From Bacteroidota bacterium (lineage in GTDB: Bacteria; Bacteroidota; Bacteroidia; Chitinophagales; Saprospiraceae): a stretch of 60,520 nucleotides of DNA. A program made the position numbers and the translations under genes. A model generated the notes under the pieces. That model saw nothing but the letters and a program-made list of their open reading frames with translations. It had not been told where the DNA came from and made no database searches. Numbering within the stretch: the stretch's first letter is position 1; each line of letters opens with the position of its first letter. This document shows positions 1-60,520 of this stretch, in pieces. The stretch covers positions 1 through 60,520 of the forward strand of contig DROJ01000138.1 in the NCBI GenBank assembly GCA_011321935.1. The letters are read 5' to 3'.

Positions 1-217
1 AACAATTTCCAAAATAATATAAGCTATCAAATACAACCTCCACTCTCTTGTTTTTATTTTGGTGTATTAAAAAATAAATTAGCGCTCATACTTTATTCTT
101 TTACTTTGCGCAGCATATTTATAAAAATAAAAAAAACTATAACAGCATTCACTGATATAACCCCACCGAATCTATAATTACAATTTTTTTTTAGGCTTTA
201 CCAATATTAAATTGTTT

Positions 218-659
218 GTAACTACTGCAGTGATTCGTAATTAGTTGATTAGTGATTAGTTCGTCAAATCCTTGATAATGTGGTATTTACCAAAAAATAA
301 ATAGTCCGCTAATTACGAATCGAACCACTACTCAGATGGTTCAAACTATAATTTCACTAACCCCCGGTTTCCTGCCTGCCGGTACGTCCGCATGGACAGG
401 CCGGCAACCGGGGGGCAAGCATCACACAAATCTGGGTTTTAACCCAAAAATGTTTACGTTTATTTTGGGTTAAAACACAGACCCCTTGTTGCCTACCCCC
501 GACTAAAGTCGGGGGTTAGTGAAATCATAGCCTGAACTACTTGAGTAGTGGTACAAATCGTAATTAGCTAACCATTTAGTTTTTGGTTAAATGCCACATT
601 ATCAGGGATTTGGAGGACTAATCACTAATCAACTAATTACTAATCACTGCAGTAGTTAC
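218..659. mobile_element. 442-bp MITE-like composite palindrome (GTAACT/AGTTAC termini, TAATCAC-word arms, nested inner hairpins)
   Basis: Termini gtaactactgcag (218-230) and ctgcagtagttac (647-659) are reverse complements, and pairing continues inward for over 100 nt per arm. The core has further hairpins (351-365 with 511-525; 432-480; 496-515). A perfect 8-bp direct repeat AATTGTTT flanks it (210-217 and 660-667). Confidence 0.8.
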
Positions 660-871
660 AATTGTTTTAGGCGCTAAAGTTGTCAACTTTTTAACAGTCG
701 GCAACTTTCCAAAACCACCTCCATTTCTCCTGCTCCCACCGAGTGTTTGTCCGTATTCACCGAAATATCCTGCCTGCTTTTTTTACCATTATTAATTTTG
801 CTGGAAATACAGCATTGAATGTACCCGTGGCACATTGTTTCGGGGCATTTTATGAAAAAAAATCAGGACAG

Positions 872-1438
872 ATGAATAAGTTGATTATTGCTACCGTCTT
901 AATATTTGCCTTTGGCAACATGTACGCGCAGGGCTTTCAGTTCCGTGGTTTTGAATGGGGGACAACAAAAGAAAAAATCAAAAAAAACGAGCGCGCACCC
1001 TTCGTCTTGGAAAAGGACAACCTCTTGCAGTACCGCTCTACTTTGGGCGATTATGATGCCGACCTGGAATATTATTTCAGCATTGACGGTGAACTCATGG
1101 GCGCCAGATATACCGTCCGCAAACGCTACAAAGACCTACAAGACCATTTCAAAGAATTTGATTTCTTTACCGAACTGCTGACGGAAAAATACGGGAAGCC
1201 CGTTGCCATCCAGATTGTCAAAGAAGAGGTGAACGTCAACAATGTCGGATCGCTCATCGCCAGCCTCAAATCCGGGGATTTTGCCCAAGAAATAAAATGG
1301 GACTTGCCCGATACGGCCATCCAACTGACCCTCACCGGGGAAGGGAAAGATGTCATCATGGTTATCAATTACCAGTCTAAAAAATACGGCAAAATGAACC
1401 ACCAATTGAAAAGGGAAATGGTGCTGAAAGATTTGTAG
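872..1438 (+). CDS. hypothetical secreted protein
   Basis: ORF 743-1438 trimmed to the ATG at 872. MNKLIIATVLIFAFGNMYAQ looks like a signal peptide. No domain recognised. Confidence 0.6.
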   Translation: MNKLIIATVLIFAFGNMYAQGFQFRGFEWGTTKEKIKKNERAPFVLEKDNLLQYRSTLGDYDADLEYYFSIDGELMGARYTVRKRYKDLQDHFKEFDFFTELLTEKYGKPVAIQIVKEEVNVNNVGSLIASLKSGDFAQEIKWDLPDTAIQLTLTGEGKDVIMVINYQSKKYGKMNHQLKREMVLKDL

Positions 1439-1535
1439 TGCCGGGCTGAACAGGCAAGGAGGGGCATGGGGACTAAAAAGGCATTATGGTATTATGGTAT
1501 TAAAATATCTGAATGCCTTTTTAATATCTTAGTTT

Positions 1536-1605
1536 TACTTTGACACTTTATATTTTCACTAACGCCGAGTACTCGGGGTTAGTGAAAATATAAAGTGTCA
1601 AAGTA
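1536..1605. repeat. 70-bp palindrome between convergent genes (CACTAAC-word family), likely bidirectional terminator
   Basis: tactttgacactttatattttcactaac...gttagtgaaaatataaagtgtcaaagta. The arms are reverse complements around a ccgagtactcgggg centre. It shares ttcactaac/gttagtgaa with the 351-525 hairpin. Confidence 0.75.
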
Positions 1606-1619
1606 GAATTATAGTTTAA

Positions 1620-2489
1620 TCAATAAAAAACATATTGGTAGTCTGTTAAAAACAGTAACTTCCCTTTTTCATATTCTTTGTACCTGATATAACGGCCGTT
1701 TTTATATACCTTTTCATATCGGTAATCCTTGCCCGTGGTAATGGCCTGCCATAATTTTCCGTTTTTGTATTTATATTCCGTTTTTTCTTTTTCCGCTGTT
1801 TTCAGCCAAACCGTTTCTTTGGTTTTTAATTGGTTTTCGCCGTTGTAATAATAAGTGGTTTCCTTTTCGGCTTTGCCTTTGGCATCGTAATAAGTTGATT
1901 TTATTTTCTTTTTAATAATAGGGTCAAATTGGTGGATGGTTTTGAGTTTAATAGATTTTCCATTGTCGTCAAAAGTATATTCCATCACCCCGAACAGGCT
2001 GTCAATGGCATTATAGTTCATTACTTTGCGGGTCATCAAAGCCCACCTATTATTGGTGGGTTCCCCTTTCCAAAAAGTTTTTTCTTCCAGTGTTTTTCCT
2101 TTTTTGTCAATATATTGGACAGTGCGCAGGTCAATGTCTTTTTCTTTTATTTCCGCTATTTTACGGTCGAGGTGATAAGTGTATTCTACCTTTCGGCTAT
2201 GCTTTTCATTTTTTATTTCTATTTCTTTTAAACGCTGTTTATCGTCGTAATGGTAATAATATATTTCATCATCTAAATTATTGGTCACCCATTCGTCCAA
2301 TTGCCCGTCCCGACGGAATTTATAAACCGCATCTTTGATCGTTTCCTCTGGGCCATATCCATCCGGCGGGAAGGTCGTCCATTCCGTTATTTGTTTGACG
2401 GGTTTGCTGTCTTTGGGAGCTTTGCCAAAATGTTGCGCATTGATGCAAAAGGGAAATAATAAAATAATAAGGAGGATCAGTTTTCTCAT
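1620..2489 (-). CDS. hypothetical secreted repeat protein (Tyr/Lys-rich, YwqK/MORN-like repeats possible)
   Basis: 289-aa ORF with ATG at 2487-2489 and signal peptide MRKLILLIILLFPFCINAQ. Repetitive YYY/NGK motifs. Family not assigned. Confidence 0.6.
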   Translation of the reverse strand: MRKLILLIILLFPFCINAQHFGKAPKDSKPVKQITEWTTFPPDGYGPEETIKDAVYKFRRDGQLDEWVTNNLDDEIYYYHYDDKQRLKEIEIKNEKHSRKVEYTYHLDRKIAEIKEKDIDLRTVQYIDKKGKTLEEKTFWKGEPTNNRWALMTRKVMNYNAIDSLFGVMEYTFDDNGKSIKLKTIHQFDPIIKKKIKSTYYDAKGKAEKETTYYYNGENQLKTKETVWLKTAEKEKTEYKYKNGKLWQAITTGKDYRYEKVYKNGRYIRYKEYEKGKLLFLTDYQYVFY

Positions 2490-2593
2490 TTTAAAATAGT
2501 ATTTTGAACAATTGATTTACAAAAATAATCTAAATTATAAATTTGTCAAAAGTAAGTTTAATTTAGCAAAATGAAATTCGACAATCATCAATT

Positions 2594-3847
2594 ATGAAAT
2601 ATCAACTCACCTTTTTTTTCAGCCTCCTTTTCCTTTTTGTTTTTTCTTGTAAAAACGAAAAAAAAACCGGAGCACAGCAAGATGGAACAAAAAACCATTC
2701 CACTATAAAACAACTCAAAGTACCCTCCCGGCAGGGCGGAGAACCCAACCTCGTCGCCGATAAAAACGGCGGGGTTTATCTTTCTTGGGTTGAGTATGCC
2801 GACGACACCACGGACGTGCTCGTATATTCCAAATTGACTGCAAACGGCTGGGACCAACCCGAAGAAATAGCCCGCGGCAGCGACTGGTTTGTCAACTGGG
2901 CAGACTTCCCTTCTCTGGTTATTTACGACGACGGGGCAATGGCCGCTCATTGGCTGCAAATAAGCGCAGCGGGCACCTATGACTACGACGTGATGGTTTC
3001 ACAAAAAACAAATGCCGCAAGCGGTTGGGGCAAACCATTCAAACTCAACCAAGACGGAGTGGCCGCCGAGCATGGTTTTGTGTCCATGATACCCGCCGCC
3101 GAAGGGAAAATATTCGCCGCCTGGCTCGACGGGCGCAACACCAAATCGGGCGGCGACGGAGACGGCGGGCATGGCCACGGCCACGGCGGCGCAATGACCA
3201 TCCGGGCTGCTTTTTTCGACCAAACGGGCCGCCTCTCCAACGATACCGAACTCGACAACAGAACCTGCGACTGCTGCCAAACTTCGGCAGTCGGCACTTC
3301 CGACGGTGGCGTTTTGGTGGCCTACCGCGACCGCTCCGAGGACGAAGTACGGGACATTTATTTTACAAAAATGAAAGATGGAAAATGGAGCGCACCGCAG
3401 CCCGTTTTTGCCGACAACTGGAAAATAACGGGCTGCCCCGTCAACGGCCCTTCCCTCGCCGCAACAGGCGGAAAGGCCGTAATCGCTTGGTTTACAGCCG
3501 CTAACAAATCGCCAAAAGCCAACATCGCCTTCTCCAACGACAACGGGGATACCTTTGGCCTGCCCATCCGTTTCGACGACGGCGAACCCGCCGGAAGGAT
3601 AGATGTGCTGATGCTGAACGCCAACGAAGCCCTCGTCAGTTGGCTGGAAAATACGGAGGACGGCGCCGAAATAAGGGCCAAAAAAATCAAGGGCAACGGC
3701 CAAATGGAGGCCTCCTTTTTGGTGGCCAAAACCTCCCCCTCCCGCGCAAGCGGCTTCCCGAGGATGGTAGCCGCCAATGGAAAAATAATCTTTGCCTGGA
3801 CAGGCGTGGAAGGCGACAGCACTTTCATAAAATCGGGCGCCCTTTGA
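2594..3847 (+). CDS. lipoprotein, BNR/Asp-box sialidase-like beta-propeller (tentative)
   Basis: 417-aa ORF with a lipoprotein-type signal (LFLFVFSC). One clear Asp-box (SNDNGDTF) and a propeller-like repeat pattern. Contains a Gly/His tract GGDGDGGHGHGHGG. Confidence 0.55.
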   Translation: MKYQLTFFFSLLFLFVFSCKNEKKTGAQQDGTKNHSTIKQLKVPSRQGGEPNLVADKNGGVYLSWVEYADDTTDVLVYSKLTANGWDQPEEIARGSDWFVNWADFPSLVIYDDGAMAAHWLQISAAGTYDYDVMVSQKTNAASGWGKPFKLNQDGVAAEHGFVSMIPAAEGKIFAAWLDGRNTKSGGDGDGGHGHGHGGAMTIRAAFFDQTGRLSNDTELDNRTCDCCQTSAVGTSDGGVLVAYRDRSEDEVRDIYFTKMKDGKWSAPQPVFADNWKITGCPVNGPSLAATGGKAVIAWFTAANKSPKANIAFSNDNGDTFGLPIRFDDGEPAGRIDVLMLNANEALVSWLENTEDGAEIRAKKIKGNGQMEASFLVAKTSPSRASGFPRMVAANGKIIFAWTGVEGDSTFIKSGAL

Positions 3848-3970
3848 GGCGATGCCTTTGCGCGTGGTTAAGCGGGCAGAAAGGCGTTGACTCAAAAAAC
3901 TCGGCTGGAATGGGGAACAAATTGAGTTGACGCCTTTCAAGCCGCTTTCGTGAAATCGGCAGCTTTGAGG

Positions 3971-4133
3971 TGAATTTTTTCGGATTTTTCGAGGGATTCA
4001 CATCCCTTGCCAAGAAATGCCGTCCCTGCGGGACTAGGATTTGGTGTCATCCATCCTAGTCCCGCAGGGACGGCATTTCCTAGCGAGGGATATGAATCCC
4101 TCGAAAAACCGAAAAAACTCACGAAAAAATTCA
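3971..4133. repeat. ~160-bp imperfect palindrome between convergent genes
   Basis: tgaattttttcgg...gccgtccctgcgggactaggat is mirrored by atcctagtcccgcagggacggc...cgaaaaaattca. The outermost right arm contains the stop codon (4131-4133) of the adhesin gene. Confidence 0.75.
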
Positions 4134-7100
4134 CTTCAAAATCACCACATCCCCTTCCCGAAATACCTCCTTTTCCACGCCACAAAAACGCACCCTTGCT
4201 TTCAGGTACCAGGCATAAACGCCCGGGTTCATCGTTTTGCCCTTAAACCCGCCGTCCCAACCATTTGCCGGCTGGCCGGCGAAAAAAACATGCGCCCCCC
4301 AGCGGTTGAAAACATGCAGCTCAAACGACTGAATATCAATGCCTTGCGCCGCATAAACTTGAAATTTGTCATTGACGCCGTCCCCGTTTGGCGAGAAGGC
4401 ATTGGGGATGTAAAAATAAGAATCCGGCTGCCCTTCCGCCCATTTTACGGTCGCTTCAAGCGCCTCCGTTGCGCATTCGTCGCTCACTTCAAAATGGTAA
4501 ATCCCCGCATCTTCCACGGGCATCCAAGCCTCGGACGAGCCATCCTCCCAACGCCAATTTACTGCCCCGGCATGGCTCAAAACGACGGGGCGGACGGTCG
4601 TTTGCGGGTCGTCGCAGGGCAGGGCATAGTCTTCCACCAAAACATCGAGCGGCGGTTTTTCAAGCACTTCCACGGCTTGCATTTCGGCGCAGCCGTTGGC
4701 GTCCTCCACGGCTATTTCGTAAATGCCGCTTTTCAAATTGGCAAAAACAGTTTGCGCCTGAAAGGCCCCTCCGCCGATAGCGCAACGGAAAGGCGGCGTC
4801 CCCGAAAGCGGAACCACCTCGATAGTCCCGTCCCCTTCGTCCGGGCAACTTTCGCTCGGCTGCAGCTCAAAAGACAGCGCCGGAAAAGCGGCCACACTGA
4901 TAAAAACCAGCGAATCGCAGCCCGCCTGATTGTTCAATTCCAAAACCATTTCGTCGCCGGGCAGGAGGCTAAAGCCCTGATAATCAAGGGTATCGCTTTC
5001 GCAAATATTCAATTCCAAGAAAGTGCTGTCCGCCTGCAAAATGCCTACCGACACCACCACCGTCGAATCGCAGCCCCGGAAAGAAGGCAGCACAAATTCC
5101 CTCGTTTCGCCTGCGGCAATTTCGGTGTTGTTGAACAAAATGCTCTCCCCGCCGCAAGCTTCAAATTGCAAAGTGGAAGGTTCGACAACTATCTCCTCGA
5201 CCGACACCACCACCGTCGAATCGCAGCCCAGAAAAGAGGGCAGCACAAATTCCCTCGTTTCGCCTGCGGCAATTTCGGTGTTGTTGAACAAAATATTTTC
5301 GCCGCCGCAGGCGGCAAATTGCAAAGCCGTTTCGATGGCTTGAAGGCAGGGACTATCCAGCAAAAAATCAACGACGGAAGTATCGCCGCAGCCTTCGATG
5401 GAAATATTTTCACTAAAAATAATCGGCGTATAATAGGCCGGCAGGCCGTTGAGGTCAATGCCCAATTGGTAAGCCCCGCCGGGCATTTCACCAAAAAAAT
5501 ACTGGCCGTTTTCGTTGCTGAAAGTATCGGCCAAAGCGGCCCCGTTTTCGGTCAGCAAAACAGGGATGCCGCTCAACAGGCTGTCGGCTGCGTCAACCTC
5601 CCCGTTGCCGTTGAGGTCAATCCAAACGTGGCCGCTCACCTCGCCCTGTTCGGGCAAAATGGAAATGGAGACGGCCTCCGAAACCGTTTCGCAGCCATAG
5701 ATACTGGTCAGGTGGACTTGGTAATCCCCCGTTTCGGTGGCCTCGTAATTGGCTGCGTTGCCCTCCGGCGCAGCGATGGGCGAGCCGTTCAGAAGCCATT
5801 GGTAATCAGCGACTTCGGGCAGGTCGGGCAGGCATATTTCTTTGCTTTCGCAAGCCGTGAAACAGCCCGAAACGAGGTTGCCCAAGCCCGGCGCATTGTG
5901 TATTTCTATCTCGTTGCTCTTGGCTGTGCAGCCAAAAGAATTGGTCGCCAAAACGAGGTAAGTGCCTCCGGCAAATGCACTGATCGAGGTGCCCGTTTGC
6001 CCCGTGTTCCAGAGATAATCATTTGCAGGGTCGGCATTTTCCACAAAAAAATCGGCCTCGCCGCCCGCACACAAGGGGCCCGGCGGATCGGACGAAATAG
6101 AGACCTCCGAGGGCAGGGCATGGACGGAAACCGGAAAGGGTCCGACTACCGCTGTGCAGCCCGAAACCACCTCGGTCACAGTGACCGAAAATTCGTGGTT
6201 GCCGACAGGCAGCAGGCCGCTGCCCTCCTCCGTCAGTGCCAATTGGCCGCCCGTTGTGCCGTCGGGCCACTGATAAAAATAACGCGGGTTGCCGTTCATT
6301 TCCAGATAGACCTCGTTGCCCTCGCAGGTCGAATAGCTGTTCTCGTGATAGGCGGTTGGCTGGCCAAATTCGTTGAGTTCGACTGCCCGGATGAGGGCAA
6401 CAGGGGCGGGCAAAACTTCCAATCCAACGGCAGGCGGGCTGTATTCACAACCTTTTGAATCGGTCAAAGTCACTTCGTAAATGCCTGCTTCAGAGGTAGT
6501 TATGCCCGAACCCGTTCCTCCGCTCGACCATGCCCAAGCCACTCCTCCGGGCGGTGCCTGAAAGCTGGCCTGCGTGCCTTCGCAAATGGGCGCAGGGTCG
6601 TCGGGGGTGATGTTGCCCGAGAGGTCATTGGCTTCGATGGACACGCTGGAGGTGAATGTTTGGCGGCAGCCGTAAATACTTTCGGCGGTCAGTGCCACCT
6701 CAAATTGCCCAGCAAAAGGGTAGGCGTGGTAGGTGTTTTCTTTTTGCGAAAAATTGGCGTCGCCGCTCCCTGCGTCGCCAAAATCCCAGCTAAAAACGGC
6801 CACGTCGGCGGGTGCGTCGGCCTCGAAGTGCAAGGCCGTTGCGGCGCAAAGAGCAGCGGGCGCACCGAAGCTGACCGCAGGCGGCGCATGGATGGTTATT
6901 TCTTTTGAAAATACGGCTGTGCAGCCCTCCGACGAAGTGGCCAACAGGGTGACATTATAGCTGCCCGGCGCAGAAAAAACGTGCTCGGGATGCTGCAAAC
7001 CGGAGGCATTGGCCGAGCCGCTTGCCGGGTCATCGAAGTCCCAATGCCAGCCCGAAATACTGGTGTTGGGCAGGTAATTGGAAACGTCCGTAAATCGGAC

Positions 7101-7977
7101 GGCAAGCCCGGTACAACTGCCTTCCACCTCGAATGCGGCCTGCAGGGGAACGACGATGTCGGCATGTTTTCCGATATAACAGGTTGGTGGACTGCCGTCC
7201 AAATTGGGAGTTTCGATAGCGAGAATGACTGAAAAAAAACCGGGATGGCTAAAGTTGTGGCTTGGATGTTCTTCAACGGAACTGCCATCCTGGAACTGCC
7301 ATTGCCAAGTGCCCGGAATGGCATTTACCGATAGGTTGTTGAATTGAAATTCATTGCAGGTCGTATTGTTCCACGTAAAATCCGCCGTTCCCTGCGGGTT
7401 GCAGGTGCTTGGTGAGGATACCACACATTGCCCGTTTTCACAATGCCCGCCCGCTGCTTCACAGTCAGGAATGTATATCGAATTGGATTGCCCGGTGCAG
7501 CCGTTTTCGTTGGTCACTACCACATAATAAATGCCGCTCTCATTGACGGCAAGAGTGGCTTGGCCGCTGCCCGTTTTAATGCCGTCCTTGTACCATTGGT
7601 ACAGGTAGCCGTTGCCTGTTTGCGTAGCGTAAATAGTAGCGCCTGCGCTTCCCGGGCATAAGCCTCCAACGAAAGAAGGAGCTGAAATAAAAACCTCCGG
7701 TTTCTCTTTTTCGAGGATGGTAAAATTGGTTTTGGAAGAGCAGCCGTTGCCGTCGTCGGCCTCCAGCACATAGCTCCCCGCAGTCAGTTGCGGAGCAGCT
7801 AAGTGGCTGACAACCAGTCCGTTTTGGTTCGTCCATTCATAGCTCTGGTAGCTTTGCAGGGTACTCACTTCGCTGGTTTCGCTTTCGCAAATAAAGACCG
7901 GGAAGTCAACTTCTGGCGCCTCCGGCGAACTTATGTTTACCTCAAAATCGGCCTCGCTTCCGCAGCCGTTCAGGTGG
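4131..7977 (-). CDS. C-terminal fragment of split adhesin (PKD/Ig-like repeats plus gliding-motility-associated C-terminal domain, CHU_C / T9SS type B)
   Basis: The track ORF 4131-7868 starts at a GTG. The same frame stays open to 7977 (IHLNGCGSEADFEVNISSPEAPEVDF...). The C-terminus YIPNAFSPNGDGVNDKFQV...FNRWG...WDG is the CHU_C signature. There is no signal peptide or credible start. Confidence 0.8.
5048..5327. repeat. 153-bp (51-codon) tandem duplication inside the adhesin CDS
   Basis: ccgacaccaccaccgtcgaatcgcagccc... occurs at 5048 and again at 5201. It encodes LQF(A/E)ACGGE(N/S)ILFNNTEIAAGETREFVLPSF(L/R)GCDSTVVVSV twice with very few differences. Confidence 0.85.
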
Positions 7978-8093
7978 ATAGTGGTACAAATCGTAATTAA
8001 CTAACCATTTAGTTTTTTGTTAAATGCCACATTATCAGGGATTTGGCGGACTAATCACTAGTCAACTAATTACTAATCACTGCAATAGTTGCA
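7978..8093. mobile_element. 116-bp half-copy (one arm) of the TAATCAC-word MITE, inserted in the adhesin gene
   Basis: tagtggtacaaatcgtaattaactaaccatttagttttttgttaaatgccacattatcagggatttggcggactaatcactagtcaactaattactaatcactgcaatagttgca is about 90 percent identical to the right arm at 547-659. It supplies the premature stop at 8066-8068 (read-through ...TATIAVISN*). Confidence 0.8.
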
Positions 8094-11000
8094 GTACCTG
8101 CCTGCTGCCAAAAAACCTCCACCTGCGCCGTTCCCTGCCCCCCGGTGATGGCCCCCGCCTGCGGCGGGCTGACCGACCATTCGTAATTTATATTTTCATA
8201 AAAACCGGTTTCGTAAAATGCGGAATTTTCGCGGCAAAGGGAGGCATCGCCGCTGATTTCGAGCCCGGGCAGCGGGGCGGGGTAAACGATAAACGACGGA
8301 GATTGGCAGCCCGGGCTGTTCCAGTCTTCTTGTGAGACAATGAGGGCATAAGGTGGCGAACTTGCCCATTTTACATTGATGGAGCGGCCTGTTTTTTCGT
8401 AAAAATCAATGCCGTTCCTGATGAACCAAGAATAGGTCGCATTTTCCAAATTGGAGGAAACTTGGTAGTTATAGGCCTGTCCGGGGCAGATGTTCATTTC
8501 GCCCAAAATGGTATCGAGGGGAGGGGGCAGCGCAAAGACTTCGACCTGCAGCCCCAACTCCCCGTTGCAGCTTTCCCCTGCGGGAAATGCGCGGACGGAA
8601 TAAGTGCCGGCACCGAAATCAAAGGTCGGATGGATGCCCGTAACGGGGGAGTCGGAAGCCCACATTTCCACCCCGTGCACGTCGTAAATAAACCAATCGG
8701 CTTCCACAAATGGGTAGCCCGAAACTTGGGAGTGGGTGAAGGAAGGACTGCTGCCCTCGCATATTTCTATCGGCCCGTTTATCAGCGTGGGCGGTCTCAT
8801 CTGCAGGGGCAGTTCGCCATTTCCGGCGCAGCCGAGGAAGCAGTTTTGGTAGCTTATTTTTATCAGGCCGGAGGCATTGTTGCCGTCGAAATCGCCCCAT
8901 CGGACGCTGATTTTCGGCGTGCCCTGTCCCTCCAAAATAAGCCCAAAAGAAGGCACTTCCCATTGATAATCAGCGCCTTGTACGGCTTCTATAAAATATT
9001 CCGTTTCAGTATTTGGGCAGACGATGACCTGCCCTTCGATGTCCGTTTGGTTGCTGATGATGGAGATTTTCTGCCGCACTGTTTTCGGGCAAATGTTGCC
9101 GGTGCAGGCCGATACTTGCAGGCTGACATCGCCCGAACTTCCGCCGTTCCATTGGATGGTCACGAAGTCGTCGGCCTGCCCGCCGCCGCTGATTACCGAG
9201 CCGTTCGGGCTGTTGCCCCACTCGTAATTTCCGCAAACAACATTGCTGCGGTAGGTCGCCGTATCGCCCTCGCAAACGGGGCCGAGGCAAAGGATTTCGG
9301 GTATCTCCGCATCCGATACCTCGACCCTAACGGAGGTGGTATCGCTGCAATAGCAGCCGTTGCGGGCGATGAGTTTCACTTCGTAAATGCCCGGTTCGTA
9401 AAAGGTGTGCAGCGCGTCTTTGACCAAAGAAACTGTGCCGTCGCCAAAGTCCCAAATGAAAGAACTGCTTGCCGTGCTGTTGTTGGTAAATTGGACTGTT
9501 TCGGCCTTGCAGAGATCAATGATATTATTGACAGCAGCAGGCACGGAGGTGAAAACGGCTTTTGGTTCTTTTAAAATTTCGATGCAGCGTTGGCCTTCTT
9601 GTTGGCAGTCGGGGGGGCAGGTGAGGGTGATGTATTCGGTGGTGGTTTCGCCGTTGCTGAGGTTGGTGTAGTTGATTTGGTATGGACCGGCAGGAAGTTC
9701 AGTGAATGGAACGAGGGAACCTGGCCCTTGATATTGCAGATATACCGTATCGCTTCTACTAAAACCTGTTTCTAAATTGATTAGGTTTATAAAAAATGGA
9801 TGTGACGGTGAACCACTGATAATTGGAGAAAAATCATTATTGTGGAGTCCCCGAAAAAAGATAATTCCGTCTTCTTCTCCGCATGAAGAAGGGCCGACTG
9901 AATTGGCAAAGGTTTCATAACGGGCTTCTGTGGTTATTTCAACCGAGCATGATTTGGTATTGCCCGTTGCATCCCTGATTTGATATTCATATACACCGAC
10001 ATTTAGAGAAGGTACAACATGGATCTCTCCACTATAAAACTGAGACCAGGACAAGCCGCCGTTTTCTGAAATTTCTATCCCTCCGGCATATGAGTTTCCT
10101 ATTATGAATGAGGCGCCAAGCTGATTTGTTGAATCAATGACCTGTGAAACTTGCCCACAATCCACCTGCAAATAATCCTTATCATCCAAGATAGAAACCT
10201 TGACCTCGCCGCTGCCTGCCTCGCCCCATTCCACGGTTACTTCGTTGCCATTGGCCGTGTAATCAACGCTGCCGTTTACCTCCCAAATGACGGGCATCTG
10301 CTCTGGGTTTTCCACCGAGTAGGTGACGGTGGAATTTTCGCAGACCTTTTCGCAGCTTTCGGGAGAGGAGGGGCAGAGGGAGGTGGATTGGATGGGGAGT
10401 ACAAGGTCGTTTGAAAAAATATACGGCTCGCTGTATTCCCATCCACAGGCGGCGGCATTGACGGCTATCCGAATATGTGTCCAGTTCAGTTCATCGCACC
10501 TTATTAATAAGGTATCGGAACTTGAACCCCCGACCAAGCATTCATTTTGCCCATTTTCGAGGTCAACATAGTTGGTGCCGTCGGCGGAGACCTGCCATTG
10601 GTACTCCGTTAACAAGCCTGCGGGGTCGTTGATCGGCTGCTCCAGTTCTGCGACAAATAGCATTTCTTCGCCCGGCGAAAAACAGCCGTCAAAATAAAAA
10701 TCAGAAACGTAAACATCGGTGTTGGTAAATCCGCAGTCGCAGGGGTCGGAGGCGTTTGGAATGCCGTCGTTGTCAATGTCGGAATCAATTTCATTCGCTA
10801 TTCCATCGCCGTCAAAATCACAGATAGCTCCACATGCGTCAGGGACGCAAGGTTCTAAATCATCTGGGTCAAAAAGCGGATCAGAGGCCAATACACCCGA
10901 GAAATAGCCATCGTTGTCAATGTCACCTCCGCCCGAGCAGCCCTGAGCGACAGTAAAGCAAGCACTCCCATTACAGCCCTGCGCATCCACCGTTTCGACG

Positions 11001-11236
11001 CAGTAAGTCCCCGGTGAAAAAATAGAAATAGCCCAAGGGGAAGCGCTGTTTTCAAATTCCCCGTCGGTGCTGCTCCAAGTGGTGGACGGATAGTATGTAT
11101 TCAGTCCGAGTAGCTGATAAGGGGCGTCGGGGCAGTAGCCTGTTGCTCCAATAATCACCGGGTCGCATTGCCCCACCAATAGAGCAGGCAGCCCGACCAT
11201 TGCAATCAACCAAAGAAAAAGCGCTCGTAAAACCAT
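8066..11236 (-). CDS. N-terminal fragment of split adhesin (signal peptide, thrombospondin-type-3-like Asp repeats, Ig/PKD-like modules)
   Basis: ORF 8066-11245, with ATG at 11234-11236 giving MVLRALFLWLIAMVGLPALLVGQ. Recurrent module ends of the form V.V.W...G...V.V....C. The last 9 codons and the stop are encoded by the inserted repeat. No sorting domain. Confidence 0.8.
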   Translation of the reverse strand: MVLRALFLWLIAMVGLPALLVGQCDPVIIGATGYCPDAPYQLLGLNTYYPSTTWSSTDGEFENSASPWAISIFSPGTYCVETVDAQGCNGSACFTVAQGCSGGGDIDNDGYFSGVLASDPLFDPDDLEPCVPDACGAICDFDGDGIANEIDSDIDNDGIPNASDPCDCGFTNTDVYVSDFYFDGCFSPGEEMLFVAELEQPINDPAGLLTEYQWQVSADGTNYVDLENGQNECLVGGSSSDTLLIRCDELNWTHIRIAVNAAACGWEYSEPYIFSNDLVLPIQSTSLCPSSPESCEKVCENSTVTYSVENPEQMPVIWEVNGSVDYTANGNEVTVEWGEAGSGEVKVSILDDKDYLQVDCGQVSQVIDSTNQLGASFIIGNSYAGGIEISENGGLSWSQFYSGEIHVVPSLNVGVYEYQIRDATGNTKSCSVEITTEARYETFANSVGPSSCGEEDGIIFFRGLHNNDFSPIISGSPSHPFFINLINLETGFSRSDTVYLQYQGPGSLVPFTELPAGPYQINYTNLSNGETTTEYITLTCPPDCQQEGQRCIEILKEPKAVFTSVPAAVNNIIDLCKAETVQFTNNSTASSSFIWDFGDGTVSLVKDALHTFYEPGIYEVKLIARNGCYCSDTTSVRVEVSDAEIPEILCLGPVCEGDTATYRSNVVCGNYEWGNSPNGSVISGGGQADDFVTIQWNGGSSGDVSLQVSACTGNICPKTVRQKISIISNQTDIEGQVIVCPNTETEYFIEAVQGADYQWEVPSFGLILEGQGTPKISVRWGDFDGNNASGLIKISYQNCFLGCAGNGELPLQMRPPTLINGPIEICEGSSPSFTHSQVSGYPFVEADWFIYDVHGVEMWASDSPVTGIHPTFDFGAGTYSVRAFPAGESCNGELGLQVEVFALPPPLDTILGEMNICPGQAYNYQVSSNLENATYSWFIRNGIDFYEKTGRSINVKWASSPPYALIVSQEDWNSPGCQSPSFIVYPAPLPGLEISGDASLCRENSAFYETGFYENINYEWSVSPPQAGAITGGQGTAQVEVFWQQAGTATIAVISN

Positions 11237-11452
11237 AGGAAACAAGGATTAAATATTTGTAAAAATAGAAGGGGAGGCCTCGCCTGCGGCGAGAAATAAG
11301 GGCGAGAGAAAAGGATAGTTTTTGTTGGAAAGGGAGATTGGAGGTGGCGTCAAAATCAGCACTGCCACCTTTTATATTATAAAATGGAATGTTTAACGAG
11401 GGTCAAAAAACGAGCCAGAGGGGTATCCTTAAACGTCCGGATTTTTTGGTCA

Positions 11453-11514
11453 GTCTCCTTGCCCTTCCGAAAGAGGGGGAATTAATTCCCCCTCTTTCGG
11501 AAGGGCAAGGAGAC
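11453..11514. repeat. 62-bp perfect-stem palindrome, GGGAAT family
   Basis: gtctccttgcccttccgaaagagggggaattaattccccctctttcggaagggcaaggagac. The same family occurs at 12896-12967, 13068-13107, 13207-13259, 16159-16202, 60108-60140 and 60213-60252. Confidence 0.85.
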
Positions 11515-11566
11515 GGGCTGAAATGTTCCGACTTTGGATGATTGAAATGATACCAAGAGGGGGCAT

Positions 11567-11600
11567 AAAAAAAGCGCAAGCGGAGCAGTTCCGTTTGCGC
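11567..11600 (-). terminator. rho-independent terminator after tRNA-Leu
   Basis: On the minus strand, the stem gcgcaa...ttgcgc is followed by a T7 run, directly 3' of the tRNA. Confidence 0.65.
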
Positions 11601-11605
11601 TTAGG

Positions 11606-11939
11606 TGCCCGGAGCGGGAATCGAACCCGCACGGCCATTACTGGCCACAGGATTTTCGTACCATCTACAACTTTCGCTGCCCCCGCTCCGATCGCTATCG
11701 GGATCGGGTTTGTGGTCTGGACTTTCTCTTCGCCTTGCCTTTCGGTTTAGGCGCCTCCCGTCAAGTCTCTACACCTTTCCCCCCGAGTACTCGGGGGAAC
11801 TTGGCTCGGGATTGCCATCCCGACTCAGGAGTCGGGAAAGGTTTCCCCGAATTTGAGAGGTTCTACTTCCCGGATTTCCCCGGGAGCACTCAAATTGATT
11901 GTTTAAGTCCTGCGTGTCTACCAATTCCACCACCCGGGC
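11606..11939 (-). tRNA. tRNA-Leu: tRNA-Leu(UAA), split by a group I intron (exons 11939-11905 and 11656-11606)
   Basis: The 35-nt 5' exon is GCCCGGGUGGUGGAAUUGGUAGACACGCAGGACUU. The 51-nt 3' exon is AAAAUCCUGUGGCCAGUAAUGGCCGUGCGGGUUCGAUUCCCGCUCCGGGCA. Joined, they give an 86-nt type II tRNA with anticodon loop CUUAAAA, a long variable arm, a GUUCGAUUC T-loop and a 7-bp acceptor stem. Confidence 0.9.
11657..11904 (-). ncRNA. group I intron (248 nt, no ORF) in the anticodon loop of tRNA-Leu(UAA)
   Basis: It starts AAACAAUCAAUUUGAGUG and ends GGUACG (terminal G). Exon ACUU|AAA can pair with intron UUUGAGU, giving a U.G pair at the 5' splice site. Core strings CUCAAAUUCGGGGAAACC, GGCAAUCCCGAGCCAAG, GGUGUAGAGACUUGACGGGAG, AGAGAAAGUCCA and GCAGCGAAAGUUGU match my recollection of the Anabaena tRNA-Leu intron core. 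Confidence 0.85.
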
Positions 11940-11993
11940 GGGTCGTGGTTTTGTACCGCTAAGGTAAAAAAAAAGCCCTCTCTTCAGAAGGCT

Positions 11994-12069
<76 letters not shown>

Positions 12070-12101
12070 ATTATTTTTACCGCTCTTCTTTTGAGCGGCT
12101 G

Positions 12102-12109
12102 CAAATATA
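12102..12109 (-). promoter_or_regulatory. candidate Bacteroidota -7 box (TAnnTTTG) for the tRNA-Gly/tRNA-Leu unit
   Basis: The minus strand reads TATATTTG about 33 nt upstream of the tRNA-Gly 5' end. This is a consensus match only. Confidence 0.3.
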
Positions 12110-12221
12110 CGGTTGTTTGAAATAATATGTCAAAATTTTTCGGGGTACTTTTTTTGAAAATTTTTCCACAAGCACCTGCCGTGCAAAAGGTACAAAGCAG
12201 GGGCGGGTATAGTTCCCGTTT

Positions 12222-12845
12222 TTATTTTTTTAGTTCGGCCAATACATCTTCCGAAGACAAAATGTCAGCCCCCATTTTTTTTAGTTTTATCAGGGCTTCG
12301 CCCAAATTTTGTTGGTCGGGGCCTTTGGTGGCATCTTCGATGATGGCTGTTTGATAGCCCATTTCAATTGCATCGGCGGCGGTGTTCACGAGGGCATTGC
12401 TTTCGTTGAGACCTGCGAGGTACAGCTTTTTTATTTTGTTTTTTTGAAAATGGGCGTTCAGGCCCGTATCCCGTTTTTTGTTTTTACCAAAAAAAGCAGA
12501 GTGGGGGAGGCATTGGTGGTCAGTGCCCATCAAGGCCGTAAAGTGGATTTTTTCTTGGTTCAAGTTCATCGGATGCTCTGCGCCGAAGCTGCCTTTTATG
12601 CAGAAATAATGTTTCAATAAAATCTTTTCGCCCATCAGGTCGAGTACCTGCCCGGGGCGACGCCAGGGGTAGTTGGCAACGAACATTTTGTGATTTGCCG
12701 GCAGGCTGAAATTGGCGGCGGCAAGGTGGCCGAAATGTGGCAACAGGCGGTTGATGACGGGGATTACCTTTTCGCTTTCGGGTATCTCCGCAGCACCGAG
12801 GGGCAACAGGTCAACTTGTAGGCCGATGAATAGGAGTGCTTTCAT
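12222..12845 (-). CDS. isochorismatase/nicotinamidase (PncA)-fold protein lacking the canonical catalytic residues
   Basis: ORF trimmed to ATG 12843-12845 (MKALLFIGLQVD...). It is collinear with PncA (ALL..LQ.D, PANH..F, SAFF, GL.....V..A.DA...GY), but the Asp/Lys/Cys triad positions read Gly/Met/Ala. Confidence 0.65.
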   Translation of the reverse strand: MKALLFIGLQVDLLPLGAAEIPESEKVIPVINRLLPHFGHLAAANFSLPANHKMFVANYPWRRPGQVLDLMGEKILLKHYFCIKGSFGAEHPMNLNQEKIHFTALMGTDHQCLPHSAFFGKNKKRDTGLNAHFQKNKIKKLYLAGLNESNALVNTAADAIEMGYQTAIIEDATKGPDQQNLGEALIKLKKMGADILSSEDVLAELKK

Positions 12846-12895
12846 TGGTAAGCTGTTCAAATAATAGAATGATAAAACCTTGCTCCACTTTTGAG

Positions 12896-13356
12896 CCCCC
12901 GTCTCCGTGCCCTTCCGAAAGAGGGGGAATTTATTCCCCCTCTTTCGGAAGGGCACGGAGACGGGGGCTTGGGGTTCGATATTTTTTCTAAAAAACTAAT
13001 TTCGGGTCAATTTCAAAAGCCGATCTTCGCCCCTCTCGCCGCCGATTTTTCGCGAAGCGCAGCCAGGAATAAATTCCCCCTCTTTCGGAAGGGCACGGAG
13101 ACGGGGGTTTGGATTCGGTGTTTTTTCCAAAAAAACTGATTTTTGATTAAATTCAAAAGCCGATTTTCGCCCCTCTCGCCGCCGATTTTTCGCGAAGCGC
13201 AGCCAGGAGAGAGAGGGGGAATAAATTCCCCCTCTTTCGGAAGGGCACGGAGACGGGGGTTTGGATTCGGTGTTTTTTCAAAAAAAACTGATTTTTGATT
13301 AAATTCAAAAGCCGATCTTCGCCCCTCTCGCCGCCGATTTTTCGCGAAGCGCAGCC
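12896..13356. repeat. 3-unit tandem array (140-170 bp units): GGGAAT-family hairpin + spacer + copy of the last 52 nt of ribH
   Basis: tcaaaagccgat(c/t)ttcgcccctctcgccgccgatttttcgcgaagcgcagcc occurs at 13013-13064, 13153-13204 and 13305-13356. The last copy is the real ribH 3' end. Each copy is preceded by ...ggaagggcacggagacggggg(t/c)ttgg(a/g)ttcgg.... Confidence 0.85.
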
Positions 13357-13820
13357 ATGCGGATGGCACTCACTGCGGCCTCCACGCCTTTGTTGCCGTG
13401 CTTGCCGCCTGCCCGGTCGAGTGCCTGTTGGTGGGTGTTGGGGGTGAGCAATCCAAAAATGCAGGGGATGCCCAATGCCAGTCCCAAACCGGTGAGGCCA
13501 GTGGCCACGGCATGGTTGATATACTCGTCGTGCTTGGTCTCGCCTTTGATGACTGCGCCGAGGCAGATGAGGGCGTTGAGCCTTTTGCCGGAGGCGAGTG
13601 TTTTTGCACCGAAGGGCAGTTCAAAAGCCCCCGGTACTTGGGCAACAAATATGTTTTCCTCTTTTGCGCCATGCTTGACGAGCGTTTCAAAACAGCCTTC
13701 GTAAAGGGCATGGGTGATGTCGGCGTTCCAGTCGGAAACGACAATCCCGAAGCGCATGTCTTCGGCGGAAGGGATGTTTTTTTCGTTGTAATCGGAAAGG
13801 TTTTTTAATGCGGAAGCCAT
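13305..13820 (-). CDS. ribH: 6,7-dimethyl-8-ribityllumazine synthase
   Basis: ORF trimmed to ATG 13818-13820. RFGIVVSDWNADIT, QVPGAFELP, LICLGAVIKGETKHDEYI and AGGKHGNKGVEAA are typical RibH motifs. The C-terminal 16 codons lie in the tandem repeat. Confidence 0.9.
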   Translation of the reverse strand: MASALKNLSDYNEKNIPSAEDMRFGIVVSDWNADITHALYEGCFETLVKHGAKEENIFVAQVPGAFELPFGAKTLASGKRLNALICLGAVIKGETKHDEYINHAVATGLTGLGLALGIPCIFGLLTPNTHQQALDRAGGKHGNKGVEAAVSAIRMAALREKSAARGAKIGF

Positions 13821-13823
13821 AAT

Positions 13824-13892
13824 TTGACGGTTGACGGTTGACGGTTGACGGTTGACGGTTGATCCCGAAGAACTTCGGGAACGGTTGACGGG
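13824..13892. repeat. (TTGACGG)x5 heptamer array plus small hairpin in the ribH 5' region
   Basis: Five exact ttgacgg units (13824-13858), then ttgatcccgaagaacttcgggaacggttgacggg. Confidence 0.8.
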
Positions 13893-13899
13893 CACAAAA

Positions 13900-13935
13900 A
13901 TAAAAAAAGGCAAGACGAATGGTTCATCTTGCCTT
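13900..13935 (-). terminator. rho-independent terminator after the TPR gene
   Basis: Minus strand: aggcaaga...tcttgcct stem followed by TTTTTTT, 25 nt past the stop at 13959. Confidence 0.65.
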
Positions 13936-13958
13936 TTGTATTTATTTTTTTGAAAAGC

Positions 13959-14651
13959 CTATTTCAGGCTGACAATAAACTTGGATGCTTCCCTCGCTTC
14001 GGTGGAAGAGGGGTAGTCCTTTTTGATGCGTTCCCATGCCTTGAGGGCTGCATCGGTTTTGCCCAGTTTTTCGCTGAGCATGGCCACTTTTTTCAGATAA
14101 TAAGGCGTCAGTAATTCGTTGTCTCCGGCGCTGACCGCTTTGTTGTAGAGGCTGAGGGCTTTGTCGAGGTCGCCTTTTTCGGAATAGGCATCGCCGAGCG
14201 TTCCCTGTTTCATGATGGGGAGGAGTTCGCCGTCCGCATCGAAGTCTTCGAGGTAGGAGATGGCAGCATCGTACTCACCGCGGTTGAGGGTGGAAACGCC
14301 TGCGTAGTAGAGGGCTGCATTGGCCGCATCAGTGCCGCTGTAATTTTTTACAATGTCGGCAAAACCGGGATAGCCTCCTCCGGGGTTGGCCAGTGCGAGG
14401 CCGAACGAATCGCGCTCAAACTGGTATTCTGCCTCCGACATCTGCTCTACCACTTCCATTTGGCGTGGCTTGAGAATGAAATTTTGATAGAACAAATAGC
14501 CGCCTACCAATAAAGCAATGGCAGTGGCTGCGGCCAAGATTGTTTTCTGGTTGCGCTCAAAAAAGTCTTCCGCTTGTCCGGTTACTTCGGTGAGGTCGAG
14601 GAGTATTTCATCCTCCTTTTTATTCTTTTTTCTCTTTTTACGTTTTGCCAT
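13959..14651 (-). CDS. membrane-anchored tetratricopeptide-repeat protein (YfgM/YbgF-like)
   Basis: 230 aa. Basic N-terminus, one TM helix (ILAAATAIALLVGGYLFY) and TPR-like helices (AALYYAGVSTLNRGEYDAAISYL, GDAYSEKGDLDKALSLYNKA). Confidence 0.7.
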   Translation of the reverse strand: MAKRKKRKKNKKEDEILLDLTEVTGQAEDFFERNQKTILAAATAIALLVGGYLFYQNFILKPRQMEVVEQMSEAEYQFERDSFGLALANPGGGYPGFADIVKNYSGTDAANAALYYAGVSTLNRGEYDAAISYLEDFDADGELLPIMKQGTLGDAYSEKGDLDKALSLYNKAVSAGDNELLTPYYLKKVAMLSEKLGKTDAALKAWERIKKDYPSSTEAREASKFIVSLK

Positions 14652-14893
14652 TTAAGTACCTTTTTTAATGTTGAAATTAGGGTGCAGGAAGCCAAAAAGG
14701 CGATGAGAAAATTATTCGCCAACTGGCCTCTGCCATCATTTTGCTACCACTATTACGGTAGGTTTTTTGAAAAGTGGCGCAAAAGTAAGGAAAGTTTGAA
14801 TGGTGTGGGAGAAAAAATAAACAGGCCGGAAAATGTCATGGAGTTTAGACATTCCATCCCGATCAATTCGGGATGGAAGCTAGTATCCCAAAA

Positions 14894-15982
14894 TCAATCC
14901 CTCATAAAAGGATAATCTTTCTGCATATAATTGTCGGCATAAAGTTCCGAGCCATCGGGAAAAGCCGATTCCTCCGCAAATTTCACTGCTGCCGCAATCT
15001 CCTCTTTGATCTTTGCCTTGATGGCCAATATTTCATCCTGACTGGCAATTTTATTTACAATAATATTTTTTTCGGTCACTTTTATAGGGTCGAGTTCCAT
15101 GTATGATTTCAGTTCTTCCCGTGTGCGGTAAGTGCCGGGGTCGGAGACAGAGTGTCCCTTGTAGCGGTAGGTTTTTATTTCCAAAAAATAAGGGCCTTTG
15201 CCGGAGCGGATGTGTTTTGCCGCTTTTGAAACGGCCTCGTGGACGGCTTCTGGCCTCATTCCGTCAACAGCCTCGCTGGGCATGTCATAGGCATCGCCGA
15301 GTTTATAAAGGTCTTTGATGTTGCTGGTTCGTTCCACCGAAGTGCCCATTGCGTAATGGTTGTTTTCGCAGATGTAAAGCACGGGCAGTTTCCAGGTCAT
15401 GGCCATGTTGAAAGATTCGTGCAGGGAGCCTTGCCTTGCCGCCCCGTCGCCGAACATGGTCACGCAAAGGTTGCCGGTCTCTTTGTATTTTTCGGCAAAT
15501 GCGATGCCCGTGCCGATGGGTATCTGTGCGCCGACGATGCCGTTGCCGCCGAAGTAGCGGTTCTCTTTTGAAAAGAAGTGCATTGAGCCGCCCTTGCCTT
15601 TGTTGATACCTGTTTTTTTGGCGTAGAGTTCGGCCATGCAGGCCGCCGTGCTGCAGCCCCGTCCGATGGCAATGCCGTGCTGCCGATAAGCGGTAACGAT
15701 GGCATCTTCTGGCGTGATGGCCGATTCTATGCCCGTGCCGACGGCCTCCTCACCTATATATACGTGGAGGAAACCCCTTATTTTTTGTTGACTGTAGCCC
15801 ATCAAAGCCTTCTCCTCAAAGCGGCGGATGCGGAGCATGGACTCGTACCAACTGAGGTACTGCTCTTTGCTGTATTTTGCTTTTTTTGTGGTTTTCTTTT
15901 TTGTTGCCCTTTTAGTGGGCCTTGTTTTTTCAGCTACCATTCTGCGTTGTTTTTTTAAATCCATCTCCGCCCCCCTTGCCAT
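14894..15982 (-). CDS. pdhA: pyruvate dehydrogenase E1 component alpha subunit
   Basis: RRFEEKA...YSQQKIRGFLHVYIGEEA, GKGGSMHFF, the GGNGIVGAQIP..G TPP-binding motif, and YRYKGHSVSDP. The exact start is uncertain (15982, 15964 or an internal Met). Confidence 0.85.
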   Translation of the reverse strand: MARGAEMDLKKQRRMVAEKTRPTKRATKKKTTKKAKYSKEQYLSWYESMLRIRRFEEKALMGYSQQKIRGFLHVYIGEEAVGTGIESAITPEDAIVTAYRQHGIAIGRGCSTAACMAELYAKKTGINKGKGGSMHFFSKENRYFGGNGIVGAQIPIGTGIAFAEKYKETGNLCVTMFGDGAARQGSLHESFNMAMTWKLPVLYICENNHYAMGTSVERTSNIKDLYKLGDAYDMPSEAVDGMRPEAVHEAVSKAAKHIRSGKGPYFLEIKTYRYKGHSVSDPGTYRTREELKSYMELDPIKVTEKNIIVNKIASQDEILAIKAKIKEEIAAAVKFAEESAFPDGSELYADNYMQKDYPFMRD

Positions 15983-15987
15983 TTTGC

Positions 15988-16055
15988 AAAGAACTGTTCA
16001 TGTGAGAAGTACTACTTAAAAAAGCCGCCTTCACGTGAACAGGTCTTTACAAGAT
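15988..16055. repeat. partial copy of the GTTCACGT/CTTGTAAAGA palindrome family
   Basis: aaagaactgttcatgtga...tcacgtgaacaggtctttacaagat. Related to the cores of 23390-23585 and 42488-42612. Confidence 0.65.
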
Positions 16056-16158
16056 GACAAGGGGAACGTTGCCGGGGTAGTTAATTTTTGCGTAGAAATG
16101 CAAAGGTCGGTAATTAATCTTCGTCCGTTCCGAAGGAAAGGACGATAATTTAAAGTTA

Positions 16159-16202
16159 CGTCTCCATGCCCTTCCAAAAGGGTGGGAATTTATTCCCACC
16201 CC
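16159..16202. repeat. GGGAAT-family hairpin (gggtgggaat variant) containing the stop codon of the downstream CDS
   Basis: ctccatgcccttccaaaagggtgggaatttattcccaccc (16162-16201) is identical over 40 nt to 60213-60252. The stop (16190-16192) sits in the palindrome centre. Confidence 0.85.
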
Positions 16203-19200
16203 TCAGGATCATTCCTCCCTGATCGGTCAATATGGTTGTTGCCTGCCTGCTGCGTACCGAGCATGTAAACATCCTGGATGTTGACATGTGGCGGACGCGT
16301 CGCGATGAAATAAATGGCCTCGGCCACATCGCTCGCTTTCAGCGGCTGGAAATTGTCGTAAACCTGCGCCGCTTTTTCCTTGTCGCCATCGAAGCGCACC
16401 CGCGCAAATTCCGTTTCTTCGACATGGCCGGGTGCTACTTGGCTCACCCTGATATTGTGTTTATGGAGGTCGAGGCGCATGGATTGGGTAAGCGAATCAA
16501 CGGCGGCCTTGGTGGCGCAGTAAACATTGCCGCCGGGATAGACCTCTTTGCCAGCGCTCGAAGCGATGTTGATGATGTGCCCCCGTTTGCGCTCCACCAT
16601 GTGCGGGGCAATGGCGCGGGTCATGTATAGCAGGCCTTTTACATTGGTGTCTATCATGGTGTCCCAATCGTCGGGCTTGCCCTCGTGGATGGGCGAAAGC
16701 CCTTTGGACAGGCCGGCATTATTGATGAGGATGTCAATTTCTTTCCATTCTTCGGGAAGGTTTTCGATGGCTTTTTGGGTGGCCCCGGCCTCCCTCACAT
16801 CGAAAGAAAGGGAAAGGATGTCGGCCTTGTATTCGCTGGCGTATTTTTCCGAAATGGCCTGCAAACGCTCGTCCCTCCTGCCCGTGATGATGACCCGGTA
16901 GCCGTTTTTCGCAAATATCTCGGCGGTGGCTTTTCCGATGCCCGAAGTGGCGCCGGTTATCAAAACGGTTTTTGTCTCAACTGGCGCCGTTTCTGCTTCC
17001 TCCGCTGTCGGCTCTGCTGCGGCAATGGGGGCGTTGGCAGGGGCATCCCCTTCCAGATCTGCAGCCATTAATTTCTCCAGTTCAGGGTCGTTGAGGAGGT
17101 CGTTAAAAGCGGCTTCTTTTTCTGCAACCTCCTCTGTTTCATCGGCCCTTTGGGCCAAATTCAAACTTTCCAGTTCAGGGTGGTTGAGGAGGTCGTTAAT
17201 AGCAGTTTCTTTTTCTGCAATCTCCTCTGTTTCATCGGCCCTTTGGGCCAAATCCAAACTTTCCAGTTCTGGGTCATCCGCCGGAGAAGGGGCATCGGCT
17301 GTTGCTTCCGTTCCGGCAGTTTTTTCATGGTAGCCAAAGGCGAGGTCGTTCTGTTCCGTTTTCAGTTCGGGGTTGATCTCGATGGCTTTGGCATAATGCT
17401 CGGCGGCTTTTTCCTTTTCGCCCAATTGGTGGTAAACCAGTGCGAGGTCATAGTTTGCAAAGGGGTGGTTGGGCAGCAGGACGAGGGTTTTATGGTAGTG
17501 TTTCACCGATTTTTCCGGCTCGCCCATCCGTTCGTTGAGGAGGTTGGCGAGCATGTACTGGGCATCGGAGTTGAGGCTGTTTTGCCGGATGGCTTTCCTG
17601 AAATAAGCGGCCGTCTTTTTTTCTTCTCCCTGAAAATGTTCGGCCATCAGCAGGCCGAGGCGGTAGTACACTTCGGGGTATTCAGGTTGCAGCGCAGCCA
17701 CTTGCTCGAAGCATTTTTTAGCGCCCTCGAAGTCCTGCTGGTTTTCGGCCAGTTCGGCCATGAGGAACCAGGCGTCGGGGTGTTCGTTGTCAATTTTCAG
17801 CAGTGCCTCCAATTGCGTTTTTGCCCCGCCGTAATCGGTGGCGTAACGGGCGAGGGAGTAGGCAAGGTAGTACCGCAGGGTGGTGTCGCCGGGCTTGTTT
17901 TTTACGGCTTCGCCTAAATAATCAATGCCTGCTTGGGTCTGTTTGTTGCCGAACAAATTGACGGCATGTTCCAAGGTTTCTTCGGGGGTATCGCCTGTTT
18001 CGGGCGACAGCCCGGCCTCTTCTTCGTCCAGCAAATCCAAGATCACTTCATCCTCTCCGACTGGGATGCCGTCCAGGTTTTCAACTTCGGTTTCCGCTTT
18101 CGGGACGATGTTTTCATCTTCCTCAAAAAGCGAATCGAGGTCAAAATCATCCGGGTTGTCGGGGTCGTCGCCCACAAAGTGGAACTCCTCTTTTGCTTCG
18201 TAGCCTTCAATGCCTTCCTCTGCCAGCACCTCGTCGAGGATGGACATCAGTTCTTCGTTTTCGCCGTCTATTTTTTCCATTTCTTTTGGTGAAAATTCAA
18301 TATCCTGCTGTGTTTTGTCTTCCTGCACAGGGGCAGAATGGATGCCCTCGTCTTCCTCTGAGTTGTCGTTCATTACTTGCGCCAAAAGAGAGTCGTCCGA
18401 GGAGTTGACCAAGTCTTGTTTGTCGTTTTCGTCCAATAGATCCATGCCCGGGATGCCGCTCAAAATTTCATCGGTTATTTCTTCGTCCACTTCCAGTTCT
18501 TCCTCCAATTTTTTCAGGTCATAGGTCTGGTCAATTTCTGAATTTTCAGCGATCAGTTCGTCCGAAGAGTTTTCGATCATTTCGACCAAAGAATGCTCGC
18601 TGGCCGCAGGAGCGTTTTTTTCTTCATTTGAAATGGCAGCTTCCAAAATGGCTGCCCCTTCGGGGACGGTTTCCTTTTCTTCCCCGGCCGCATCTCTTTC
18701 TTCCCCGGCTGCTTCCATTTCATTTTCCTTTTTCAAACTTTCTTTGAATGCCTCCAGATCGCTAAAGCCTGCCCCTCTTAAAAAGCGCAAAAACTCTCCA
18801 ACATCTGCCGAAATTTCTTTGGTAATGGCAATCTGTTCTTCCAGTGCCTCGTCGTCTGGTCGGTTGCGTTTTTCTTTGCGCAGGGCGAGGTATTTGTCCT
18901 GCCAGTAATTCATGTACTGGATGATGTCGCCCACCCGGTCGAAGACAGTGGACACCTCTTTTTTCGTTCCGTCCTCGTTTGTTCCCACGCCATTGGCCAC
19001 CACCGTTGCCAATTGCCCGGCACCCTCCCATTTATGCGCAGCCTGCAGGATGCCGTTCATGCAGCCGCCCGATTTCAAAAAATTGTCGGTGACCAAAAGG
19101 ACAATGGAACTGCCTGCCGGGACATCCAAATTTCCGATCTGTTCGGCCATGTCTGCGTCCGATTTTTCTATGGTTGCCGCCTCGTCCCCTGAATGCCGGA

Positions 19201-19264
19201 TGGCCGTGGCCAAGTCAGTAGCGGCTTTCTTGTTTTCAGTATTGTAAAGAATTAAGTGTTGCAT
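16190..19264 (-). CDS. multidomain fusion: TIR/SEFIR-like N-domain (tentative), acidic linker, TPR region, acidic tandem repeat, C-terminal classical SDR (YdfG-like)
   Basis: 1024-aa ORF with ATG 19262-19264. The N-terminal ~130 aa have a TIR-like pattern (HLILYNTENKKAATDLA..., IVLLVTDNFLKSGGCMNGIL). Central TPR helices. The C-terminal 250 aa carry TGATSGIG and YCATK. Confidence 0.7.
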   Translation of the reverse strand: MQHLILYNTENKKAATDLATAIRHSGDEAATIEKSDADMAEQIGNLDVPAGSSIVLLVTDNFLKSGGCMNGILQAAHKWEGAGQLATVVANGVGTNEDGTKKEVSTVFDRVGDIIQYMNYWQDKYLALRKEKRNRPDDEALEEQIAITKEISADVGEFLRFLRGAGFSDLEAFKESLKKENEMEAAGEERDAAGEEKETVPEGAAILEAAISNEEKNAPAASEHSLVEMIENSSDELIAENSEIDQTYDLKKLEEELEVDEEITDEILSGIPGMDLLDENDKQDLVNSSDDSLLAQVMNDNSEEDEGIHSAPVQEDKTQQDIEFSPKEMEKIDGENEELMSILDEVLAEEGIEGYEAKEEFHFVGDDPDNPDDFDLDSLFEEDENIVPKAETEVENLDGIPVGEDEVILDLLDEEEAGLSPETGDTPEETLEHAVNLFGNKQTQAGIDYLGEAVKNKPGDTTLRYYLAYSLARYATDYGGAKTQLEALLKIDNEHPDAWFLMAELAENQQDFEGAKKCFEQVAALQPEYPEVYYRLGLLMAEHFQGEEKKTAAYFRKAIRQNSLNSDAQYMLANLLNERMGEPEKSVKHYHKTLVLLPNHPFANYDLALVYHQLGEKEKAAEHYAKAIEINPELKTEQNDLAFGYHEKTAGTEATADAPSPADDPELESLDLAQRADETEEIAEKETAINDLLNHPELESLNLAQRADETEEVAEKEAAFNDLLNDPELEKLMAADLEGDAPANAPIAAAEPTAEEAETAPVETKTVLITGATSGIGKATAEIFAKNGYRVIITGRRDERLQAISEKYASEYKADILSLSFDVREAGATQKAIENLPEEWKEIDILINNAGLSKGLSPIHEGKPDDWDTMIDTNVKGLLYMTRAIAPHMVERKRGHIINIASSAGKEVYPGGNVYCATKAAVDSLTQSMRLDLHKHNIRVSQVAPGHVEETEFARVRFDGDKEKAAQVYDNFQPLKASDVAEAIYFIATRPPHVNIQDVYMLGTQQAGNNHIDRSGRNDPEGWE
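17073..17282. repeat. 93-bp (31-codon) in-frame tandem repeat x2.3 inside the fusion CDS
   Basis: Encodes PELESL(D/N)LAQRADETEE(I/V)AEKE(T/A)A(I/F)NDLLN twice plus a partial third unit, between the TPR region and the SDR domain. Confidence 0.85.
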
Positions 19265-19290
19265 ATTTTATAGGTTTATCGGAAAATAAC

Positions 19291-19582
19291 CAGAGTTTGA
19301 AAAACCAGAGTTTGAGAGAGTGAGAGTTTGAGAGTTTGAGAACAGTATTAAGAAGGGACTTTTTGGTACTCGTTCGAGAGGCCAATTAGGGTTTGAGAGA
19401 GTTTGAGAGAGTTTGAGAGAGTTTGAGAATTTGAGAGCAGTAACGAGAAGGGACTTTTTGGTACTCGTTCGAGAGGTCTAAAAGTCCCTTCTCGCTACTG
19501 CTCTCAAACTCTCAAACTCTCAAACTCTCACTCTCTCAAACTCTCTCAAACTCTCTCAAACTCTCACTCTCTCAAACTCTGG
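19291..19582. repeat. ~290-bp hairpin element with GAGAGTTTGAGAG word arms
   Basis: Arms of (gagagtttgagag)n at 19291-19345 and 19391-19435 face (ctctcaaactctc)n at 19499-19582. There is an internal 31-nt direct repeat agaagggactttttggtactcgttcgagagg at 19351 and 19446. The 3' end of the TlpA-like CDS lies inside. Confidence 0.8.
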
Positions 19583-20904
19583 TCTCCCATCCCCTCCACA
19601 AAAGTATCGAACTCCTGCACAAAAGCTGCGTACTCGCTCGTTGCCGGGCCATAAAAACCGGTGTGGATGCGCAGGACTTTATTGTTTCTGTCCAAAAAAA
19701 TCATGGTGGGGTAGGAGAGGATGTGGTTGAGCATGGGCAGCGCTTTGACCGCTTCTTTTTTGTCGGAAGAACCGGCGAGCACCATTTCGTAAGGCATCTT
19801 GAATTTTTCTTTATAAGTGCGGATGAGGCGGTTGGCCTGCGCCCTGTCCTTGCGTTTTTCAAAAGCAAGCGCAATGACGGCCACCTTGTCCGTTTTGTTT
19901 TTATTAAAATAATCGACCAGGAATTTTGTTTCGTCGCGGCAATTGGGGCACCAAGTGCCGAGTATTTGGATGATCTTGGCCTTGCCCCGGTACTCCGGGT
20001 TGTCGAGCGAAATGACCTTGCCGTCGGGGTTTTCAAAAGAAAAACGGAGGGCATCGTAGCCGGGCAAAAGGTAGGTCAAAGAATCGGGGTCGGTCAGTGT
20101 GGCCTGTTCGTTCCGCTTGGCCGTCCAAGTGGTGACATAGTGTTTGCCGGAGTAAAATGCGCCCGTTAACTCATTGTCGTTCAGTATTTTACCTTCAAAA
20201 AGAAAGGCGTGTGCGCCGTCGAAAACAGAGAGCCAAAATTTGTCGGCCTGAACGGTTCCCTCCAAAAAGCGGTAGTCGCCCGTCTCGGTCATGAAGGTAC
20301 CCGTCAGCCTGTTGCCCTCCTGCTTGAAATCGCCGATGGCGGGGTAGGGATCGTTTTCTTTCAGCCCAAAAGTAGTTTCCCATTTTCCGCTCAGATCAGC
20401 GGCAGGTTTTTTCTTCAAAACAGTGAAGCGGTAAGGTTTTCGGTGCTTCGCAACAAAGGGGATCGTATAGTTTTCCCTGTTCTTCACCACCCATTCCCCC
20501 TCGATGACATTGCCTGCAAAATCGGCGATGATGTAAGAATCGAAAACCGGAAACTCGATGCGGATGGTATCCCTGACCCGTTGGCGGCTGTGGCCAAAGG
20601 AGATGTTTTCGCCCGGCACAAGTATGCGCTCCTCCCCGTTTATGATTTCGATGTGGAAGGTAGTGTCGTTGTCGTAGGTCACCTCAAAATTGAAGGGCAG
20701 TTCGCCCGGCGTCACATCGTCGTATTTCATGTTCACCTTGTCGGGCAGCGGCTTTGCTTTTGGGTTGGGGCTGATGAACTCCGGGTCTATTTTTAGCACT
20801 CCCCGCCAAATGCCCGGCGGCAGTTTGCTATATTGCTCGCCGACTTCGATGCAGCCGCCCGCAAGCAGGAGGGAAAGAAAAATGGAAAGAGGAAGTTTGC
20901 TCAT
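19564..20904 (-). CDS. lipoprotein with C-terminal TlpA/thioredoxin-like domain
   Basis: 446 aa. Lipobox LLLAGGC. WCPNC redox motif in ILGTWCPNCRDE. The last 8 codons (GDQSLRE*) are encoded by the word repeat. Confidence 0.8.
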   Translation of the reverse strand: MSKLPLSIFLSLLLAGGCIEVGEQYSKLPPGIWRGVLKIDPEFISPNPKAKPLPDKVNMKYDDVTPGELPFNFEVTYDNDTTFHIEIINGEERILVPGENISFGHSRQRVRDTIRIEFPVFDSYIIADFAGNVIEGEWVVKNRENYTIPFVAKHRKPYRFTVLKKKPAADLSGKWETTFGLKENDPYPAIGDFKQEGNRLTGTFMTETGDYRFLEGTVQADKFWLSVFDGAHAFLFEGKILNDNELTGAFYSGKHYVTTWTAKRNEQATLTDPDSLTYLLPGYDALRFSFENPDGKVISLDNPEYRGKAKIIQILGTWCPNCRDETKFLVDYFNKNKTDKVAVIALAFEKRKDRAQANRLIRTYKEKFKMPYEMVLAGSSDKKEAVKALPMLNHILSYPTMIFLDRNNKVLRIHTGFYGPATSEYAAFVQEFDTFVEGMGDQSLRE

Positions 20905-20928
20905 TGTGCCAGTTGGATGGTGATTAGT

Positions 20929-20994
20929 GGATTAGTGGATTAGTGATTAGTGGATCAGTTATCAGTGATTAGTGGATTAGTGATTAGTGATTAG
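20929..20994. repeat. GTGATTAG word tandem tract
   Basis: gtgattagtggattagtggattagtgattagtggatcagttatcagtgattagtggattagtgattagtgattag. Confidence 0.8.
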
Positions 20995-21057
20995 GCCACC
21001 AAAAAAAGTCTGTTGTTGGGGCGGCCCGACACATATGAAAATTTTAAAACCCAAAAG

Positions 21058-21165
21058 TAGTAAATCGGACGGAAGTCCGATAAGTAAATCGGACGGAAGT
21101 CCGATCCCACAAGCAAACCATCCGGGAGTCTGATCCCACAAGCAAACCAGCCGGAAGTCCGATAA
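21058..21165. repeat. two short tandem duplications (taaatcggacggaagtccgat x2; cccacaagcaaacc..ccgg.agtc.gat x2)
   Basis: Direct inspection. The element ends 3 bp from the stop codon at 21169. Confidence 0.7.
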
Positions 21166-21168
21166 AGA

Positions 21169-21711
21169 TCACCTCGTCCGTTCCCCCTGAAACTGCTGCT
21201 CCTTATATTTAAACAGCACATTAAAAGAAGTCAGGCTGCCATAAATGCGGGTAATATACTGCTGCAGGTTCACCTTTTCCTCGTCCGTCAATTTACTGCT
21301 GTTGATGCGTTGTTCCATTACCCGGAGGCGGTCGCGCACCATCACTATTTTATGGAAAAAAGTTTCGATGGGGATTTCTTTGGATTTCAGTCCCTCGTCG
21401 GCAGGTTTCAGGATCATGGTGCCGCCTGTCCATTTGTCGCCCAGGTGGATGGTTTCCAAAGGGTCAGACCATGCCCGCAGCACCTTTATCAATGATTTTT
21501 CCACTTCGTTAAAAGTGATGCCCTGCGGAGCGGCAATGGCTTCGATGACCTGCCATTTGTCATATTCCTTTCCGACCATTTTGATGCCGTAGGTCATGAA
21601 GCTGACCTCGTAGGCCACTTTGTGCAAACGGATGACCACGCCGTCGCCATAAGCGGGGTGCTTCACCCGTGATCCGATGCCTAAGATTTCTTTGTTGCTT
21701 GTATCGCTCAT
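21169..21711 (-). CDS. hypothetical protein
   Basis: 180-aa ORF with ATG 21709-21711. Non-repetitive composition and no competing ORF. No family recognised. Confidence 0.6.
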   Translation of the reverse strand: MSDTSNKEILGIGSRVKHPAYGDGVVIRLHKVAYEVSFMTYGIKMVGKEYDKWQVIEAIAAPQGITFNEVEKSLIKVLRAWSDPLETIHLGDKWTGGTMILKPADEGLKSKEIPIETFFHKIVMVRDRLRVMEQRINSSKLTDEEKVNLQQYITRIYGSLTSFNVLFKYKEQQFQGERTR

Positions 21712-21877
21712 ATCTAAATTTTTTTGAATGCAATGTTCGTAAATGTGAGGTGAAATAGCAAAAAAGAATTACGCTCCTTCGCTTTCATTGTTCCAAAATC
21801 ATTTCCGCAAATGGCCGAGAAATATACCTTTGCCGCTCAACTCAAAACTCCCCAACTCAAAACTCAAAACTCCACAG

Positions 21878-23380
21878 ATGTACGACACCATTATAATAGG
21901 CAGCGGTTTTGGTGGCTCGATGGCCGCTCACCAACTGGTAAATGCCGGAAAAAAAGTTTTGCTGATCGAGCGGGGCGGATGGGTGGCACGCGGCCCCGAA
22001 AACTGGACGATGCAAGGCTCGCTCGAACTGACGCCCAATTACGACAAAAGCACTCCCCTGAAAGTGATAAAAGGCGGCCACAAAAAAGTGATGGGGCTGT
22101 ACTCCTGCGTTGGCGGGCCATCGCTTTTTTATGGCGGCGTGTCCTTCCGTTTCCGCGAGCAGGATTTTGCCGAAGGCGAAAATAGTTGGCCGATAAATTA
22201 TGGCGACCTCGAACCATTTTATACAAAAGCAGAGCAGTTGTTGAGCATTTCGGGGGAGGCGGGCATTGACCCGACGGAGCCATTTCGGAGCAGGCCATTT
22301 CCACAAGGGCCGCCGCCGCTTGCCCTTATTTCACAAAAAATAAAAAGCGCTGCGCAGCAGATCGGAATGAATCCTTTCCAGTTGCCGCTCGCCATTAATT
22401 ACGAGGACAAAAGCCGCAACGTTTGTGAAAGCTGCACTACTTGCGACACCTTCGCCTGCGCCGTCGGCGCAAAAAACGACCTCGCGACAATGATCCTCCC
22501 GAAGCTGCTGGAACAGGGGATGGAACTGAAAACGGATACCGTCGTCAGGCAACTGAAAGCCGAAAACGGCAAAATAAGCGAAGTCCTTTGTTTTGATAAA
22601 AAAACGGGCAAAGAGCTGGTTTTCAGGGGCAAACACATTGTCCTTTCTGCGGGGTCACTGGGTTCACCGCATTTGCTATTGGCTTCTGGTTTCGATAAAC
22701 TGAACCCCGGCGGCAAGGTGGTCGGCCGCTATTTGATGCGGCATGTGAACGCCATTATTTTTGGCATCTTCCCCGGCGTGGCCGACAAGGAGGGGCGTTT
22801 TCATAAGCAGCTTGCCATTTTGGATTATTATTTTGGCCACCCAAACGCGAAGCTGAAAGGCAAGCTCGGCAGCCTGCAACAAGTGCCCACCCCGCCGATG
22901 GGATTGGTGCAAAACGAGGTGCCGGGGCCGCTCGGAAAATTGTTGAGCCAGGGGGTACGGCTGCTCACCGGGCTGCTCGCTATCGCCGAGGACGAGCCGC
23001 AGTTTTCCAACTCCCTCACCATTGACCCAAAACAAAAAGACAGGTACGGCCTGCCGCAGCCCGTCATCAGCCATGCCTATTCAAAACGGGATTTGGCGGC
23101 GCTGAAAGAATTGGTGAAACCCGCCAAAAAGGTTTTGTCGAAGGCGGGGGCGCTCACTCATTACGTGCATAATATCCGCACTTTTTCCCATGCGGTAGGT
23201 ACAGTGCGGATGGGCGATGACCCCAAAACTTCGGCGCTCGACAGCAACTGCCAATTCAGGGGAGTGGACAACCTTTTTGTGCTGGATGGGAGCTTTATGC
23301 CGACCTCCGCAGCGGTCAATCCGAGCTTGACGATAGCGGCGAACGCGCTGCGGGTGGGGGAGGTGATTGCTGGTATTTGA
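21878..23380 (+). CDS. GMC-family FAD oxidoreductase
   Basis: Trimmed to ATG 21878. YDTIIIGSGFGGS is the Rossmann FAD motif. It also has SAGSLGSPHLLL, and the C-terminal HAVGTVRMG...DGSFMPTS resembles the GMC C-terminal signature. Confidence 0.85.
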   Translation: MYDTIIIGSGFGGSMAAHQLVNAGKKVLLIERGGWVARGPENWTMQGSLELTPNYDKSTPLKVIKGGHKKVMGLYSCVGGPSLFYGGVSFRFREQDFAEGENSWPINYGDLEPFYTKAEQLLSISGEAGIDPTEPFRSRPFPQGPPPLALISQKIKSAAQQIGMNPFQLPLAINYEDKSRNVCESCTTCDTFACAVGAKNDLATMILPKLLEQGMELKTDTVVRQLKAENGKISEVLCFDKKTGKELVFRGKHIVLSAGSLGSPHLLLASGFDKLNPGGKVVGRYLMRHVNAIIFGIFPGVADKEGRFHKQLAILDYYFGHPNAKLKGKLGSLQQVPTPPMGLVQNEVPGPLGKLLSQGVRLLTGLLAIAEDEPQFSNSLTIDPKQKDRYGLPQPVISHAYSKRDLAALKELVKPAKKVLSKAGALTHYVHNIRTFSHAVGTVRMGDDPKTSALDSNCQFRGVDNLFVLDGSFMPTSAAVNPSLTIAANALRVGEVIAGI

Positions 23381-23389
23381 CGCCACTTA

Positions 23390-23585
23390 CTTGTTCCCGA
23401 TTTTCGGGACAGGCTATCTTGTAAAGACCTGTTCACGTTAGAACGGCGGCTGTACAAGGCTTCACTTTTTACGTGAACGGGTCTTTACAAGATAGCCTGT
23501 CCCGAAAATCGGGAACAAGGCGGCGTGCACTTCTTACGTGAACGGGTCTTTTCAAGATAGCCTGTCCCGAAAATCGGGAACAAGG
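23390..23585. repeat. 130-bp palindrome plus an extra half-copy (CTTGTTCCCGATTTTCGGGACAGGCTATC family)
   Basis: cttgttcccgattttcgggacaggctatcttgtaaagacctgttcacgt... is mirrored at 23470-23519, and a third arm follows at 23529-23585. A near-identical element lies at 42488-42612. Confidence 0.85.
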
Positions 23586-23630
23586 CGAGTGACAAAAAAA
23601 GTGGAGAGCAGCTATAACATTTTTCAAAAA

Positions 23631-24605
23631 ATGAATTTCAAAAAAATACAAAGCGGAGAGCCGGTCCACCTTGCCTTTTTGGGCTGCGGCGGCGTTACGG
23701 TCAAGCACAGCAAAACGTTGAAAGGTTTTAAAAATGTAAAATTGTATTACGCCAGCCGCTCTGCGGAAAAGGCCAATATTTTTAATAAAAAATGGAAAGG
23801 CGAGGGGGCTTTTGGGACTTACGAGGCGGCCATTTCATCGGAAAAAATAGACCTCGTGCTGATAGCCACGCCGCCCGACAGCCATTTGGAACTGGCGCTG
23901 AAAGCCATCCGGGCGGGCAAGCACGTCATCGTCGAGAAGCCGCCTTTTATGAAATCGGGCGACTTTGACTTGATCGCAGCGGAAAGGGAAAAGGCAGGCG
24001 TGCAGGTGATGGTGGCCGAAAATTATTTTTACAAACCCCTTTTAAAAAAACTGAAACAACTGCTCGCCACTGACCTGATCGGCGAAACCCGGTTCCTCTT
24101 TTTTAATTCCACAAAAAAACAAACGACGGGCGACTGGCGCGATACAACCAATGTGGCAGGCGGCGGCTCTCTCTTTGAAGGAGGCATACATTGGATCAAC
24201 TTCATTTCCAACCTCGGCCTGACCATCCATTCGCTGACCGGTTTCAGGCCTTTTCCAAACAGAAAAACGATAGAAAGAAGCATGCAAGTAGTGGCCAAAT
24301 ACGAAGAAGGCCCCGTTGCCACTTTGCTGTATTCTTGGGAGATCAAAGCCCTGCTGAACGGGCTGCGCATCTCGCGGATATACGGCACGCGCGGCTCGAT
24401 CACCTTCGAGTCCAACGGCGTTTTTATTTTTGTGAGAGGGAAAAAATGGAAGTTCATCTTCCCCGGTTTCGCCGACATCGGCGGCTCGAAAGGGATGTTC
24501 AAAGATTTTTTCAAAGCATTGCGCAGCGGAGAAGAACCGGCGTTCAATCTGGCAATGGCCAAAAGGGACCTGGAACTGGTGGAGGAGGCGTATTTAAATG
24601 GTTAA
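23631..24605 (+). CDS. Gfo/Idh/MocA-family NAD(P)-dependent oxidoreductase
   Basis: Trimmed to ATG 23631. VHLAFLGCGGV is the Rossmann start, followed by LVLIATPPDSHLELALKAIRAGKHVIVEKP (EKP motif). The stop (24603-24605) lies in the AATGGTTAA word repeat. Confidence 0.85.
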   Translation: MNFKKIQSGEPVHLAFLGCGGVTVKHSKTLKGFKNVKLYYASRSAEKANIFNKKWKGEGAFGTYEAAISSEKIDLVLIATPPDSHLELALKAIRAGKHVIVEKPPFMKSGDFDLIAAEREKAGVQVMVAENYFYKPLLKKLKQLLATDLIGETRFLFFNSTKKQTTGDWRDTTNVAGGGSLFEGGIHWINFISNLGLTIHSLTGFRPFPNRKTIERSMQVVAKYEEGPVATLLYSWEIKALLNGLRISRIYGTRGSITFESNGVFIFVRGKKWKFIFPGFADIGGSKGMFKDFFKALRSGEEPAFNLAMAKRDLELVEEAYLNG

Positions 24606-24710
24606 ATGGTTAAATGGTTAAATGGTTTTTCCAGCACGACGAGTACGCATCGTGCGGGAAAAACCATTTAAACCATTCAACCATTTAGCCATTTAGCCAT
24701 TCAAACCCAT
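24594..24710. repeat. hairpin with AATGGTTAAATGG word arms
   Basis: (ttaaatgg)n ... loop ccagcacgacgagtacgcatcgtgcggg ... (ccatttaa/ccatttag)n. Same family and a related loop at 56466-56669. Confidence 0.85.
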
Positions 24711-24762
24711 TCATTACCTTTGCGCCCCAAAAACGGGAAAACATACAAACAGCACTAAAAAG

Positions 24763-25602
24763 ATGAACATGCAAATATTGATTGCTTTACTTACCGGCCT
24801 CTTTGCAGGCCTTCACACATCAACTTGGGGGATGTACAAAGACTCTCCGCACGAGGGTTTTGAATGGGGGAAATATTACCGGAGTACCATCGCTGCGGTA
24901 TTGTTTGCACCGCTGGTCTGGTACATAACAGGGCTTGATCTGACCACTCCGAGCGGGGTCTTTTTGTTGTTCGGCTCGATCTACGTGGCCGAGCGGGGAC
25001 TGATGGAAATCTGGAAAACATTTTTGCGGACCGAAGACCAATCCAAGTACTTCATCCCCATGCAGTTGCACGTATTGGGGCGGGTAGTGGAGAGCAAGCG
25101 CGACCGCTATATTGCGGCCTTCTTTTATGTGGGCGGCATCATTTTGATCGGTTGGGGACTGGTCATGTTGTGGGGGATGTACAAAGCGGGCGACCTGAAC
25201 TGGAGCCCATACCTCATCCTGATTTTGTTGAGCGTAGGCGGCTGGGTTTCGGCATTTGGAGGGGCATGGAAAGATGCGCCGATTGAGGGTTTTGAGACTT
25301 TTAAGTTTTTCCGAAGCCCTGCCGTTGCTTACTTCTGGGCATGGGTGGCCGCCAATCTGACCGATAATTTTGTGGTCATTACACTGTGCAGCCTCGGCTT
25401 TACCGTTGCCTGCATCGAGACTTATAAAACCTTCTTTTTCCCGAGCCGCCCGCGGGGCAAATTCCAGGGCAAGCCCATTTCGTTTCCTGAAATGTTGAAG
25501 CGGCGGCAGAACTTTATTCCAATTTTTGTGGCGGCGTGGGTCTTTGTGATAGTGGCCGGGGTGATGGCATTTTTGGGGCCGCATTCGGGGCTGATTAAAT
25601 GA
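24763..25602 (+). CDS. polytopic membrane protein of unknown family with an internally duplicated W.(M/A).KD.P.EGFE..K..RS motif
   Basis: 279 aa with about 8 hydrophobic segments. WGMYKDSPHEGFEWGKYYRS (N-terminal half) and GGAWKDAPIEGFETFKFFRS (C-terminal half). Confidence 0.7.
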   Translation: MNMQILIALLTGLFAGLHTSTWGMYKDSPHEGFEWGKYYRSTIAAVLFAPLVWYITGLDLTTPSGVFLLFGSIYVAERGLMEIWKTFLRTEDQSKYFIPMQLHVLGRVVESKRDRYIAAFFYVGGIILIGWGLVMLWGMYKAGDLNWSPYLILILLSVGGWVSAFGGAWKDAPIEGFETFKFFRSPAVAYFWAWVAANLTDNFVVITLCSLGFTVACIETYKTFFFPSRPRGKFQGKPISFPEMLKRRQNFIPIFVAAWVFVIVAGVMAFLGPHSGLIK

Positions 25603-25722
25603 AAATGAAAATAGCTTGCCCCGAAACCTCGGGGAAAATGAAAAACCCACCCACCGAAAATCAAAAACAGGCGTTTTTTTCATTTTCCCCGAGGTTTCGG
25701 GGCAAGCTATTTTCATTTTAAT
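25597..25722. repeat. 126-bp palindrome with GAAAATGAAAAT word arms
   Basis: aaatgaaaatgaaaatagcttgccccgaaacctcggggaaaatgaaaaa is mirrored by tttttcattttccccgaggtttcggggcaagctattttcatttt. It contains the stop at 25600-25602. Confidence 0.85.
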
Positions 25723-25754
25723 GATCCGAGGTGAATGCACAAAATGCTCACTCG

Positions 25755-25873
25755 ACTCCGCTGTTTTTTGTCATCCGCTTTAGCGGAACTGCGGCGTCAA
25801 GAGGGAAGCCATGAACGGCTGCACACACCAGACGTCACAGTTCCGCTAAAGCGGATGACAAAAAACAGCGGAG
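25755..25873. repeat. 119-bp hairpin element
   Basis: ctccgctgttttttgtcatccgctttagcggaactg (25755-25790) pairs with cagttccgctaaagcggatgacaaaaaacagcggag (25838-25873). Confidence 0.8.
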
Positions 25874-26055
25874 CCGAATGCCTGTCCGAGAGGCAGGAAT
25901 TTTTGTGCACTTACCCTGCCCTTATTAAAATGATACATTTTCATTTTAATTTTGGCGGTGCGTCAAATGTAATGCTGGCAAAAAGCGAAAGCCCCTGTGT
26001 TCTCTGTGTTCCCTGTGGTTCTTCGGCATTACAGATACACAGCCTTAATTTTTTT

Positions 26056-26098
26056 GTAACTGTTTAACATCACCTCAAAGGCCCTGCTAAACAGTTGC
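26056..26098. mobile_element. 43-bp minimal member of the GTAACT-terminus MITE family
   Basis: gtaactgtttaacatcacctcaaaggccctgctaaacagttgc, flanked by ATTTTTTT on both sides (26048-26055 and 26099-26106). It lies 10 bp upstream of the ATG at 26109. The TSD is low-complexity, so it is weaker evidence. Confidence 0.6.
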
Positions 26099-26108
26099 AT
26101 TTTTTTTT

Positions 26109-27326
26109 ATGAAAACATCAGCCATCATATTAAATACAGCGCATCCTTCGGCGACCACGAAAGTGTATGGCCTGTTGGTGCTGGAGCGGACTTTCCATGC
26201 GCTGGAAAGGGCGGGGGTGGAAGCGGTTTTGCTGCCGGGTGCGGAGGAGGAACGGCTGCAAGAAGTGATCGGCAGGAATGACGGCTGGAAAATAAAATTC
26301 CGGTTTGTTGACCATTTCCGCTCGGCCATTGCGGAGCAGAAAAACGGCATTTTGGTGCTGGCTGCACCGCTGGTTTTAGACCAAAAAATTCCAGAAAAAT
26401 TGATGGAGGAAGGGGCTGGCAAAACGGATGTTTTGGTGGACGACAAGGGGCTGATCGCTTACTTTCCGCAGGCATTTTTACAAAAGATAAAGAGCATCCC
26501 GAAAGAATTGAACGGCTGGCTGGAGAAGGCGGAAATTGAAGATTTTAAAATAAAAAGCCTTGATTTTCAAGGACTTGTCTGTAACACCGTATTTAGCGAA
26601 GCGGAAAAAAAATCGGTGATGAAGGCGCTCATCCGCAGCCTGACCAAGCCGACCGATGGCTGGGTGTCGCGCAATTTGAACCGGCCGGTTTCGACCCTTT
26701 TCAGCAGGGTGCTGGCCCATACTCCGGTTACGCCCAATCAGTTTACGGTGGTCGCTGGTTTGCTCGGCCTTGCGACGGGCGTTTTTTTTGCGCTGGGCGG
26801 TTATTGGAACTACCTGATCGGCGGGGCGCTGTTCCATTTTACCTCCATCATGGACGGCGTGGACGGCGAACTGGCACGGCTGAAATACAAGTCTTCGCCC
26901 TTCGGGCAATGGCTGGATACGCTGGTGGACAACCTCTCGTACCTCGCTGCTTTGGCGGGCATTATCACCGGCATATTCAGGAACGGGGCAAGCGAACCGG
27001 TGAAAATTGCGGGCATCCTTGCGGTGGTTTTTGCGGTCTTGGCTTTGGGCAGTTTGTACCTCTATTTGCTGCGCTTCAAGTCGGGCGGCACTCTGCTGAA
27101 CGTGGAATACAGCTTTCAGGGAGGCGATGGTTTTTTCGATAAATTCATGCAAGTTGCGGCGGCTTTTGGTAAGCGGGACCTGTTTGCTCTGATCTTTTTT
27201 GGGCTGGGCATCATCGGGCAAATGCCGATGGCGCTGGGTTATGTGGCGATCATGGCTTTCTTCGTTTTTGCCTTTTCGATTCAGGCACATTTTGCGGCAG
27301 CTAAAAAAAGGAGGGGGGTGGAGTGA
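26109..27326 (+). CDS. IPCT/DIPPS-architecture protein: nucleotidyltransferase-like N-domain (degenerate) fused to a CDP-alcohol phosphatidyltransferase
   Basis: 405 aa. Linker DGWVSRNLNRPVS, then TM helices and DGVDGELARLKYKSSPFGQWLDTLVD, which fits D-G-x2-A-R-x8-G-x3-D-x3-D. The N-domain reads AIILNTAHPSATTKVYGLLVLER instead of a GxGTR loop. Confidence 0.8.
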   Translation: MKTSAIILNTAHPSATTKVYGLLVLERTFHALERAGVEAVLLPGAEEERLQEVIGRNDGWKIKFRFVDHFRSAIAEQKNGILVLAAPLVLDQKIPEKLMEEGAGKTDVLVDDKGLIAYFPQAFLQKIKSIPKELNGWLEKAEIEDFKIKSLDFQGLVCNTVFSEAEKKSVMKALIRSLTKPTDGWVSRNLNRPVSTLFSRVLAHTPVTPNQFTVVAGLLGLATGVFFALGGYWNYLIGGALFHFTSIMDGVDGELARLKYKSSPFGQWLDTLVDNLSYLAALAGIITGIFRNGASEPVKIAGILAVVFAVLALGSLYLYLLRFKSGGTLLNVEYSFQGGDGFFDKFMQVAAAFGKRDLFALIFFGLGIIGQMPMALGYVAIMAFFVFAFSIQAHFAAAKKRRGVE

Positions 27327-27375
27327 TCAGTGATCAGTGATTAGAAATCAGTGATCAGTGATTAGTGATCAGTTG
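27323..27375. repeat. GTGATCAG/GTGATTAG word tract overlapping the stop codon
   Basis: gtgatcagtgatcagtgattagaaatcagtgatcagtgattagtgatcagt. The stop tga is at 27324-27326. Confidence 0.8.
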
Positions 27376-27458
27376 GGAAATGTTTGTGCGGACGGTCAGT
27401 TTTTCTCCGGAATCCTTTGATTGTCAAAGGATTGAAAAATATTGTTTTTTAAAATAAA

Positions 27459-27616
27459 CTAACTGCTCAGGTAGGCCGTGCATTGGTAGCACGGCCTTTA
27501 GGCTGTCCCGGCCAAAGACGTTTACGTCGTTGCATGGTTTGAAAATTGGCAACGACGTAAACGTCTTTGACCGGGACAGCCTAAAGGCTGTGCTACCAAC
27601 ATACCTGGGCAGTTAC
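27459..27616. mobile_element. 158-bp palindromic MITE (CTAACTG...CAGTTAC termini)
   Basis: The arms pair almost end to end (ggtagcacggcctttaggctgtcccgg..aaagacgtttacgtcgttgc). A perfect 8-bp direct repeat AAAATAAA flanks it at 27451-27458 and 27617-27624. The core is related to 36502-36638. Confidence 0.8.
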
Positions 27617-27765
27617 AAAATAAAACATCAAAATTGTTAAACCCTTAAAGTAGAACCGCAGGTTGCCGATCAATTGAAAATATTGATGGATTTTCTGCGG
27701 AACACTTGCCTGCTATCCAATTTATTGGCAGGCAAACTTTTTTTTGACACCTATATAAATTACAC

Positions 27766-28737
27766 ATGAAAAAAACATTGAAGAAGATAAAACATAAGTT
27801 GATGCCTGCCGGCCCATCTGCCGCCACGGTGCCTTTTATGGAATATATCAAGTACAACCTGTTCACCACTTTTACGCCTTCTTTTCCGCAGATTATCCAA
27901 GTGCAGACCATTTACGGCTGCAATGCGAGGTGCGTTTTCTGCCCCATGGGGCGGGAGGACAACCGGATAAAAGGACGGATGAAGGATGCCACTTTCGAGC
28001 GCATCGTGAAAGAGGCGGTGAAAAACAATTGCAAAGTGCTCAGCCCTTATTTGCAAAACGACCCTTTGGTGGACAAAAAACTGCACGAAAAAATCCAGCT
28101 CATCCGGGATGTGCGGGGCAGGAAAATGTTCCCAAAAGCCAAGATCATCACCAACGGGGGGCTGCTCACCGAGCAAAGGGCCTACGACCTCATAAATGCC
28201 GGGCTGGAACAGATCGTTTTCAGTGTGCACGGGGTGGACAAGCAGATTTACGATGACATCATGCAGGGGCCAAAATTTGAAAAAGTGGTGGAGAACATCG
28301 AAAGGTTTGTCAGGATAAAAGATGAACTGGGGGCCAAGAACCCCAAGATCGAAGTTTGGGCGGTCTTGACCAAAGAGGTGGAAGCGCAGTTGGAGGAAAC
28401 CAAAGAATTTTGGAAATCCCGGGGGATCACTTTCAAAGGCCGCCAACTCGACAACCGGGCGAATCCTGATATCATCGACACTTCCCAAATGGCGAACGAT
28501 GACCTCGAATGGAAATACGCACATTATTGTACCATCCCGTTTTGGCGGGCTTGGATTCTCCACAACGGGGACATGGTGCTGTGCTGTGTGGACTGGGAAC
28601 GGACCAATGTTTTTGGAAATATCCATGATAATACCATCAAAGAAATCTGGAACAGTGCGGGCTATAAAGAGTTCCGCAAAAGGATGAAGGAAAGGGACAT
28701 TGCGGGGACTTTGTGCGAAAATTGCCAGGGGACTTGA
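27766..28737 (+). CDS. radical SAM enzyme with C-terminal SPASM/twitch-like Cys cluster
   Basis: 323 aa. CNARCVFC is the CxxxCxxC motif. C-terminal cysteines occur in CTIPF...LCCVDW...CENCQG. Confidence 0.85.
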   Translation: MKKTLKKIKHKLMPAGPSAATVPFMEYIKYNLFTTFTPSFPQIIQVQTIYGCNARCVFCPMGREDNRIKGRMKDATFERIVKEAVKNNCKVLSPYLQNDPLVDKKLHEKIQLIRDVRGRKMFPKAKIITNGGLLTEQRAYDLINAGLEQIVFSVHGVDKQIYDDIMQGPKFEKVVENIERFVRIKDELGAKNPKIEVWAVLTKEVEAQLEETKEFWKSRGITFKGRQLDNRANPDIIDTSQMANDDLEWKYAHYCTIPFWRAWILHNGDMVLCCVDWERTNVFGNIHDNTIKEIWNSAGYKEFRKRMKERDIAGTLCENCQGT

Positions 28738-28770
28738 CCGGGGAATTGATCTCCTTTGCAGTATAGAGGG

Positions 28771-28877
28771 GCTGTTCAATAAAGTGTTTCTCACGCAAAG
28801 ACGCAAAGGCGCAAAGTGTTGAAATTCAAATCTTTGCGCCTTTGCGCCTTTGCGTGAAACCCCCTTTATTGAACACT
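28771..28877. repeat. palindrome, CACGCAAAGGCGC family
   Basis: ctgttcaataaagtgtttctcacgcaaagacgcaaaggcgcaaag ... ctttgcgcctttgcgcctttgcgtgaaaccccctttattgaacac. Related to 30029-30136. Confidence 0.8.
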
Positions 28878-28945
28878 CCCAAAATGATCCTAATTTTCAA
28901 TTTATTTAATAGCAAGAATTGCTGATCTAATAACCGCATCCAAAT

Positions 28946-29920
28946 ATGAACAAGTTTAGATGGTTGGGCATCGTCGGGATATTTTTGTTGATATATCTGG
29001 TCCACAAATTTGGGTTCGACAAAATCGTCGCCAATGTGGCTTCGCTCAGGTATTACCTGCTGCTCATTTTCATCCCCTCGGTATGTACCTTGCTGGCCTC
29101 CGGGCTGGCATTCAGGCGCTTGCTGGCGCACTTGGGGGAACAGGTTTATTATTGGACGATCATCCGTATCAAAATAATCGGCACTGCTTTCGACCGCCTT
29201 TTGCCTTTGAGCTATATTGGGGGGGACTCGGTGCAATATTTCCATTTCAAAGAAAGGATGCCCGCCATGAACTCGGCGAGCGCACTGATTATTGACCGGG
29301 CCATCAACGTATATGGCAGCCTGATAATGATGTTTTTTTCGGCTGCTTTTTTGGGCCTGAAATTCGATGTGGTCCCGCTTTGGGTGGAGATAGCGCTGCC
29401 CGCCGTTATTTTGTTGATACTGGCCGGATTTACCTTTTTGCTGTTTAAAAGCAGGAAGCGTTTTTTTGTGGCTGCCGCCAAATTTATCAACAAGGTCAAT
29501 TTTAAAAAAGAAGCCTTGCTCAAGCTGCTCGGCAAGGCCGAAAACCTGAACAACAATATTTCGGGGTTTTTCAAAACAGGAAAAAACACTTTTCTTTTTG
29601 TCCTTTCCATGCACCTCACCGGACGGCTGATGGGCATCGTTGAAATATGGCTCATCATGCTGGTCATGGGGCTGGGCAACATGCCCGAACTGGCCTTCGT
29701 CATGGCCGGGCTGACGAGCCTGCTGGTCTCCGTTTTTGTGATTATACCCGGTCAGATCGGTTTTATGGAAGCGTCTTACGGGATGGTGTTCATGCTGCTC
29801 GGCTACGATCCCGAAATAGGGGTCAGTGTGCAGTTGGTCAGGAGGCTGCGGGTCATTATCTGGATCTGCATCGGCCTGTTTTTGGTGAATTTTGGGAAGG
29901 ATGTGAAAAGGGCAACGTGA
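28946..29920 (+). CDS. flippase-like / lysylphosphatidylglycerol-synthase-TM-region (UPF0104) family membrane protein
   Basis: 324 aa with about 8 TM segments. The N-terminus KFRWLGIVGIFLLIYLVHKFGFDKI and the overall layout resemble TIGR00374-type proteins. This is a recognition-level call. Confidence 0.6.
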   Translation: MNKFRWLGIVGIFLLIYLVHKFGFDKIVANVASLRYYLLLIFIPSVCTLLASGLAFRRLLAHLGEQVYYWTIIRIKIIGTAFDRLLPLSYIGGDSVQYFHFKERMPAMNSASALIIDRAINVYGSLIMMFFSAAFLGLKFDVVPLWVEIALPAVILLILAGFTFLLFKSRKRFFVAAAKFINKVNFKKEALLKLLGKAENLNNNISGFFKTGKNTFLFVLSMHLTGRLMGIVEIWLIMLVMGLGNMPELAFVMAGLTSLLVSVFVIIPGQIGFMEASYGMVFMLLGYDPEIGVSVQLVRRLRVIIWICIGLFLVNFGKDVKRAT

Positions 29921-30028
29921 GGGGACCGAATGACCAATAAATAAGAAGAGCATTTATTTTTTTAGCTTGGCCTTGCTGCTCGGATTTTATTGTTTGTGCA
30001 ACAAAGCCGTTCCTGAGATTAAAAAAAG

Positions 30029-30136
30029 GGGTATTCGATAAAATGTGTTTCACGCAAAGGCGCTAAGACGCAAAGGTTTGATTCGCAGTACTTTGCGTCT
30101 TAGCGCCTTTGCGTGAAACACATTTTATCGAATACC
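30029..30136. repeat. 108-bp palindrome, CACGCAAAGGCGC family
   Basis: ggtattcgataaaatgtgtttcacgcaaaggcgctaagacgcaaag is mirrored by ctttgcgtcttagcgcctttgcgtgaaacacattttatcgaatacc. Confidence 0.85.
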
Positions 30137-30146
30137 AAAAAAAACT

Positions 30147-31403
30147 ATGGAGAACCAACAACTTAAAACAGTCTGGATAGACGCCCGCCACCCAATGGGC
30201 AACCAACAGCTTTGGGGATTGACCCTATTGGAAAGGAACATCCGGGAGATGGACAAGATGGGTTTTGAAGAGGCCGTCGTTTTGGCGGCAGCCGACGACA
30301 GCCCCTCGCAGCATTTTTGCCATCGGTTGCCCGATAGCATTTCCGTTTCTTTTGTGAAAGCTGGCACCGGCAATGATTACCAATCGTTGATCGGCCTTTT
30401 GGGGTCTTCTGCTGCCCCCGTTCTGGTTTTGTCCGGCAATGCACTCAACGACCGACGGGTCATTTCCGAGCTTATCAGTTTGCCGAGCCCTTATGCGGCA
30501 CTGGCGCCTTCCGGCGATTTCAAGCCTGCGGCGGCGGCCTGTTTCACTAAAAACGAAGCGGCTTTCATCGAGGCCAACAAAGGTTTGGAATTGGATGCCA
30601 TCGTCAAAAAAGGGCTGGAGGAGGGCCTGTTCCCCGGCTTTGATTTTGCTGCTTTCGACCCATATATCAAAAGCCTCAGAAGGGAAATCCCCCCTTATTT
30701 GATTAAGGTGGAAACGCAGTCAGATTACGGGGATGCCAACCGGTATTTGAAATTGACCGTCCACAAAGGCACCAATGATTTTGTCGCAAAATACATCCAC
30801 CCGCCCTTTGAATTTGGCATCACCAAACTCCTTGCGACCACTCCCGTCATCCCCAACCACGTTACTTTTTTGGGCATCGCATTGTCGGCCACCACTGTTT
30901 ATTGTTTTGCCACGGGACAGGTTTTGCTGGGGGCGGTATTGGCCGCAACCAAAGGGATACTGGACGGCGTGGACGGCAAACTGGCGAGGTTCTTATTGAA
31001 ATACAGCAAATTTGGCGACCTGCTCGACCATGTGAGCGATACCATTTTTGATGCGCTGTGGTACCTTGCTTTGGGCTGGTTTTTTTCGCAGGGAGATTGG
31101 TCGTCGCCCGCCGCCTGCTATACGATGATCCTTTTTGTTTCTTATTGGGTGGAGCGGATTGTGCCGGGCCTTTTCAAAAAAGTCCATAAATACGAAATAT
31201 ATGATTTCAGCCCTATTGATCGGTTCAGCCGCCTGATCGGCAGCCGGATGAACAACAATGTTTGGGTGCTGCTCATTGCTACCCTTTTTGGCTATGCGCA
31301 GCCTGCTTTTTATTTTATCAGTATCTGGATGTTGGTCACTGCGGCCTGGCATACCTTCCGGTTTGCTTATGTCACTTTGTTCAAGGTGGAGCGGAAGAAT
31401 TGA
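30147..31403 (+). CDS. second IPCT/DIPPS-architecture protein (degenerate nucleotidyltransferase-like domain + CDP-alcohol phosphatidyltransferase)
   Basis: 418 aa. DGVDGKLARFLLKYSKFGDLLDHVSD is the transferase motif. The N-domain reads VWIDARHPMGNQQLWGLTLLER. It is a paralog of 26109-27326. Confidence 0.8.
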   Translation: MENQQLKTVWIDARHPMGNQQLWGLTLLERNIREMDKMGFEEAVVLAAADDSPSQHFCHRLPDSISVSFVKAGTGNDYQSLIGLLGSSAAPVLVLSGNALNDRRVISELISLPSPYAALAPSGDFKPAAAACFTKNEAAFIEANKGLELDAIVKKGLEEGLFPGFDFAAFDPYIKSLRREIPPYLIKVETQSDYGDANRYLKLTVHKGTNDFVAKYIHPPFEFGITKLLATTPVIPNHVTFLGIALSATTVYCFATGQVLLGAVLAATKGILDGVDGKLARFLLKYSKFGDLLDHVSDTIFDALWYLALGWFFSQGDWSSPAACYTMILFVSYWVERIVPGLFKKVHKYEIYDFSPIDRFSRLIGSRMNNNVWVLLIATLFGYAQPAFYFISIWMLVTAAWHTFRFAYVTLFKVERKN

Positions 31404-31506
31404 AAGGCAGGGAGATGAGAGGAAGTTCAAAAAATGGTTGGGGGGAAAATAGAGCGAGCGAATTGGATTTTGATTTGCCTAATTTAATAAATGTAGTACC
31501 TTTGTA

Positions 31507-31518
31507 ATTACATGTAAT
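31507..31518. promoter_or_regulatory. 12-bp perfect palindrome ATTACATGTAAT just upstream of mazE (candidate operator)
   Basis: Perfect dyad 11 nt upstream of the ATG at 31529. MazE/AbrB-type antitoxins typically autoregulate through such dyads. This is inference only. Confidence 0.3.
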
Positions 31519-31528
31519 AATTAAACTT

Positions 31529-31774
31529 ATGGAATTGTCAGTAATAAAAATCGGAAATTCAAAAGGGTTTAGACTTAGCAAAACCTTGATTGACAAATAC
31601 AATATCAAAGACAAGGTTGAGCTTATCCTTGAAAAAGGTTACATCATATTAAAGCCTATTCCGGCACCAAGAAAAGGTTGGGAAGCGGCATTTAAAAAGA
31701 TGAATGAAAACGGCGAAGACCAACTTCTTTTCGATGACGTTTTTGATAATGAAAACCTGGAAGAATGGGTTTAA
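31529..31774 (+). CDS. mazE: AbrB/MazE/SpoVT-family antitoxin
   Basis: 81 aa. MELSVIKIGNSKGFRLSKTLIDKY is the SpoVT-AbrB swapped-hairpin motif, followed by an acidic tail. It overlaps the toxin gene by 10 nt. Confidence 0.8.
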   Translation: MELSVIKIGNSKGFRLSKTLIDKYNIKDKVELILEKGYIILKPIPAPRKGWEAAFKKMNENGEDQLLFDDVFDNENLEEWV

Positions 31775-32088
31775 ACCAATATCAAATAGTCCTCGTCAAC
31801 CTTGATCCGACAATCGGTAGTGAAATAAAAAAAACAAGGCCTTGTGTCGTTATTTCACCGGATGAAATGAATAAATATCTTCGGACAATTATAGTTGCCC
31901 CAATGACAACAACGTCAAGAAAATATCCGACAAGGATTGAAGTAAAACACGATAATAAAATAGGCTGGATTGTAATTGACCAAATCCGGACGATTGACAA
32001 ACAGCGGATTGTCAGGGTTTTAGGGAGGCTATCAGAACCTGAGATTAAAGAAGTTAAATCGGTTTTGAAAGAGACTTTTATTGATTGA
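31765..32088 (+). CDS. mazF: MazF/PemK-family endoribonuclease toxin
   Basis: 107 aa. IVLVNLDPTIGSEIKKTRPCVVIS...IIVAPMTT...IDQIRTIDKQR is the PemK signature pattern. Confidence 0.85.
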   Translation: MGLNQYQIVLVNLDPTIGSEIKKTRPCVVISPDEMNKYLRTIIVAPMTTTSRKYPTRIEVKHDNKIGWIVIDQIRTIDKQRIVRVLGRLSEPEIKEVKSVLKETFID

Positions 32089-32090
32089 TC

Positions 32091-32123
32091 AAAAAGAAAA
32101 ACGGCTGCCATTTACAGGCAGCC
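32091..32123 (-). terminator. rho-independent terminator for the minus-strand ECF operon
   Basis: Minus strand: stem ggctgcc/ggcagcc followed by GTTTTTCTTTTT, about 25 nt past the stop at 32147. Confidence 0.6.
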
Positions 32124-32146
32124 TACGATTATGCGTTACCAGAATC

Positions 32147-33073
32147 TTACCTGACAAATTTCCGCACCCCGCTAAATCCTTCCGTTTTTATTTCCAAAAA
32201 ATAAAGCCCGTGTTTTGGCAGCACCGCAGATATATTAAAATCCAATTGCTGCTCGCCCTGAGGCAAGTTTCCTTGATAAAGTTCGGCCATCAGTTGGCCT
32301 GAAATGTAGCGTACCAAAACGGTAATATTTCCTGAATTGGGCATTTCAAAATTTAATTTCAAGCGTTCAGAAACTGGGTTGGGGGCAATGCTGACCGTCA
32401 GGTTATTTTTGATCGGTTCATTGGTAGGGGACAAGATGCCGCCGTCCAATGCTTCAAAATATTCATCGGGCACCAGGTTCATTTCGAAGCTGCTGTTGTC
32501 GAACCGGAGGTTGCGCATTCCGGTGTGGTCGAAGGCCATGGTTTGTTCGTCGGGCAGCCACATATCGGTGCCCAAAGTAAGCTCGGCCATGGCGCTGTCC
32601 ATTTCTTCGACAATGGCAAAATACCCCGGCGGGGTACTCGCCCGGATGACCATGTCCACCTTGTCGTCGGTACTCAATCCCGAATTGATTACCTCGGCTA
32701 TATAGCCCGACCAGCCAAAAAAATTGGGAAATTCATTGTTCCACGCATCGTCTGCTCCCTGCGTATTTTCCCAAACCTCAAAACTGGGGTAAGGGTCGTT
32801 GGTGCCTTCGTAAACAAAGGCGATATAAGTGGGGTTGGTGAACACTTCGTCCACGCCGGAGAGGGCACAACTGCAAAAAGTATTCGGCTGCTCGGTCATT
32901 AATTTCATGTTGCCGAGCCTTATTTCAATGTCGGTAAAATCTTCGGAATATTGCAATGAAACAGTGATGACCGTATCGGGGTCAATGCAGGCATTTGCTT
33001 TATTGGTAAATGCAAATAAAGCGAAAACCAATAATGCAGAACAAGCGGTGATTTTGTAAAAATGTTTTTTCAT
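32147..33073 (-). CDS. secreted protein with T9SS type A (Por_Secre_tail) C-terminal sorting domain
   Basis: Trimmed to ATG 33071-33073. Signal peptide MKKHFYKITACSALLVFALFAFTNKANA. C-terminus IAPNPVSERLKLNFEMP...GLYFLEIKTEGFSGVRKFVR. Confidence 0.8.
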   Translation of the reverse strand: MKKHFYKITACSALLVFALFAFTNKANACIDPDTVITVSLQYSEDFTDIEIRLGNMKLMTEQPNTFCSCALSGVDEVFTNPTYIAFVYEGTNDPYPSFEVWENTQGADDAWNNEFPNFFGWSGYIAEVINSGLSTDDKVDMVIRASTPPGYFAIVEEMDSAMAELTLGTDMWLPDEQTMAFDHTGMRNLRFDNSSFEMNLVPDEYFEALDGGILSPTNEPIKNNLTVSIAPNPVSERLKLNFEMPNSGNITVLVRYISGQLMAELYQGNLPQGEQQLDFNISAVLPKHGLYFLEIKTEGFSGVRKFVR

Positions 33074-33199
33074 GATAGAGGAAATTTTATGATTAAAGAT
33101 TATGGTTTCGATATAGAAATGGCCTTTTGGCATTGGCCAATTGATAGTGTTCAAACCTTGCTTTTGCAACTATTTTTTTATGAAAAAATAAAACCCGGA

Positions 33200-34396
33200 T
33201 CAACCTTCTGGATAGGCGATCCCCCAGGTTGCCGTGCCTTCCGAAATTGTTATTTTATTTCCGTTTTCATCCCATAATTCGCAATTGAATATAAGGTCCA
33301 GTTTTTTGGTGGGCTGCCCGTTTTCGTTTTTGTCAAAATCTTGGACACCTGTTATTTGAAAAACAGAATTTGAATTTTGCGTATTCCTGTCTGACCTGAA
33401 AATATTGCCGTCTTTATCAGTGTAAATAATAATAACCGAGGATAACAAAACAGGGGCACTTGTAAATATAGTATCAATTTCAATGCTCTTTATTTCTGCC
33501 GATATTTCATAAGAAAAATCGGCGACGCAGGCGGCGGGTGTAATATTGGATGAATAAACAAGAGGGATAAATGCGGCCTCTGCCTGGCATTCGGTGTCGT
33601 CTGTTATTGTTACTCCATATCTTTGGAACGGCTGGAATGGGCCATCAATAAACTCAAGGTCGGTCAGGCCTGCCCCCCAATCGTAAATAACCTGGCCGTT
33701 GCCAAAAGCTTTGGCAGTTAAGCGGAGCAACATTGTATCCTCATATTCCGGCAATATACTGACCGAGCAAGATGGTTCATTGGGCAGTTTTATATATTGT
33801 TTTTGAAAACTAACGCAACTGTCTCCGCCAGATAAATCAGTTATGGTCAGTGAAACGGAAGTGTTCGGTGTTATGGTGTCAAAAGTAAATTCGACATTTG
33901 CTTCCGCTGTGGAAAAGCCATTTGAAAACTCCCAAAAAAACTCAGTTTGGCCGAAGCCAAAGGTTGAATTTTCAGAAGAAAATATAGCTGGGAAATGATA
34001 GGTTGTATCAAAGACCAATTCAAAATTTGTAGATTGAAGGTCGGTATAAAGGTATCTTTCTTTGGCAAGTGCTTCATCTATATTTACAGGGTTTTGTGTT
34101 GCCGCTGTGTCGTCGTAAATAATTATTGAAAAAGATTCTTTGCATTCGGGGGCACAGTCCTCCCTTTCCATTTTACCGATAAAACGGTGGATGTCTTGGG
34201 CATCTTTTTGAAAATCGGTGAACATATAAATACTGTCTATCCCCGCTTTCCAATCAATAGGTGCAACGTTGTTTTCAAACGAAACGGAAAGGGAAAAAAC
34301 GGGCGTTCCGTCCACCGGGTCGGGCAGGTCAATTTTATTGCAACCTGCCAGCAAGAGGATGAAAAACAGTGGTTTATATAAAAAATATTTTTTCAT
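33200..34396 (-). CDS. hypothetical lipoprotein
   Basis: Trimmed to ATG 34394-34396. MKKYFLYKPLFFILLLAGC is a lipobox. No domain recognised. Confidence 0.65.
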   Translation of the reverse strand: MKKYFLYKPLFFILLLAGCNKIDLPDPVDGTPVFSLSVSFENNVAPIDWKAGIDSIYMFTDFQKDAQDIHRFIGKMEREDCAPECKESFSIIIYDDTAATQNPVNIDEALAKERYLYTDLQSTNFELVFDTTYHFPAIFSSENSTFGFGQTEFFWEFSNGFSTAEANVEFTFDTITPNTSVSLTITDLSGGDSCVSFQKQYIKLPNEPSCSVSILPEYEDTMLLRLTAKAFGNGQVIYDWGAGLTDLEFIDGPFQPFQRYGVTITDDTECQAEAAFIPLVYSSNITPAACVADFSYEISAEIKSIEIDTIFTSAPVLLSSVIIIYTDKDGNIFRSDRNTQNSNSVFQITGVQDFDKNENGQPTKKLDLIFNCELWDENGNKITISEGTATWGIAYPEG

Positions 34397-34404
34397 TTTT
34401 AAAA

Positions 34405-35709
34405 TTATTTCAAAATATAAACAGCCTGCAGCCGCCAATTAAAACGGTCGTTTTCTTTTAAAATAAAATCATTTGGAGATGGCATTTCGGCCACTCTTTT
34501 CAAAGCATATTGCGCCGACAGACCAAATGATAATTGTTTATTTACGCGATAACGGTAGCCGATTGACGGCGAAATATTGAATTTGGAAAAGCCCTCTTCG
34601 ACCAGCCATCCGGTTTCTGTCGGCACAAATTCTTTGGTCGGCGGCTCGCCCGGTATCCTTTCGTAATTGCCCGATTCCCCTCTCACGCCCATTAAATAAT
34701 CCAAATATATTCCGCCTTCCAAAAGGTGGTGCCTCTTTTGCCAGCCGGCCATAATAGGTGCGGATATATAATGCAAACTTGTGGGCCGCAATAATTTATT
34801 TTCCAGTTCCAGGCCAAAACGGTAATTCCTTTTTTCAGTTGTTTTGGAGGCATTAAAATGGCCGTCCTTTCTCATGTAATTAATGCCGCTCGATAAATAG
34901 ATGTGTTTATTCAAATCATATTGAAAAACAATTCCGGCAGAAAAACCAGTAATTATATTTTCCCCGGTTTTTGGCGCAGCCTGAAATAATTGCGAAGCAG
35001 TAAAAGCAATATGGAAGGGGTCTGGTTTAAAACAATTGTTTAAATAATCTTTGTCGGGGTTTAATGGGAGTTCAATGGTTTTTTTATTTTTTAAAATAGA
35101 AATATCCAGCATTGAGATATTGCCGATTGAATATTTTGTCCGCAAATTATCTTTCCCGTTTTTAATTTCTTTTTGGGCTGCAATTTTATTGGCCGGTATA
35201 TTTTTTATTTGTTCAATGTTTTTAGTTTCATCGTTTTTGTTGTTTATTTTATTAAAATTAGAAAGAGTGGATTTGCGTGTTTTGTTTGTGTGTTTTGGGT
35301 TTGCATTTATTGGTTTTGGGATAGCCTTATTATTGCTTTCTATTGCTGGTTTTTTATTTTCTTTTTTTATTGTTTCTGTCGGTGAAGGGGTCTTTTCTAT
35401 GTTTTTTAAATCAGGTGATGAAGTATTGTTTGGCTGTTGTTCGTTTAATTTATCGGTAATTATATTTTGCTTGTTTTCCTGTTCTTTTGCAATTGGATTA
35501 TTGGTGTCCTTATTTATAAAAAACAATATTGAAATTAGGGCAAGGGCTGCTATTGCCGCAGCACCCGTCCACCAGATCAATATACCTCTTTTTTTATTTT
35601 TTTCTTGTTTATCGAGCATGGCTTCGGCCTGCTCCCAATAAGCATCCTTCATCTCAAAAGTCCTATTGTCGAGATGTTCTTTAAAATATTTGTCGAGCTT
35701 ATTTTCCAT
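34405..35709 (-). CDS. anti-sigma-like membrane protein with Asn/Lys-rich linker and C-terminal outer-membrane beta-barrel (porin-family) domain
   Basis: Preferred start is ATG 35707-35709 (MENKLDKYFKEHL...); a GTG at 35742 overlaps the sigma stop. One TM (ILIWWTGAAAIAALALISILFF). The C-terminal part has alternating beta-strand patterns. It follows an ECF sigma gene. Confidence 0.7.
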   Translation of the reverse strand: MENKLDKYFKEHLDNRTFEMKDAYWEQAEAMLDKQEKNKKRGILIWWTGAAAIAALALISILFFINKDTNNPIAKEQENKQNIITDKLNEQQPNNTSSPDLKNIEKTPSPTETIKKENKKPAIESNNKAIPKPINANPKHTNKTRKSTLSNFNKINNKNDETKNIEQIKNIPANKIAAQKEIKNGKDNLRTKYSIGNISMLDISILKNKKTIELPLNPDKDYLNNCFKPDPFHIAFTASQLFQAAPKTGENIITGFSAGIVFQYDLNKHIYLSSGINYMRKDGHFNASKTTEKRNYRFGLELENKLLRPTSLHYISAPIMAGWQKRHHLLEGGIYLDYLMGVRGESGNYERIPGEPPTKEFVPTETGWLVEEGFSKFNISPSIGYRYRVNKQLSFGLSAQYALKRVAEMPSPNDFILKENDRFNWRLQAVYILK

Positions 35710-35738
35710 AATTATTCTATTTGACAAATAAACGATTT

Positions 35739-36311
35739 TCACCTTTCCTTGCTTTTAGAATACGCTTTGATGCCTTCTTTTTCGAGCATTGTTTTCAGCT
35801 TTTGCCGTGCTGAAGACAAGTGCCATTTGGAAGTGCCGTCGCTGATGTTCAATAGTTCCCCGATTTCTTTGTGGCTGTACCCGTCTATGGCAAAAAGGTT
35901 GAATACTTTCATGCTCATGGGCGGCAGTTGGCGGATCATTGCTTCCAGTTGAGAGGCATCAAATTGCAGGTCGGCAGTATTCAGTTCCACCATTCCTTTT
36001 TGGTTTTTGTGTTCCGTAAAATCCCTGCTCTCGATCAGTTCGTTCACCTTCCTGTTTTTCCTGAAATCGTCAATCAGCGTATTTATCATGATCCGCCTGA
36101 TCCATGCGTCAAAAGGCACTTCCGGTTTGTATTTTTCCAATTTTTGGATGACCTTCAAAAAGCCTTCGTTGACCATTGCCGCGGCTTCTTCCTCCGACCT
36201 CCGATAGCGCATGCAAACGCCCATCAAGACGTTGAAACAACGTTTGTACATCAGGAACTGCGCCCGTCTGTCGCCCTGCTCGGCATCATGTAGGAGTTGT
36301 TGGTCAATCAT
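35739..36311 (-). CDS. ECF-subfamily RNA polymerase sigma-70 factor
   Basis: 190 aa. Region 2 (FDAWIRRIMINTLIDDFRK) and region 4 HTH (GYSHKEIGELLNISDGTSKWHLSSARQKL). Confidence 0.9.
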   Translation of the reverse strand: MIDQQLLHDAEQGDRRAQFLMYKRCFNVLMGVCMRYRRSEEEAAAMVNEGFLKVIQKLEKYKPEVPFDAWIRRIMINTLIDDFRKNRKVNELIESRDFTEHKNQKGMVELNTADLQFDASQLEAMIRQLPPMSMKVFNLFAIDGYSHKEIGELLNISDGTSKWHLSSARQKLKTMLEKEGIKAYSKSKER

Positions 36312-36501
36312 TCGCTTTGAGCGATAATGGTGGATTTTTTTTGAAAAAACGACCGGGAACGAAAATCCCCGGCCGCCAAGGTCTGTATCTAAAGTTTAAG
36401 ATTTAAGGATTTCGGGTCAATTATCTGCCTTTCAAGACCATTCACGGATATTTTTTGGAAATGGTTGGGCGGGAGTGATTTTTTTTTGAATTTCACTTTT
36501 T

Positions 36502-36638
36502 GTAACTCCTGAGGTCTTTTGGGTTTTGGTAGCACAGCGTTCACGCTGTCCCGGTCACAGACGTTTACGTCTGTGCAAAGGAAAACCAGAGCAACGTGAA
36601 CGTTGTGCTATCGGCGCACAAGCATCCTGGGTAGTTCC
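36502..36638. mobile_element. 137-bp MITE of the GTAACT-terminus family
   Basis: gtaactcctgaggtc...cctgggtagttcc. The core ggtagcacagcg..ctgtcccggtcacagacgtttacgtctgtg is related to 27459-27616. A perfect 8-bp direct repeat CACTTTTT flanks it at 36494-36501 and 36639-36646. Confidence 0.75.
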
Positions 36639-36696
36639 CACTTTTTAATTTTTGTGCCACCGAAACCCGGTTCGGCAGCATAAACCAAATAAATTT

Positions 36697-37971
36697 ATGA
36701 AACCACTCGCCGACCGAATGCGCCCCAAAAACCTCGACGAATACGTTGGCCAAAAGCATTTGGTCGGGCAGGGCGCCGTGCTGCGCAAGGCCATCGAAAG
36801 CGGGCGGTTGCCGTCCATGATTTTATGGGGCCCACCGGGCGTTGGCAAGACCACTCTGGCCAGTATTATTTCCAAGCAATTGGAGCGGCCCTTCCATAAA
36901 TTGAGCGCCGTCAACTCCGGCGTGAAAGACGTGCGCGAAACGATCACCAAGGCCAGGAGCCAGCATTTTTTCAATGCCCCCAACCCCATCCTTTTTATTG
37001 ATGAAATACACCGGTTCAGCAAGTCGCAGCAGGACTCGCTGTTGGGCGCAGTGGAGGACGGAACGGTCACTTTGATCGGGGCGACGACGGAAAACCCCAG
37101 CTTCGAGGTCATCTCCGCACTGCTCTCCCGGGCACAGGTCTATGTGCTGGAACATTTGTCGAAAGAGGAGCTTATCTCGCTGATAGACAGGGCTTTGGCA
37201 GAGGACGAGTATTTGTCGGAAAAAGAAATAAAGGTCGAAGAATACGATGCGCTGCTGCTATTTTCAGGGGGCGATGCACGTAAATTGCTGAACGTGCTGG
37301 AGCTGGTTTCCAACTTGCAAAAAGGGGGCGGGCCGCTCGTCATCACCAACGAGCAGGTCAAAAATTCCATCCAGCAAAACCTCGCCATTTACGACAAAAG
37401 CGGCGAGATGCACTACGACATTGCGAGCGCCTTCATCAAGTCCATGCGGGGCAGCGACCCCAACGCCGCCGTTTACTGGTTGGCGAGGATGATCGAGGGC
37501 GGGGAGGACATCAAGTTCATCGCCCGGCGGATGATCATTTTTGCCGCAGAAGACATCGGCCTCGCCAACCCCAACGCACTGCTCATGGCCACCACTTGCC
37601 ACACCGCAGCGACGACTGTCGGTTTGCCGGAGGCGAGGATCATTTTGTCGCAGGCGGTGGTCTATCTGGCCACTTCGCCCAAAAGCAATTCGACGTACAT
37701 GGCCATCAAAAAAGCGCAAAAACTGGTCAGGGAAACGGGCAACCTCCCCGTGCCGCTCCACATCCGCAACGCACCCACCAAGCTGATGAAAAACCTCGAT
37801 TACGGCAAAGGCTACGAGTATGCCCACGATTTTGAAAAGAACTTTTCGGAGCAAGAATTTTTGCCAAAAGAAATCAGCGGAACGCCCTTTTATGCCCCCT
37901 CCGAAAATGCGCCGGAAAAGAAACTCCGGCAGTGGCTGCGGGAGCGTTGGAAGGAGAAATACGGGTATTGA
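36697..37971 (+). CDS. rarA: replication-associated recombination protein A (AAA+ ATPase)
   Basis: Trimmed to ATG 36697. MKPLADRMRPKNLDEYVGQKHL, Walker A GPPGVGKTT, Walker B ILFIDEIHRF, and the MgsA C-terminal YDIASAFIKSMRGSDPNAAVYWLARM. Confidence 0.9.
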   Translation: MKPLADRMRPKNLDEYVGQKHLVGQGAVLRKAIESGRLPSMILWGPPGVGKTTLASIISKQLERPFHKLSAVNSGVKDVRETITKARSQHFFNAPNPILFIDEIHRFSKSQQDSLLGAVEDGTVTLIGATTENPSFEVISALLSRAQVYVLEHLSKEELISLIDRALAEDEYLSEKEIKVEEYDALLLFSGGDARKLLNVLELVSNLQKGGGPLVITNEQVKNSIQQNLAIYDKSGEMHYDIASAFIKSMRGSDPNAAVYWLARMIEGGEDIKFIARRMIIFAAEDIGLANPNALLMATTCHTAATTVGLPEARIILSQAVVYLATSPKSNSTYMAIKKAQKLVRETGNLPVPLHIRNAPTKLMKNLDYGKGYEYAHDFEKNFSEQEFLPKEISGTPFYAPSENAPEKKLRQWLRERWKEKYGY

Positions 37972-38277
37972 GCAGCGTGTTTTCCGACCCAATCCGGGAG
38001 CAGGGCTGCGCAATAAATGCGGCCCCCTTGCCCTGAAAGCGTTCTGTTAAAAAAAAGCAAAATGTATTGCAGCCCGCAAAAAAAGAATTGGGATAATCAT
38101 TAATTCTGCTAACTTTACTGGCACTTCAATCAAACATCCTGTTTTTTTCGTTCGCTAAATTTTAAATTGGAAACAACAAAGCCCGCAGATGGGCAAGCTA
38201 AGATTGCCCTTTTCATTTCAAGGCAAAAATTACTTTTTGAAATAAAACCCAATGCTCGCTAATTAAAATTTTACGTT

Positions 38278-41200
38278 ATGAAATCTCTAATGCTACCTCC
38301 TCTCTTCTTCCTTTTGTTTTCCGCTGTTTTTTCACAAAAAGCGTTTTCCCAGTTCGCCGCTGTCGGCCACCGGCACGAACATGCCGGCGGGCCCTTGAAT
38401 TTTATAGAAAACAAAAACCAATGGGACAAAAGCGTTTTGTTCAAAACCAATTTTGAGGGGGCCAACACCATTTTCATCCAACGGCAGGGCTTTACCTTTT
38501 TAATGGCCGACCCCGCCGATATTGAAAAAATGAACCTTGCACACAAAACTTCCGCAGGGGGGCAAAAAAACATAACCATCCACCAACATGCCTACCGGGT
38601 AGATTTTTTGGGGAGCAGCATTTCGGAAGGCAAGGGCATTGCCGAGCGATCGGTTTACCACAATTATTTTTTGGGAAACGACCCCGCCAAATGGAGCGGC
38701 CACGTCCGTCTTTTTGGCAAGGTCAGGCAGGAAAACATTTACCCCGGCATCCACCTCGAAACGTACAGCCAAAGCGGACACCTGAAATACGATTTCATTG
38801 TTTCACCGGGCAGCGACCCTTCTTTGCTGCGGTTAAAATATACGGGGGCTGAGCAATTGCAACTCGTCGCAGGAGACCTCGAAGTCCATACTTCCATCGG
38901 CAAAATCACCGAACTGAACCCAGTGGCCTACCAAGAAACCGATGGCAAAAGAGTGGCCGTTCCTTGCTATTTTCAACTAAATAATGAGGTCGTATCTTAC
39001 ACGTTCCCAGAGGGTTATGATGAAACCAAAGCGCTGGTCATTGACCCGACCCTCATCGCTTCTACCTTGACGGGCACCACGGGCAGCAGCAATTCTTATG
39101 GCAATTTTGGCCACTCGGCCACTTTCGACAACGGCGGGAATATTTATGCCGCAGGCATTTCGTTTGTCTCGACTTTCCCGGCCACTACCGGGGCATTCCA
39201 AACCTATAATGGCGGGGGCGACAACGATATTGCCATCGTCAAATACAACCCCGATGGCACCAATTTGATCTATGCCACTTACATCGGTGGCGGCGGCGCT
39301 GATTACCCGCACAGCCTCATTACTGACTTCAACCAACAGCTCTATATTTATGGCTCAACCAATTCTATGAACTACCCAGTCACTGCCAATGCTTTTCAAA
39401 AAAGCAACGCGGGAGGCCGGGAAATAGTCGTGACGATCTTGAACCAGGACGGGTCGGCTTTGGTCGGTTCGAGTTATTTTGGCGGCAGCGGCGACGATGG
39501 CTACAATGAAAATTTTTCCATGCCCACGCATAGCTACGGCGATGAGTTTCGGGGGGAGATCGTCATTGACGGGCAGAACAATGTCTATGTGGTGAGCAAT
39601 ACGCAGTCCTTTAATTTTCCGGCAACTTCAAACGCATTCGCTACTTCATTGAACAATAATGGGTTTGTCCGGCAAGATGCGGTTGTTTTTAAATCCAACA
39701 GCGACCTGTCTCTTTTGTATTGGGCAACTTATTTGGGCGGCTCCGACCTGGATTCGGGCAATGGCATCCGGGTAGATGAGAACCTCGATGTTTATGTGAC
39801 CGGAACGGCAGGCGAGGGCAACTTCCCGACTACGCCCGGAACGGTGCAGCCCAATTGGCCGGGCGGCGATGAGTCGGGTTATTTGGCGAAGCTGTCGGCA
39901 GATGGCTCGACGCTTTTGGCTTCTACTTTTTTTGGCACCAATGCCGACGACAATTCTTATTTTTTGGATATTGACGAGGACGACCAAATCCATATTTTTG
40001 GTAAAACAAAAGGCAGTATCGCGGTCAGTCCAGCGGGCACTTACTCGGGGGCGCCCGGCAGCAACCAGTTTTTGGCTGCTTTCAGCAACGACCTGACGAG
40101 TACGGTCTATCGGACAGTGGTCGGCAATGGGCCTAATTTGTTTGGATATGATTTTGTGCCGGTGGCTTTCATGGTGGACAAGTGCAACGGCATTTATTTT
40201 TCGGGCTACAGGGCTGGGCCGGGGCTGCCGACCACTGCGGGCTCTTTTCCAGACATAGCGGTTGGGCCACCTGACTTTTACCTCGGTGTGCTTACCCCGC
40301 TTGCCCAGCAACTCAAATATGCAACCTACTATGGCGAGGCCGACCATGTGGACGGGGGCACCAGCCGTTTCGACAAGGGCGGGGTCATTTATCAAGGGGT
40401 CTGCTCTTGCCAATGGCCTTCCGACCCCAACGTGCTGACCACCCTGCCCAATGCCTGGGCAACCAGCCAACAGACGGGCTGCGACCTCGGCGTTTTTAAA
40501 CTGGACCTCGAAATAGAAGCCATCAACGCCAACGGCATTGCCCTGCCTGCTACTGCGGGCTGCGCGCCCTTCGATGTTGATTTTAAATTTACCGGCACCA
40601 ATGCCACCGAGTTTGAATGGTCAATTGACCAGGCGGTTGTCAGCAACCTGCCCGACCACAGCTATACTTTCAATGAGCCGGGCGTTTACCAAGTGCAGTT
40701 GGCGGTGGCCAACCCCACGGCCTGCAACCCGAGGGATACTTTTAATTTGGAAATCGTGGTGCTGGAAGGGGAGTCCACATTGACCGATACGGCCTTCTGT
40801 GCAGGGGATGAACTGTTTTTGGATGCCACTACCCCGAATGCTGTTTATACTTGGCAAAATGGTTCGACCGCTGCATCTTTTGTGGTGCAGCAACCGGGGA
40901 CTTACTGGGTGGACATTGATATTGGCGGCTGTGCCAGAAGGGATTCTTTCGTCGTAAGCCCCAACACGGACGTGGTGCTTGACCTCGGCCCCGACACCTC
41001 TTTTTGCGATGTGAACAGCTTTGTGATAAATGCTGCCCAGCCCGGAATAGTGAGCTTTCTGTGGCAGGACGGAAGCAATGCCCCCACCTTTACCGCTACC
41101 GATGACGGCCTTTATTCCGTCTTCGGCATAGACACGAGCGGCTGTACGGTCGCCGATGAAATTGAACTGGTTTTTGGGCAAACGCCCTCCCTTGACCTCG

Positions 41201-42387
41201 GCCCTGATGAACTGTTGTGCGGCGGCGAAACATTGACCCTGAACCCTGACCTGCAGGGAAGCCAAGCCCTTTGGCAAGATGGCTCGACCAGTGCTACCTT
41301 TCAAATAAACAGCCCGGGAACGTACTGGCTTCAGTTGGACAACGACGGCTGTCTGGCCGCTGATACCATCAACATCAATTATTACCCAGACATTGAAGCC
41401 AACACTTCTGCCAGCTCGATTGTCTGTGCCAGCGACTGCAACGGAACTGTTTCCACAAACCCTTCGGGCGGTTCGGGCACGGGCTTCTCGATCCAATGGA
41501 GCAACGGGGCAACCCAACCTGAACTTGCTGGCCTTTGCCCTGGCCCCTACACTGTAACTATCACAGATTCAAATGATTGTACCGTTGAGGAGACGGCTGT
41601 CGTGAACGCACCGCCATTGCTCGAAATGGTTTTGGACTTCGACAACGTGACTTGTGCAGGAGACATGGACGGTGCTGTTCAAGCACTCGTAACAGGTGGG
41701 CTTGCCCCGTACCGTTACTCTTTCAACGGTGGTGGCTTTACCAGTCTAAACGGCATTTTCCAACTGTCGGGAGGTGTTTACGATGTCCTTGTGGTGGATA
41801 GTCTTGGCTGCTCCGTTTCCGAGTCCGTTACCATCGGCGAGCCCGGTTTTTTTTCTATAGATGCTGGGCCAGACCAATTGCTGGACCTCGGGGAATCCAC
41901 CGAGTTGAACGGGGTGGTACTGCCTTTCAACGGGCAGGTCATCGCTTGGACGCCCCCCGATTTTCTGGATTGTACCGATTGCTTGGCCCCTTCCCTTTGT
42001 CCTACGCAAACCACGCAATACCTGTTGACCGTTACGGATCCAGCTTCCGGCTGCTTTCTGACCGATTCGGTCTTAGTGACGGTGGACAAGAAAAGAAGAA
42101 TCTACATCCCGAACGCCTTTTCTCCGAACGACGACGGGGTGAACGATTTTTTCACTGTTTTTGCAGGCATCGGCGTGCTGGAAATTTCCGAATTCAAAGT
42201 TTTCGACCGATGGGGCGAACTGGTTTTTGAAAATTATAATTTCCAGCCAAACGATGTGACGCAAGGTTGGGACGGCACCTTGAAAGGGGAGGATATGAAC
42301 CCCGCCGTTTTTGTTTATTTTGTGAAAGTGCTTTTCAAGGATGAAGAAACCCTGTTTTATGAGGGGGATATTCATTTGTTGAGGTGA
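38278..42387 (+). CDS. T9SS type B cargo: SBBP beta-propeller repeats, PKD-like and SprB repeats, CHU_C-type C-terminal domain
   Basis: 1369 aa with a signal peptide. SBBP-like GG.G.D.G..I.VD....VYV.G.T....FP.T motifs. SprB-repeat cysteine modules. C-terminus IYIPNAFSPNDDGVNDFFTVF...FDRWGELVF...WDGTLKGE. Confidence 0.85.
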   Translation: MKSLMLPPLFFLLFSAVFSQKAFSQFAAVGHRHEHAGGPLNFIENKNQWDKSVLFKTNFEGANTIFIQRQGFTFLMADPADIEKMNLAHKTSAGGQKNITIHQHAYRVDFLGSSISEGKGIAERSVYHNYFLGNDPAKWSGHVRLFGKVRQENIYPGIHLETYSQSGHLKYDFIVSPGSDPSLLRLKYTGAEQLQLVAGDLEVHTSIGKITELNPVAYQETDGKRVAVPCYFQLNNEVVSYTFPEGYDETKALVIDPTLIASTLTGTTGSSNSYGNFGHSATFDNGGNIYAAGISFVSTFPATTGAFQTYNGGGDNDIAIVKYNPDGTNLIYATYIGGGGADYPHSLITDFNQQLYIYGSTNSMNYPVTANAFQKSNAGGREIVVTILNQDGSALVGSSYFGGSGDDGYNENFSMPTHSYGDEFRGEIVIDGQNNVYVVSNTQSFNFPATSNAFATSLNNNGFVRQDAVVFKSNSDLSLLYWATYLGGSDLDSGNGIRVDENLDVYVTGTAGEGNFPTTPGTVQPNWPGGDESGYLAKLSADGSTLLASTFFGTNADDNSYFLDIDEDDQIHIFGKTKGSIAVSPAGTYSGAPGSNQFLAAFSNDLTSTVYRTVVGNGPNLFGYDFVPVAFMVDKCNGIYFSGYRAGPGLPTTAGSFPDIAVGPPDFYLGVLTPLAQQLKYATYYGEADHVDGGTSRFDKGGVIYQGVCSCQWPSDPNVLTTLPNAWATSQQTGCDLGVFKLDLEIEAINANGIALPATAGCAPFDVDFKFTGTNATEFEWSIDQAVVSNLPDHSYTFNEPGVYQVQLAVANPTACNPRDTFNLEIVVLEGESTLTDTAFCAGDELFLDATTPNAVYTWQNGSTAASFVVQQPGTYWVDIDIGGCARRDSFVVSPNTDVVLDLGPDTSFCDVNSFVINAAQPGIVSFLWQDGSNAPTFTATDDGLYSVFGIDTSGCTVADEIELVFGQTPSLDLGPDELLCGGETLTLNPDLQGSQALWQDGSTSATFQINSPGTYWLQLDNDGCLAADTININYYPDIEANTSASSIVCASDCNGTVSTNPSGGSGTGFSIQWSNGATQPELAGLCPGPYTVTITDSNDCTVEETAVVNAPPLLEMVLDFDNVTCAGDMDGAVQALVTGGLAPYRYSFNGGGFTSLNGIFQLSGGVYDVLVVDSLGCSVSESVTIGEPGFFSIDAGPDQLLDLGESTELNGVVLPFNGQVIAWTPPDFLDCTDCLAPSLCPTQTTQYLLTVTDPASGCFLTDSVLVTVDKKRRIYIPNAFSPNDDGVNDFFTVFAGIGVLEISEFKVFDRWGELVFENYNFQPNDVTQGWDGTLKGEDMNPAVFVYFVKVLFKDEETLFYEGDIHLLR

Positions 42388-42487
42388 TGCCCTCGCTGTA
42401 TAAATCCCTCGCTATGAAATGTCGTCCCACGGTGTTAATTTTGATGTGATTATTCAAACACCTTCCCCAAGCCCCCGTCTCCGCTCC

Positions 42488-42612
42488 CTTGTTCCCGATT
42501 TTCGGGACAGGCTATCCTGTAAGGATCTGTTCACGTTAGAGCGGCTGCCATAGCTGCACTTCTAACGTGAACAGGTCTTTTCAAGATAGCCTGTCCCGAA
42601 AATCGGGAACAA
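42488..42612. repeat. 125-bp palindrome, CTTGTTCCCGATTTTCGGGACAGGCTATC family
   Basis: Near-identical arms to 23390-23519. It is preceded by a cccccgtctccg fragment of the GGGAAT family. Confidence 0.85.
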
Positions 42613-43400
42613 TGGTGGGGCGCATGGGCGCATTAAAAATTAATTTTATAACATTTATTTACTTGTATGCACAATATAACTTGGCATAACAATTGCCAAA
42701 AGTTTTCTGTCCTCCCAAAATTTCTCCTCCCCGTATTCTTCCCCCTTATCACAGCAAACATTTAAAGTGCCGAAATCCGACACAAAAACTTGAGCAAATT
42801 ACCGTAGATGAAGAAATTTTACTTCTCTTCCATATTTGATTCTTTTCATGCCCACAGGGCGTGTTCCCAAATCCTTTTCATATTCAATTTACAGGAACCT
42901 GAAAATAGGCCCCAAATGATGACCGCAAGGTTTATTGCCATTTAATACAGGTTCCCCAACATTCATTTTCACCCCCTTCTCACAATGACTTGACGCTCAT
43001 TGTGCGGGACTGGTTTTGCCTCAAACTCATTTGAAAAAAGTGGAAAACAGCAACAGGCGGTGATCGGAAAAAATGAGTGGTCAATACAAAGAGAGCATAT
43101 CGCAAGAGTTGGCAAGTAGGAATATTTCAAAAGCAAAATAAAATTATTACCGACTGTTTATCAGTACCGTTTTTGATTTTCATTTTGAATTTTCCTCCGA
43201 CATGCCGGCTTGTGTTATATAAAGAAATTTTGGGTTTATAGTGTTTTTTCGGGCAGTTACTTCGGCTGGGCAACATTGGTTGACCGGCCGAAATGCCCTT
43301 TTTTTCCGAAGACAATTAAGCCCGCCAGTCCCTCCCACCTTGATTTTGCAATCAAATTAATAAGTCCATATTACTTAAATCATTTAAAACAAAGAAGATT

Positions 43401-46400
43401 ATGTACAGATCCAACATTTACCCTAAACTGATACTGCTGGTATCGTTCATGGCGATGGGGTTAGGCTCGGCTTTCGCACAGCTTGAGTTCAAACTGCAGC
43501 TCATGGACGACGATACCTGGGGTGTCTATGTCAAACCGGTGGGCATAACGCCTTCCACAACCACCATTACCGGCTCGGGGCAGGTTACCCTTGTCACGCC
43601 TGATGATTTCACCTATAGTGGCCTTACTAGCCTTGCTGGCCTCTGGCAGGAAAATGCAGTGGTAACAGGTCCTATTGAAAATCCAACAAGAAAATATATT
43701 TCTTTTGGTATGCTACAGGCAGAGCCGAGTTATCCTATCCCACTACAAGCAGGAGAGGAAACTTTGCTGTTTACTATTGATCGAATTGGAGATTGTCCTG
43801 ACACTCTTCACCTGATTGATTGTGGTACGCCGACACCGACAGACCCTTTCTGTCCACCGAACTCCGAGACCTCAAACCCAGGGAACGACCTCTCGGTGAT
43901 TGACTTCGGGGCGGGTACGGCCTTTTATTATTTCACCGACATCTACGCGCCCTCTGCATGGAGCTGCCACGATTGCGATGGCGACGGCATCCTCAACGGC
44001 CTCGAAGATACCAACGGTAACGGTACCTTCGATCCCGGCATTGACAGCTCGGCGATGTGCGACCCCTGCGATCCTTACCATATACAATCGGCGACGCTGG
44101 ACTTTGTGGGCGGCGCCAATGAAATATGTGCCGGCGATGCGCTGGATACGGCTTATCTGGTCGTAACCATTACCAACGTGACCGGCCCGCCTCAATCTGA
44201 TGATCTTGGTTGGGATCCCTTTACCATACAATATACAAACGGTACGGATACTTTTACTGTCGCCAATTACGCAAGCGGCGACTCGATAGCCGTGGTGCCA
44301 ACCGCGACCGATACTTACTCTTTGGTTATGGTTACCGACTCGTTCAGTTGTGAGCCGCCAGCCGACTCGCTGATGGGCGATATTACCATTTCGGTGAACG
44401 GGCCTCTTACCATTACCACTGACCCTTCTGATGTGACGGAGTGTTCGGAAGACGGAACAACTTTCACCGCAGCTTATAATAATGCAGGCGACGGAACGGT
44501 CTCTCAACTTTGGCAGATCAGTACCGACGGAGGTGCTACTTATGTTGACCTACAAGATGGCGCCCCATATGACGACACTGACTCATTGACGATGAGCATC
44601 AACCCGACGGCAGGGCTGCACGGCATGTATTACCGGATGAAAATCTGGACGCCTGTCTGTGATACGGTCTATTCTGCCGGGGCGCAATTGCTGGTAGAAG
44701 GGCCTTTGTCCGTTACTACCGATCCCGTTGAGTATATTGTCTGCGACGGCTCAGCTGCTACTTTTTCTGCTGCTGGCGCAAATGCCGGTGCAGTAGGTAC
44801 GCTTCAGTATCAGTGGCAGGTTTCAACGGACAGTGGAAGTACCTGGTCAGATGTTTCAGCAGGCGCTGTTTACAGCAATGTGACCACGACTACGCTCACT
44901 GTCAATGCGGTGGTCGGCATGGACGGCTACCTTTATAGGATGGCCATTTATACCAATACCTGTAACCGCATTTTTACCGCTTCCGCAAATCTGGATGTAG
45001 AAGGCCCCATCACCGTGACCGACCAACCTGACGATGTATCCAATTGCTCTGGAAACGAGGTGTTCTTCATTACGACATACACCAATCCGGGAGGAGCAGT
45101 TTCCACAACCCAATGGGAAGTAAACGATGGTTCCGGTTGGGATCCGGTGACTGGAACAGGTGTTTATACTGGCATCGTTGATACTAATCTATCAGCAGTA
45201 GCAATTGATACTTTGACCATCACCAATGTAGAAGGCCTGAACGGCAACCAATACCGCTTGGCCATCAGTACGGGTACTTGTACCACCGTTTATTCAAATG
45301 CAGCCACCCTCGACGTGAGCGGTTCAGTTACTTTCACGCAGCAACCACCTTTCGATCCGATCAATGTTTGTGCTGGCTCTGATACTATTATCGTTGCTTG
45401 TGCATCTATCCCACAGGGCAGCTTCTCTTTCGCTTGGGAATATTCTACCGATGGAGGAGCAACATGGAATACACTGAACATTGCTGGTGACCCGGCTTAC
45501 GACCAAAGCTCCAACGGAGCTTCCATGTCGTCGGGTTGCGATACCCTGATTATCAATGATGCCACTGGCCTTGAATATACCTGGTACCGCGCCGTAGCCG
45601 TGGCCACTGATTGTATCAACGTTACTTCCGACGAAGCCCGATTGATCGTTGAAGGGCCGCTTTCGGTCAATACCGATCCAGTGGATGTGGTTATCTGTTC
45701 TGGTGACCCGGTTGAGTTCAGTGCAGCGATAGACAATGCAGGTGATTCGACCGCAGTAATCCAGTACCAATGGCAGGTAAGTTTGGATAATACCAACTGG
45801 TTGGACATTGGGATCAACAGTACCCAATATGGAGGTATCAACACCACTACTTTATTGGTGTCGGATGTAGCTGGCCTGCACGACAACTACTACCGGATGT
45901 CGGCTACGACCAGTGATTGTGGGTTTATTTATACCGCATCAGCCCACTTGACAGTCGAAGGGCCGATCACCATCACCCAGCAGCCATCCGATTCGACGCT
46001 TTGTTACAACGACCAAGCATCCTTCACTTCGACCGCAAATGTTGGTACAGCAGGTACCCTGAGCTACCAATGGCAAGTATCTTCTGACAATACCAACTGG
46101 ACAGATATAGGAGTGGCAACAGATGGTGGTGTTTATACGGGTTACAATACGACTACTTTGAACGTGACGGATGTAACAGGCTTGTACAACCGTTGCTACC
46201 GCATGGCCTTTACTACTGGTCAATGTTTGGAAGTATATTCTGACCCGGCATGTTTGAATATTCAAGGGCCGTTTTCTATCGATAACCAGCCGGATGATAT
46301 TACCGAATGTTCTGGTGATCCAGTTTCGTTTTATGTGGGTGTAGCAGAAAGTCCTTTAAATACCGACTATGTAACTGATACCACTCACTTTGTATATCAA

Positions 46401-49400
46401 TGGCAAGAGAACGACGGTTCCGGATGGGTTGACCTTACTAACGGGCTGCTCTCTGATGGAGGTGACGGTGTTAACGGTGTGAATACTGGGTTGTTGGATG
46501 TTTTTGAAACAGCAGGAAGGGACAACCACCAGTTCCGTGCATTGATCTGGTCCAACTACTGTGATTCCCTGACATCCACAGCGGCGACCCTGTTCATCGA
46601 GGGGCCGGTATCGTTCAGCTTACAGCCGCGTGATACTACACAATGTGAGGGCACCGGTGTATCCTTTACTGCAGCCACGTCCAACCCTGGATTGGGCACG
46701 CCATCTTACAACTGGCAGTTGAGTACCGATGACGGTGCAACTTGGGCTGACATCTCAAACGGTGGTGATTACTCCATCACGGGTGCTACCACTACTACCA
46801 TTGTTTACGATACAGTTGGTTATGCCTTGAACGGCAACCGCATCCGCCTAAAAGCATGGACTTCTGTTTGTGATACTGTTTACTCTGAATACGCAGTGTT
46901 CACTGTCGAAGGGGAAATAGGGTTTACGCAGCACCCCAGTTCTGTGACTGCATGTTCTGGTGACCCTGTTTGTTTCGAGGTGGCCACCTCAAATGCAGGT
47001 TCTGGAAATATATACTACCAGTGGGAGCTTTCATTGGATGGCAGTAGCTATGTCAATGTATCGAACAGTAGCACCTACAGTGGCGCACACACCTATTTCA
47101 TGTGCATCTCCGATATATCGGGACTTGACTCTGTTTATTACCGGGCAAGGATTTACACCGACTACTGTGCGGAAGAATGGTCGAACCCGGCCCTGTTGGT
47201 TGAGGAAGGCCCTGTAACTTTCATTGACCACCCAGACGACATCACGCAGTGTTCTGCCGAAGCGGTTGAGTTCTGTGCAGAGGCGCAGATCACCCCGGGC
47301 AACTCTGGTACGATAACCTACCAATGGCAGGCATCTAGCGACGGTATCAACTATGCCGACATCAATGACGGCGGCGGACCGGGCTATATCGGTACCGATT
47401 CTACCTGCCTGACTGTAACAAACGTAGCTGGACTTGATGAGTGGAGGTTCCGCCTCACGGCAAGGACGGGCGTCTGTTCCCGCGACTCTTCATTCTCTGC
47501 CCAATTGAACGTGGAAGGGCCTTTGTCCATCTCTGCCCAGCCATCTGGCGTACAGAATTGTGATGATGCCGAGGCATTGTTCACTGCACAAATCACCAAC
47601 CCTGCCGATCCTGCTGGATTGCAGACAGAATATGTTTGGGAGATATTGCACCCAGATTCTTCTGGTTGGTCCTATTTGACAAATGGTACTTCTTGGAACG
47701 GCATCAACACATTTGGTGGCGCCAACAGCGATACCTTATTGATAACACCTTTGTCCGGTCTCAACGGCTCCTACATCAGGATGAAAGGTTGGACTTCGAC
47801 CTGCGATACTTTGACGACCGACAGCGTACTGCTTGCAGTCGAAGGGCCTTTGACCTTTACCGATGATCCAGATGACGTGACGCTCTGTTCTACTGACCCT
47901 GTTCAGTTTACAGTGGCTATTGACAATGCAACTGGCGTAGGTACCGTACAGTACCAATGGGAGGTCTCAGCGAACGGTATCGCATGGAGCGACGTATCGA
48001 ATGTTTCTCCTTATTCAGGAGCGACCACCAACCAGTTGAGCATCAGCAACACAGCAGGCCTTTACAACTATAAGTACCGCTGCAAGATCAGGACGGGAAC
48101 TTGTAACTGGACCTACTCCACTCTTGCGCAACTGTTCGTTGAAGGGCCGATCAGCATTGACCTGCAACCGACCGACCAGACTGTTTGCGACAACAGAGAC
48201 CTCCTGATCGATACAGAAGTTTCTATTCCGGCAGCCTCTTCTGGGGCACTGACCTTCCAGTGGCAGGTCAGCAGCGATGGCGGCTCCTCTTGGGCCAACC
48301 TTTCTGATGGCGACCAAACTGGGTTCTTTGCCAACTATAATGGAGACATCGGAACGGAGACGGGTTCATACTTCGGTACTAATTCCGAAGACCTTACCAT
48401 CACCCTTGTTGTTGGCCTCGACGGATACATGTACCGCATGCTGATCAATACCTCGACCTGTTCTGCTATCACAGACGAGATTACCCTGACGGTGCAGGAT
48501 GCCTGTACTACGGGAGGTTGTGACTTCGACGGCGACGGTACGATCAACTCTTCTGACTACGACATGGACAATGACCAATTGGTGGACAGCATGGAGGTTT
48601 ACCTGACAGACTCGAACACTGTCCAGGGTTGGAACTATCTTGAACTGGACAACAGCTTGCCCACTCCTGCGGCATTTGTGCCCAACCGCTTCATTAATTA
48701 CAGCACCTGTGATATTGATTCTGATAACGACGGCCTGCAGGACAACCAAGAAGACCCTGACGGTGACCAGATCAACAACGGTGAAGAAACTGACAACGAC
48801 GGTGTCTTCGACGGTGATCCGCTCGATCCTTGTAGCCCGATCTTGGGGCCAACCTGTATCGGTGTCCAACTGGCCATAGATATTTACCTGCAAGGTGGCC
48901 ATATCGGCAACGGGCCGAGCGAGGTCTATGATATGCGCGATGATCTGAGGGAAAAAGGTTACCTGCCCGTTTTAGAGCCTTATACTGCAATCGTTGACAG
49001 CCTTGTACAGACCCAAAGGGACACACCTTTTGTCCATGTAGGCGATGGTGGGGGAGAGTACACTGGTACTTCGATACTGAGTGTCACTGGGGCTGATGCC
49101 GTTATTGACTGGGTGTTCGTGGAACTGCGGTCTTCTACCAATCTGGACAGCGTGATCACTACCCGTGCTGCACTCTTGCAGGCCGATGGAGATGTAGTTG
49201 ATGTGGACGGGGTCTCTGACCTATCGTTCACAAACGCACCTGCCGGGCCATACTATGTAGTGGTACGGCACAGAAACCACTTGGGCATCATGACTGCCGA
49301 AGCAATGGATCTTAGCCCAATCGTTTCGACGGTTGACTTTACTGACCCTGCAACGCCTACTTACGGCGAATATGGACAAGTGGAAATCAACGGCGTGAAC

Positions 49401-49697
49401 TATCTCTGGGGCGGCGATTTCAACGCCAATGGCAGGGTGGTCTATCAAGGGCCCTACAACGACATCAACTACTTGTTTGCCGATATTGTCAACGATCAGG
49501 TCGAACAAGGACAGGATGAAATCCTTGCCAACTGGATTACACTTGGATATGAAAGGTCCGATATAAACTTGGATGGCCAGGTGATCTATCAGGGACCATC
49601 CAACGACCGGGCGCTGATGCTCTTCAACACGACATTGAGCCACCCATTGAACACGGGTAATATTGCCAACTTCGTGATCGAGAGCAGTTTACCGTAA
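43401..49697 (+). CDS. 2098-aa secreted surface protein with at least 13 tandem ~95-aa Ig-like modules, thrombospondin-type-3-like Asp repeats and a distinct C-terminal region
   Basis: Signal peptide MYRSNIYPKLILLVSFMAMGLGSAFAQ. The module consensus is VEGP(L/I)(S/T).T..P.D...C.G....F.....N.G....YQWQ.S.D.G..W.D.....Y.G..T..L.(V/I)....GL....YR......C. I see no CHU_C or Por_Secre_tail motif at the C-terminus. Confidence 0.85.
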   Translation: MYRSNIYPKLILLVSFMAMGLGSAFAQLEFKLQLMDDDTWGVYVKPVGITPSTTTITGSGQVTLVTPDDFTYSGLTSLAGLWQENAVVTGPIENPTRKYISFGMLQAEPSYPIPLQAGEETLLFTIDRIGDCPDTLHLIDCGTPTPTDPFCPPNSETSNPGNDLSVIDFGAGTAFYYFTDIYAPSAWSCHDCDGDGILNGLEDTNGNGTFDPGIDSSAMCDPCDPYHIQSATLDFVGGANEICAGDALDTAYLVVTITNVTGPPQSDDLGWDPFTIQYTNGTDTFTVANYASGDSIAVVPTATDTYSLVMVTDSFSCEPPADSLMGDITISVNGPLTITTDPSDVTECSEDGTTFTAAYNNAGDGTVSQLWQISTDGGATYVDLQDGAPYDDTDSLTMSINPTAGLHGMYYRMKIWTPVCDTVYSAGAQLLVEGPLSVTTDPVEYIVCDGSAATFSAAGANAGAVGTLQYQWQVSTDSGSTWSDVSAGAVYSNVTTTTLTVNAVVGMDGYLYRMAIYTNTCNRIFTASANLDVEGPITVTDQPDDVSNCSGNEVFFITTYTNPGGAVSTTQWEVNDGSGWDPVTGTGVYTGIVDTNLSAVAIDTLTITNVEGLNGNQYRLAISTGTCTTVYSNAATLDVSGSVTFTQQPPFDPINVCAGSDTIIVACASIPQGSFSFAWEYSTDGGATWNTLNIAGDPAYDQSSNGASMSSGCDTLIINDATGLEYTWYRAVAVATDCINVTSDEARLIVEGPLSVNTDPVDVVICSGDPVEFSAAIDNAGDSTAVIQYQWQVSLDNTNWLDIGINSTQYGGINTTTLLVSDVAGLHDNYYRMSATTSDCGFIYTASAHLTVEGPITITQQPSDSTLCYNDQASFTSTANVGTAGTLSYQWQVSSDNTNWTDIGVATDGGVYTGYNTTTLNVTDVTGLYNRCYRMAFTTGQCLEVYSDPACLNIQGPFSIDNQPDDITECSGDPVSFYVGVAESPLNTDYVTDTTHFVYQWQENDGSGWVDLTNGLLSDGGDGVNGVNTGLLDVFETAGRDNHQFRALIWSNYCDSLTSTAATLFIEGPVSFSLQPRDTTQCEGTGVSFTAATSNPGLGTPSYNWQLSTDDGATWADISNGGDYSITGATTTTIVYDTVGYALNGNRIRLKAWTSVCDTVYSEYAVFTVEGEIGFTQHPSSVTACSGDPVCFEVATSNAGSGNIYYQWELSLDGSSYVNVSNSSTYSGAHTYFMCISDISGLDSVYYRARIYTDYCAEEWSNPALLVEEGPVTFIDHPDDITQCSAEAVEFCAEAQITPGNSGTITYQWQASSDGINYADINDGGGPGYIGTDSTCLTVTNVAGLDEWRFRLTARTGVCSRDSSFSAQLNVEGPLSISAQPSGVQNCDDAEALFTAQITNPADPAGLQTEYVWEILHPDSSGWSYLTNGTSWNGINTFGGANSDTLLITPLSGLNGSYIRMKGWTSTCDTLTTDSVLLAVEGPLTFTDDPDDVTLCSTDPVQFTVAIDNATGVGTVQYQWEVSANGIAWSDVSNVSPYSGATTNQLSISNTAGLYNYKYRCKIRTGTCNWTYSTLAQLFVEGPISIDLQPTDQTVCDNRDLLIDTEVSIPAASSGALTFQWQVSSDGGSSWANLSDGDQTGFFANYNGDIGTETGSYFGTNSEDLTITLVVGLDGYMYRMLINTSTCSAITDEITLTVQDACTTGGCDFDGDGTINSSDYDMDNDQLVDSMEVYLTDSNTVQGWNYLELDNSLPTPAAFVPNRFINYSTCDIDSDNDGLQDNQEDPDGDQINNGEETDNDGVFDGDPLDPCSPILGPTCIGVQLAIDIYLQGGHIGNGPSEVYDMRDDLREKGYLPVLEPYTAIVDSLVQTQRDTPFVHVGDGGGEYTGTSILSVTGADAVIDWVFVELRSSTNLDSVITTRAALLQADGDVVDVDGVSDLSFTNAPAGPYYVVVRHRNHLGIMTAEAMDLSPIVSTVDFTDPATPTYGEYGQVEINGVNYLWGGDFNANGRVVYQGPYNDINYLFADIVNDQVEQGQDEILANWITLGYERSDINLDGQVIYQGPSNDRALMLFNTTLSHPLNTGNIANFVIESSLP

Positions 49698-49788
49698 TAT
49701 GGACATGGATGTGGATGTGCCGCTTGTAAGGCAGGCATGTTCACCTCTGAAATACTATGAAACCGGACAACTCCGGGTTATGAAAATT

Positions 49789-49823
49789 TGGCCGCACCTT
49801 AATTGGTGCGGCCATTTTTTTTT
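49789..49823 (+). terminator. rho-independent terminator
   Basis: tggccgcacc ttaatt ggtgcggcca followed by a T9 run. Confidence 0.75.
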
Positions 49824-49856
49824 ATTCACCCCCGAAGTTCCGGGGCAGGCTATTCA

Positions 49857-50210
49857 TCATTCGCCATTCTTGATAATCCCCGTCTGCTCACCAAAATAAT
49901 GCACGAATTTCTGCATGTCAACGGCCAGTTCCCGGTTTTGGGTCGCCTTATAATAGGTGTCGGCCAATGAGCGGAGGGTCTGGAAAAAGAAGCGGTCCAT
50001 CTCGTTCACCTGCATATCGTTGGTCCAGAGGTCTATCTTTATGGTATCGAGGCTTTCCTTGTCAAAGAGGGACAACAGCATGGCTTTGCAGGGGGCGGGC
50101 TTGCCCGCGTTGGGGCTGTCGTCGGCTTCCCAGTCCATTTTGACGGGGACGTTTTTATCGTCGAGGCCGATGTTGATGCGGAGTTGCGAGGTCTTGGCTA
50201 TTTTTTCCAT
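49857..50210 (-). CDS. gldC: gliding motility protein GldC
   Basis: ORF trimmed to ATG 50208-50210 (117 aa). INIGLDDKNVPVKMDWEADD...KAMLLSLFDKESLDTIKIDLWTNDMQVNEMDRFFFQTLRSLADTY matches the GldC pattern as I recall it. Confidence 0.75.
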   Translation of the reverse strand: MEKIAKTSQLRINIGLDDKNVPVKMDWEADDSPNAGKPAPCKAMLLSLFDKESLDTIKIDLWTNDMQVNEMDRFFFQTLRSLADTYYKATQNRELAVDMQKFVHYFGEQTGIIKNGE

Positions 50211-50283
50211 GCAGGTATTTTTTTGTAAAATAATGGTGGTCGGCCCGTTCTTTTGTTGTTTCTCCCTGAAATCAAATAAAAGT

Positions 50284-50402
50284 CTTCGCTCCTCTGCCAT
50301 TTGCCGAAGGCGAAACAGTTCACATGAAAAATGAAGCCATGCACAGCAGCACTTTTTACTTGAATTCTTTCGCCTTCGGCAAATGGCAGAGGAGCGTTGA
50401 AG
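50284..50402. repeat. 119-bp hairpin element
   Basis: cttcgctcctctgccatttgccgaaggcgaaa pairs with tttcgccttcggcaaatggcagaggagcgttgaag. Confidence 0.8.
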
Positions 50403-50464
50403 GCTCAATGATCGGCGGCAAAGGAAAGTAAATTTTAGGAAATAAAACCAATTGAAAAGGGGCG

Positions 50465-50818
50465 GAAGGGAACGCAAGGCAGGCTTTATTTCAACGCAAG
50501 GTAGTTTTTTTTCAACGCAAGGCAAAGCTTTATTTCAACGCAAGGCCGCTAGGCCGCAAGGGAACGCAAGGCAGGCTTTATTTCAACGCAACGATGTTTT
50601 TTCAACGCAAGGCCGCTAGGCCGCAAGGGAACGCAAGGCAAAGGTTTTTAGTCCTTGCGTTCCCTTGCGGCCTAGCGGCCTTGCGTTGAAAAAACATCGT
50701 TGCGTTGAAATAAAGCCTGCCTTGCGTTCCCTTGCGGCCTAGCGGCCTTGCGTTGAAAAAACATCCTTGCGTTGAAAAAACATCCTTGCGTTGAAATAAA
50801 ATCACCCTTGCGTTGAAA
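50465..50818. repeat. ~350-bp mega-palindrome built from TTGCGTTGAAA / CCTTGCGTTCCCTTGCGGCCTAGCGGCC words
   Basis: The left half carries (tttcaacgcaa / gaacgcaagg / ggccgctaggccgcaaggg) units. The right half, from about 50650, is their reverse complement in mirrored order. Confidence 0.85.
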
Positions 50819-50858
50819 AGCAGTGCGCCCGTTATTTCGCAGGAGCGGGAAAAAAGGG

Positions 50859-52730
50859 CTACCTTTTTAAAATTTTCAGCACATCGGTTCCCGTCCCTGC
50901 TTCCCCATTTGCCGCAAGGCGAAAAATATTGAAAAAATAAATGCCTGCGGGCAGGCCCGCCATGTCGAGTACAAATTGGTTTTCGCCTGCGGCAAATGTT
51001 TTCTCTCCGGTTTTTAAAACCAGCCCCGCTGTGCTTTGCAGTTCAAACCCGATGTTTTCAGGACTGGCCAGCTCGAATGAAATGCTCGTTTGCCCATCGC
51101 AGGGGTTGGGGAAAGCCCGCAACTTGGCGGCAAAAGAAACTTCCTCGGCAGCGAGGGGCAAGGGCAGGCGCAGGTCCATTGTTTTCGGCAGGTGGTCGGA
51201 GGCGTTGCGCACGTCGAAAGGGGCGAGGCCGTACTGGTCGAGGCGCTGCTGCGACATGGCTTCTGGTTCGAGGGTAAAGGTTTTTTGTACTTCCAAAACG
51301 CTGTTGGAAATGATCTGGTAATCAATGCGGGAAGGGGGGAAACTGCTGGAACTGCTCCTCCAGGTATAGGCCATGCGCTCGTCGCTGTGCCGGCTGATGA
51401 CATCCAGCAGGCCGCTGCCGTCCCAATCGAGGTTTCCGCCTTGCCCGAAGAGGTTGGTGTTGACGACTTCGCCGGTGAGCAGGGTGGTCAGTTGTTGCCG
51501 TTGGCCGACGAGGTTGAGGTCGCCCGAGAGCAGGAAGGGCGTGCCTTCGGGGAGGTCTATCACTCCGCCCGGCGTTTTGGCATCGAGGATGAACTGGACA
51601 AAGGCATCGGCTTCTTGCTGCCTCAAAAAGTCGGCGCCGCAGCACCTCAAATGGCCGTTGATGACCAATAGGTCGGTACTTGAAAGGACTTCGGGGATGT
51701 CAATGAGCGAGGCGGTGAGCCGGTGGCCGGGGAATATCAGCCAGTTTTGGAGGATGGGAAAACGGGAAACGGTGACGTTGCCCTGGTCCAGTTTTACGGC
51801 ATTCCAGGAGGCAAAGTTTTCGAGCGGGACGGCCCCGTTCATAAAGGTGGCTACCTGCGGGGCGCTGATGTCCCAGCACTCGTTGAAAGTGATAATGTCG
51901 GGGTTCAGTATGGCAAGTACTTTTGCAAAAAATGGCTCGCGGGCAATGTCGTCCAGCCCTGTGTTGAGGGTGTTCCACGAAACCATGCGCACGAGGTTTT
52001 GGCCTTCTTTTTCCAAGTTTGTCAACTCAATGGGCGGGGTGGGGGAGTTGTCGAAAAAATAGGTGAAGGGTTCGTTGCTCTCTGGCATTTTGTCGCCGGA
52101 CGGGCCTGTTTCGTCTATCCAAAAAATGCGCACCCCATCGGCGTTGAAAAGGGGGAAACCTGCGTTGGAAAGGGCATCAAGGGGGATGGCGAGTTCAAAA
52201 ATGGAAGAGGTGACCGTGGGCTGGTGCCGGTAGCCGAGTTTGTTCAAGCTCATGGAGCCTTGCCCGCTCGGCAGTTGGTAAAACACTTCCCGCTCGCCCA
52301 GCCTCAGTTCGAGGTCAACACCGATGCCGTTGGCAAAATTGCCGGTGTTGGCGTCCAAATCGGTATCCAAAAACAGGGTGATGCGGTGGCCTTCGGTGAG
52401 GTTGATTTCTTCGGCAACTTCCAGTTGGAAAAAGAGGTGTTTTTCGTCGTTGGCCACTTCAAAGCGGAGGAAGTCAATGTTGTCGCCGTCGTTTTGGGCG
52501 TCGGTAAATTCAACTGCTTCTGCGGTCCAGTCATCGAACTGGCTGTCAATGGAAATGGGGAGGGACTGGGAAAGGGCAGGGGGGGAGAAGGTGAAAAACA
52601 GGACAGCAAAGGTGGCAAGTGATTGCTGCCAATTTATATGATTTGTTTTTTGGAATATTTCAAAAGAGGCAAATTTAAAAAAGGTGCTGCCCCTAAATGC
52701 GGAGATTGTTTTTATCAATTTTTTTTTCAT
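50859..52730 (-). CDS. endonuclease/exonuclease/phosphatase (EEP)-family protein with T9SS type A sorting domain
   Basis: Trimmed to ATG 52728-52730. EEP-like blocks (SWNTLN..., ITFNECW, LLSGDLNL, SDHLP). C-terminus LRAFPNPCDGQTSISFEL...GIYFFNI. Confidence 0.75.
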   Translation of the reverse strand: MKKKLIKTISAFRGSTFFKFASFEIFQKTNHINWQQSLATFAVLFFTFSPPALSQSLPISIDSQFDDWTAEAVEFTDAQNDGDNIDFLRFEVANDEKHLFFQLEVAEEINLTEGHRITLFLDTDLDANTGNFANGIGVDLELRLGEREVFYQLPSGQGSMSLNKLGYRHQPTVTSSIFELAIPLDALSNAGFPLFNADGVRIFWIDETGPSGDKMPESNEPFTYFFDNSPTPPIELTNLEKEGQNLVRMVSWNTLNTGLDDIAREPFFAKVLAILNPDIITFNECWDISAPQVATFMNGAVPLENFASWNAVKLDQGNVTVSRFPILQNWLIFPGHRLTASLIDIPEVLSSTDLLVINGHLRCCGADFLRQQEADAFVQFILDAKTPGGVIDLPEGTPFLLSGDLNLVGQRQQLTTLLTGEVVNTNLFGQGGNLDWDGSGLLDVISRHSDERMAYTWRSSSSSFPPSRIDYQIISNSVLEVQKTFTLEPEAMSQQRLDQYGLAPFDVRNASDHLPKTMDLRLPLPLAAEEVSFAAKLRAFPNPCDGQTSISFELASPENIGFELQSTAGLVLKTGEKTFAAGENQFVLDMAGLPAGIYFFNIFRLAANGEAGTGTDVLKILKR

Positions 52731-52782
52731 AAAAAAATAGGACATGGCTTCGCCAACTGTTGGGAAGATTTGTAGAATGGTC

Positions 52783-52933
52783 ATAACTGTTTAGCACCCC
52801 TCCTGAGGTGATGCCTTTGGGCGGGGAGTGTGGGGGGAAAGGCGTTGCCTCAATTCGATATATTGAGGCAACGCCTTTCCCCCCACACTCCCCGCCCAAA
52901 GGCATCACCTCAGGAGGCGTGGTAAGCAGTTAC
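52783..52933. mobile_element. 151-bp palindromic MITE of the GTAACT-terminus family
   Basis: ataactgtttagcacccctcctgaggtgatgcc...ggcatcacctcaggaggcgtggtaagcagttac. A perfect 8-bp direct repeat GAATGGTC flanks it at 52775-52782 and 52934-52941. Confidence 0.85.
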
Positions 52934-52994
52934 GAATGGTCTTCTTGAAAGTTTAAGTGGTTGCGGCGAAGTTAGGGATTGAAACGGAATTTGG

Positions 52995-54209
52995 TCAGTG
53001 CATCAAACCGTCGAGCAGCCAATCCGCCAAAAGTTGTCGGTTTCTTGGCACAATGATGCGCTGCTGGTCGGTGGGGTGCTTGATGTTGCCGATTTCGATG
53101 TAGGCCGAGGTGACCTTTGTTTCGCGCAGCATGTGCAGGTCGCGGGAGGTCACGCTGCCGGCGTAGCCCCTTCCTTTGCGGTATTTTTTGTAATTGGCTT
53201 CCATGCTTTTGTGCATGGCGGTGGCCAGTTTTTTCCCTTTCTTGTCGTCGGGGTGGTAGTAAAAATAGAGGTCGGTCTGTTCCCTTTTCCCGCGCGAATC
53301 AACGTGGATAACGATGAGTTTTTGGTCTTTTACGCCCTGCTTGCGGTGCTTTTCGTACAGCTCGTTGATGGCGTCGGAACGCTGGAAGAGGCGGGGCTTT
53401 TGCGGCGCAGGCACTTTGAGGTTGCCCCATGTCAGCTCGTCGGAATCGCATTTCAGGTACTCTTCGTCGCGTATGCCGTCGTTGGGGTCGCGGGTTATCA
53501 TGTAGGCTGTGGCGCCGTGGGCGATGAGGTTCCTGACCAGCCGGAGGGCCACGTCATAGGCGTACTCGTCTTCGCAAAGGGTGTGCCCTCCCTTTTTGGC
53601 CATGGCGCCGGGGTCGGGGCCGCCGTGGCCGCTTTCGATGTAGAATACCTTGCCCCTCAGCTTTTGGCTTTTGAGCGGGGTGAAGGCATATTTTTTTCCG
53701 AAAATGGGGAAGTTGCGGCCTCTGGCCGGGGCATTGGAAAGGTCTTTTGGGGGGCTGTTTTTTAGTGAAGGCTTCTCTTCAACAATAGGAATGGCTTCGG
53801 CCGGGCAATGGAGGAGGTGGTAGGGCACCCAAAGTTTTTTGTCCTTTTTGAATGGTTTTTGGCGGTAGCCGTCTTTGAGCATTTTGTCGTTGTAGGCTTC
53901 TATTTTTTTGGCAATGTTCCAGTCGTTAATGCCCACCGACGAGCGGATGGTCTTCCCGTTGAAATGATAGATGAGAATGGGCAGGGCGTAGGTTTTGCCG
54001 ACCTTTAGCTGTGCCCCGTTTTTCAGTTTGTTGAGGGCATAAAACTTCGAGTGGTTGCAGGAATAGTTGTCGAGGCCATACCGGCGCAACAGCGAGTAAA
54101 CGCCGTCGCCGGGCAGGGCGGGCACTTCGTAAAATTTGGTTTCACCAAATGAGAACGAAAAGGAAAAAAGGACTGCAAAGAATATTGCCGTTATCTTAAG
54201 TATGTTCAT
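52995..54209 (-). CDS. N-acetylmuramoyl-L-alanine amidase (Amidase_3-type) with N-terminal LysM-like segment
   Basis: Trimmed to ATG 54207-54209, with a signal peptide. IESGHGGPDPGA, EDEYAYDVALRL, IVIHVDS and AYIEIGNIKHPTDQ are typical of AmiC-type amidases. Confidence 0.8.
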   Translation of the reverse strand: MNILKITAIFFAVLFSFSFSFGETKFYEVPALPGDGVYSLLRRYGLDNYSCNHSKFYALNKLKNGAQLKVGKTYALPILIYHFNGKTIRSSVGINDWNIAKKIEAYNDKMLKDGYRQKPFKKDKKLWVPYHLLHCPAEAIPIVEEKPSLKNSPPKDLSNAPARGRNFPIFGKKYAFTPLKSQKLRGKVFYIESGHGGPDPGAMAKKGGHTLCEDEYAYDVALRLVRNLIAHGATAYMITRDPNDGIRDEEYLKCDSDELTWGNLKVPAPQKPRLFQRSDAINELYEKHRKQGVKDQKLIVIHVDSRGKREQTDLYFYYHPDDKKGKKLATAMHKSMEANYKKYRKGRGYAGSVTSRDLHMLRETKVTSAYIEIGNIKHPTDQQRIIVPRNRQLLADWLLDGLMH

Positions 54210-54295
54210 TTTATCGAGGAATTTCGGCTTTTCGATTTTCAAACCAAAGCACGAAATTATTGAAAGGCTACAATTTTGCCAAGTTTGGCCAATAA

Positions 54296-54530
54296 AAAAG
54301 AGCCGTCCGGTACATGTACCGGTACGGCTTCCAATTCTCCCTCTCATAAATCTTGCGGCACGGATGCCGCTTTTTCCTTAAAAGGAGGGAAAGAGCCGAC
54401 CGATACATGTACCGGTGCGGCTTCCAATTCTCCCTCTCATAAAATGTTTGGCAGGAGGAACTGCCTTACTCTTCCAGAGGCAGGGAAAGGGCCGACCTGT
54501 ATCGGTGCGGCTTCCGTCTCCCTCTCATAA
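54296..54530. repeat. three tandem hairpin units (each ggagggaaagagccgaccgatacatgtaccggtgcggcttccaattctccctc-like)
   Basis: Units lie at about 54296-54350, 54385-54442 and 54479-54530, each ending ctccctctcataa. A small stem gcggca/tgccgc + TTTTT sits between units 1 and 2. Confidence 0.8.
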
Positions 54531-55165
54531 TATTTTGACTGTTTTCATCAGCTTACATTTGGCATGTGCTGACATGCGGAGACGAACCACGAAATGGATT
54601 TGCTTGAACTGTGGCCATAGAAAAACCATGGCACTGTTTGACAGGTAAAACGAGCAGGTGCGGTTTTGTAAAAACAGGCTCGCCAATACTGGAGAGCAAG
54701 GCTGCAAGCGTTGCAAAGTAGTTCATAGTCCGTTCTTTTGTAAAAAATGGTCGTAAGGGGTGCCATCAATTGCAGGCGCCCACTACCATGTAGTTTTTGT
54801 TAAATCGTTGAGTGATGAAAACCAGTTGAAAACTAAGTTTTAATGTGCAATGAACCCTACTTTCTGAAAATGGAAACTTGACCTTGATAAAGGAAAAGGT
54901 GGCAGGAAAAATGCCGGGAATGGAAAGTAAAAGTGTTCGTTTGCATAGTTTGATGTTTGTTTAAACCTTAAAAAAAATGTGATACGTGATGATGTCCGCA
55001 GGTCATTTGTGGTGATCCTTGAACGGAAAATTTTAAACTTAAACGAGGGAGAAATTCAAAAGGGAGGGAATTGTAAATCGGGAAAATGATAGCCAAGAAC
55101 TGTACCAAAAAGCGTCTTACGAAAACGGGCAATGGAAAACATTTCAGGTAAAAAAGACCACCACC

Positions 55166-55206
55166 TAAAAAGCCCCGTTCTTTGGACTAATCCAAGAACG
55201 GGGCTT
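55166..55206 (-). terminator. rho-independent terminator
   Basis: Minus strand: agccccgttcttgg...ccaaagaacggggct stem followed by TTTTT, about 25 nt past the stop at 55230. Confidence 0.7.
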
Positions 55207-55229
55207 TGAAGAAAAAAGCGGAGCAGCCT

Positions 55230-56294
55230 TTATTTCATTATTTCAAATTTTTTCAAGCCCCTCACCGAGTTGGCACCGTCTTTCAGGACGAGGTAGTAAT
55301 GCCCCGGCCCGATGCTTTTCAACTCCAACCTCAACTCGTTTCCGCTCAGTTTTTTTGAAATCAAGATGCGCCCGTTAAGGTCATAAACATCGCACTGCCC
55401 ATTGACAGGTTCGGGCAGGTTAACGACGAGGTAATCTTGGGCAGGGTTGGGGAAAAGCTGGAAATCAATAGCGGGGAGGTCACTGACACTGGTTACAAAC
55501 CCTTTCAGCCAAGTTGCTTTTCTGGAGCCATCGGCAAGTGTGTATTCAAGCTGCACGATGGGGAAGGCTTTGTTGTCCTCATTGCCCCACCAATTGTAAG
55601 TGATGACGGTGTCGGGCTCAAAACTCTGGAACAAACTCCAGTTGCCTGCGGCAAGGGCAAAAAGGTCGTTTTGGGATATTTCTGTTTCAGAAGACCGCAG
55701 CGTTTCGAAAGTACCCGTCGGAGTGGTCATTTGTCCATAAGCATCTATTTTGACAGAACGCTGGACGGAGGTTACCAGCCTTACGCTGTCAAAAGAAGGG
55801 ATGTTGATTGTAGCGCCTTCTATTTGTGCGATACGCTGGAGCTGCTCGTCATAAGCATCCCCGAAGGTGGCAGGGAAGCGGATGAGGCTTTGCCCGGGCA
55901 CGAAATCCAGTTTTCCTTCCACTTCGAGGCCCTGGGTTTCGAATAAACCCTCTGCGCCTATTATTTGGATTTTATCATCGTCCATGACCATGAAGACATA
56001 AATTGAGGTGTCTTGTTTTGAGGCAAGGTTGGCCTCGGGGAAAGAGTTGGGGAATGGCGAGTTGCCCGGGGCAAGGAAGGCAAAGGTGGTAACGGCGCCC
56101 TCTGCCAGTTCGCTGAAATCCCAAGATTGGTTGCCAGTGGCCCCTTCAAGAATAGAAGCGGCAGGGTTTTCATCCACTGTTTGTTCTGCCACCACGTTTA
56201 TCGGGGTGATGTCGTCAGCCGTTATGGTTATCTGTGCATTGGCCAATGAAAAGGAGAAAAGTAAAGCGGCCAAAAAGTAAAAGGACTTTTTCAT
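55230..56294 (-). CDS. secreted protein with T9SS type A sorting domain
   Basis: 354 aa. Signal MKKSFYFLAALLFSFSLANAQ. C-terminus FQLFPNPAQDYLVVNLP...VYDLNGRIL...GHYYLVLKDG. Confidence 0.8.
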   Translation of the reverse strand: MKKSFYFLAALLFSFSLANAQITITADDITPINVVAEQTVDENPAASILEGATGNQSWDFSELAEGAVTTFAFLAPGNSPFPNSFPEANLASKQDTSIYVFMVMDDDKIQIIGAEGLFETQGLEVEGKLDFVPGQSLIRFPATFGDAYDEQLQRIAQIEGATINIPSFDSVRLVTSVQRSVKIDAYGQMTTPTGTFETLRSSETEISQNDLFALAAGNWSLFQSFEPDTVITYNWWGNEDNKAFPIVQLEYTLADGSRKATWLKGFVTSVSDLPAIDFQLFPNPAQDYLVVNLPEPVNGQCDVYDLNGRILISKKLSGNELRLELKSIGPGHYYLVLKDGANSVRGLKKFEIMK

Positions 56295-56465
56295 AAAAGA
56301 TTTTTTTTGTGATGATAAATTGCTGATTGAAAGATTTTATTGGATGTGCCGTGAAAATTTGAAAGGGCAAAGGTGTGTATCATTGAACACAAATGTAGAG
56401 CATTTTCCAATTTGGTTTTCATATGCCCAGAAAAGGAATTAAAAACTGCCCGACATTTTTCTTGA

Positions 56466-56669
56466 AATGGTTAAATGGCTGAATGGCTGAATGGTTAAAT
56501 GGTTAAATGGCTGAATGGTTAAATGGCTAAATGGCTAAATGGTTAAATGGTTAAATGGCCCTTCCCGCACGTGGACAACTCGTTCGGAAAAACCATTTAG
56601 CCATTCAGCCATTTAACCATTTAACCATTTAACCATTTAACCATTCAGCCATTCAGCCATTAAACCATA
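56466..56669. repeat. ~200-bp hairpin with AATGG(T/C)T(A/G)AATGG word arms
   Basis: There are 11 or more word units on the left and their complements on the right. The loop cccttcccgcacgtggacaactcgttcggaaaaacc is related to the 24594-24710 loop. Confidence 0.85.
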
Positions 56670-56710
56670 AGTTTGCGTTTCATCAAAAAAAGGAAGTTGG
56701 TACAGTTTGC

Positions 56711-57808
56711 ATGAACGAGTCGATCACTATAAATCCCGGTTTGAATTTCCGGCCTGTTTTTTTTGCCCGCTACCCAGTGGAGCGGCTCAGCCCTGCTCAG
56801 GTTGATGCGCTTTTGGCCAATGGTTGGTTTCGGACGGGCCTGCACGTTCAGAGTACGCTCGGGAGGTTCGTGGACCAATCTTGGAAGCCATGCCTCATGC
56901 TCCGCATTTCATTGAAAACACTAAGTTGGAAAAAGAAACTGCGGAAAATCATGCGGAGGAACGGGGAAATGTTTGAAGTGAAGATAAGGCCATTTGCCCC
57001 CAGTGCCGAGGTGGAGCGCCTATGGCAGGACTTCAAAACGGGGGTGCATAAATGGAAAAATGTCCCGAACCTGTCTCTCCACTTATTTCGGGGAAGGGAA
57101 CCTTCGGCTTTTAATTCGTGGGAAGTGTGCATTTACAAAAATGGGAAACTTGTTGCTTTTAGTGTTTTTGACAAAGGCGGGCGTTCGATAGCAGGCCTCG
57201 AAGCGGCCTATGATGTGGCCTACCGGAAATACAGCTTGGGCATTTATACGATGCTTGTCGAAATGGAACTGGGCATGGAGGAAGGGCTGTCCTATTACTA
57301 TCCCGGTTTTTATCCAAAAGACAGCCCCATGTTCGGGTATAAAATGCGGACGGGCAATGTCGAATTTTACAGGTTGCGGGAAAATACTTGGCTGCCCTGG
57401 GAGGAACACCGGGCAGCCGATTGGCTGCTCGATGAAGTGTTCGATCAATTGAAAGCACTGGGCAGCAGATTTGCGCGGGACAAGCACAGTGCAACCGTCA
57501 AGGTTTTTCAAAAGAACAACTATCCGGGCCAGCAGGTTAAATTGTCCGATTTTAATTTCCTTTTGGTGGTCAAAGAAGTGGTCAGTAATGGTATGCCGAA
57601 GGTCGTTCAGGTAGCATGGTGCCCCCTCCGCAAGAAATATTACCTGTTTTCACATGTCCCTCCAGGGGAGCATATTTTGAAAAACGGGAACGGGGCTTGG
57701 TTCGGTGTCAATTTGATTTCTTCCCCGTTCCGGCTTGCCGGTGCTTATGGGGATATAAAATCAGTTGAGGCGGCGGCAAAAAAAATGCTGGCAGGTTTCA
57801 GTTTTTAA
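56711..57808 (+). CDS. ATE1/Bpt-like aminoacyl-tRNA-protein transferase family protein with extra C-terminal region (tentative)
   Basis: 365 aa. LLANGWFRTG and YRKYSLGIYTMLVEMELGMEEGLSYYYPGFYPKDSPMFGYKMRTGNVEFY resemble the ATE/Bpt core (SLG...YYYLGY...M.YK..F.P.E). The N-terminal Cys motif is absent. Confidence 0.5.
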   Translation: MNESITINPGLNFRPVFFARYPVERLSPAQVDALLANGWFRTGLHVQSTLGRFVDQSWKPCLMLRISLKTLSWKKKLRKIMRRNGEMFEVKIRPFAPSAEVERLWQDFKTGVHKWKNVPNLSLHLFRGREPSAFNSWEVCIYKNGKLVAFSVFDKGGRSIAGLEAAYDVAYRKYSLGIYTMLVEMELGMEEGLSYYYPGFYPKDSPMFGYKMRTGNVEFYRLRENTWLPWEEHRAADWLLDEVFDQLKALGSRFARDKHSATVKVFQKNNYPGQQVKLSDFNFLLVVKEVVSNGMPKVVQVAWCPLRKKYYLFSHVPPGEHILKNGNGAWFGVNLISSPFRLAGAYGDIKSVEAAAKKMLAGFSF

Positions 57809-57826
57809 AAACTGAAACCTGCCAGC
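57787..57826. repeat. perfect 40-bp palindrome spanning the stop codon (possible terminator)
   Basis: gctggcaggtttcagttttt / aaaaactgaaacctgccagc. The stop taa (57806-57808) is at the dyad centre. No T-run follows. Confidence 0.7.
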
Positions 57827-58526
57827 ATCTCGCTCCGCATTCAGCGGGTTTTGTTAAAAATGTTTGTTTTCAAAAAAAAATGTTTGGCGTAATCAGGGCG
57901 GATGGGAGTTGGAAAATTTCCGTTTTTCAGGGTAGAAGGCATTTTTTTTAGTGCAGGTGCTGGTGTTTTGATACATGTCTTTGTTTGATTATTAACATTA
58001 AAAAATAGTGTACGTGATGTTCCTGTCGCAGGTCATGATGCGCCAAAGCCCTGGCCGGCAGCGCTTATTGTTTTAAGTAAAAATTTGGTGGAAATGAAAA
58101 GGAGAAAACAAAATTGGGAAGTAGCCCGCTAAGGCCAAAAACCATTCCATTCTTCGGGGATTCGGTAAAATGTTCCAACAGTGGCATAGGCGGGCCGACC
58201 GCCACAAGTTTTATGGAATAAAAAAACAAGATGCTCTTTTATACCGGTTGCCGTAAACTTACCTGAATCAAAGCTGTTGGTAATTGGATAGGCACTCTTG
58301 CTGAAGTTTTTTGAAGCAAAGTGTAAATTATACCCATTTGAACAGAACTAATTTTTAAATTTTACGTTGTTTTAAGTATGCATCAAAGAAATAACACTGT
58401 GCTTATTCCCACCTTATTTTTTTCTGAACTACATGAACTTCGATTTACTGAACTTTACCCAAGTCAACTTATGGGCAGGAGGTGTTGGATGTATAAAAAA
58501 GTCAACTGAAATCATTAATTAAAATA

Positions 58527-58883
58527 TTGCAAATGGAACAGGAATACTTTGAAAAAGCAATTGATTGGGCGAGGAAGAGGGGCTTTTCAAACATCAAGGC
58601 AAACCACGAAGATTATGAAGTGCCCGCACATTTTACTAAACCGGGAGAAGACGAACTGGTAATCCCAGACATTACCGGACTGAAAACAGGAGGGAAAAGC
58701 TACATCGAAATAGCTACAAAAACCGACCTGATCCATGACAAAATATCGAAATGGAAACTGCTGAGTTTGCTGGCAGCCAGAAAAGGTGGAAAACTTTTCC
58801 TGCTTGCACCGAGGGGCCACAAGCGTTTTGCAGAAGACATCGTGAAAGTCCACAATCTCAATGCGGAGATCAAAAGTATTTAG
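58527..58883 (+). CDS. hypothetical protein
   Basis: 118-aa ORF (TTG 58527, or ATG 58533). Balanced composition. No family recognised. Confidence 0.5.
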   Translation: MQMEQEYFEKAIDWARKRGFSNIKANHEDYEVPAHFTKPGEDELVIPDITGLKTGGKSYIEIATKTDLIHDKISKWKLLSLLAARKGGKLFLLAPRGHKRFAEDIVKVHNLNAEIKSI

Positions 58884-58987
58884 TGCAGGGATTAGTAAAT
58901 AAGTGAATAGTTGCCAGTCCACCAAACTCTTGATAGCCAAGTGAACGAACTAATCACTAGTTACTTTTTTACTAATCACTCCAATAG
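58882..58987. repeat. degenerate copy of the TAATCAC-word MITE arm
   Basis: tagtgcaggg...gaacgaactaatcactagttacttttttactaatcactccaatag aligns with ...ggcggactaatcactagtcaactaattactaatcactgcaatag of 7978-8093. It begins at the stop codon tag of the upstream CDS. Confidence 0.55.
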
Positions 58988-59109
58988 ATTTTCAATTTTT
59001 TAACCTCCTTTCTAAGGAAATTCATTGTGTATTGCAGTTTTAATATTTTTTTCGCTACATTGCGCCGCTTTTTGAAACACTAATACACAAAGGATACTTA
59101 AATTAAGAA

Positions 59110-59976
59110 ATGAGAGCTTTAATCATTACTCAGTCCATCACCCGGCGGGACGCTAAATCGCTGGAAAAATACATGACGGAAGTCAGCCGTTATGACCTGC
59201 TTACACCTGAACAGGAAGTTGATTTGTTTCGCAAGTATAAATCCGGGAGTGAAGACGCATTTCAGACTATTGTCAATGCCAACCTCCGATTCGTTATTTC
59301 CGTTGCCAAACAATACCAACACTGTGGGCTGTCTTTGGGAGACCTTATCAACGAAGGGAACCTGGGGCTATTGAAAGCAGCACAACGTTTCGATGAGACT
59401 AAGGGCTTTAAGTTCATTTCCTATGCCGTTTGGTGGATCCGTCAAAGCATCCTTCAGGCAGTGGGTGAAAAATCACGTAAAATACGTGTCCCTTTCAACC
59501 ACCAGTCTAACTTGATGAAGGTGCTTCGCAAAAGGGACCACCTGCTCCAACATCTTGAGCGTGAGCCAAGTATCAAGGAGATTGCCAAGGAAGTAGAAAT
59601 GACCGAAGAAGCCGTAGAAAGGTGCCTGTCAACCAATAACCACTGCGGTTCATTGGATGCTCCGGTTCAAGACGGAGAAGACACCAGCCTTACTTATTTC
59701 CTCGAAGATCAAGGCGTTCCCCGCCCTGATACGAAGGTTGCACAAACCGAATCCTTGCAAAAAGAGATACAAATGCTGCTCAACGGCCTCCAGCCAAATG
59801 AAGCAGAAGTTCTCTCCATGTATTATGGAATAGGCAGGGAACGGCCATGCGGCCTCGAAGAAATCAGCGAACTGATGGGCGTGGGCAAAGAACGCGTCCG
59901 CCAGATCAAGTACAAAGGATTAAAAAAGTTGCAGGCAAAGATCCAGAGCAAAGGATTGCACTTTAGCCTGAACTAA
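59110..59976 (+). CDS. rpoD: primary RNA polymerase sigma factor (Bacteroidota sigma-A type)
   Basis: 288 aa. NLRFVISVAKQY, LINEGNLGLLKAAQRFD, FISYAVWWIRQ and the region 4 GLEEISELMGVGKERVRQIKYKGLKKL. Confidence 0.9.
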   Translation: MRALIITQSITRRDAKSLEKYMTEVSRYDLLTPEQEVDLFRKYKSGSEDAFQTIVNANLRFVISVAKQYQHCGLSLGDLINEGNLGLLKAAQRFDETKGFKFISYAVWWIRQSILQAVGEKSRKIRVPFNHQSNLMKVLRKRDHLLQHLEREPSIKEIAKEVEMTEEAVERCLSTNNHCGSLDAPVQDGEDTSLTYFLEDQGVPRPDTKVAQTESLQKEIQMLLNGLQPNEAEVLSMYYGIGRERPCGLEEISELMGVGKERVRQIKYKGLKKLQAKIQSKGLHFSLN

Positions 59977-60003
59977 ATACCGGATTTTATTTCGGTCAAT
60001 ATA

Positions 60004-60038
60004 AAGTTGGCTTCTCGGAAGGGAAGCCAACTTTTTTT
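60004..60038 (+). terminator. rho-independent terminator after rpoD
   Basis: aagttggcttc ... gaagccaactt stem followed by a T7 run. Confidence 0.8.
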
Positions 60039-60077
60039 GTTTAGCCCAATCGGTACAATGGTCTTTGGATTTTATTT

Positions 60078-60291
60078 GTAACTGCTTAGCACCCCTCGAA
60101 ATCTCAGGGAGGGGGAATAAATTCCCCCTCTTTTAGAAAGGCTTGTAGTCCTGCTCTCTATTGAGAAAAACGATCATAAAAATTTTTGATATTTACGACT
60201 TCTTTTATCTTACTCCATGCCCTTCCAAAAGGGTGGGAATTTATTCCCACCCTATAGACCTCCAGGATTTCGAGTGGTGCTAAGCAGTTAC
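60078..60291. mobile_element. 214-bp GTAACT-terminus element carrying two GGGAAT-family hairpins as cargo
   Basis: gtaactgcttagcacccctcgaaatc (60078-60103) is the reverse complement of gatttcgagtggtgctaagcagttac (60266-60291). The interior holds gagggggaataaattccccctc and the 40-nt ctccatgccc...cccaccc copy. The flanks TTTTATTT and CTTTTAAT are not a clean TSD. Confidence 0.7.
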
Positions 60292-60312
60292 CTTTTAATT
60301 TAAAAAAAATTC

Positions 60313-60520
60313 AATGCACACCAACATTAAAGTTTTCAAATTTGGCGGGTCAATGATAAACGGCGCAGATGGCCTGAAAAGCATCCTTCCTATTTTACAA
60401 AAAAATAAAAATGAGCCGCTCGTGGTCGTGGTTTCAGCGCTGGAGGGGGCAACAAAAAAATTGGAAGGAATAGTGGAAGCCTACACAAAGCAGACGGGCG
60501 GGGCCATGCAGTTGTTTGAA
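60313..60520 (+). CDS. aspartate kinase / amino-acid-kinase family, 5' fragment running off the window
   Basis: ATG 60313. MHTNIKVFKFGGSMINGADGLKSILPIL...PLVVVVSALEGATKKL is the typical N-terminal KFGG(S/T)S...VVSA pattern. The frame is open to the window end. Confidence 0.65.

Follow-up and report, generated by a model that had tools for sequence, protein, structure and literature searches.

Correia/NEMIS of Neisseria, RUP of Streptococcus pneumoniae and Nezha of cyanobacteria are short, non-coding elements with terminal inverted repeats and duplications of fixed length, and their parent IS families are other than IS66. Generally, classical bacterial MITEs occur in many copies, mostly in intergenic DNA, and their ends match those of a resident IS family. 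REP elements rely on a Y1 enzyme and leave their target site unduplicated. MITECca01 of Cardinium derives from ISCca4, an IS982-family element (PMC9769881), while a literature search for a MITE derived from IS66 or the ISBst12 group found no description. ISDge4, an IS66-family element of the ISBst12 group, has GTGACTACTCAGCA / GTAACTGCTCAGCA as its inverted repeats, is flanked by a direct repeat of 8 bp and encodes a single transposase of 449 aa (PMC12898284).

The window, a 60,520-nucleotide stretch of an uncultured Saprospiraceae genome, carries a family of elements (Table 1) that are very probably MITEs derived from, and moved by, an IS of the ISBst12 group. As the sequence-only reading had proposed, five elements with GTAACT-like termini lie between perfect 8-bp repeats, and a sixth has the same termini and no duplication. 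The ends of the sixth pair over 26 nt with one mismatch, and perfect duplications are present in five of the six full copies. A blind scan for GTAACT (at most one mismatch) followed within 2 kb by AGTTAC (at most one mismatch), with identical flanking 8-mers, returned exactly elements 1 to 5, while 100 dinucleotide-preserving shuffles of the window contained a mean of 0.01 such configurations and a maximum of 1.

Table 1. Positions, ends and flanks of the elements in the window
Element	Position	Strand	Length	Position with duplications	Ends and flanks
1	218-659		442 bp	210-667	AATTGTTT-GTAACT...AGTTAC-AATTGTTT; duplications at 210-217 and 660-667
2	26056-26098		43 bp	26048-26106	ATTTTTTT-GTAACT...AGTTGC-ATTTTTTT
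3	27459-27616		158 bp	27451-27624	AAAATAAA-CTAACT...AGTTAC-AAAATAAA
4	36502-36638		137 bp	36494-36646	CACTTTTT-GTAACT...AGTTCC-CACTTTTT
5	52783-52933		151 bp	52775-52941	GAATGGTC-ATAACT...AGTTAC-GAATGGTC
6	60078-60291		214 bp		perfect 16-nt inverted repeat GTAACTGCTTAGCACC; unlike flanks TTTTATTT / CTTTTAAT
7 (half copy, element-1 type)	7979-8092	minus	one arm, ~113-114 nt		GCAACT end at 8092

Taken alone, the hexamer GTAACT shows no enrichment in the window (17 occurrences vs 13.5 expected), so the signal resides in the pairing of the ends and in the duplications. The 16-mer GTAACTGYTTAGCACC (up to 3 mismatches) matches the window 6 times against 0.57 expected, and the 12-nt core GTAACTRYTYAG (up to 1 mismatch) 8 times against 0.52, every match lying at element ends; this core, which was taken from autonomous elements, is found only at the ends of elements 2, 3, 5 and 6. 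The shared terminus, with the window consensus GTAACTGYTTAGCA, had been put at up to about 25 nt, which proved too long: elements 5 and 6 are alike over 19-20 nt, and elements 1, 3 and 4 agree with them over the first 9-13 nt only. Likewise, the range of 43 to 442 bp given for the interiors is that of whole elements. In elements 1, 3 and 4, as well as in element 9 from a flanking contig, agreement with the canonical inverted repeat stops after the first 9-13 nt, and these copies may depend on another transposase of a related kind or may be dead; the termini GTAACTACTGCAG of element 1 match GTAACTACTCAG of IS66-type right ends. Among the five duplications, that of element 2 falls in a T-run and is weak taken alone, while that of element 5, whose termini are canonical, is the least repetitive.

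None of the elements has coding capacity, and they fall into multiple subfamilies, several copies having a whole-length palindromy that is special to this genome among the sequences compared. Element 1 is palindromic over almost its entire length (arms of 82 nt at 90% and 81 nt at 83%; predicted fold with MFE -254 kcal/mol, z -30), whose subterminal arms are made of GTGATTA-like heptamers and which holds inner 'TTTCACTAACCCCCG' hairpins. Element 3 is a hairpin over its whole length (51-nt arms, 96%; folding z -19) and has a core in common with element 4 (46 nt at 91%); the latter, which sits between divergent ECF sigma and mgsA genes, is related to element 3 but decayed, about 24 nt of its right arm being deleted. 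Element 5 forms a near-perfect hairpin (74-nt arms, 95%; folding z -24), and its sister copy is element 9. Element 2 is a minimal copy, consisting of a 13-nt left end and a 30-nt right arm, GCAACTGTTTAGCAGGGCCTTTGAGGTGAT, which is homologous to the arms found in elements 5 and 9; the end of the element lies 10 nt ahead of the start codon (ATG) of a CDP-alcohol phosphatidyltransferase gene. The nesting suggested for one copy was borne out in element 6, whose non-palindromic interior contains two hairpins of the 'GGGGGAATWWATTCCCCC' type from another family, 100% identical over 25-40 nt to 12918-12942, 13213-13237 and 16162-16201. Moreover, element 7, which shares 112 nt at 95.5% identity with the right arm of element 1, sits where two minus-strand adhesin-like ORFs, 8066-11236 and 4131-7868, meet: the upstream ORF stops within the element, and the downstream frame is open from the element's edge. 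Deleting 7980-8092 connects the two in frame (...FWQQAGT|IHLNGCGSEA...); element 7 splits an adhesin reading frame.

An IS with repeats starting GTAACT and with 8-bp duplications, which the sequence-only reading had suggested looking for, was found in the form of single-ORF IS66-family (ISBst12-group) elements. The window termini GTAACTGYTTAGCACCCCTC match the inverted repeats of elements of 1.5-1.8 kb with one IS66-family transposase gene, which were located by scanning loci for the terminus, and all transposases found adjoining the terminus belong to the IS66 family. Four of these elements (L128, L137, L183 and L164) are 1.57-1.83 kb long, have a single IS66-family ORF each (447-498 aa; NCBIfam transpos_IS66, 232-312 bits) and no accessory tnpA/tnpB genes, and their ends are identical to the window termini over 18-20 nt. 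L183, on a Segatella copri chromosome, is 1825 bp long with the ends GTAACTGCTCAGCACCCCTAT / GTAACTACTCAGCACCCCTAT, the duplication AGCAACAA (8/8) and a 491-aa ORF (232 bits), while L164, from a Clostridia genome, is 1804 bp long with the duplication GAGTTTGA (8/8). L137 and L132 (1574 bp, 484 aa) match Pfam DDE_Tnp_IS66 (1e-45) and zf-IS66, and transpos_IS66 at 312 bits; L128, from a metagenome contig, is 1732 bp long with a 498-aa ORF. Two finished plasmids carry such elements, both annotated as IS66 family transposase: pKBT91 of B. thuringiensis (1629 bp, ends GTAACTACTCAGCTT, duplication CTTTTTTC) and a Chlorohelix plasmid (1504 bp, duplication AATTATTT). The full-length elements from metagenome contigs (L128, L137 and L115) have no duplications; the IS encoding P0033 has its flanks swapped between contigs, so a missing duplication can be an assembly artefact. 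The 18-20-nt terminus is kept across several phyla and between transposases that are only about 37% identical.

In addition, the same ends bound short elements without genes in other organisms. Pairs with 8/8 duplications were found in a Bacteroidota MAG (L001), in Lachnospiraceae (L006) and at L092, L093, L095, L140, L173, L193, L195 and L221, and about 12 additional pairs have 7/8 duplications. The short elements of Lachnospiraceae, Blautia, Fusobacterium and the Bacteroidota MAG JBEAYO01, for which no name was found in the literature, resemble the window copies in their 18-20-nt terminus, 8-bp duplications and length of 60-250 bp, whereas their bodies are of unrelated sequence and palindromic only over 16-19 nt. 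Elsewhere, about 990 kb of related and unrelated Bacteroidota loci contained no such element beyond two already known.

The proposed absence of a transposase from the window was confirmed by a Pfam search of the window ORFs, which found none, and by tblastn with two IS66 transposases, which gave E > 0.6 only; the reading as a non-autonomous, MITE-like family stood up in every test run. Neither an autonomous copy nor a transposase remnant was found in the window and about 18 kb of flanking contig (about 78 kb in total: window, L141 and L144). Members of IS66 encode their own transposase, while no IS66 similarity is found anywhere in the window, and on these grounds the elements are derivatives rather than members of IS66 or the ISBst12 group. 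Like ISBst12 and ISDge4, they have 5'-GTAACT ends (GTAACTGCTCAGCA in ISDge4 vs the window consensus) and an 8-bp duplication, whereas they are only 43-442 bp long, encode nothing, and in several cases match the inverted repeat over 9-13 nt only. They are thus short and non-coding, with common GTAACT-like inverted termini, 8-bp duplications and the ends of an autonomous IS, as in MITEs, and the elements matching those ends have what marks an ISBst12-group parent, namely 5'-GTAA... ends, an 8-bp direct repeat and a lone IS66-family transposase ORF. Unlike in Correia/NEMIS, RUP, Nezha and MITECca01, where these traits are not typical, the window copies combine whole-length palindromy with swapping of hairpin cargo.

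The parent IS would be 1.5-1.8 kb long, with one DDE transposase gene and inverted repeats starting 5'-GTAACTRYTYAGC, and an autonomous copy elsewhere in the genome, now or formerly, would supply the transposase. The enzyme might bind the terminal 10-20 nt of both ends and join them to an 8-bp staggered cut in AT-rich, mostly intergenic DNA, and gap repair would then produce the 8-bp direct repeats. Since the ends alone would be required in such a mechanism, the interior would be free to vary. In this Saprospiraceae genome the interiors consist of stem-loops, some from hairpin families also found standalone, with arms complementary end to end in several copies. Mobilisation in trans and the presence of a cognate IS in this genome are what we infer, as is the timing of the last movement.

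Two further copies are present in flanking contigs of the same genome: element 8 has no duplication, its flanks being inverted rather than direct repeats, and element 9 (contig L144) has a duplication of 6/8. The public assemblies of the organism, from three samples, are 99.8-100% identical and all carry the insertions, and neither presence/absence polymorphism nor an empty site was found among them. The relatives L008, L009 and L145 are without elements 4, 5 and 6, their spacers being too diverged to reveal a single 8-mer, and synteny with the closest relative breaks off at element 6. A short-read contig from another sample terminates at the centre of element 4.

The lack of polymorphism bears on a reading that we consider a real possibility, though the less probable one, namely that the elements are relics, spread formerly by an ISBst12-type transposase and now immobile hairpins, either neutral or co-opted (e.g., as terminators or structural DNA/RNA signals). 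Of the five duplicated copies, four deviate at the first or second base of one terminus; element 4 shows decay and an internal deletion, only one arm is present in element 7, and the 78 kb contain no transposase. However, each of the five duplications remains a perfect 8/8 match, even though mutations there would presumably be tolerated, and the arm complementarity of 95-96% favours a recent origin or active maintenance. Moreover, the left end ATAACTG, common to elements 5 and 9, was still usable at insertion, since element 5 has a perfect duplication despite it. A partner IS from another family making 8-bp duplications (ISL3, IS256, IS1595, IS6 or ISAs1), with a merely coincidental likeness to IS66 ends, is very improbable. 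The length of the duplication by itself is non-specific among IS families, and the 9-13 nt of agreement in elements 1, 3 and 4 would suit such a partner, but the ends of elements 5 and 6 are identical over 19-20 nt to those of elements bearing IS66 transposases, no other transposase family was found adjoining the terminus, and ISDge4 has been published with the same ends and duplication length (PMC12898284).

With respect to REP/BIME elements and RAYT, the window copies are similarly abundant intergenic hairpins in a palindrome-rich genome: inverted repeats make up 4.3% of the window's bases vs 0.37% in shuffles, and none of the window's other palindromes was found to have duplications. It had been claimed that mobility explains part of the palindrome load, which holds for a minor part only, as the family accounts for about 15% of the bases in inverted repeats. 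That the elements themselves are REP/BIME-type palindromes or plain terminators, spread by a Y1 enzyme (RAYT) or by recombination and flanked by repeats through chance or target preference, is nevertheless extremely improbable, given five perfect duplications against 0.01 expected, DDE-type ends, and the same ends bounded by duplications in unrelated phyla. The window ORFs include no RAYT or IS200/IS605-type gene, and an Rfam search gave no match at the elements. Identity with REP/BIME-RAYT, which goes with absent duplications and a Y1 partner, was rejected on the duplication statistics.

Another explanation concerns the palindromes themselves: instead of being simple deletion derivatives of an IS, they might be created, and created anew, by fold-back (template-switch) synthesis on one IS end, or conversion between the arms might preserve their symmetry. 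Such a process, which we regard as unlikely, would account both for the variability of the cargo and for sister copies that differ symmetrically: in elements 5 and 9, 10 of 66 stem pairs are different, all changed on both arms and none broken. The one-armed element 7, the inverted flanks of element 8 and the non-palindromic bodies of the MITEs that bear these ends in other organisms (inverted repeats of 16-19 nt) point in the same direction. However, there is a single informative sister pair, that of elements 3 and 4 being uninformative, and stem selection could produce the same pattern; in element 1, moreover, the right arm resembles the half copy (95.5%) more than it does the left arm of the element itself (90%), and there the two arms have therefore not been homogenised. 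By way of speculation, and with low probability, ISBst12-type ends could serve as a vehicle for hairpins, palindromic MITEs being remade from one arm or kept symmetrical by arm-to-arm conversion and each new palindrome capturing an adjoining stem-loop, whereby a DDE transposon would spread and diversify other hairpin families.

As MITEs of the ISBst12 group, the elements are a real though rather ordinary kind of mobile element, set apart chiefly by the near-perfect end-to-end hairpins of several copies. With this identification, formerly unexplained palindromes of an uncultured Saprospiraceae genome are attributed to a defined transposition system, that of the single-gene ISBst12 elements within IS66, a branch whose mechanism has been little studied, and the conserved 18-20-nt terminus provides a simple handle for annotating, in metagenomic data, both such IS and the elements derived from them. 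The elements also matter for MAG quality and annotation, since short-read assemblies are broken at element centres and a large adhesin gene is split by a half copy. Moreover, the compensated changes that separate the sister copies hint that some process maintains the symmetry of long palindromes, which would be of wider interest if true genome-wide.

Elements 1 to 5 of the window share one layout, read directly from the sequence, in which a body is enclosed by GTAACT and AGTTAC, each intact or with one base changed, and the whole is flanked on both sides by the identical 8-mer; the end sequence characteristic of the family is GTAACTRYTYAG. Five such elements had been proposed by the sequence-only reading, and when the window was scanned blindly for this configuration, exactly these and no others were recovered, against a mean of 0.01 in 100 dinucleotide-preserving shuffles. 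A sixth copy had been described as having the same ends and no clean duplication, and element 6 indeed shows a perfect inverted repeat of 16 nt between unlike flanks. The hexamer GTAACT is not over-represented in the window, and the non-random features are the pairing of the ends, the longer shared terminus and the duplications. No further duplication-bearing family came out of a general window scan, in which any inverted ends lying between direct repeats of 4-10 bp were sought. In addition, Rfam gave no match at any element, and promoter and terminator signals near elements 2 and 3 did not exceed chance. A candidate CRISPR at ~52960 was rejected, as the CRISPR-like string occurs only once and there is no array.

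Repeats and related features of the window and of two same-genome contigs (positions are those of the window unless a contig is named)
Feature	Position	Flank/end or unit sequence	Same-strain contig ending inside	Remark
Element 1	218-659	AATTGTTT	L270
Element 2	26056-26098	ATTTTTTT
Element 3	27459-27616	AAAATAAA	L266
Element 4	36502-36638	CACTTTTT	L088
Element 5	52783-52933	GAATGGTC	L268
Element 6	60078-60291		L142, L143
Element 7	7979-8092			exactly between PKD/CHU_C/T9SS adhesin-like ORFs 8066-11236(-) and 4131-7868(-)
Element 8	L141 15621-15743			duplication absent
Element 9	L144 15910-16062			flanks 6/8 matching
Two bare termini	L144 15895-15909	GTAACTTAAAGTTAC		3 nt between them
Element-6-type hairpins, alone	11425-11542, 12896-13259, 16162-16201	CCCTTCCGAAAGAGGGGGAATWWATTCCCCCTC...
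152-bp unit with the same hairpin family	12925-13357			three tandem copies
Hairpin of elements 1 and 8, alone	1553-1588	TTTCACTAACCCCCG
Acido-Lenti-1 palindrome	3976-4117			65-nt arms; Rfam hits 3990-4035 (+) 37.5 bits, 4058-4103 (-) 38.6 bits
7-8-nt-unit tandem arrays	56465-56668, 19307-19580, 20920-20994, 24594-24713, 27322-27373, 13824-13862	AATGGTTA, AGAGTTTG, GTGATTA, TTAAATGG, AGTGATC, TTGACGG
Repeat complex	50471-50819			19-23-nt and 67-nt repeats
Palindrome in the complex	50530-50761			109-nt arms, 99% complementary
Plus-strand gene row	27326-30147			palindromes in spacers at 27459-27616, 28768-28880, 30028-30138

Ends starting with GTAA, together with an 8-bp duplication, point to the IS66 family. 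ISDge4 of Deinococcus geothermalis, a member of the ISBst12 group of IS66 described in a 2026 paper, has inverted repeats GTGACTACTCAGCA and GTAACTGCTCAGCA, a direct repeat of 8 bp and one transposase of 449 aa (PMC12898284). A metagenome scan with GTAACTGYTYAGCACCCCT returned 52 loci, among which the terminus stands on both sides of a 1732-bp element (L128) and of two 1574-bp elements (L137 and L132), each with one ORF of 484-498 aa for an IS66-family transposase (Pfam DDE_Tnp_IS66 and zf-IS66; NCBIfam transpos_IS66, 265-312 bits), and an IS66-type transposase gene adjoins the terminus in L136, L115 and L109. The complete chromosome of Segatella copri (Bacteroidota) carries an 1825-bp element with an ORF of 491 aa (L183; duplication AGCAACAA, 232 bits), and a Clostridia genome carries an 1804-bp element bounded by the terminus (L164; duplication GAGTTTGA). 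Finished plasmids carry L137-transposase relatives that bear the annotation IS66 family transposase; the IS copies of B. thuringiensis pKBT91 and of a Chlorohelix plasmid have ends GTAACTACTCAGCTT and GTAACAATTCAGCC and duplications CTTTTTTC and AATTATTT, respectively. The suggested search for an IS with GTAACT ends and 8-bp duplications was, therefore, positive, the IS66-family single-ORF elements of S. copri and pKBT91 being among those found. Identity between the transposases of L128 and L137 is only ~37%, yet the first 19 nt of their termini are in common. Since ~70 hits are expected by chance in the 18-mer genome scan (our own estimate, 1.2e12 positions x 5.8e-11), single hits were not taken as evidence, and a locus was used only if the end was accompanied by a second end, a duplication or a transposase.

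No transposase of any family was found in the window, as had been claimed, and a scan of species genomes found no close relatives of the L128 transposase. A protein search gave 3589 transposase relatives, none tied to the window organism, and the multi-copy IS66-type transposase P0033 came from other samples. The finding is real, and the reading of the elements as a MITE family of the ISBst12 group of IS66 is supported; we infer that the window copies would be mobilised in trans and may be active at present.

The canonical terminus GTAACTGYTTAGCA(CC) is carried by elements 2, 5, 6 and 8, while the termini are GTAACTGCYCAGGT in element 3, GTAACTCCTGAGG and GGAACTACCCAGG in element 4, and GTAACTACTGCAG in element 1. 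Over its bases 1-9, the element 1 terminus is identical to the right ends (GTAACTACT) of L137, L183 and the B. thuringiensis IS. The IS that encodes P0033, which is related to the L128 transposase at 59%, has ends GTAAYTGACTACTAC, so the terminus is variable within the group past about base 7. The divergent copies may be dead or may rely on another, related transposase. The missing duplications of elements 6 and 8 can be due to recombination between copies or to assembly joins across identical repeats. On the metagenome contigs of the P0033 IS (L258-L264), the flanks AAAAGTTT and TATTTTTT are swapped between contigs with the same IS; full-length IS on metagenome contigs often seem to lack duplications because assemblies join flanks of different copies. 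At element 6, synteny with L145, a relative of the window organism, stops just past the rpoD terminator, exactly where element 6 lies in the window; in L145 (6868-7030), the gene after rpoD and its terminator encodes an MFS transporter, whereas the window has an amino-acid kinase gene there, which points to rearrangement at the element 6 repeat or to a join made there in assembly.

BLAST of the elements against the window revealed element 7, an element-1-type half copy with 95.5% identity over 112 nt and a GCAACT end. The upstream adhesin-like ORF stops 8 codons into it, and the next frame is open from the edge of the element; in silico removal of 7980-8092 fuses the two adhesin ORFs in frame (...FWQQAGT joined to IHLNGCGSEA...). 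Because this deletion restores one continuous frame, element 7 probably split an adhesin gene of >2300 codons. Two same-organism contigs add ~9.5 kb and 8.4 kb to the window, and the copies total nine in ~78 kb (window, L141 and L144). The two bare termini in L144 directly abut element 9 and are perhaps a footprint or a copy reduced to almost nothing. At element 5, a 641-aa gene call (NCBI sources) has its ATG at 52782-52784, made up of the duplication's last base and the element's first two bases (AT), and an alternative call of 628 aa (ENA/Logan) begins 39 nt further in, with a signal-peptide-like MKKK shortly after.

Exact inverted repeats (>=12 nt, within 600 nt) take up 4.3% of the window bases, versus 0.37% in shuffles. 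The proposal that these elements give part of the palindrome load a mobility mechanism holds for the ~15% of inverted-repeat bases in MITE copies, but the remaining palindromes, namely opposed 7-8-nt repeat arrays, stand-alone hairpin families and the palindrome with 109-nt arms, lack duplications and need another explanation. The 7-8-nt arrays often lie in opposed pairs, forming long palindromes, and similar arrays are found upstream of mgsA in L008 and L009 (related Saprospiraceae); the GTGATTA unit is also a building block of the element 1 subterminal arms. The repeat complex that forms the 109-nt-arm palindrome lies between GldC-like and Exo_endo_phos genes, and the same-strain ENA contig L141 begins within it, at window 50557. 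Both arms of another palindrome are just above the Rfam Acido-Lenti-1 gathering threshold (37). As well, in a row of plus-strand genes (CDP-alcohol phosphatidyltransferase, radical SAM/SPASM, LPG_synthase_TM, second CDP-alcohol phosphatidyltransferase), a long palindrome lies in every spacer, the second and third palindromes being mutually related and without duplications.

The window ORFs are typical of gliding Bacteroidota (GldC, SprB repeats, T9SS sorting domains), and its MgsA is <=85% identical to Saprospiraceae MAG proteins. The same DNA is present in the hydrothermal-vent metagenome assembly ERZ940665 and in two further samples (SRR7787185, ERZ23491050); source runs of this Saprospiraceae population are SRR4453772 (PRJNA290104) and SRR7787185. 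Exact-protein look-ups with the neighbour genes of elements 1-6 returned the same strain only, from these three sources, with no empty site; all assemblies of the organism examined are identical, with the insertions present. Among the 90% clusters of nine flanking proteins, a near relative was found for RpoD alone. L145 is the closest relative (RpoD 97.6% identical) and has neither element 5 nor element 6, but its spacers fail to align; element 4 is missing from L008 and L009, whose spacers are likewise too diverged for base-level comparison. Six same-strain contigs assembled from short reads stop within elements 1, 3, 4, 5 or 6: L088 at the hairpin centre of element 4, L268 ~30 nt short of the element 5 centre, and the other four within an arm. 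Short-read assemblies are fragmented by the elements.

Elements 1, 3 and 5 are each a single end-to-end hairpin (z -19 to -30), with arm complementarity of 90-96%. The interior of element 6 is non-palindromic and contains two hairpins whose family is also found on its own in the window, which bears out the proposed nesting. That hairpin family, without target duplications, also lies within a tandemly repeated unit. Another hairpin is shared by elements 1 and 8 and stands alone once. Elements 5 and 9 have their core and an odd ATAACTG left end in common, and 10 of their 66 stem pairs differ, every one changed on both arms and none broken; in this one informative sister pair (n=1), the differences point to stem selection, arm-to-arm conversion, or the origin of each palindrome from one arm. 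The covariation of elements 3 and 4 is uninformative because of a deletion, and the arms of element 1 are not homogenised.

Gene-less end pairs of 60-250 bp whose 8-bp duplications are perfect were found in a freshwater Bacteroidota MAG (L001), Lachnospiraceae (L006, L173, L193), Blautia (L195), Fusobacterium (L221) and metagenome contigs (L092, L093, L095, L140), and ~12 additional short end pairs have duplications matching at 7/8; none was found in ~990 kb of mgsA-surrounding loci from other Bacteroidota. In the Lachnospiraceae MAG UBA2734 (L002 512-1437), 926 bp with a membrane-protein ORF (152 aa) lie between a left end that is degenerate (GTATCTGTTTATCTCC) and a right end that is canonical, with no duplication; these may be two MITEs flanking a passenger gene, or ends that are not related. 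In the set of papers searched, there was no description of MITEs from ISBst12-type IS. Because the same-ended MITEs elsewhere have inverted repeats of just 16-19 nt, whole-length palindromy is a feature particular to this genome. The hairpin architecture of the family is unusual. The gene-less pairs with 8/8 duplications in several organisms indicate, therefore, that ISBst12-type IS commonly give rise to MITEs.

Follow-up and report, generated by a model that had tools for sequence, protein, structure and literature searches.

Two consecutive ORFs on the minus strand of the 60,520-nt stretch of DNA that we analyzed (the window) resemble the two ends of one secreted protein, raising the question of whether they are separate genes or a single gene that was broken, and by what. 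The first-pass annotation proposed that a ~2,300-codon T9SS gene had been cut in two by a 116-bp half-copy of a MITE, and that the gene was either recently inactivated or possibly switchable. The ORF listing places the upstream ORF at 8066-11245/11236 and the downstream ORF at 4131-7868. The upstream ORF starts MVLRALFLWLIAMVGLPALLVGQ and its residues 1-23 (11168-11236, minus strand) were judged by eye to be signal-peptide-like, while a domain search found no sorting domain on it. The downstream ORF contains no signal peptide and ends, at its extreme C-terminus, in a CHU_C/TIGR04131 type-B T9SS C-terminal sorting domain (4197-4409, minus strand; residues 1190-1260 of the 4131-7976 translation), which scored 8.7e-16 and 58.3 bits for CHU_C (cut-off 27) and 1.4e-11 and 44.4 bits for TIGR04131 (cut-off 35). 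The domain searches and the by-eye signal call therefore agreed that the halves are complementary, as had been proposed. The downstream frame was likewise open as described, reaching position 8000 and hence into the insert, and its first canonical in-frame start is a GTG at 7868. In the present allele the signal-like N-terminus and the sorting domain lie on separate ORFs, and they would share a polypeptide only after removal of the insert.

Comparison with related proteins indicated that the two ORFs are parts of one gene. Six full-length homologues (1,982-2,968 aa) are each a single protein collinear across the junction, one alignment apiece covering 76-88% of the fused query, and of the 150 highest-ranking among 6,203 library hits, 114 by our count match without interruption through the junction. 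We refer to these proteins as homologues rather than orthologues because the closest one, P0001 (45% identity), is not syntenic with the gene studied here. Moreover, the break falls inside a domain. The native 5′ part of the gene (8085-11236, minus strand) comprises codons 1-1050 together with bases 1 and 2 of codon 1051, and encodes PKD_6 and PKD_4 domains; the native 3′ part (4131-7977, minus strand) begins with base 3 of that codon, extends to the stop codon and encodes PKD/PKD_4, Ig_7 and SdrD_B domains followed by the type-B sorting domain. The PKD_6 domain spans 7938-8263 (minus strand; restored residues 992-1064), and the insert interrupts it after residue 1051, about 13 residues short of the domain end. 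Thus the central proposal, a T9SS gene of this size cut by an inserted repeat copy, held up, the restored gene having 2,332 codons.

The limits of the insertion were set by flank comparison and by restoration of the frame. The inserted repeat unit is 102 nt long (7983-8084, minus strand) and lies between two copies of a 5-bp direct repeat, the left ACTAT (8085-8089, minus strand), which is the native target, and the right ACTAT (7978-7982, minus strand). Removal of 107 nt, that is, the unit with one ACTAT, produced the single 2,332-codon ORF, which reads AGTATIHLNGCG and aligns to the homologues with no gaps. Removal of 116 nt, the fusion proposed earlier, also yielded a single ORF (2,329 codons), but "exactly 116" was not the best choice, as it left a 3-residue gap relative to all six homologues within the β-strand pattern A[TS][ILV]x[LV], and only the 107-nt removal restored homologue length. 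On a profile built from the homologues, the 107-nt removal scored highest, at 300.8 bits; taking out 116 nt gave 294.0 bits and taking out 119 nt gave 291.9. Similarly, the PKD_6 profile was covered from 6 to 80 of its 82 positions in the 107-nt restoration, reached 77 of 82 in the 116-nt restoration, and was covered from 6 to 66 in the truncated ORF. These limits rest on homologues that are at most 45% identical to the restored protein, such that a 3-residue lineage-specific difference is conceivable. The empty-site allele expected under the 107-nt model is CAGCAGGCAGGTACTGCAACTATCCACCTGAACGGCTGCGG, with GCAACTATCCACCTG as the read spanning the empty site, and an allele reading GGTACTGCAACTATCCACCTG is at odds with the 116-nt model; two other empty-site readings, GGTACCCTGAAC and GGTACTCACCTG, are at odds with limits of 102 + 5 nt. 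The full protein would be marked by the junction-spanning peptide QQAGTATIHLNGCGSE and the junction peptide QQAGTATIHLNGCGSEADFEVNISSPEAPEVDFPVFICESETSEVSTLQSYQSYEW. The module-end pattern V.V.W...G...(I/V).(L/V)....C, which was said to recur upstream and to continue across the fusion, matches nowhere in its literal form; a relaxed form occurs at residue 692, and at the junction only after the 107-nt restoration.

The insert differs from the gene in composition (33% GC, compared with 52-55% in the gene and a window average of 49%); it is non-coding, with each of its six frames closed by stop codons. It supplies the upstream ORF with AVISN and a TAG stop (8066-8068), five codons plus the stop rather than the TATIAVISN* that had been attributed to it. 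An Rfam search found no family at the insert, and a scan of 7700-8300 for terminators and for promoters of the sigma-70 type, as distinct from the Bacteroidota type, found none inside it. Its nearest relative, a copy 7.4 kb away and 96% identical, belongs to an intergenic palindrome, and zero occurrences of its 30-mer core are expected by chance. Over 115 nt the insert is 95% identical to the arm at 546-660 of this palindrome (E 6e-48); its identity to the left arm is 85%. The annotated homology to an arm of the 218-659 element was therefore correct, whereas the 116-nt limits were 9 nt too wide, the 107-nt removal fitting the homologues better.

The palindrome itself is a 446-bp composite (216-661) whose outer arms are two further copies of the unit. 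Copy L (101 nt; 226-326, plus strand) is flanked by ACTAC at 221-225 and 327-331 and carries a subterminal inverted repeat of 13 bp without mismatches (GATTCGTAATTAG/CTAATTACGAATC); copy R (102 nt; 550-651, minus strand) also has ACTAC flanks (GTAGT on the plus strand, 545-549 and 652-656) and is closest to the insert, which is identical to R at 98 of 102 positions and to L at 87 of 102. The copy in the gene reads TGCA-ACTAT...ACTAT-CCA and both arm copies read TGTA-ACTAC...ACTAC-TCA, with one orientation relative to the flanks in all three. Copies L and R may represent one event duplicated by palindrome formation, in which case the target preference stands on two or three events. The inner hairpin family of the palindrome also occurs solo elsewhere in the same organism, so that this conspicuous structure, previously taken for one MITE at 218-659, consists of several repeat families nested in one another. 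Given this mosaic, we prefer to see the insert as a whole small unit that has a 5-bp flanking duplication of its own, and not as a half-copy, a similarly flanked unit being present in each arm. Microhomology-templated insertion from 216-661 was discarded, as both flanks in the gene are ACTAT while donor-type flanks are ACTAC.

These observations bear on the original reading, in which the insert is a solo arm of 116 nt, half of a palindromic MITE 442 bp long. On this view TGCAACTAT and the second ACTAT belong to the arm, and no target was duplicated; the arm could have stayed behind when the core and its partner arm were lost, or have inserted as a fragment. The arm homology is indeed readable out to 8093 (TG-AACTA-TGCAG), and the 116-nt deletion, like the shorter one, gives one ORF. 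We nevertheless consider this reading unlikely. Besides the 3-residue gap, the 6.8 bits lost on the homologue profile and the shorter PKD_6 coverage, the 5-mers on both sides read ACTAT in the gene and ACTAC at the other locus, as target duplications should; the 442-bp element is composite, its inner hairpin existing independently; and a secondary deletion would be unlikely to leave the exact homologue length.

The most probable explanation, in which we have considerable confidence, is an ordinary recent insertional pseudogene formed by a MITE-like element. A 102-bp AT-rich, non-coding unit has inserted into codon 1051 of the gene, which is 2,332 codons long, with duplication of the 5-bp target ACTAT. 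As the unit has stops in all of its frames, translation ends after five foreign codons (AVISN*), giving an N-terminal product of 1,051 native residues that keeps the signal peptide but lacks the sorting domain, with its last PKD_6 domain broken. The C-terminal 1,281 codons keep the sorting domain, with neither a signal peptide nor a natural start. Neither half should be able to take the Sec-then-T9SS route, and the gene is therefore presumably a pseudogene. Apart from the insert, stop codons are absent throughout the 6,996 nt of the gene, which limits neutral drift since inactivation to less than about 1.1% and fits the earlier suggestion of a recent inactivation. The unit was probably moved in trans by a putative transposase favoring TGYA-ACTAY-YCA sites.

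How closely the unit resembles a MITE was judged against the description in PMC10969869. It is 102 nt long (below 500 bp), AT-rich and non-coding, and it is flanked by apparent target duplications, the pair being ACTAT/ACTAT in the gene and ACTAC/ACTAC for each of the arm copies. The solo unit lacks a stable stem-loop: its predicted fold is weak (−13.1 kcal/mol, z −2.5), the small hairpins within it are not conserved between copies, and the only strong hairpin is that of the 446-bp composite (−153 kcal/mol as DNA, z −22.8). Inverted repeats as long as those observed arose in 0 of 2000 shuffles for copy L (13 bp), in 153 of 2000 for copy R (8 bp) and in 421 of 2000 for the insert (7 bp). Three copies of the unit were found at two loci within ~85 kb of the organism, and none in ~17 kb more of it beyond the window. 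Sequence comparison with the ends of the unit found no larger element or autonomous IS sharing them in the window or the fetched loci. Exact scans found no match to the central 23-mer in GTDB species genomes or JGI metagenomes, nor to the 5′-end 22-mer in JGI metagenomes. Of the unit patterns scanned, only the 5′ module of 30 nt turned up in other genomes. Its 23-mer core, GTAATTAGTTGAYTAGTGATTAG, occurs at no fewer than seven loci in MAGs of Saprospiraceae, other Bacteroidota, Chloroflexia and Wolfebacteria (GTDB species genomes); since the loci listed share only a 27-34-nt GATTAG module and have unrelated flanks, they are of no use for defining the unit ends. A literature search for the GATTAG motif and for the run and project accessions returned nothing.

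Among known systems, the closest parallels are the gene-inactivating bacterial MITEs, such as Chunjie in a phosphate-uptake operon of Geobacter, Correia in Neisseria, and those affecting Anabaena mcy, Ralstonia avrA and Pseudomonas hopX1 (PMC10969869). Like them, the unit is ~100 bp, AT-rich and non-coding, has several mostly intergenic copies with short direct-repeat flanks, and truncates an ORF; unlike them, it has weak terminal inverted repeats in two of three copies, no stable stem-loop as a solo unit and no known parent IS, and a larger palindrome has two of its copies as outer arms. By description, it can also be set beside BrickBuilt and other Porphyromonas gingivalis MITEs, which PMC4596501 presents as Bacteroidota non-autonomous elements with internal short tandem repeats, the unit having four GATTAGT-like heptamers at its 5′ end. 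As presented there, however, BrickBuilt is much larger and has a minisatellite core, and similarity to the unit at the sequence level would not be expected. A REP/REPIN assignment was rejected, as the unit is 102 nt, is not palindromic, has 5-bp flanking repeats, and no RAYT gene was seen. REP units are imperfect palindromes of 20-40 nt without target duplications, and singlets are regarded as immobile. The unit does recall the proteobacterial REP/REPIN/BIME mosaics in occurring as an inverted doublet and a singlet and in being nested with other palindromic intergenic repeats, but here the singlet is the inserted form. Occurrence of the same 5-mer ahead of all three copies, in one orientation, is compatible with a palindrome-associated element derived from IS200/IS605, a type with subterminal hairpins at either end that inserts 3′ of a fixed target of 4-5 nt and does not duplicate it; to the contrary, the far-end 5-mer carries the locus-specific T or C, which fits a duplication better, and the hairpins vary.

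The possibility that the gene is a reversible switch was also weighed. In this scenario precise excision, by a transposase or by slippage between the ACTAT repeats, would toggle the surface protein. Phase variation typically acts on surface adhesins, both halves are undamaged apart from the insert, and removal of the unit with one ACTAT gives a perfect 2,332-codon ORF. The arrangement also resembles IS492 (IS110 family) of Pseudoalteromonas atlantica, a 1.2-kb autonomous element encoding its own recombinase, which switches exopolysaccharide production by inserting site-specifically at a 5-bp repeat and excising precisely from it. Both systems would have a 5-bp repeat at each end, sequence-preferring insertion and exact restoration on excision; unlike IS492, no recombinase was found here and excision is hypothetical. 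Recency explains the intact halves equally well, and 5-bp repeats 102 nt apart without a strong hairpin would be a poor slippage substrate. Furthermore, run SRR4453772 has the insertion in ENA contig k127_70124, and run SRR7787185 has it in a Logan contig ending inside the element, as expected at a repeat. No intact or fused allele was found in the assemblies covering the site (two runs), a comparison at the assembly level to which low-frequency excision is invisible, and the fused protein had no member in 90% protein clusters. A word-index protein search centred on the junction likewise gave no hit, a negative of no weight, since the homologue search missed the window's own two halves although the collection contains them. 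The proposed on/off switch thus found no support and appears improbable. The same low standing applies to a broader proposal, that the unit represents an undescribed family of TGYA-ACTAY-targeted, orientation-specific, exactly excising mini-elements of Saprospiraceae-like bacteria, making the insertion a reversible T9SS surface-protein switch.

A natural, functional two-gene arrangement, or an assembly chimera through the repeat, is more improbable still. Public databases do list the halves as two separate proteins, and the Logan contig does break inside the element. However, the break lies within PKD_6 and not between domains, the downstream half has neither a signal peptide nor a native start, and the homologues, which the first-pass annotation had named as a possible source of refutation, are single genes through the junction. 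A chimera would not join the flanks at the exact homologue length, and two assemblers on two runs gave the same junction with copy-specific bases in the insert. Finally, ribosome bypass of the 107 nt to give the full protein, with ACU-AUU as the take-off site and its repeat, ACU-AUC, as the landing site, in the manner of phage T4 gene 60, can practically be dismissed. Target duplication in frame always yields matching codons of this kind, the gap is twice that of T4, the stop lies five codons past the putative take-off codons instead of adjacent to them, there is no conserved take-off hairpin, and the unit is also intergenic.

Because MITEs are well known to inactivate genes (PMC10969869), an insertional pseudogene of this kind is unlikely to surprise specialists, and the main value of the finding is for annotation: one gene is stored as two proteins. 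The upstream half mimics a periplasmic PKD protein and the downstream half a T9SS cargo without a signal peptide, such that counts of T9SS cargo or adhesins from this MAG would be off by one gene each way. It also provides a cleanly defined small repeat unit of 102 nt, together with its 5-bp duplication and probable target motif, from an uncultured hydrothermal-vent Saprospiraceae-like bacterium. The restored protein resembles the T9SS type-B CTD cargo, SprB-like and PKD-repeat adhesins as portrayed in PMC9143113: it is large and repetitive, has Ig/PKD folds, and bears a signal peptide at the N-terminus and a TIGR04131/CHU_C domain at the C-terminus. By this architecture it is a presumed adhesin; as a difference from such cargo, no PorP/SprF-like gene adjoins the split gene. 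Other Por_Secre_tail/CHU_C proteins are encoded near it.

Two minus-strand ORFs occupy this locus, an upstream ORF of 1,056 aa (8066-11245, ATG at 11236) and a downstream ORF of 1,245 aa (4131-7868). The first-pass annotation had proposed that they are complementary halves of one gene, and the domain search bore this out. The upstream ORF begins with MVLRALFLWLIAMVGLPALLVGQ, in which a hydrophobic stretch follows a basic residue and which we judged by eye to be signal-peptide-like; it carries three PKD_6 stretches and one PKD_4 domain (Pfam); the search found no sorting domain in it. The downstream ORF contains PKD/PKD_4, Ig_7, SdrD_B and a C-terminal CHU_C domain (58.3 bits), whose counterpart TIGR04131, the type-B T9SS sorting domain, scored 44.4 bits. 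As had been noted, the downstream frame is open beyond its first GTG; the limit is 8000, inside the insert, rather than 7977.

The fused protein, used as query, retrieved six full-length homologues (P0001-P0006; 1,982-2,968 aa, 33-45% identity). For every one of them a single local alignment accounts for 76-88% of the query and the domains PKD_6, PKD and CHU_C occur together, and all six are collinear across the junction in a MAFFT alignment. A 303-residue segment with the restored junction at its centre, run in an exhaustive phmmer search of 1.84 billion representatives, yielded 6,203 matches. By our count, 114 of the best 150 run through the junction in a single stretch, and many span query residues 1-303 with equal length in the target. 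About 20 others end at query residues 153-159 or begin at 152-155, which puts a domain border just past the junction. Pfam is in agreement: the restored PKD_6 domain (residues 992-1064) covers profile positions 6-80 of 82, whereas that of the truncated ORF ends at position 66; the break thus falls within the domain, about 13 residues short of its end, and not between modules. The homologues compared are single proteins rather than two genes parted at the same boundary, and a natural two-gene arrangement is not tenable. A word-index protein search returned no match for the 303-residue query that gave 6,203 with phmmer, and missed the window's own halves (P0104 and P0105/P0106) although a cluster look-up shows both to be in the collection, so its negatives are untrustworthy at this locus.

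The stretch between the ORFs has a GC content of 33%, compared with 52% and 55% for the gene halves. Of the two arms of a palindrome at 216-661, the right one (546-660) matches it at 95% over 115 nt (E 6e-48) and the left one at 85%. One of its 30-mers is found three times in the window, with 0 occurrences expected by chance. The reported insert is therefore real and far above chance, although its limits of 116 nt needed correction. The junction reads ...GCA ACTAT|TGCAGTG...GTACC|ACTAT CCA..., with the pentamer ACTAT at 8085-8089 repeated at 7978-7982. Deleting 116 nt leaves a 3-residue gap relative to all six homologues, whereas removing the 102-nt unit (7983-8084) plus one ACTAT, 107 nt in all, gives ...VFWQQAGTATIHLNGCGSE..., which matches their length exactly, carries their A-[TS]-[ILV]-x-[LV] strand pattern and shares its G-to-C spacing with the internal repeat VTIQWNGGSSGDVSLQVSAC (residue 692). 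On a profile of the six homologues the 107-nt deletion scored 300.8 bits, compared with 294.0 for 116 nt, 291.9 for 119 nt and 292.6-295.4 for other in-frame choices. The module-end motif cited in favour of 116 nt matches nowhere in its literal form; the idea behind it was right, but it favours 107 nt. With these limits the restored protein is 2,332 residues long, the insertion site lies after the second base of codon 1051, and the element contributes AVISN and a stop codon rather than the nine codons of TATIAVISN.

The other copies of the unit, L (226-326) and R (550-651), each have ACTAC on both sides and are oriented alike with respect to a similar outer flank, TGTA-ACTAC...ACTAC-TCA; the flanks within the gene are TGCA-ACTAT...ACTAT-CCA. 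The pentamers are alike within each locus and differ between loci (T versus C), as target duplication predicts, and the resemblance of the outer flanks suggests that a particular target is preferred. All six frames of the unit contain stop codons, and its 5′ end consists of four GATTAGT-like heptamers. Copy L has a perfect 13-bp subterminal inverted repeat (0 of 2,000 shuffles); in R this repeat has decayed to 8 bp and in the insert to 7 bp, both non-significant in the same test. The lone unit folds weakly (−13.1 kcal/mol, z −2.5). Set against four of the MITE criteria of a recent review (PMC10969869), it lacks the stem-loop, no parent IS was found for it, its inverted repeat stands out in copy L alone, and three copies at two loci are known from about 85 kb of the organism.

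The 446-bp palindrome 216-661 folds at −153 kcal/mol. Its inner hairpin (350-384 and 495-527) belongs to a separate repeat family of about 60 nt, TTTCACTAACCCCCG.../...CGGGGGTTAGTGAAA, which stands alone at 15651-15714 of another locus of the same organism (L013); related forms lie at 4563-4750 of a further one (L001; 4563-4615 and 4728-4750), and a CCCCCGGATGCCTGCCTGCCGG variant exists. At 216-661 the two arms of this family are separated by further inserted palindromes, and the palindrome is a mosaic. Given this and the shared anatomy of the arm copies, which are the same small unit with their own ACTAC flanks, we regard the insert as a small MITE-like unit that is complete, rather than, as first described, half of a larger MITE.

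T9SS cargo requires a Sec signal peptide for entry into the periplasm and a C-terminal domain for passage through the outer-membrane translocon, as is well established (reviewed in, for example, PMC5445135). In the interrupted gene these two export signals lie on separate ORFs, one PKD_6 domain is broken, and the downstream part has no native start, its first in-frame canonical start being the GTG at 7868; the allele is most likely null. The remainder of the gene is undamaged. Since 3.9% of all possible single substitutions in the restored ORF create a stop and its 6,996 nt contain none, neutral divergence since inactivation is bounded to less than about 1.1% (95%, substitutions only), in agreement with the proposal of recent inactivation. 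The insert differs from copy R by 3.9%, which exceeds this bound, so either the insert did not come from R or the insertion is recent in comparison with that divergence.

The alternative that excision of the unit makes the gene a reversible on/off switch appears very improbable. Deleting exactly 107 nt would repair the gene, but the same is true of any in-frame target duplication and does not count as evidence that excision occurs. The insertion is present in all assemblies covering the site, the fused form is absent from 90% protein clusters, and the unit lacks a hairpin that would promote slippage. An assembly artefact is refuted by two runs, a contig (k127_70124) of the ENA assembly of the hydrothermal-vent metagenome SRR4453772, which agrees with window 1-13115 apart from three mismatches and likewise carries the insertion, and a Logan contig of SRR7787185, which matches 11482-8060 exactly, includes the copy-specific GACT variant and ends 25 nt inside the unit, as contigs typically do at repeats; nor could a chimeric join yield a protein of exactly homologue length from the two flanks.

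Inactivation of a gene by a small unit of this kind has parallels in Chunjie, the Correia element and MITEs in mcy, avrA, hopX1 and pyrE (PMC10969869). What is specific to this case is modest: a new repeat unit, as yet poorly sampled, for which a target motif is likely, a correction of the insert boundary, and a database annotation that shows one pseudogene as two proteins.

The 3′ half of the gene contains two 127-nt repeats (5047-5173 and 5200-5326; 92% identical, 153-nt period) encoding 51-residue modules, ...LQFAACGGENILFNNTEIAAGETREFVLPSF.... The ENA contig differs from the window at three places, two of which fall in these repeats (5160-5161), and a Logan contig ends there, so the local sequence may be assembly-sensitive. 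Directly 3′ of the stop codon is a palindrome (3976-4117) whose arms match Acido-Lenti-1 RNA (RF01687) as an inverted pair, 3990-4035 (+) and 4058-4103 (−), at 37.5 and 38.6 bits against a gathering score of 37; it may be a terminator-like repeat, not an sRNA.

About 370 nt upstream of the surface-protein gene and adjoining tRNA-Gly(GCC) (11994-12069) is a minus-strand tRNA-Leu(UAA) gene (11603-11939) with a 248-nt group I intron (11657-11904). The full Rfam Intron_gpI model is covered (E 2e-10), and the score of 49.8 bits compares with a gathering score of 50. ARAGORN missed the gene but called the joined exons tRNA-Leu(taa), 88 nt. The intron interrupts the anticodon after U34, which is the classic cyanobacterial/plastid position, here in a Bacteroidota-like genome; none of the papers searched brings these terms together.

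A 140-nt tandem repeat (12926-13357; three copies, 86-99% identical), where the ENA contig ends, contains the GGGGGAATWWATTCCCCC hairpin family, also present at 11453-11517, 16160-16224 and 60089-60252. The window is rich in long intergenic palindromes (19307-19581, 24581-24642, 50438-50800, 52781-52935, 56458-56668 and 58881-58990); several arms are tandem 7-10-nt repeats (CTCTCAAA, AATGGYTR, CAACGCAAGG), and one palindrome in the window has 109-nt arms that are 99% complementary.

The unit's 5′ module, (TGCA)GTGATTAGTAATTAGTTGAYTAGTGATTAG, occurs in the window at 8051-8084, 226-261 and 618-651, and beyond it in at least seven loci of other MAGs (L005 6041-6073, L008 690-720, L010 6708-6741, L006, L007, L009 and L011). 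Among the matches listed, identity extends over 27-34 nt across Saprospiraceae, other Bacteroidota, Chloroflexia and Wolfebacteria MAGs, with unrelated flanks. It is built of stop-T-stop heptamers, which give each of the three frames a stop. In one Saprospiraceae MAG the G-free reverse complement of the module ends 4-11 nt 5′ of three start codons, those of a GT4 glycosyltransferase, a DinB-like protein and an unknown protein. This may reflect convergence, a role as leader or insulator, or the spread of a micro-module. A tandem GATTAGT(G) heptamer/octamer array lies at 20920-20995; the reverse complement of this array stops 16 nt short of the ATG at 20904 of a minus-strand gene for an AhpC/redoxin-like protein of 446 aa. 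The palindrome at 58881-58990 consists of two diverged copies of the 5′ half of the unit.

Follow-up and report, generated by a model that had tools for sequence, protein, structure and literature searches.

Repeats fill the intergenic DNA and overlap gene ends

The window, the whole stretch of DNA analysed here, comprises 60 kb of the genome of a Saprospiraceae-like member of the Bacteroidota, in which short-word tandem arrays, palindromes and small copies of mobile elements crowd the intergenic spaces, extending to gene ends and a few codons into them. We merged TRF arrays (score ≥40), inverted repeats (IRs; ≥14 nt, ≥85% identity, ≤200 nt apart) and dispersed repeats into an objective element map, which covers 32% of intergenic bases versus 2% of coding bases. 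Elements are present in 17/23 spacers between co-directional genes, in 2/3 convergent spacers and in 3/4 divergent ones. A first-pass annotation had placed ten stop codons in or at repeats, and this was borne out: all ten end real ORFs, as indicated by Pfam matches and gene calls on an identical contig, with nine inside a mapped element and the tenth (58881–58883) recovered by alignment. An eleventh stop touching a repeat, that of a GldC-like gene (49857–49859), was absent from the original list. The ten cases are mixed and include two gene-end copies, four changed tails, one stop-only overlap and one gene-splitting fragment.

Stops in gene-end copies and dispersed palindromic families

A three-copy, 152-bp tandem repeat at 12894–13357 (TRF 12925–13357, period 152, 3.0 copies, 86%) contains, in its last copy, the native 3′ end of ribH (13305–13357) with its stop (13305–13307); the C-terminus (...KIGF) aligns with that of the orthologue (...SIGFQ) to within one residue of the end. 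Similarly, a perfect, spacer-less 40-nt palindrome at 57787–57826, evident from the sequence and in the element map, is centred on a stop TAA (57806–57808), and the left arm consists of the final 6–7 codons of that gene itself. In thirteen homologues of this gene, the C-terminus falls no more than about 4 residues from this position, and parts of their tails are similar to the window's KKM-LA (e.g. KKI-LA, KKL-LA). Because both repeats copy the gene's own 3′ end, both C-termini are native: these stops do lie within repeats, as first described, but not through insertion. A long palindrome in a convergent spacer (3970–4134, a merged element with IR arms 3976–4040/4053–4117, 65 nt, 89%) reaches, with its outer right arm, the stop TGA (4131–4133, minus strand) of an ORF for a 1,245-aa T9SS protein. 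The protein's tail (...DVVILK, then stop) is native, so the two share the stop codon and nothing further. This palindrome includes a 12-nt duplication at 4110–4134, and both arms match Rfam Acido-Lenti-1 barely above threshold.

Palindromic artefacts are possible in metagenome assemblies, and an independent assembly breaks at 13051, its contig ending inside the 152-bp repeat. That the elements reflect chance or fold-back misassembly is nevertheless scarcely credible, given that an independent ENA assembly contains the same sequence over 17.9 kb and a Logan assembly of another run also has it, that elements are internal to contigs, and that MAGs from other projects, built from long as well as short reads, hold equivalent hairpins.

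Several families of small MITE-like or REP-like palindromes (F1, F2, F3, F5, F6 and F7) are also found in the window. The full F1 copy, a 438-bp MITE-like element at 216–661, was delineated by TRF arrays (229–260 and 617–648), an internal IR (286–366/510–590), dispersed copies and alignment of its terminal inverted repeats (TIRs), which are built from GTGATTA-type heptamer words. A 112-nt right-end fragment of F1 at 7979–8090, 95.5% identical to 546–657, provides ORF 8066–11236 with its final 8 codons (ATIAVISN) and its stop (8066–8068, minus strand). The ORF downstream of the fragment has neither an ATG nor a signal peptide, and its frame is open back into the element; joining both peptides across the fragment extends a PKD_6 match from profile positions 7–66 to 7–80 of 82 and raises its score from 30.2 to 34.3 bits. 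The fragment splits a formerly single large secreted-protein gene spanning 4131–11236, and the stop, although correctly assigned to a MITE insert, marks an interruption and not a native 3′ end. A short, degenerate F1 derivative at 58876–58993 escapes the element map. Its two TIR-like ends align with the F1 TIRs at a mean column identity of 79%, and the stop TAG (58881–58883) falls on TAC/TAT of the TIR of the 438-bp element, in agreement with its first description as a degenerate MITE arm.

An F2 hairpin copy (GCCCTTCCRAAAGRGKGGGAATWWATTCCC) at 16159–16201, identical at 40/40 positions to 60213–60252, carries a stop TAA (16190–16192, minus strand) in the loop of GGGTGGGAA/TTCCCACCC, with the last 3 codons (GWE) in the stem; the F2 pattern has nine matches in the window versus 0 in shuffles, which also speaks against chance. 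The protein of this TPR-SDR gene is 7 aa longer (NDPEGWE) than its orthologue in the related genome L003. F3, a palindrome with a 65-nt tandem copy (23390–23587; IRs I13–I15, TRF, dispersed repeats), begins 9 nt past the stop of a GMC oxidoreductase gene and has a second copy at 42481–42620. The F7 palindrome (AATAGCYTGCCCCGRAACYTCGGGG), flanked by AAATGA words, lies at 25597–25722 (IR I25, arms 25599–25645/25676–25722, 98%); the stop TGA (25600–25602) occupies its first bases, and relative to its L006 orthologue the protein gains 1 aa (K). An F7 half-copy (49826–49859, minus strand), found by reading the sequence, stands directly after the stop TGA of the GldC-like gene, which has a GldC Pfam match, with TGA-ATAGCCTGCCCCGGAACTTCGGGG there versus TGAAAATGAAA-ATAGCTTGCCCCGAAACCTCGGGG at 25600.

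Dispersed families with near-identical copies, an F1 TIR on the stop of two genes and an F7 start directly at TGA in two others are in line with MITEs that insert preferentially at stops or at the 3′ ends of genes, via a TA(A/G) target for instance, and bring their own stop; Coxiella QMITE and enterobacterial RU-1 offer precedents. We regard such targeting as quite improbable, however: members of these families turn up in divergent spacers, ahead of starts and within a gene as well; gene-end copies account for two of the ten cases; orthologous hairpins have genome-specific words, unlike copies of one element; and no target-site duplications were seen.

Word arrays and hairpins

A composite word-repeat hairpin at 19295–19580 (TRF 19307–19341, 19391–19437 and 19501–19580; IRs I16 and I21) consists of AGAGTTTG/GTTTGAGAGA words, a core hairpin and CTCTCAAA words, and holds the stop (19564–19566) and last 5 codons of a thioredoxin-like gene, whose tail QSLRE, encoded by GAGAGTTTGAGAG words, differs from those in L003 and L007. 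At 24594–24713, TRF, IR detection and the element map delimit a hairpin of (TTAAATGG)×4.2, a GC-rich core and complementary words; the stop TAA (24603–24605) of a GFO gene lies inside its second word, and the protein ends in LNG where orthologues instead have 5–8 residues (RSARQ, QTSIIQTK or ESLNQQ). Words of the same family form the largest AAATGGTT word hairpin, at 56465–56668 (TRF; IR I2, 78-nt arms, 95%), with 12 + 10 words and word variants in mirrored order; it lies downstream of no stop because it is located in a divergent spacer. A 354-nt palindrome of AACGCAAGG-type words at 50466–50819 (IR I1, TRF, element map) has 109-nt arms that are 99% complementary and stands 39 nt from the stop of gene 50859–52784.

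The description of these elements as hairpins does not extend to the direct heptamer array (AGTGATC/AGTGATT)×7.4 at 27322–27373 (plus strand, TRF), which begins on the stop TGA 27324–27326, has no inverted partner, and, on the minus strand, differs from TAACTGA dimers at one to two positions; the tail at this stop was compared with the sole available orthologue, which is 45% identical. Another direct array, (GTGATTA)×10 at 20920–20994 (plus strand; TRF and element map), lies 15 nt upstream of the start of the thioredoxin-like gene with its C/A-rich form on the sense strand; a second sequencing run (L002) contains it as well. Likewise, the claim that the words stop every frame applies to those of period 7 or 8, but not to AAATGA, which has period 6 and closes one reading frame only.

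Elements contact stops and avoid starts

In the window, mapped elements contact 9/36 stops versus 1/36 starts. When each element was placed randomly within its own spacer with a 25-nt overhang allowed, 4.85 stop contacts (P(≥9) = 0.018) and 4.68 start contacts (P(≤1) = 0.012) were expected. Elements approach five starts to within 3–15 nt and never cross one.

At the same junctions, L003, L007 and L006 have plain spacers of 1–40 nt: the junction at 19295–19580 is about 40 nt and repeat-free in relatives, and the genes flanking 24594–24713 stand 1 nt apart in L006. C-terminal tails are altered by 0–7 residues only, past each protein's conserved part. The first-pass annotation had suggested insertion that is targeted to gene 3′ ends, or only tolerated there, with rewriting of tails. 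Orthologue alignment identified four tails changed by 1–7 residues (7 aa added in the TPR-SDR protein, QSLRE, LNG, and 1 aa added in the gene ending at 25602) and native C-termini at ribH, 57808 and 4131. Because divergent and convergent spacers are also filled and relatives' junctions are plain, tolerance with short tail rewriting is supported and targeting is not; elements in every spacer type and so near to starts, one split gene and two gene-end copies point the same way.

A family-wide phenomenon with a junction hot spot

We surveyed one conserved orthologous operon junction across 62 related genomes, yielding 62 unique spacers, of which 31 are ≤24 nt and 31 expanded. The expanded spacers consist mostly of 7/8-nt word arrays or hairpins, with period-7/8 arrays in 22/31. 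The phenomenon is family-wide. Words change in concert, differing even between genomes in which the flanking protein is 92–96% identical, and copy numbers vary among near relatives. Between L066 and L074, a stem of 28 pairs carries 4 double changes and no broken pair; L117, L152 and L154 contain direct, partnerless arrays. As only 11/255 stops lie in elements at the same loci, this junction is a hot spot.

Arm polarity, RNA signals and terminator features

Of 27 word hairpins, 26 have a G-rich, C-poor and stop-rich 5′ arm and a G-poor 3′ arm, whereas in other palindromes the G side is split 5 versus 5. The stop-richness of the words follows from the G-rich, C-poor composition of the 5′ arm. 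Leaders are G-poor across all these genomes. This polarity could reflect adaptive design instead of just a filter, and it gives a factual kernel to the earlier proposal of stop-plus-hairpin cassettes.

Ordinary Rho-independent terminators that coincidentally overlap stops would account for very stable hairpins downstream of genes, and canonical examples exist in the window (49790–49830, 55172–55212 and about 60000–60040). Those, however, have 6–8 T in the 8 nt past the stem, compared with 0–3, and hence no U-tract, after the word hairpins and palindromes. The hairpin stems, of 60–150 pairs, far exceed what a terminator needs, and many of them separate tightly linked co-directional genes or occur in divergent spacers, making this reading very improbable.

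Alternatively, word hairpins may be functional operon RNA elements, acting in translational coupling or, as in REP sequences, in mRNA protection or processing. In the coupling model, the stop sits at the 5′ base of a stem that ends 5–10 nt before the next ATG, such that the terminating ribosome melts the hairpin and exposes a sequestered G-poor leader lacking a Shine–Dalgarno sequence; selection would act on structure and polarity only, leaving words free to turn over. The geometry fits: in several genomes, pairing at two orthologous junctions starts −2 to +4 relative to the stop's end, with 10 nt from stem to ATG. All four substitutions between L066 and L074 are compensatory, although template switching predicts this equally (PMC8794818). 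Among strong hairpins at the surveyed junction, sense RNA is the more stable in 9/11 (G-U pairs, 43 versus 28), and the hot spot, the uniform polarity and the stop enrichment over random placement agree with a functional role. RNA folding nonetheless revealed no overall strand preference (sense stabler in 11 hairpins versus antisense in 14; G-U pairs, 52 versus 46), and a pooled G-U test for a sense-strand signal was not significant. Moreover, one in two orthologous junctions measures ≤24 nt and has no hairpin, partnerless arrays are common both there and in the window (27322, 20920), hairpins also occur in divergent spacers and far from starts, and the 99% identity of 100-nt arms points to recent events at the DNA level. 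A functional-RNA role therefore seems unlikely to us. We found no evidence for the cassette as a mobile or functional unit: its hairpins have no U-tract and no robust sense-strand RNA signal, and relatives lack them at these junctions.

Origin of the repeats and comparison with known systems

Stop overlap is thus a real and mostly tolerated side effect, neither targeted nor a proven stop-plus-hairpin device. Non-coding DNA was probably filled by in-place word growth together with MITE/REP spread, and then filtered by selection. In the first process, arrays of 7–8-nt words would grow in place by replication slippage, while intra-strand template switching would create inverted copies and keep them complementary, producing word-repeat hairpins, spacer-less palindromes and tandem units that may include a gene's own 3′ end; in the second, families F1, F2, F3, F5, F6 and F7 would spread. 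The data show the positions, the changed tails, presence that is lineage-specific, concerted and compensatory changes in the words, and the polarity; that slippage and template switching drive the process, and that selection filters the outcome, we infer. The native ribH end within a 152-bp unit, the 40-nt palindrome on a C-terminus of native length, the 109-nt arms, the mirrored word variants and the lack of an overall RNA strand preference support an origin at the DNA level.

Selection would decide where elements survive, permitting spacers to be filled end to end. Crossing a start codon, or placing G-rich sequence in a leader, would be barred; crossing the upstream gene's last few non-conserved codons would be allowed if a stop follows soon. 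Start-facing 3′ arms would be G-poor because leaders in these bacteria are, and stop-facing 5′ arms C-poor as their complement; ORFs would end inside repeats because TGA, TAG and TAA abound in C-free words, and a period of 7 or 8 closes all three frames. Several points weigh against this explanation: stop contact above symmetric random placement, the hot spot, the more stable sense RNA of most strong hairpins there, and the uniform polarity, which could be adaptive; in addition, neither a transposase nor a target-site duplication was obtained.

Overall, the interpretation given in the first-pass annotation was only partly sustained. The closest known likenesses concern two kinds of element. 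For the word arrays, these include the heptamer intergenic repeats of MacGregor 2015; heptamer arrays have stops in all frames and overlap ORF ends, and relatives are repeat-free (PMC4679880). The other likeness is to MITEs overlapping gene ends, which are known to overlap 3′ ends by 1–50 bp (PMC5896051), with removal of the native stop by an RU-1 element (PMC2759123). Hairpins created and maintained by template switching have likewise been described (PMC8794818).

Stop codons within repeat elements

The window encodes type IX secretion (T9SS) cargo with CHU_C and Por_Secre_tail domains, a GldC-like protein and ECF sigma factors (Pfam), and its GMC oxidoreductase shares 74-79% identity with genes of Saprospiraceae MAGs. 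Identical stretches recur in a hydrothermal-vent metagenome contig (17.9 kb) and in an assembly of a different sequencing run (1.4 kb), which excludes an artefact of a single assembly. The gene set comprised 36 protein-coding genes, with stops taken from the ORF list and starts refined through gene calls on the identical contig, signal peptides and orthologue alignments. Repeat elements were mapped independently of gene positions, by merging tandem arrays (TRF), inverted repeats and dispersed repeats, and covered 32% of intergenic bases versus 2% of coding bases.

The first-pass annotation had placed ten gene ends inside repeats. All ten proved to be stop codons of genes; nine lie inside a mapped element, and an alignment puts the tenth (58881-58883) on the terminal inverted repeat (TIR) of a 438-bp MITE-like element at 216-661 (family F1). 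An eleventh case, the stop of the GldC gene (49857), adjoins a half-copy of a hairpin family that also starts at the stop at 25602. Across the 36 genes, elements touch nine stops versus one start, the latter by 1 nt. Under a null model in which each element fell at random within its own spacer and could overhang it by 25 nt at either end, the expectation was 4.85 stops (P = 0.018 for at least nine) and 4.68 starts (P = 0.012 for at most one). Relative to random placement, elements in the window thus show a modest excess at stops, accompanied by a deficit at starts, and the occurrence of stops in repeats is real and beyond chance.

In loci from related genomes, with the ascertained junction excluded, elements hold 11 stops and 9 starts out of 255 each, the start overlap being overstated because starts there are those of the longest ORFs. 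Set against this background, the 25% of window stops held by elements is an extreme load. About a quarter of the window's genes have C-termini, stops or even integrity (as in the split T9SS gene described below) set by repeats; for annotation, protein ends in such genomes are therefore not to be trusted at face value.

The identical contig has a gene call for the 110-aa ORF at 25735-26067 (+). This ORF lacks a Pfam match as well as an orthologue in any fetched locus, is largely a 132-nt palindrome (arms 25749-25798 and 25831-25880), and may not be a real gene. In-frame tandem repeats, each 92% identical, lie within the coding sequences of a T9SS protein (5047-5326, 153 nt x1.8) and a TPR-SDR protein (17076-17275, 93 nt x2.2). 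The tRNA-Leu(UAA) gene at 11604-11939 (-) is split between anticodon positions 34 and 35 by a group I intron of 248 nt (11657-11904), an arrangement typical of cyanobacteria and plastids that occurs here in a Saprospiraceae-like contig; Rfam Intron_gpI scores it at 49.8 bits (threshold 50, E 1.9e-11), and ARAGORN detects the tRNA only once the intron is removed.

Gene ends copied, rewritten or split

The ten cases are heterogeneous, with no single phenomenon behind them. The C-terminus of ribH (...KIGF) aligns with that of an orthologue (...SIGFQ) to within one residue of the orthologue's end, indicating that the native 3′ end was duplicated within the 152-bp tandem unit. Likewise, the protein that terminates at 57808 matches 13 homologues in length to within about 4 residues, and their tails resemble its KKM-LA in places; the perfect spacer-less 40-nt palindrome at its stop is therefore a copy, in inverted orientation, of the final 19 nt of the gene.

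Elsewhere, orthologue comparison revealed altered tails. The TPR-SDR gene (16190) is extended by 7 aa; its three terminal codons lie in the stem of a hairpin of the dispersed family F2 (16159-16201), which is identical at 40 of 40 positions to a copy at 60213-60252. In the thioredoxin-like gene (19564), GAGAGTTTGAGAG words encode the last five residues; in the GFO gene (24605), LNG replaces 5-8 unrelated residues; and the gene ending at 25602 is one residue longer than its orthologue. The proposal that repeats rewrite C-terminal tails thus holds for short tails at these four genes and fails at ribH and 57808, where native ends persist. At 4131 only the stop codon is shared with the repeat. The stop at 27326 lies in a direct heptamer array without an inverted arm and that at 58883 in a degenerate F1 copy; neither tail has a close orthologue, and the alignment of the 27326 protein with a paralogue ends at residue 280 and is uninformative for the tail.

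The stop at 8066 falls in a 112-nt F1 fragment, 95.5% identical to the full F1 copy, that sits within a PKD-like domain. The ORF downstream has neither an ATG nor a signal peptide, and its frame is open back into the fragment; joining the peptides across the fragment extends the PKD_6 match from profile positions 7-66 to 7-80 of 82. On these grounds, the ORFs of 1059 and 1245 aa at 4131-11236 (-) appear to be one T9SS cargo gene of ~2300 aa split by the MITE fragment.

Word hairpins at operon junctions of relatives

Using the fetched loci as controls, we found that orthologous junctions in other Saprospiraceae genomes carry the same kind of hairpin, made of inverted arrays of short 7-8-nt words (word hairpins). 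After a GMC-family gene in five MAGs (protein 95-96% identical), one word hairpin makes up the whole spacer to the following gene, running from the stop codon to a few bases short of the ATG, with words that differ per genome. A metagenome scan with the GMC-family protein yielded 80 further loci and 62 unique spacers, 31 of which are at most 24 nt long and 31 of which measure 32-486 nt. Arrays of period 7, 8 or multiples occur in 22 of the 31 expanded spacers, about eleven of which form strong hairpins; three loci (L117, L152, L154) have a direct array only. Words differ even where the flanking protein is 92-96% identical, and their copy number differs between near relatives (L138/L148 and L057/L071). 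Compared with the background of relatives' stops, this junction is a hot spot. The loci concerned are L055, L057, L066, L071, L074 and L083-L162 (e.g. L066 11432-11508).

At a second junction, comparison of L066 with L074 revealed a C-to-A change in every left-arm word and the matching G-to-T change in every right-arm word, amounting to four double changes and no broken pair in a stem of 28; a third genome has GTGATTR words at this site. Word-repeat hairpins at operon junctions are accordingly a family-wide, fast-evolving class; a literature search of limited extent turned up nothing on palindromic repeats of Saprospiraceae.

Arm polarity and word composition

Of 27 word hairpins in the window and loci L055-L151, drawn from at least 14 word families unrelated to one another, 26 place the G of their G-C pairs on the 5′ arm (e.g. 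13:0, 25:2, 22:6); in other palindromes G polarity is balanced (5 versus 5). Since reverse-complementing an inverted repeat leaves its polarity unchanged, this is an intrinsic property: whichever strand is read, the C-poor arm comes first and the G-poor arm second. The 25 nt upstream of starts are G-poor in all these genomes (G 0.125-0.132, C 0.185-0.214). If a start-facing arm must be G-poor, its complement would be C-poor, C-free words would be rich in stops, and a period of 7 or 8 would close all frames. A G-poor leader, acting through the C-poor 5′ arm, can in this way explain stop-rich words without selection for stops.

The initial description of the repeated words as stop-rich and closing every frame fits the C-free words of period 7 or 8, but several word families (GAAATTGG, GGTATTG, GTTGTTC and ACGCAAAG) have no stop at all. 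We rejected stop enrichment as independent evidence, because it follows from the C-poor 5′ arm and some families are stop-free. The cause of the polarity may be either a selective filter or the generating mechanism. In its uniformity, arm polarity links repeat expansion, template-switch palindromes and the G-poor, Shine-Dalgarno-less leaders of Bacteroidota.

Targeting versus tolerance

Insertion targeted to gene 3′ ends, one of the explanations first put forward, does not fit the observed distribution. Elements occupy every type of spacer of at least 40 nt (17 of 23 co-directional, 2 of 3 convergent and 3 of 4 divergent) and approach five start codons to 3-15 nt but cross none of the five, and relatives have short, plain spacers: the spacer after the thioredoxin-like gene is ~40 nt in L003 and L007 versus 299 nt in the window, and that after the GFO gene is 1 nt in L006 versus 157 nt. 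L003 qualifies only partly as a repeat-poor relative, as it carries its own arrays at 2 of the 10 stops. Targeting is thus not supported, and the pattern fits elements that arise or land anywhere and persist where harmless; the 3′ edge of a gene is flexible, since a replacement stop is soon provided. Tolerance together with tail rewriting is therefore upheld in modest form.

Probable DNA-level origin and possible function

Folding both strands, in the window and relatives, gave 52 versus 46 G-U pairs and a more stable sense strand in 11 of 25 hairpins, and hence no overall strand preference. The GMC junction gave a weak signal, its strong hairpins favoring the sense strand (9 versus 2; G-U pairs 43 versus 28). 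All four stem changes between L066 and L074 are compensatory, an outcome that template switching predicts as well. Recent DNA-level events, probably of template-switch type, are indicated by arms 109 nt long that are 99% complementary, by word variants that recur in mirrored order and by perfect palindromes that have no spacer.

Canonical intrinsic termination was rejected for the word hairpins and palindromes because they lack a U-tract: the 8 nt after the stem contain 0-3 T (5 in the case of the degenerate F1 copy at 58883), versus 6-8 for canonical terminators in the same sequences. At gathering threshold, Rfam returned for the window only a tRNA and two marginal matches to Acido-Lenti-1 (RF01687; 38.6 bits at 3990-4035 (+) and 37.5 at 4058-4103 (-), threshold 37), and no family explains the elements. 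These matches fall on both arms, and both strands, of the palindrome at 3976-4117, which suggests a repeated hairpin rather than a strand-specific RNA gene; the Acido-Lenti-1 'sRNA' motif may itself be a repeated hairpin element.

The second explanation first offered, that repeats act as combined stop-plus-hairpin cassettes, is weakened by the missing U-tract and the lack of an overall strand signal and kept alive by arm polarity and the junction hot spot; a functional module of this kind remains a minority possibility. In its fullest version, which we consider improbable, Saprospiraceae and related Bacteroidota would harbor intercistronic hairpins of an undescribed class, hypervariable in sequence but with position, architecture and polarity conserved, that serve as orientation-independent stop-plus-hairpin modules gating or coupling downstream translation. 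The stop-rich, C-free 5′ arm would start on the stop codon, and the 3′ arm, free of G and of start codons, would end just before the next ATG; such modules, made of locus-specific 7-8-nt words and renewed by slippage and template switching, would act in organisms without Shine-Dalgarno initiation. Hairpins acting on translation or mRNA fate would constitute a new regulatory device; hairpins without function would be a clear natural example of mutation bias and translational constraints shaping non-coding DNA.

Relation to known elements

Family F1 (216-661) is MITE-like in being small (<~500 bp) and non-coding, with ends that align at ~90% as inverted repeats, a result that covers F1 and leaves the locus-specific word hairpins apart. 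Dispersed near-identical copies exist for F1 (three copies or fragments), F2 (nine pattern matches) and four other palindromic families, F3, F5, F6 and F7 (two or three each), and not for word hairpins with locus-unique words. Reading of the window sequence revealed no clear target-site duplication flanking F1, Pfam found no transposase domain among the window ORFs scanned, and an exact IUPAC pattern search found no further F2 copies in JGI metagenomes. Two stretches, 60078-60291 and 52781-52935, have common termini of the form AACTGYTTAGCACC... / ...GGTGCTAAGCAGTT; the former encloses two F2 hairpins and so looks composite or nested. Family F5 (GGTAGCACRGC...GCTGTCC) occurs in the window (27483-27599 and 36526-36612) and in L003 (9877-9975), a Saprospiraceae MAG of another lineage, so at least one dispersed family is older than the species.

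In Neisseria, Correia elements are MITEs that overlap gene 3′ ends. Coxiella QMITE1 and QMITE2 extend 1-50 bp into the 3′ ends of functional genes (PMC5896051), and among enterobacterial RU-1/ERIC-like units RU-1 can remove the native stop (PMC2759123); small palindromic repeats at 3′ ends sometimes replace the native stop and add residues (PMC5896051, PMC2759123). The overlaps of F1 at 58883 and F2 at 16190 are of this type, whereas most overlaps here involve locus-specific word arrays or gene-end copies rather than one conserved element, and no parent IS or target duplication was found for the window elements. BrickBuilt of Porphyromonas gingivalis, a MITE with an internal minisatellite, is likewise a Bacteroidota intergenic element that joins tandem repeats to small inverted ends; unlike the elements here, it is one conserved family with 23-nt units that always lies 49-591 nt from coding sequences and so overlaps no stop (PMC4596501).

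Template-switch (quasipalindrome) mutagenesis creates and maintains hairpins (Monttinen and Loytynoja 2022, PMC8794818) and, with no need for selection, accounts for perfect palindromes that lack a spacer, arms mirrored en bloc and compensatory changes of several bases. Matching patterns occur here at 57787-57826, at 50530-50761 and between L066 and L074, although template switching is a mutational mechanism rather than an element family and is inferred from these patterns alone.

As with the REP/BIME/REPIN palindromes of Proteobacteria, extragenic palindromes are abundant here between co-directional genes and at 3′ ends. REPs are palindromes of 20-40 nt, conserved in sequence across a genome and linked to RAYT (Y1) transposases; here stems span 26-290 nt, reaching 100 nt and more, sequences are locus-specific, and Pfam detected no RAYT in the window. 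REPs within 15 nt of stop codons reportedly stall ribosomes, a finding of Liang, Rudd and Deutscher in 2015, and by analogy the closeness of palindromes to stops would plausibly affect the terminating ribosome.

Heptamer repeats, the STRR sequences of cyanobacteria, were reportedly described by Mazel et al. in 1990. Intergenic TAACTGA arrays occur in Beggiatoaceae, Cyanobacteria and five Bacteroidetes (MacGregor 2015, PMC4679880): forward words stop in all three frames and so overlap the end of the upstream ORF by a few codons (13-14 sets), arrays lie near start codons, close relatives have shorter repeat-free spacers, and only one inverted repeat is found among 170 sets. The present arrays agree in being tandem 7-nt words in spacers, stop-rich in all frames in one orientation, placed by starts and stops and missing from close relatives. 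Exact TAACTGA repeats are absent from the window, whose GTGATCA/GTGATTA words lie 1-2 mismatches from TAACTGA dimers (best matches 20955-20968, 27327-27340 and 27348-27361). Two direct arrays, CCGTCAA x5.6 (sense strand) at 13824-13862 and AACTCAA x4.7 at 21839-21872, lie upstream of the ribH and GMC starts at 3 and 5 nt, respectively; C/A-rich and stop-free on the sense strand, both resemble the start-proximal arrays of MacGregor 2015. Unlike those heptamers, the window and its relatives use many 7- and 8-mer words, which at a given site often vary from genome to genome and are commonly arranged as inverted arrays that form long hairpins of fixed G-rich-5′/C-rich-3′ polarity. In a literature search of limited extent, we found no description of long inverted word arrays, hypervariable words at conserved junctions or uniform polarity. 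Stops inside repeats, by comparison with Coxiella QMITEs, RU-1 and the MacGregor arrays, are a known kind of event.

Follow-up and report, generated by a model that had tools for sequence, protein, structure and literature searches.

In the window, the whole stretch of 60,520 nucleotides that was analysed, a 248-nt group I intron without an ORF separates anticodon nucleotides U34 and A35 of a tRNA-Leu(UAA) gene. We consider it highly probable that this is a Saprospiraceae-like chromosomal gene whose IC3-type intron is spliced and inherited in the manner proposed below. Introns at this site form a class that is already known, and we judge the locus to be one further member of it, rather than a recent cyanobacterial transfer, a contaminant or a pseudogene.

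The split gene and its host contig

The split gene lies at 11939-11606 on the minus strand and consists of a 35-nt exon, the 248-nt intron and a 51-nt exon. ARAGORN, run on the genomic sequence with introns allowed, returned tRNA-Leu (taa) i(36,248), and the coordinates, lengths and U34/A35 insertion point given in the initial annotation proved exact. The joined exons produced an 86-nt type II tRNA-Leu(taa) with the anticodon loop CUUAAAA, a long variable arm and a perfect cloverleaf. The 3' exon contributes the discriminator A (A73) as well as the T arm and the long variable arm, and it encodes CCA incompletely. Under default settings ARAGORN missed the split gene, the adjacent tRNA-Gly being its sole call there. 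The elements of the locus, and the protein genes that bear on the identity of the host, are as follows.

12104..12133, minus strand: TTGACA-18-TATATT, resembling a sigma-70 promoter and situated upstream of tRNA-Gly (consensus match only)
11994..12069, minus strand: tRNA-Gly(GCC), immediately upstream of tRNA-Leu (default ARAGORN call)
11905..11939, minus strand: 5' exon of tRNA-Leu(UAA), 35 nt, last base U34 (intron-aware ARAGORN run, ARAGORN on the joined exons, sequence)
11657..11904, minus strand: group I intron, 248 nt, without ORF, omega-G at 11657 (RF00028, conserved columns, covariation-backed fold)
11606..11656, minus strand: 3' exon of tRNA-Leu(UAA), 51 nt, first base A35 (ARAGORN, sequence)
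11566..11602, minus strand: terminator-like hairpin directly 3' of tRNA-Leu, -16.9 kcal/mol, with U7 after it (ViennaRNA, sequence)
8066-11245: PKD cargo protein
4131-7868: protein with a CHU_C type IX secretion sorting domain
35739-36311: ECF sigma factor

Co-transcription of tRNA-Gly and tRNA-Leu is uncertain, because a second terminator-like hairpin (11994-11973) intervenes between the two genes and no promoter of tRNA-Leu's own was identified. Loci of Phaeodactylibacter, Saprospiraceae and Cytophagales share the tandem of tRNA-Gly(GCC) and intron-bearing tRNA-Leu(UAA), and no protein-gene synteny with Bacteroidota loci was found outside the tRNA genes. The CHU_C/T9SS protein and the PKD cargo protein, whose genes flank the split gene, and the ECF sigma factor agree with the Bacteroidota-type genome described initially. 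No rRNA was detected in the 60-kb window, and affiliation with a Saprospiraceae-like family is suggested indirectly, by the tRNA exons, the similarity of the intron and synteny.

Next to the tRNA cluster are palindromic repeats of one family and a tandem array (11453-11517, 12898-13357). The ENA contigs k127_70452 and k127_70124 each have a terminus within the tandem array. These repeats and contig ends would favour an assembly chimera or contamination, with the split tRNA gene foreign to a Bacteroidota-type contig. However, k127_70124, which comes from a hydrothermal vent and corresponds to window positions 13115-8222 at 99.98% identity, carries in the same order and without interruption the isochorismatase-like gene, tRNA-Gly, the split tRNA-Leu and the PKD gene. 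Exons and intron are, moreover, both closest to Saprospiraceae sequences, and we find a chimera scarcely credible.

Group I fold and predicted splicing

A search of 601 nt with the Rfam model Intron_gpI (RF00028) matched 11703-11914 on the minus strand across the full model (1-253), with a score of 49.8 bits (E = 1.1e-11), 0.2 bit lower than the curated gathering cut-off of 50 bits. The intron was not listed in a whole-window Rfam scan at gathering thresholds, and the match emerged with an E-value threshold only. Williams (2020; 10.1101/2020.01.27.920355) worked with cut-offs of 18-20 bits and named 40 bits as the value then suggested.

The splice-site features described initially were found, as were the core motifs quoted there. 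The 5' exon ends in U, which forms the wobble U11905·G11891 in P1 (U·G in 59 of 59 aligned introns), and the intron ends in G (omega-G, 11657), in a column that is invariant in the same-site alignment. P1 pairs exon CUU and intron AAA with intron UUUGAG. An additional A-U pair (exon A-4 with intron U17) had been drawn in the initial annotation; it competes with an anticodon-stem pair and with P2, and is a minor detail. No homing-endonuclease ORF fits within the 248-nt intron, and the only two mechanical ORFs there, 11605-11856 on the plus strand and 11769-12038 on the minus strand, extend past it, in line with the earlier statement that none lies inside.

We aligned 59 same-site introns. RNAalifold recovered the anticodon stem, P1, P2, P3, P4, P5, P6, P8 and P9, with compensatory changes in 44 of 61 pairs; once P6 and the P7 pseudoknot were added, 96.3% of cells were paired and 46 of 66 pairs were compensatory. 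The covariation score was 0.533 compared with 0.175 in shuffles (none of 500 reached 0.533), and slid partners scored at most 0.121. One P6 pair (alignment columns 167/261) was UA in 34 sequences, CG in 19 and GC in 6, and the last pair of P7 changed from U-A to A-U in 6 of the 59. The window intron shows no sequence decay: in none of the 107 columns with at least 90% conservation among 58 relatives does it depart from the consensus, and it forms 63 of the 66 model pairs. Its single-sequence fold gave z = -3.3. The helices, in order along the transcript apart from the second strands of P3 and P7, are listed here.

11889..11907, minus strand: P1, CUU and AA(A) (11907-11903) with the internal guide UUGAG (11893-11889) and a 7-nt loop, CAAUCAA (98% paired)
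11864..11888, minus strand: P2 hairpin, GAAA tetraloop L2 at 11878-11875 (10 of 10 pairs compensatory; single-sequence fold)
11855..11860, minus strand: P3 5' strand CCUCUC, partner GGGAGG at 11759-11754 (6 of 6 pairs changed on both sides; 99.7% paired)
11805..11851, minus strand: P4-P5-P5a, with P4 UUCGGGG/UCCCGAG, J4/5 AAA, P5 CC/GG, then the P5a hairpin (alignment and single-sequence fold)
11774..11804, minus strand: P6/P6a hairpin (P6a pairs all compensatory)
11763..11769, minus strand: P7 5' strand G(A)GACUU with a bulged A, partner AAGUCC at 11724-11719, P3/P7 pseudoknot (100% paired in 59 sequences)
11731..11753, minus strand: P8 hairpin with the internal loop CCUAA...CAAGG (alignment fold)
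11667..11708, minus strand: P9 region, P9.0/P9a (11708-11681) and the P9 hairpin (11680-11667) with a GAAA tetraloop, L9, at 11675-11672 (10 of 10 pairs compensatory)

P7 is presumably the guanosine-binding helix, as judged from Tetrahymena and Azoarcus, and the internal loop of P8 resembles a tetraloop receptor and may serve as one. The group I signal is beyond chance, given the E-value of 1e-11, the 107 undeviating conserved columns and the covariation of the relatives. The features of subgroup IC3 are present, namely P2, a core without the P5abc extension, a short P9 and GAAA in both L2 and L9; the helix map and covariation bear out the initial identification of a group I intron with IC3-like architecture. 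The intron is probably functional and of type IC3, a label that derives from the GISSD assignment quoted by Williams (2020) and was compared here through the helix map.

We propose that transcription of the gene would accompany or closely follow that of tRNA-Gly(GCC) upstream, and that the intron would adopt the P1-P9 ribozyme fold. Exogenous guanosine would then attack the phosphodiester after U34, held in the U·G wobble by the guide UUUGAG, and the 5' exon, through its newly released 3' OH, would attack after the terminal G (11657). Ligation of the exons would yield the 86-nt tRNA-Leu(UAA) needed to read UUA codons, which make up 32 of the 776 leucine codons in 13 window ORFs. Self-splicing is in this way predicted from the sequence, and the gene, as far as the 60 kb of genome in view allows a judgement, is likely to be single-copy.

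Alternatively, this could be a decaying pseudogene with a non-splicing intron, an intron-less tRNA-Leu(UAA) elsewhere doing the work. Such a reading gains from the view of the genome being limited to 60 kb, and from the loss of a homing-endonuclease ORF, if there ever was one, from the intron. Yet the conserved columns and nearly all helical pairs are intact, the exons form a perfect cloverleaf, and ORF-less introns are the majority at this site (58 members of the aligned set measure 330 nt or less). Relatives also retain the split gene in the same tRNA-Gly tandem, which argues that the split gene is the standard copy. We therefore regard a pseudogene as very unlikely.

Relatives and history of the intron

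Species genomes were scanned with the pattern AGAGACTYGACGGN{15,45}GAGARAGTCCAGAC, weighted to the CCAGAC signature in order to keep cyanobacterial copies from dominating the output. The scan returned at least 118 loci, from which the absence of cyanobacteria is uninformative about that group because the pattern is biased away from it, and at least 63 non-cyanobacterial genomes carried tRNA-Leu(UAA) split at the same site. Among the matches listed were Gamma- and Alphaproteobacteria, Bacteroidota (Phaeodactylibacter, Saprospiraceae, Cytophagales), Salinibacter and Bacillota. Other split tRNAs were labelled Met, Arg, Thr, Lys, Leu-CAA/CAG, His and SeC, isotypes that are automatic ARAGORN calls. 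Three further split genes of the same kind came from viral contigs and 12 from metagenomes, the latter in a scan with the window's exon-intron junction; none of the 12 exceeded about 75% identity in full pairwise alignment, and there was no independent copy of the locus among them.

The initial annotation had treated the intron and its site as a cyanobacterial/plastid trait. This premise is not borne out by the non-cyanobacterial genomes that share the site, nor by Williams (2020; 10.1101/2020.01.27.920355), where 'Leu.3Ug' is listed as one of four classical types and 5,292 split tRNA genes are tabulated by phylum. Our literature search found no paper tying the tRNA-Leu(UAA) intron to Bacteroidota.

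Over conserved columns the window intron was 79% identical to that of Phaeodactylibacter and 58-61% identical to cyanobacterial introns. The ribozyme part of the intron in a Saprospiraceae MAG (L061) was 85% identical to it, and the exons were 96.5% identical. A neighbour-joining tree was built from 214 columns, its deeper nodes being weak (14-63% bootstrap). The window intron grouped with Phaeodactylibacter (71% bootstrap) and not with cyanobacteria, for which the tree holds two sequences only: Synechococcus Sel1, taken from the Williams supplement, and Anabaena, which serves as a secondary comparison. One clade unites all the non-cyanobacterial Leu introns in the tree, and both of these sequences lay outside it. 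Bacteroidota, Alphaproteobacteria and Salinibacter are intermixed within that clade. The window intron is placed among same-site introns of a non-cyanobacterial lineage, in which some have HNH ORFs and some reside in phage tRNA genes.

Horizontal transfer had been raised initially as an explanation, and a recent transfer of the intron or of the whole tRNA gene from a cyanobacterial or plastid donor would account for an insertion site and universal core motifs identical to those of cyanobacterial tRNA-Leu(UAA) introns. Against this, identity is 58% to Synechococcus Sel1 and 61% to Anabaena, compared with the 79% and 85% to Phaeodactylibacter and the Saprospiraceae MAG. The cyanobacterial sequences lie outside the clade, the exons are Bacteroidota-like and the Gly-Leu tandem is conserved in Bacteroidota. 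We give a recent transfer almost no credence, and inheritance within Saprospiraceae would most likely explain the present copy.

Relatives of 680-740 nt contain ORFs of 146-186 aa with HNH motifs, and Pfam HNH models match two of the three. The intron of L061 has a 152-aa ORF in the P1 loop (L1) that Pfam assigned to no family and whose HNH-like motifs resemble those of ORFs that Pfam did match, and HNH-encoding introns also interrupt the type II tRNA-Leu(UAA) genes on two phage contigs, L001 and L004. The window intron may accordingly derive from an HNH-encoding intron of a phage or bacterium that homed into this site, with later loss of the ORF, instead of descending vertically over a long period in Bacteroidota. 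The ORF in the closest relative, the phage genes and the mixing of phyla in the clade all speak for such a history. In Saprospiraceae, however, intron similarity follows exon similarity, with L061 nearest and Phaeodactylibacter next, and the present copy, having no homing endonuclease, is therefore not autonomously mobile. We treat homing as possible but do not favour it; vertical descent in Bacteroidota and repeated homing cannot be separated on the present tree. The question concerns history only, and either answer is compatible with the splicing mechanism proposed above.

More broadly, the U34/A35 intron may be no cyanobacterial invention, and may either predate the split between cyanobacteria and plastids or be a pan-bacterial mobile element; we offer this tentatively and think it rather unlikely. 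If it were a mobile element, its spread between phyla would be ongoing through HNH endonucleases and phage-borne, intron-bearing tRNA-Leu genes, and the Bacteroidota copy would be one ORF-less survivor. The classic 'ancient intron' argument, in which the intron is confined to cyanobacteria and plastids, would then be reopened.

The locus is one data point in a wide and mostly unremarked spread of the 'cyanobacterial' tRNA-Leu intron across phyla and phages, and bears on reading the intron shared by cyanobacteria and plastids as an exclusive ancient trait. By itself it leaves unchanged the picture in public genomes and in the 2020 survey. It also has a bearing on annotation, since the split tRNA-Leu(UAA) escapes tRNA finders at default settings as well as the Rfam gathering threshold, and the genome therefore seems to be without its only UUA-reading tRNA. 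Intron-aware tRNA calling is needed in Bacteroidota, Gammaproteobacteria and other MAGs.

Comparison with known systems

The tRNA-Ile(CAU) intron of Azoarcus is a structurally solved model ribozyme. It shares with the window intron a small IC3 fold, GAAA in L2 and L9 and the P7 signature GUAGAGACU...AGUCCAG, whereas it interrupts another tRNA, is inserted after anticodon-loop position 36/37 and is 55% identical.

The cyanobacterial tRNA-Leu(UAA) intron (Kuhsel et al., 1990, as cited in PMC3984707) has the same host gene, U34/A35 site, U·G pair, terminal G and IC3-type P1-P9 architecture, and measures 249 nt compared with 248 nt in the window. Common core motifs are AAAYUCRGGGAAACC, GGCAAUCCYGAGCCAAG, AGAGACU.GACGGGAG and GAAAG in L9. 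The close resemblance to Anabaena noted initially holds for these universal motifs but not for overall identity, which is higher in the Bacteroidota relatives. The P7/J8-7/P9.0 signature is GUAGAGACUUGACGG...AGAGAAAGUCCAGACCACAAA in the window, as against GCAGAGACU(A/C)GACGG...AGUCCAAUUCUC in cyanobacteria, and the two also differ in clade and host phylum.

The Leu.3Ug class, as defined in Williams (2020; 10.1101/2020.01.27.920355), has the same tRNA-Leu host, anticodon-loop position 3 and U-1/omega-G. Its seed Ncf2.Leu.3Ug, from another genome, has the same CCAGACCACAAA signature and is 71% identical to the window intron.

Closest are the Bacteroidota loci, whose flanking protein genes are not syntenic with the window. 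Phaeodactylibacter luteus KCTC 42180 (NZ_VOOR01000010.1, L030) and Phaeodactylibacter sp. (L110) have the same gene, site and upstream tRNA-Gly(GCC) at the 79% identity given above, with two tRNA-Gly copies and introns of 233-234 nt where the window has one tRNA-Gly and 248 nt. The Saprospiraceae MAG CAZNYK010000057.1 (L061) likewise shares gene, site and upstream tRNA-Gly(GCC), and its intron, at 742 nt, holds the HNH-like ORF in the P1 loop, whereas that of the window is 248 nt long and ORF-less.

The split tRNA-Leu(UAA) gene and its detection

The initial annotation had described a tRNA-Leu(UAA) gene interrupted by a group I intron, and its exon/intron anatomy was recovered in every particular, with 5' exon GCCCGGGTGGTGGAATTGGTAGACACGCAGGACTT and 3' exon AAAATCCTGTGG...CCGGGCA on the minus strand. 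With the exons joined, ARAGORN identified a tRNA-Leu(taa) of 86 nt whose variable arm is long, and the genomic sequence was reported as 'tRNA-Leu (taa) i(36,248)' when introns were allowed. As had also been claimed, the last nucleotide of the 5' exon was U and that of the intron G. At 248 nt, the intron was too short to hold an endonuclease ORF. The features of the locus were as follows.

11939-11606, minus strand: split tRNA-Leu(UAA) gene (35-nt exon, 248-nt insertion, 51-nt exon)
11602-11566, minus strand: hairpin (-16.9 kcal/mol by folding) with U7, directly after tRNA-Leu
4131-7868, minus strand: protein of 1245 aa, PKD repeats plus CHU_C type IX secretion sorting domain
8066-11245: PKD protein
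Other flanking genes: isochorismatase-like protein, lumazine synthase, pyruvate-dehydrogenase-type E1 component
Farther from the tRNA cluster in the window: ECF sigma factor
11453-11517, 12898-12962, 13066-13107, 13209-13259: palindromic repeat family (6 matches, 0 expected by chance)

The tRNA-Leu was absent from default ARAGORN output, where the neighbouring tRNA-Gly(GCC) (11994-12069) was the only call, and no intron was listed by the Rfam scan at gathering thresholds. The search with RF00028 (Intron_gpI) proposed in the initial annotation was performed at an E-value threshold instead of the gathering threshold, and the whole model matched 11703-11914 on the minus strand with 49.8 bits (E = 1.1e-11), 0.2 bit under the curated cut-off of 50. 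Because standard settings overlook the gene, the main practical lesson concerns annotation: an intron-split tRNA-Leu(UAA) escapes them.

tRNA-Gly(GCC) precedes the tRNA-Leu gene by 55-57 nt on the same strand, with a terminator-like hairpin between the two and a putative sigma-70-like match upstream of tRNA-Gly. Among the matches listed, this tandem was also present in Phaeodactylibacter luteus, Phaeodactylibacter sp., two Saprospiraceae and two Cytophagales MAGs, and three metagenome contigs carried it as well; exon identity to the Saprospiraceae MAG CAZNYK010000057.1 (locus L061) was 96.5%. Judged from gene content, type IX secretion points to a Bacteroidota host. Window proteins recurred, unchanged in sequence, in a hydrothermal-vent metagenome (contigs of the ENA assembly ERZ940665) and in another sequencing run (Logan SRR7787185). 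The ENA contig k127_70124 corresponds to window 13115-8222 at 99.98%; on it, tRNA-Gly and tRNA-Leu i(36,248) again have the isochorismatase-like gene on one side and the PKD gene on the other, so that the split gene is physically linked to Bacteroidota-type genes there too. UUA accounts for 32 of the 776 Leu codons in window genes, and the organism therefore needs tRNA-Leu(UAA).

A perfect palindrome of ~62 nt (GTCTCCTTGCCCTTCCGAAAGAGGGGGAATT / AATTCCCCC...GGAGAC) was observed just beyond the tRNA-Leu terminator, with a copy of 95% identity across the tRNA cluster; the repeat looks like a REP/MITE-like element. Half-copies occur within a three-copy tandem array (140-152 nt; 12926-13357) upstream of ribH, in which both ENA contigs of the organism break. 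The mechanical ORF of the isochorismatase-family gene (12222-12956, minus strand) begins at a GTG within the palindromic repeat; in the ENA assembly, the gene has an ATG start at 12845 (207 aa). The Acido-Lenti-1 RNA motif (RF01687) matched twice, in convergent orientation and 22 nt apart (3990-4035, plus strand, and 4058-4103, minus strand; 37.5 and 38.6 bits, gathering score 37), beside the T9SS CHU_C gene at its 3' end. This motif owes its name to Acidobacteria and Lentisphaerae rather than to Bacteroidota.

Covariation in the ribozyme fold

From public genomes and metagenomes we took 59 ORF-less introns at this site, the window copy included, and aligned them with 10 nt of exon on each side. 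Unguided RNAalifold recovered the exon-formed anticodon stem, P1, P2, P3, P4, P5, P6a, P8, P9.0/P9a and P9, with compensatory changes in 44 of 61 predicted pairs. After P6 and the P7 pseudoknot (P7, 5' G(A)GACUU with AAGUCC) were put in by hand, standard pairs were formed in 96.3% of cells and both-side changes were seen in 46 of 66 pairs. The covariation score was 0.533 compared to 0.175 for column shuffles (0 of 500 reached the observed value) and at most 0.121 for slid partners. Covariation was detected at all six pairs of P3 (window CCUCUC/GGGAGG versus GGAGUC/GGCUCC in Gammaproteobacteria) and at three of five pairs of the exon anticodon stem, and the 5' splice-site wobble was U·G in every sequence (59/59).

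At all 107 columns with a conservation of at least 90% in the other 58 sequences, the window copy itself matched the consensus. Of the 66 model pairs it formed 63, and the missing three fall in variable helix tips. Its MFE fold regained P2, P4-P5a, P6a, P7, P8 and P9 (z = -3.3). With P2 present, P5abc absent and GAAA tetraloops in L2 and L9, its architecture is that of subgroup IC3, a name taken from the GISSD assignment of the class as quoted by Williams. The initial annotation was also right to read the locus as a Bacteroidota gene split by a group I intron.

Distribution and history of the intron

A scan of 185,579 species genomes, with a pattern purposely tuned to the non-cyanobacterial CCAGAC signature, yielded at least 118 loci. 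ARAGORN placed an intron at exactly i(36) of tRNA-Leu(taa) in at least 63 of the loci listed, the majority from Gammaproteobacteria (Steroidobacter, Peristeroidobacter, Salinisphaera, Methylobacter, Thiohalobacter, Pseudomonadales and others). A same-site tRNA-Leu(UAA) intron in a gammaproteobacterium was reportedly described in a 2002 J. Bacteriol. paper. Other hosts among the matches listed were Alphaproteobacteria (three Rhodospirillales MAGs), Bacteroidota (L030, L061, L072, L080, L110), Salinibacter (L095) and Bacillota (four MAGs, L019, L035, L088, L105). In the remaining listed loci, automatic isotype and position calls place related introns in the genes for tRNA-Met/fMet/Ile2(CAU), Arg(CCU), Thr(UGU), Lys(UUU) and Leu(CAA/CAG). 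Searching metagenomes with the window exon-intron junction added 12 further split tRNA-Leu(UAA) genes, and a core-pattern search of IMG/VR gave four viral contigs, three with a split tRNA-Leu(UAA).

The intron had been presented as a cyanobacterial trait out of place; with at least 63 listed loci of non-cyanobacterial pattern split at the same site, its significance was overrated. It is a fresh member of a known, widespread class, and the locus is not very unusual. A 2014 review (PMC4033280) gave tRNA group I introns as cyanobacterial with a few alpha- and betaproteobacterial cases. In a 2020 preprint (K. P. Williams), 5,292 group I-split tRNA genes are reported from 80,413 bacterial genomes, and Leu.3Ug (tRNA-Leu introns at anticodon-loop position 3) is one of four classical types, all types being tabulated by phylum.

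The same core was also seen in other tRNA genes (L003 from IMG/VR, L008, L039, L042, L076, L089, L123 and others), with hosts in Alphaproteobacteria, Gemmatimonadota, Acidobacteriota, Nitrospirota, Saccharibacteria, Actinomycetota, Planctomycetota and a Chlamydiae-labelled MAG. In the IMG/VR contigs L001, L002 and L004, the split tRNA-Leu(UAA) gene has further phage tRNA genes as neighbours. Exon and intron are also matched by the record of a 735-kb uncultured 'huge phage' (GenBank LR756501.1/LR756503.1, 190325-190528). According to a 2014 review (PMC3984707), all phage group I introns then known were in protein-coding genes. In a MAG labelled Klebsiella pneumoniae (L092, CAMBTO010000064.1), an 11.7-kb contig holds a tRNA-Leu(UAA) gene split by a 702-nt intron with an HNH ORF; the exons are similar to those of Gammaproteobacteria from the environment, and a binning error may therefore explain the label.

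The origin of the window intron was explored with a neighbour-joining tree (214 conserved columns, 100 bootstraps) holding two cyanobacterial sequences, Synechococcus Sel1 (Williams supplement) and, as a secondary comparison, Anabaena. The window intron grouped with two Phaeodactylibacter introns and one metagenome sequence (71% bootstrap), nested in a clade of Bacteroidota, Alphaproteobacteria, Salinibacter and Ncf2, a non-cyanobacterial Leu.3Ug seed (63%). Gammaproteobacterial introns lay apart from this mixed clade, and Sel1 and Anabaena outside all non-cyanobacterial groups; deep nodes were weak (14-63%). Over the 214 columns, identity to the window was 79% for Phaeodactylibacter compared to 58% and 61% for the cyanobacterial introns. 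Among the matches listed, the closest ribozyme was that of L061 (85%, 197/233 aligned positions), whose exons were also closest. Ncf2 of the Williams seed alignment shares the non-cyanobacterial CCAGACCACAAA signature and 71% identity with the window intron. Tree position and identities together effectively exclude a recent cyanobacterial origin, which on these comparisons appears extremely improbable.

Long same-site introns (680-740 nt) encode an HNH-type protein of about 150-185 aa. Its ORF runs antisense to the tRNA in gammaproteobacterial L010, L016, L036, L040, L062, L083, L085, L092 and L094, and on the sense strand in Saprospiraceae, Bacilli and phage copies (L061, L019, L035, L001, L004). 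Within the intron, the ORF occupies the P1 loop of L061 and a site immediately ahead of P7 (P6 region) in phage copies. These differences in strand and position suggest that ORFs invaded the introns independently. The L010 and L001 ORFs match Pfam HNH/HNH_3; no Pfam family was found for the 152-aa HNH-like ORF of L061, whose motifs CxxC...HH...CPNCH resemble those of the Pfam-matched ORFs. Where L061 carries this ORF, the window intron has a 7-nt loop. The data fit descent of the window intron within Saprospiraceae, its endonuclease ORF having been lost or never gained. Homing at an earlier stage, from relatives with an HNH ORF or from copies carried by phages, is possible, if somewhat doubtful. 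More broadly, the intron may be read as ancient or as spread by homing endonucleases and phages, between which one locus cannot decide.

Proposed splicing pathway

Splicing would begin with folding of the precursor, for which covariation provides the evidence, and with U34 held by P1 in the observed U·G wobble. Guanosine bound in P7 would then attack the 5' splice site, and the terminal G of the intron would take its place. The guide UUU, first paired with the initial AAA of the intron, could pair with the 3' exon AAA as P10, and exon ligation would restore the anticodon loop CUUAAAA. The covariation of the anticodon stem in this family agrees with the requirement for exon pairing in the Anabaena precursor, as expressed in the title of Zaug et al. 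1993 (cited in PMC3984707).
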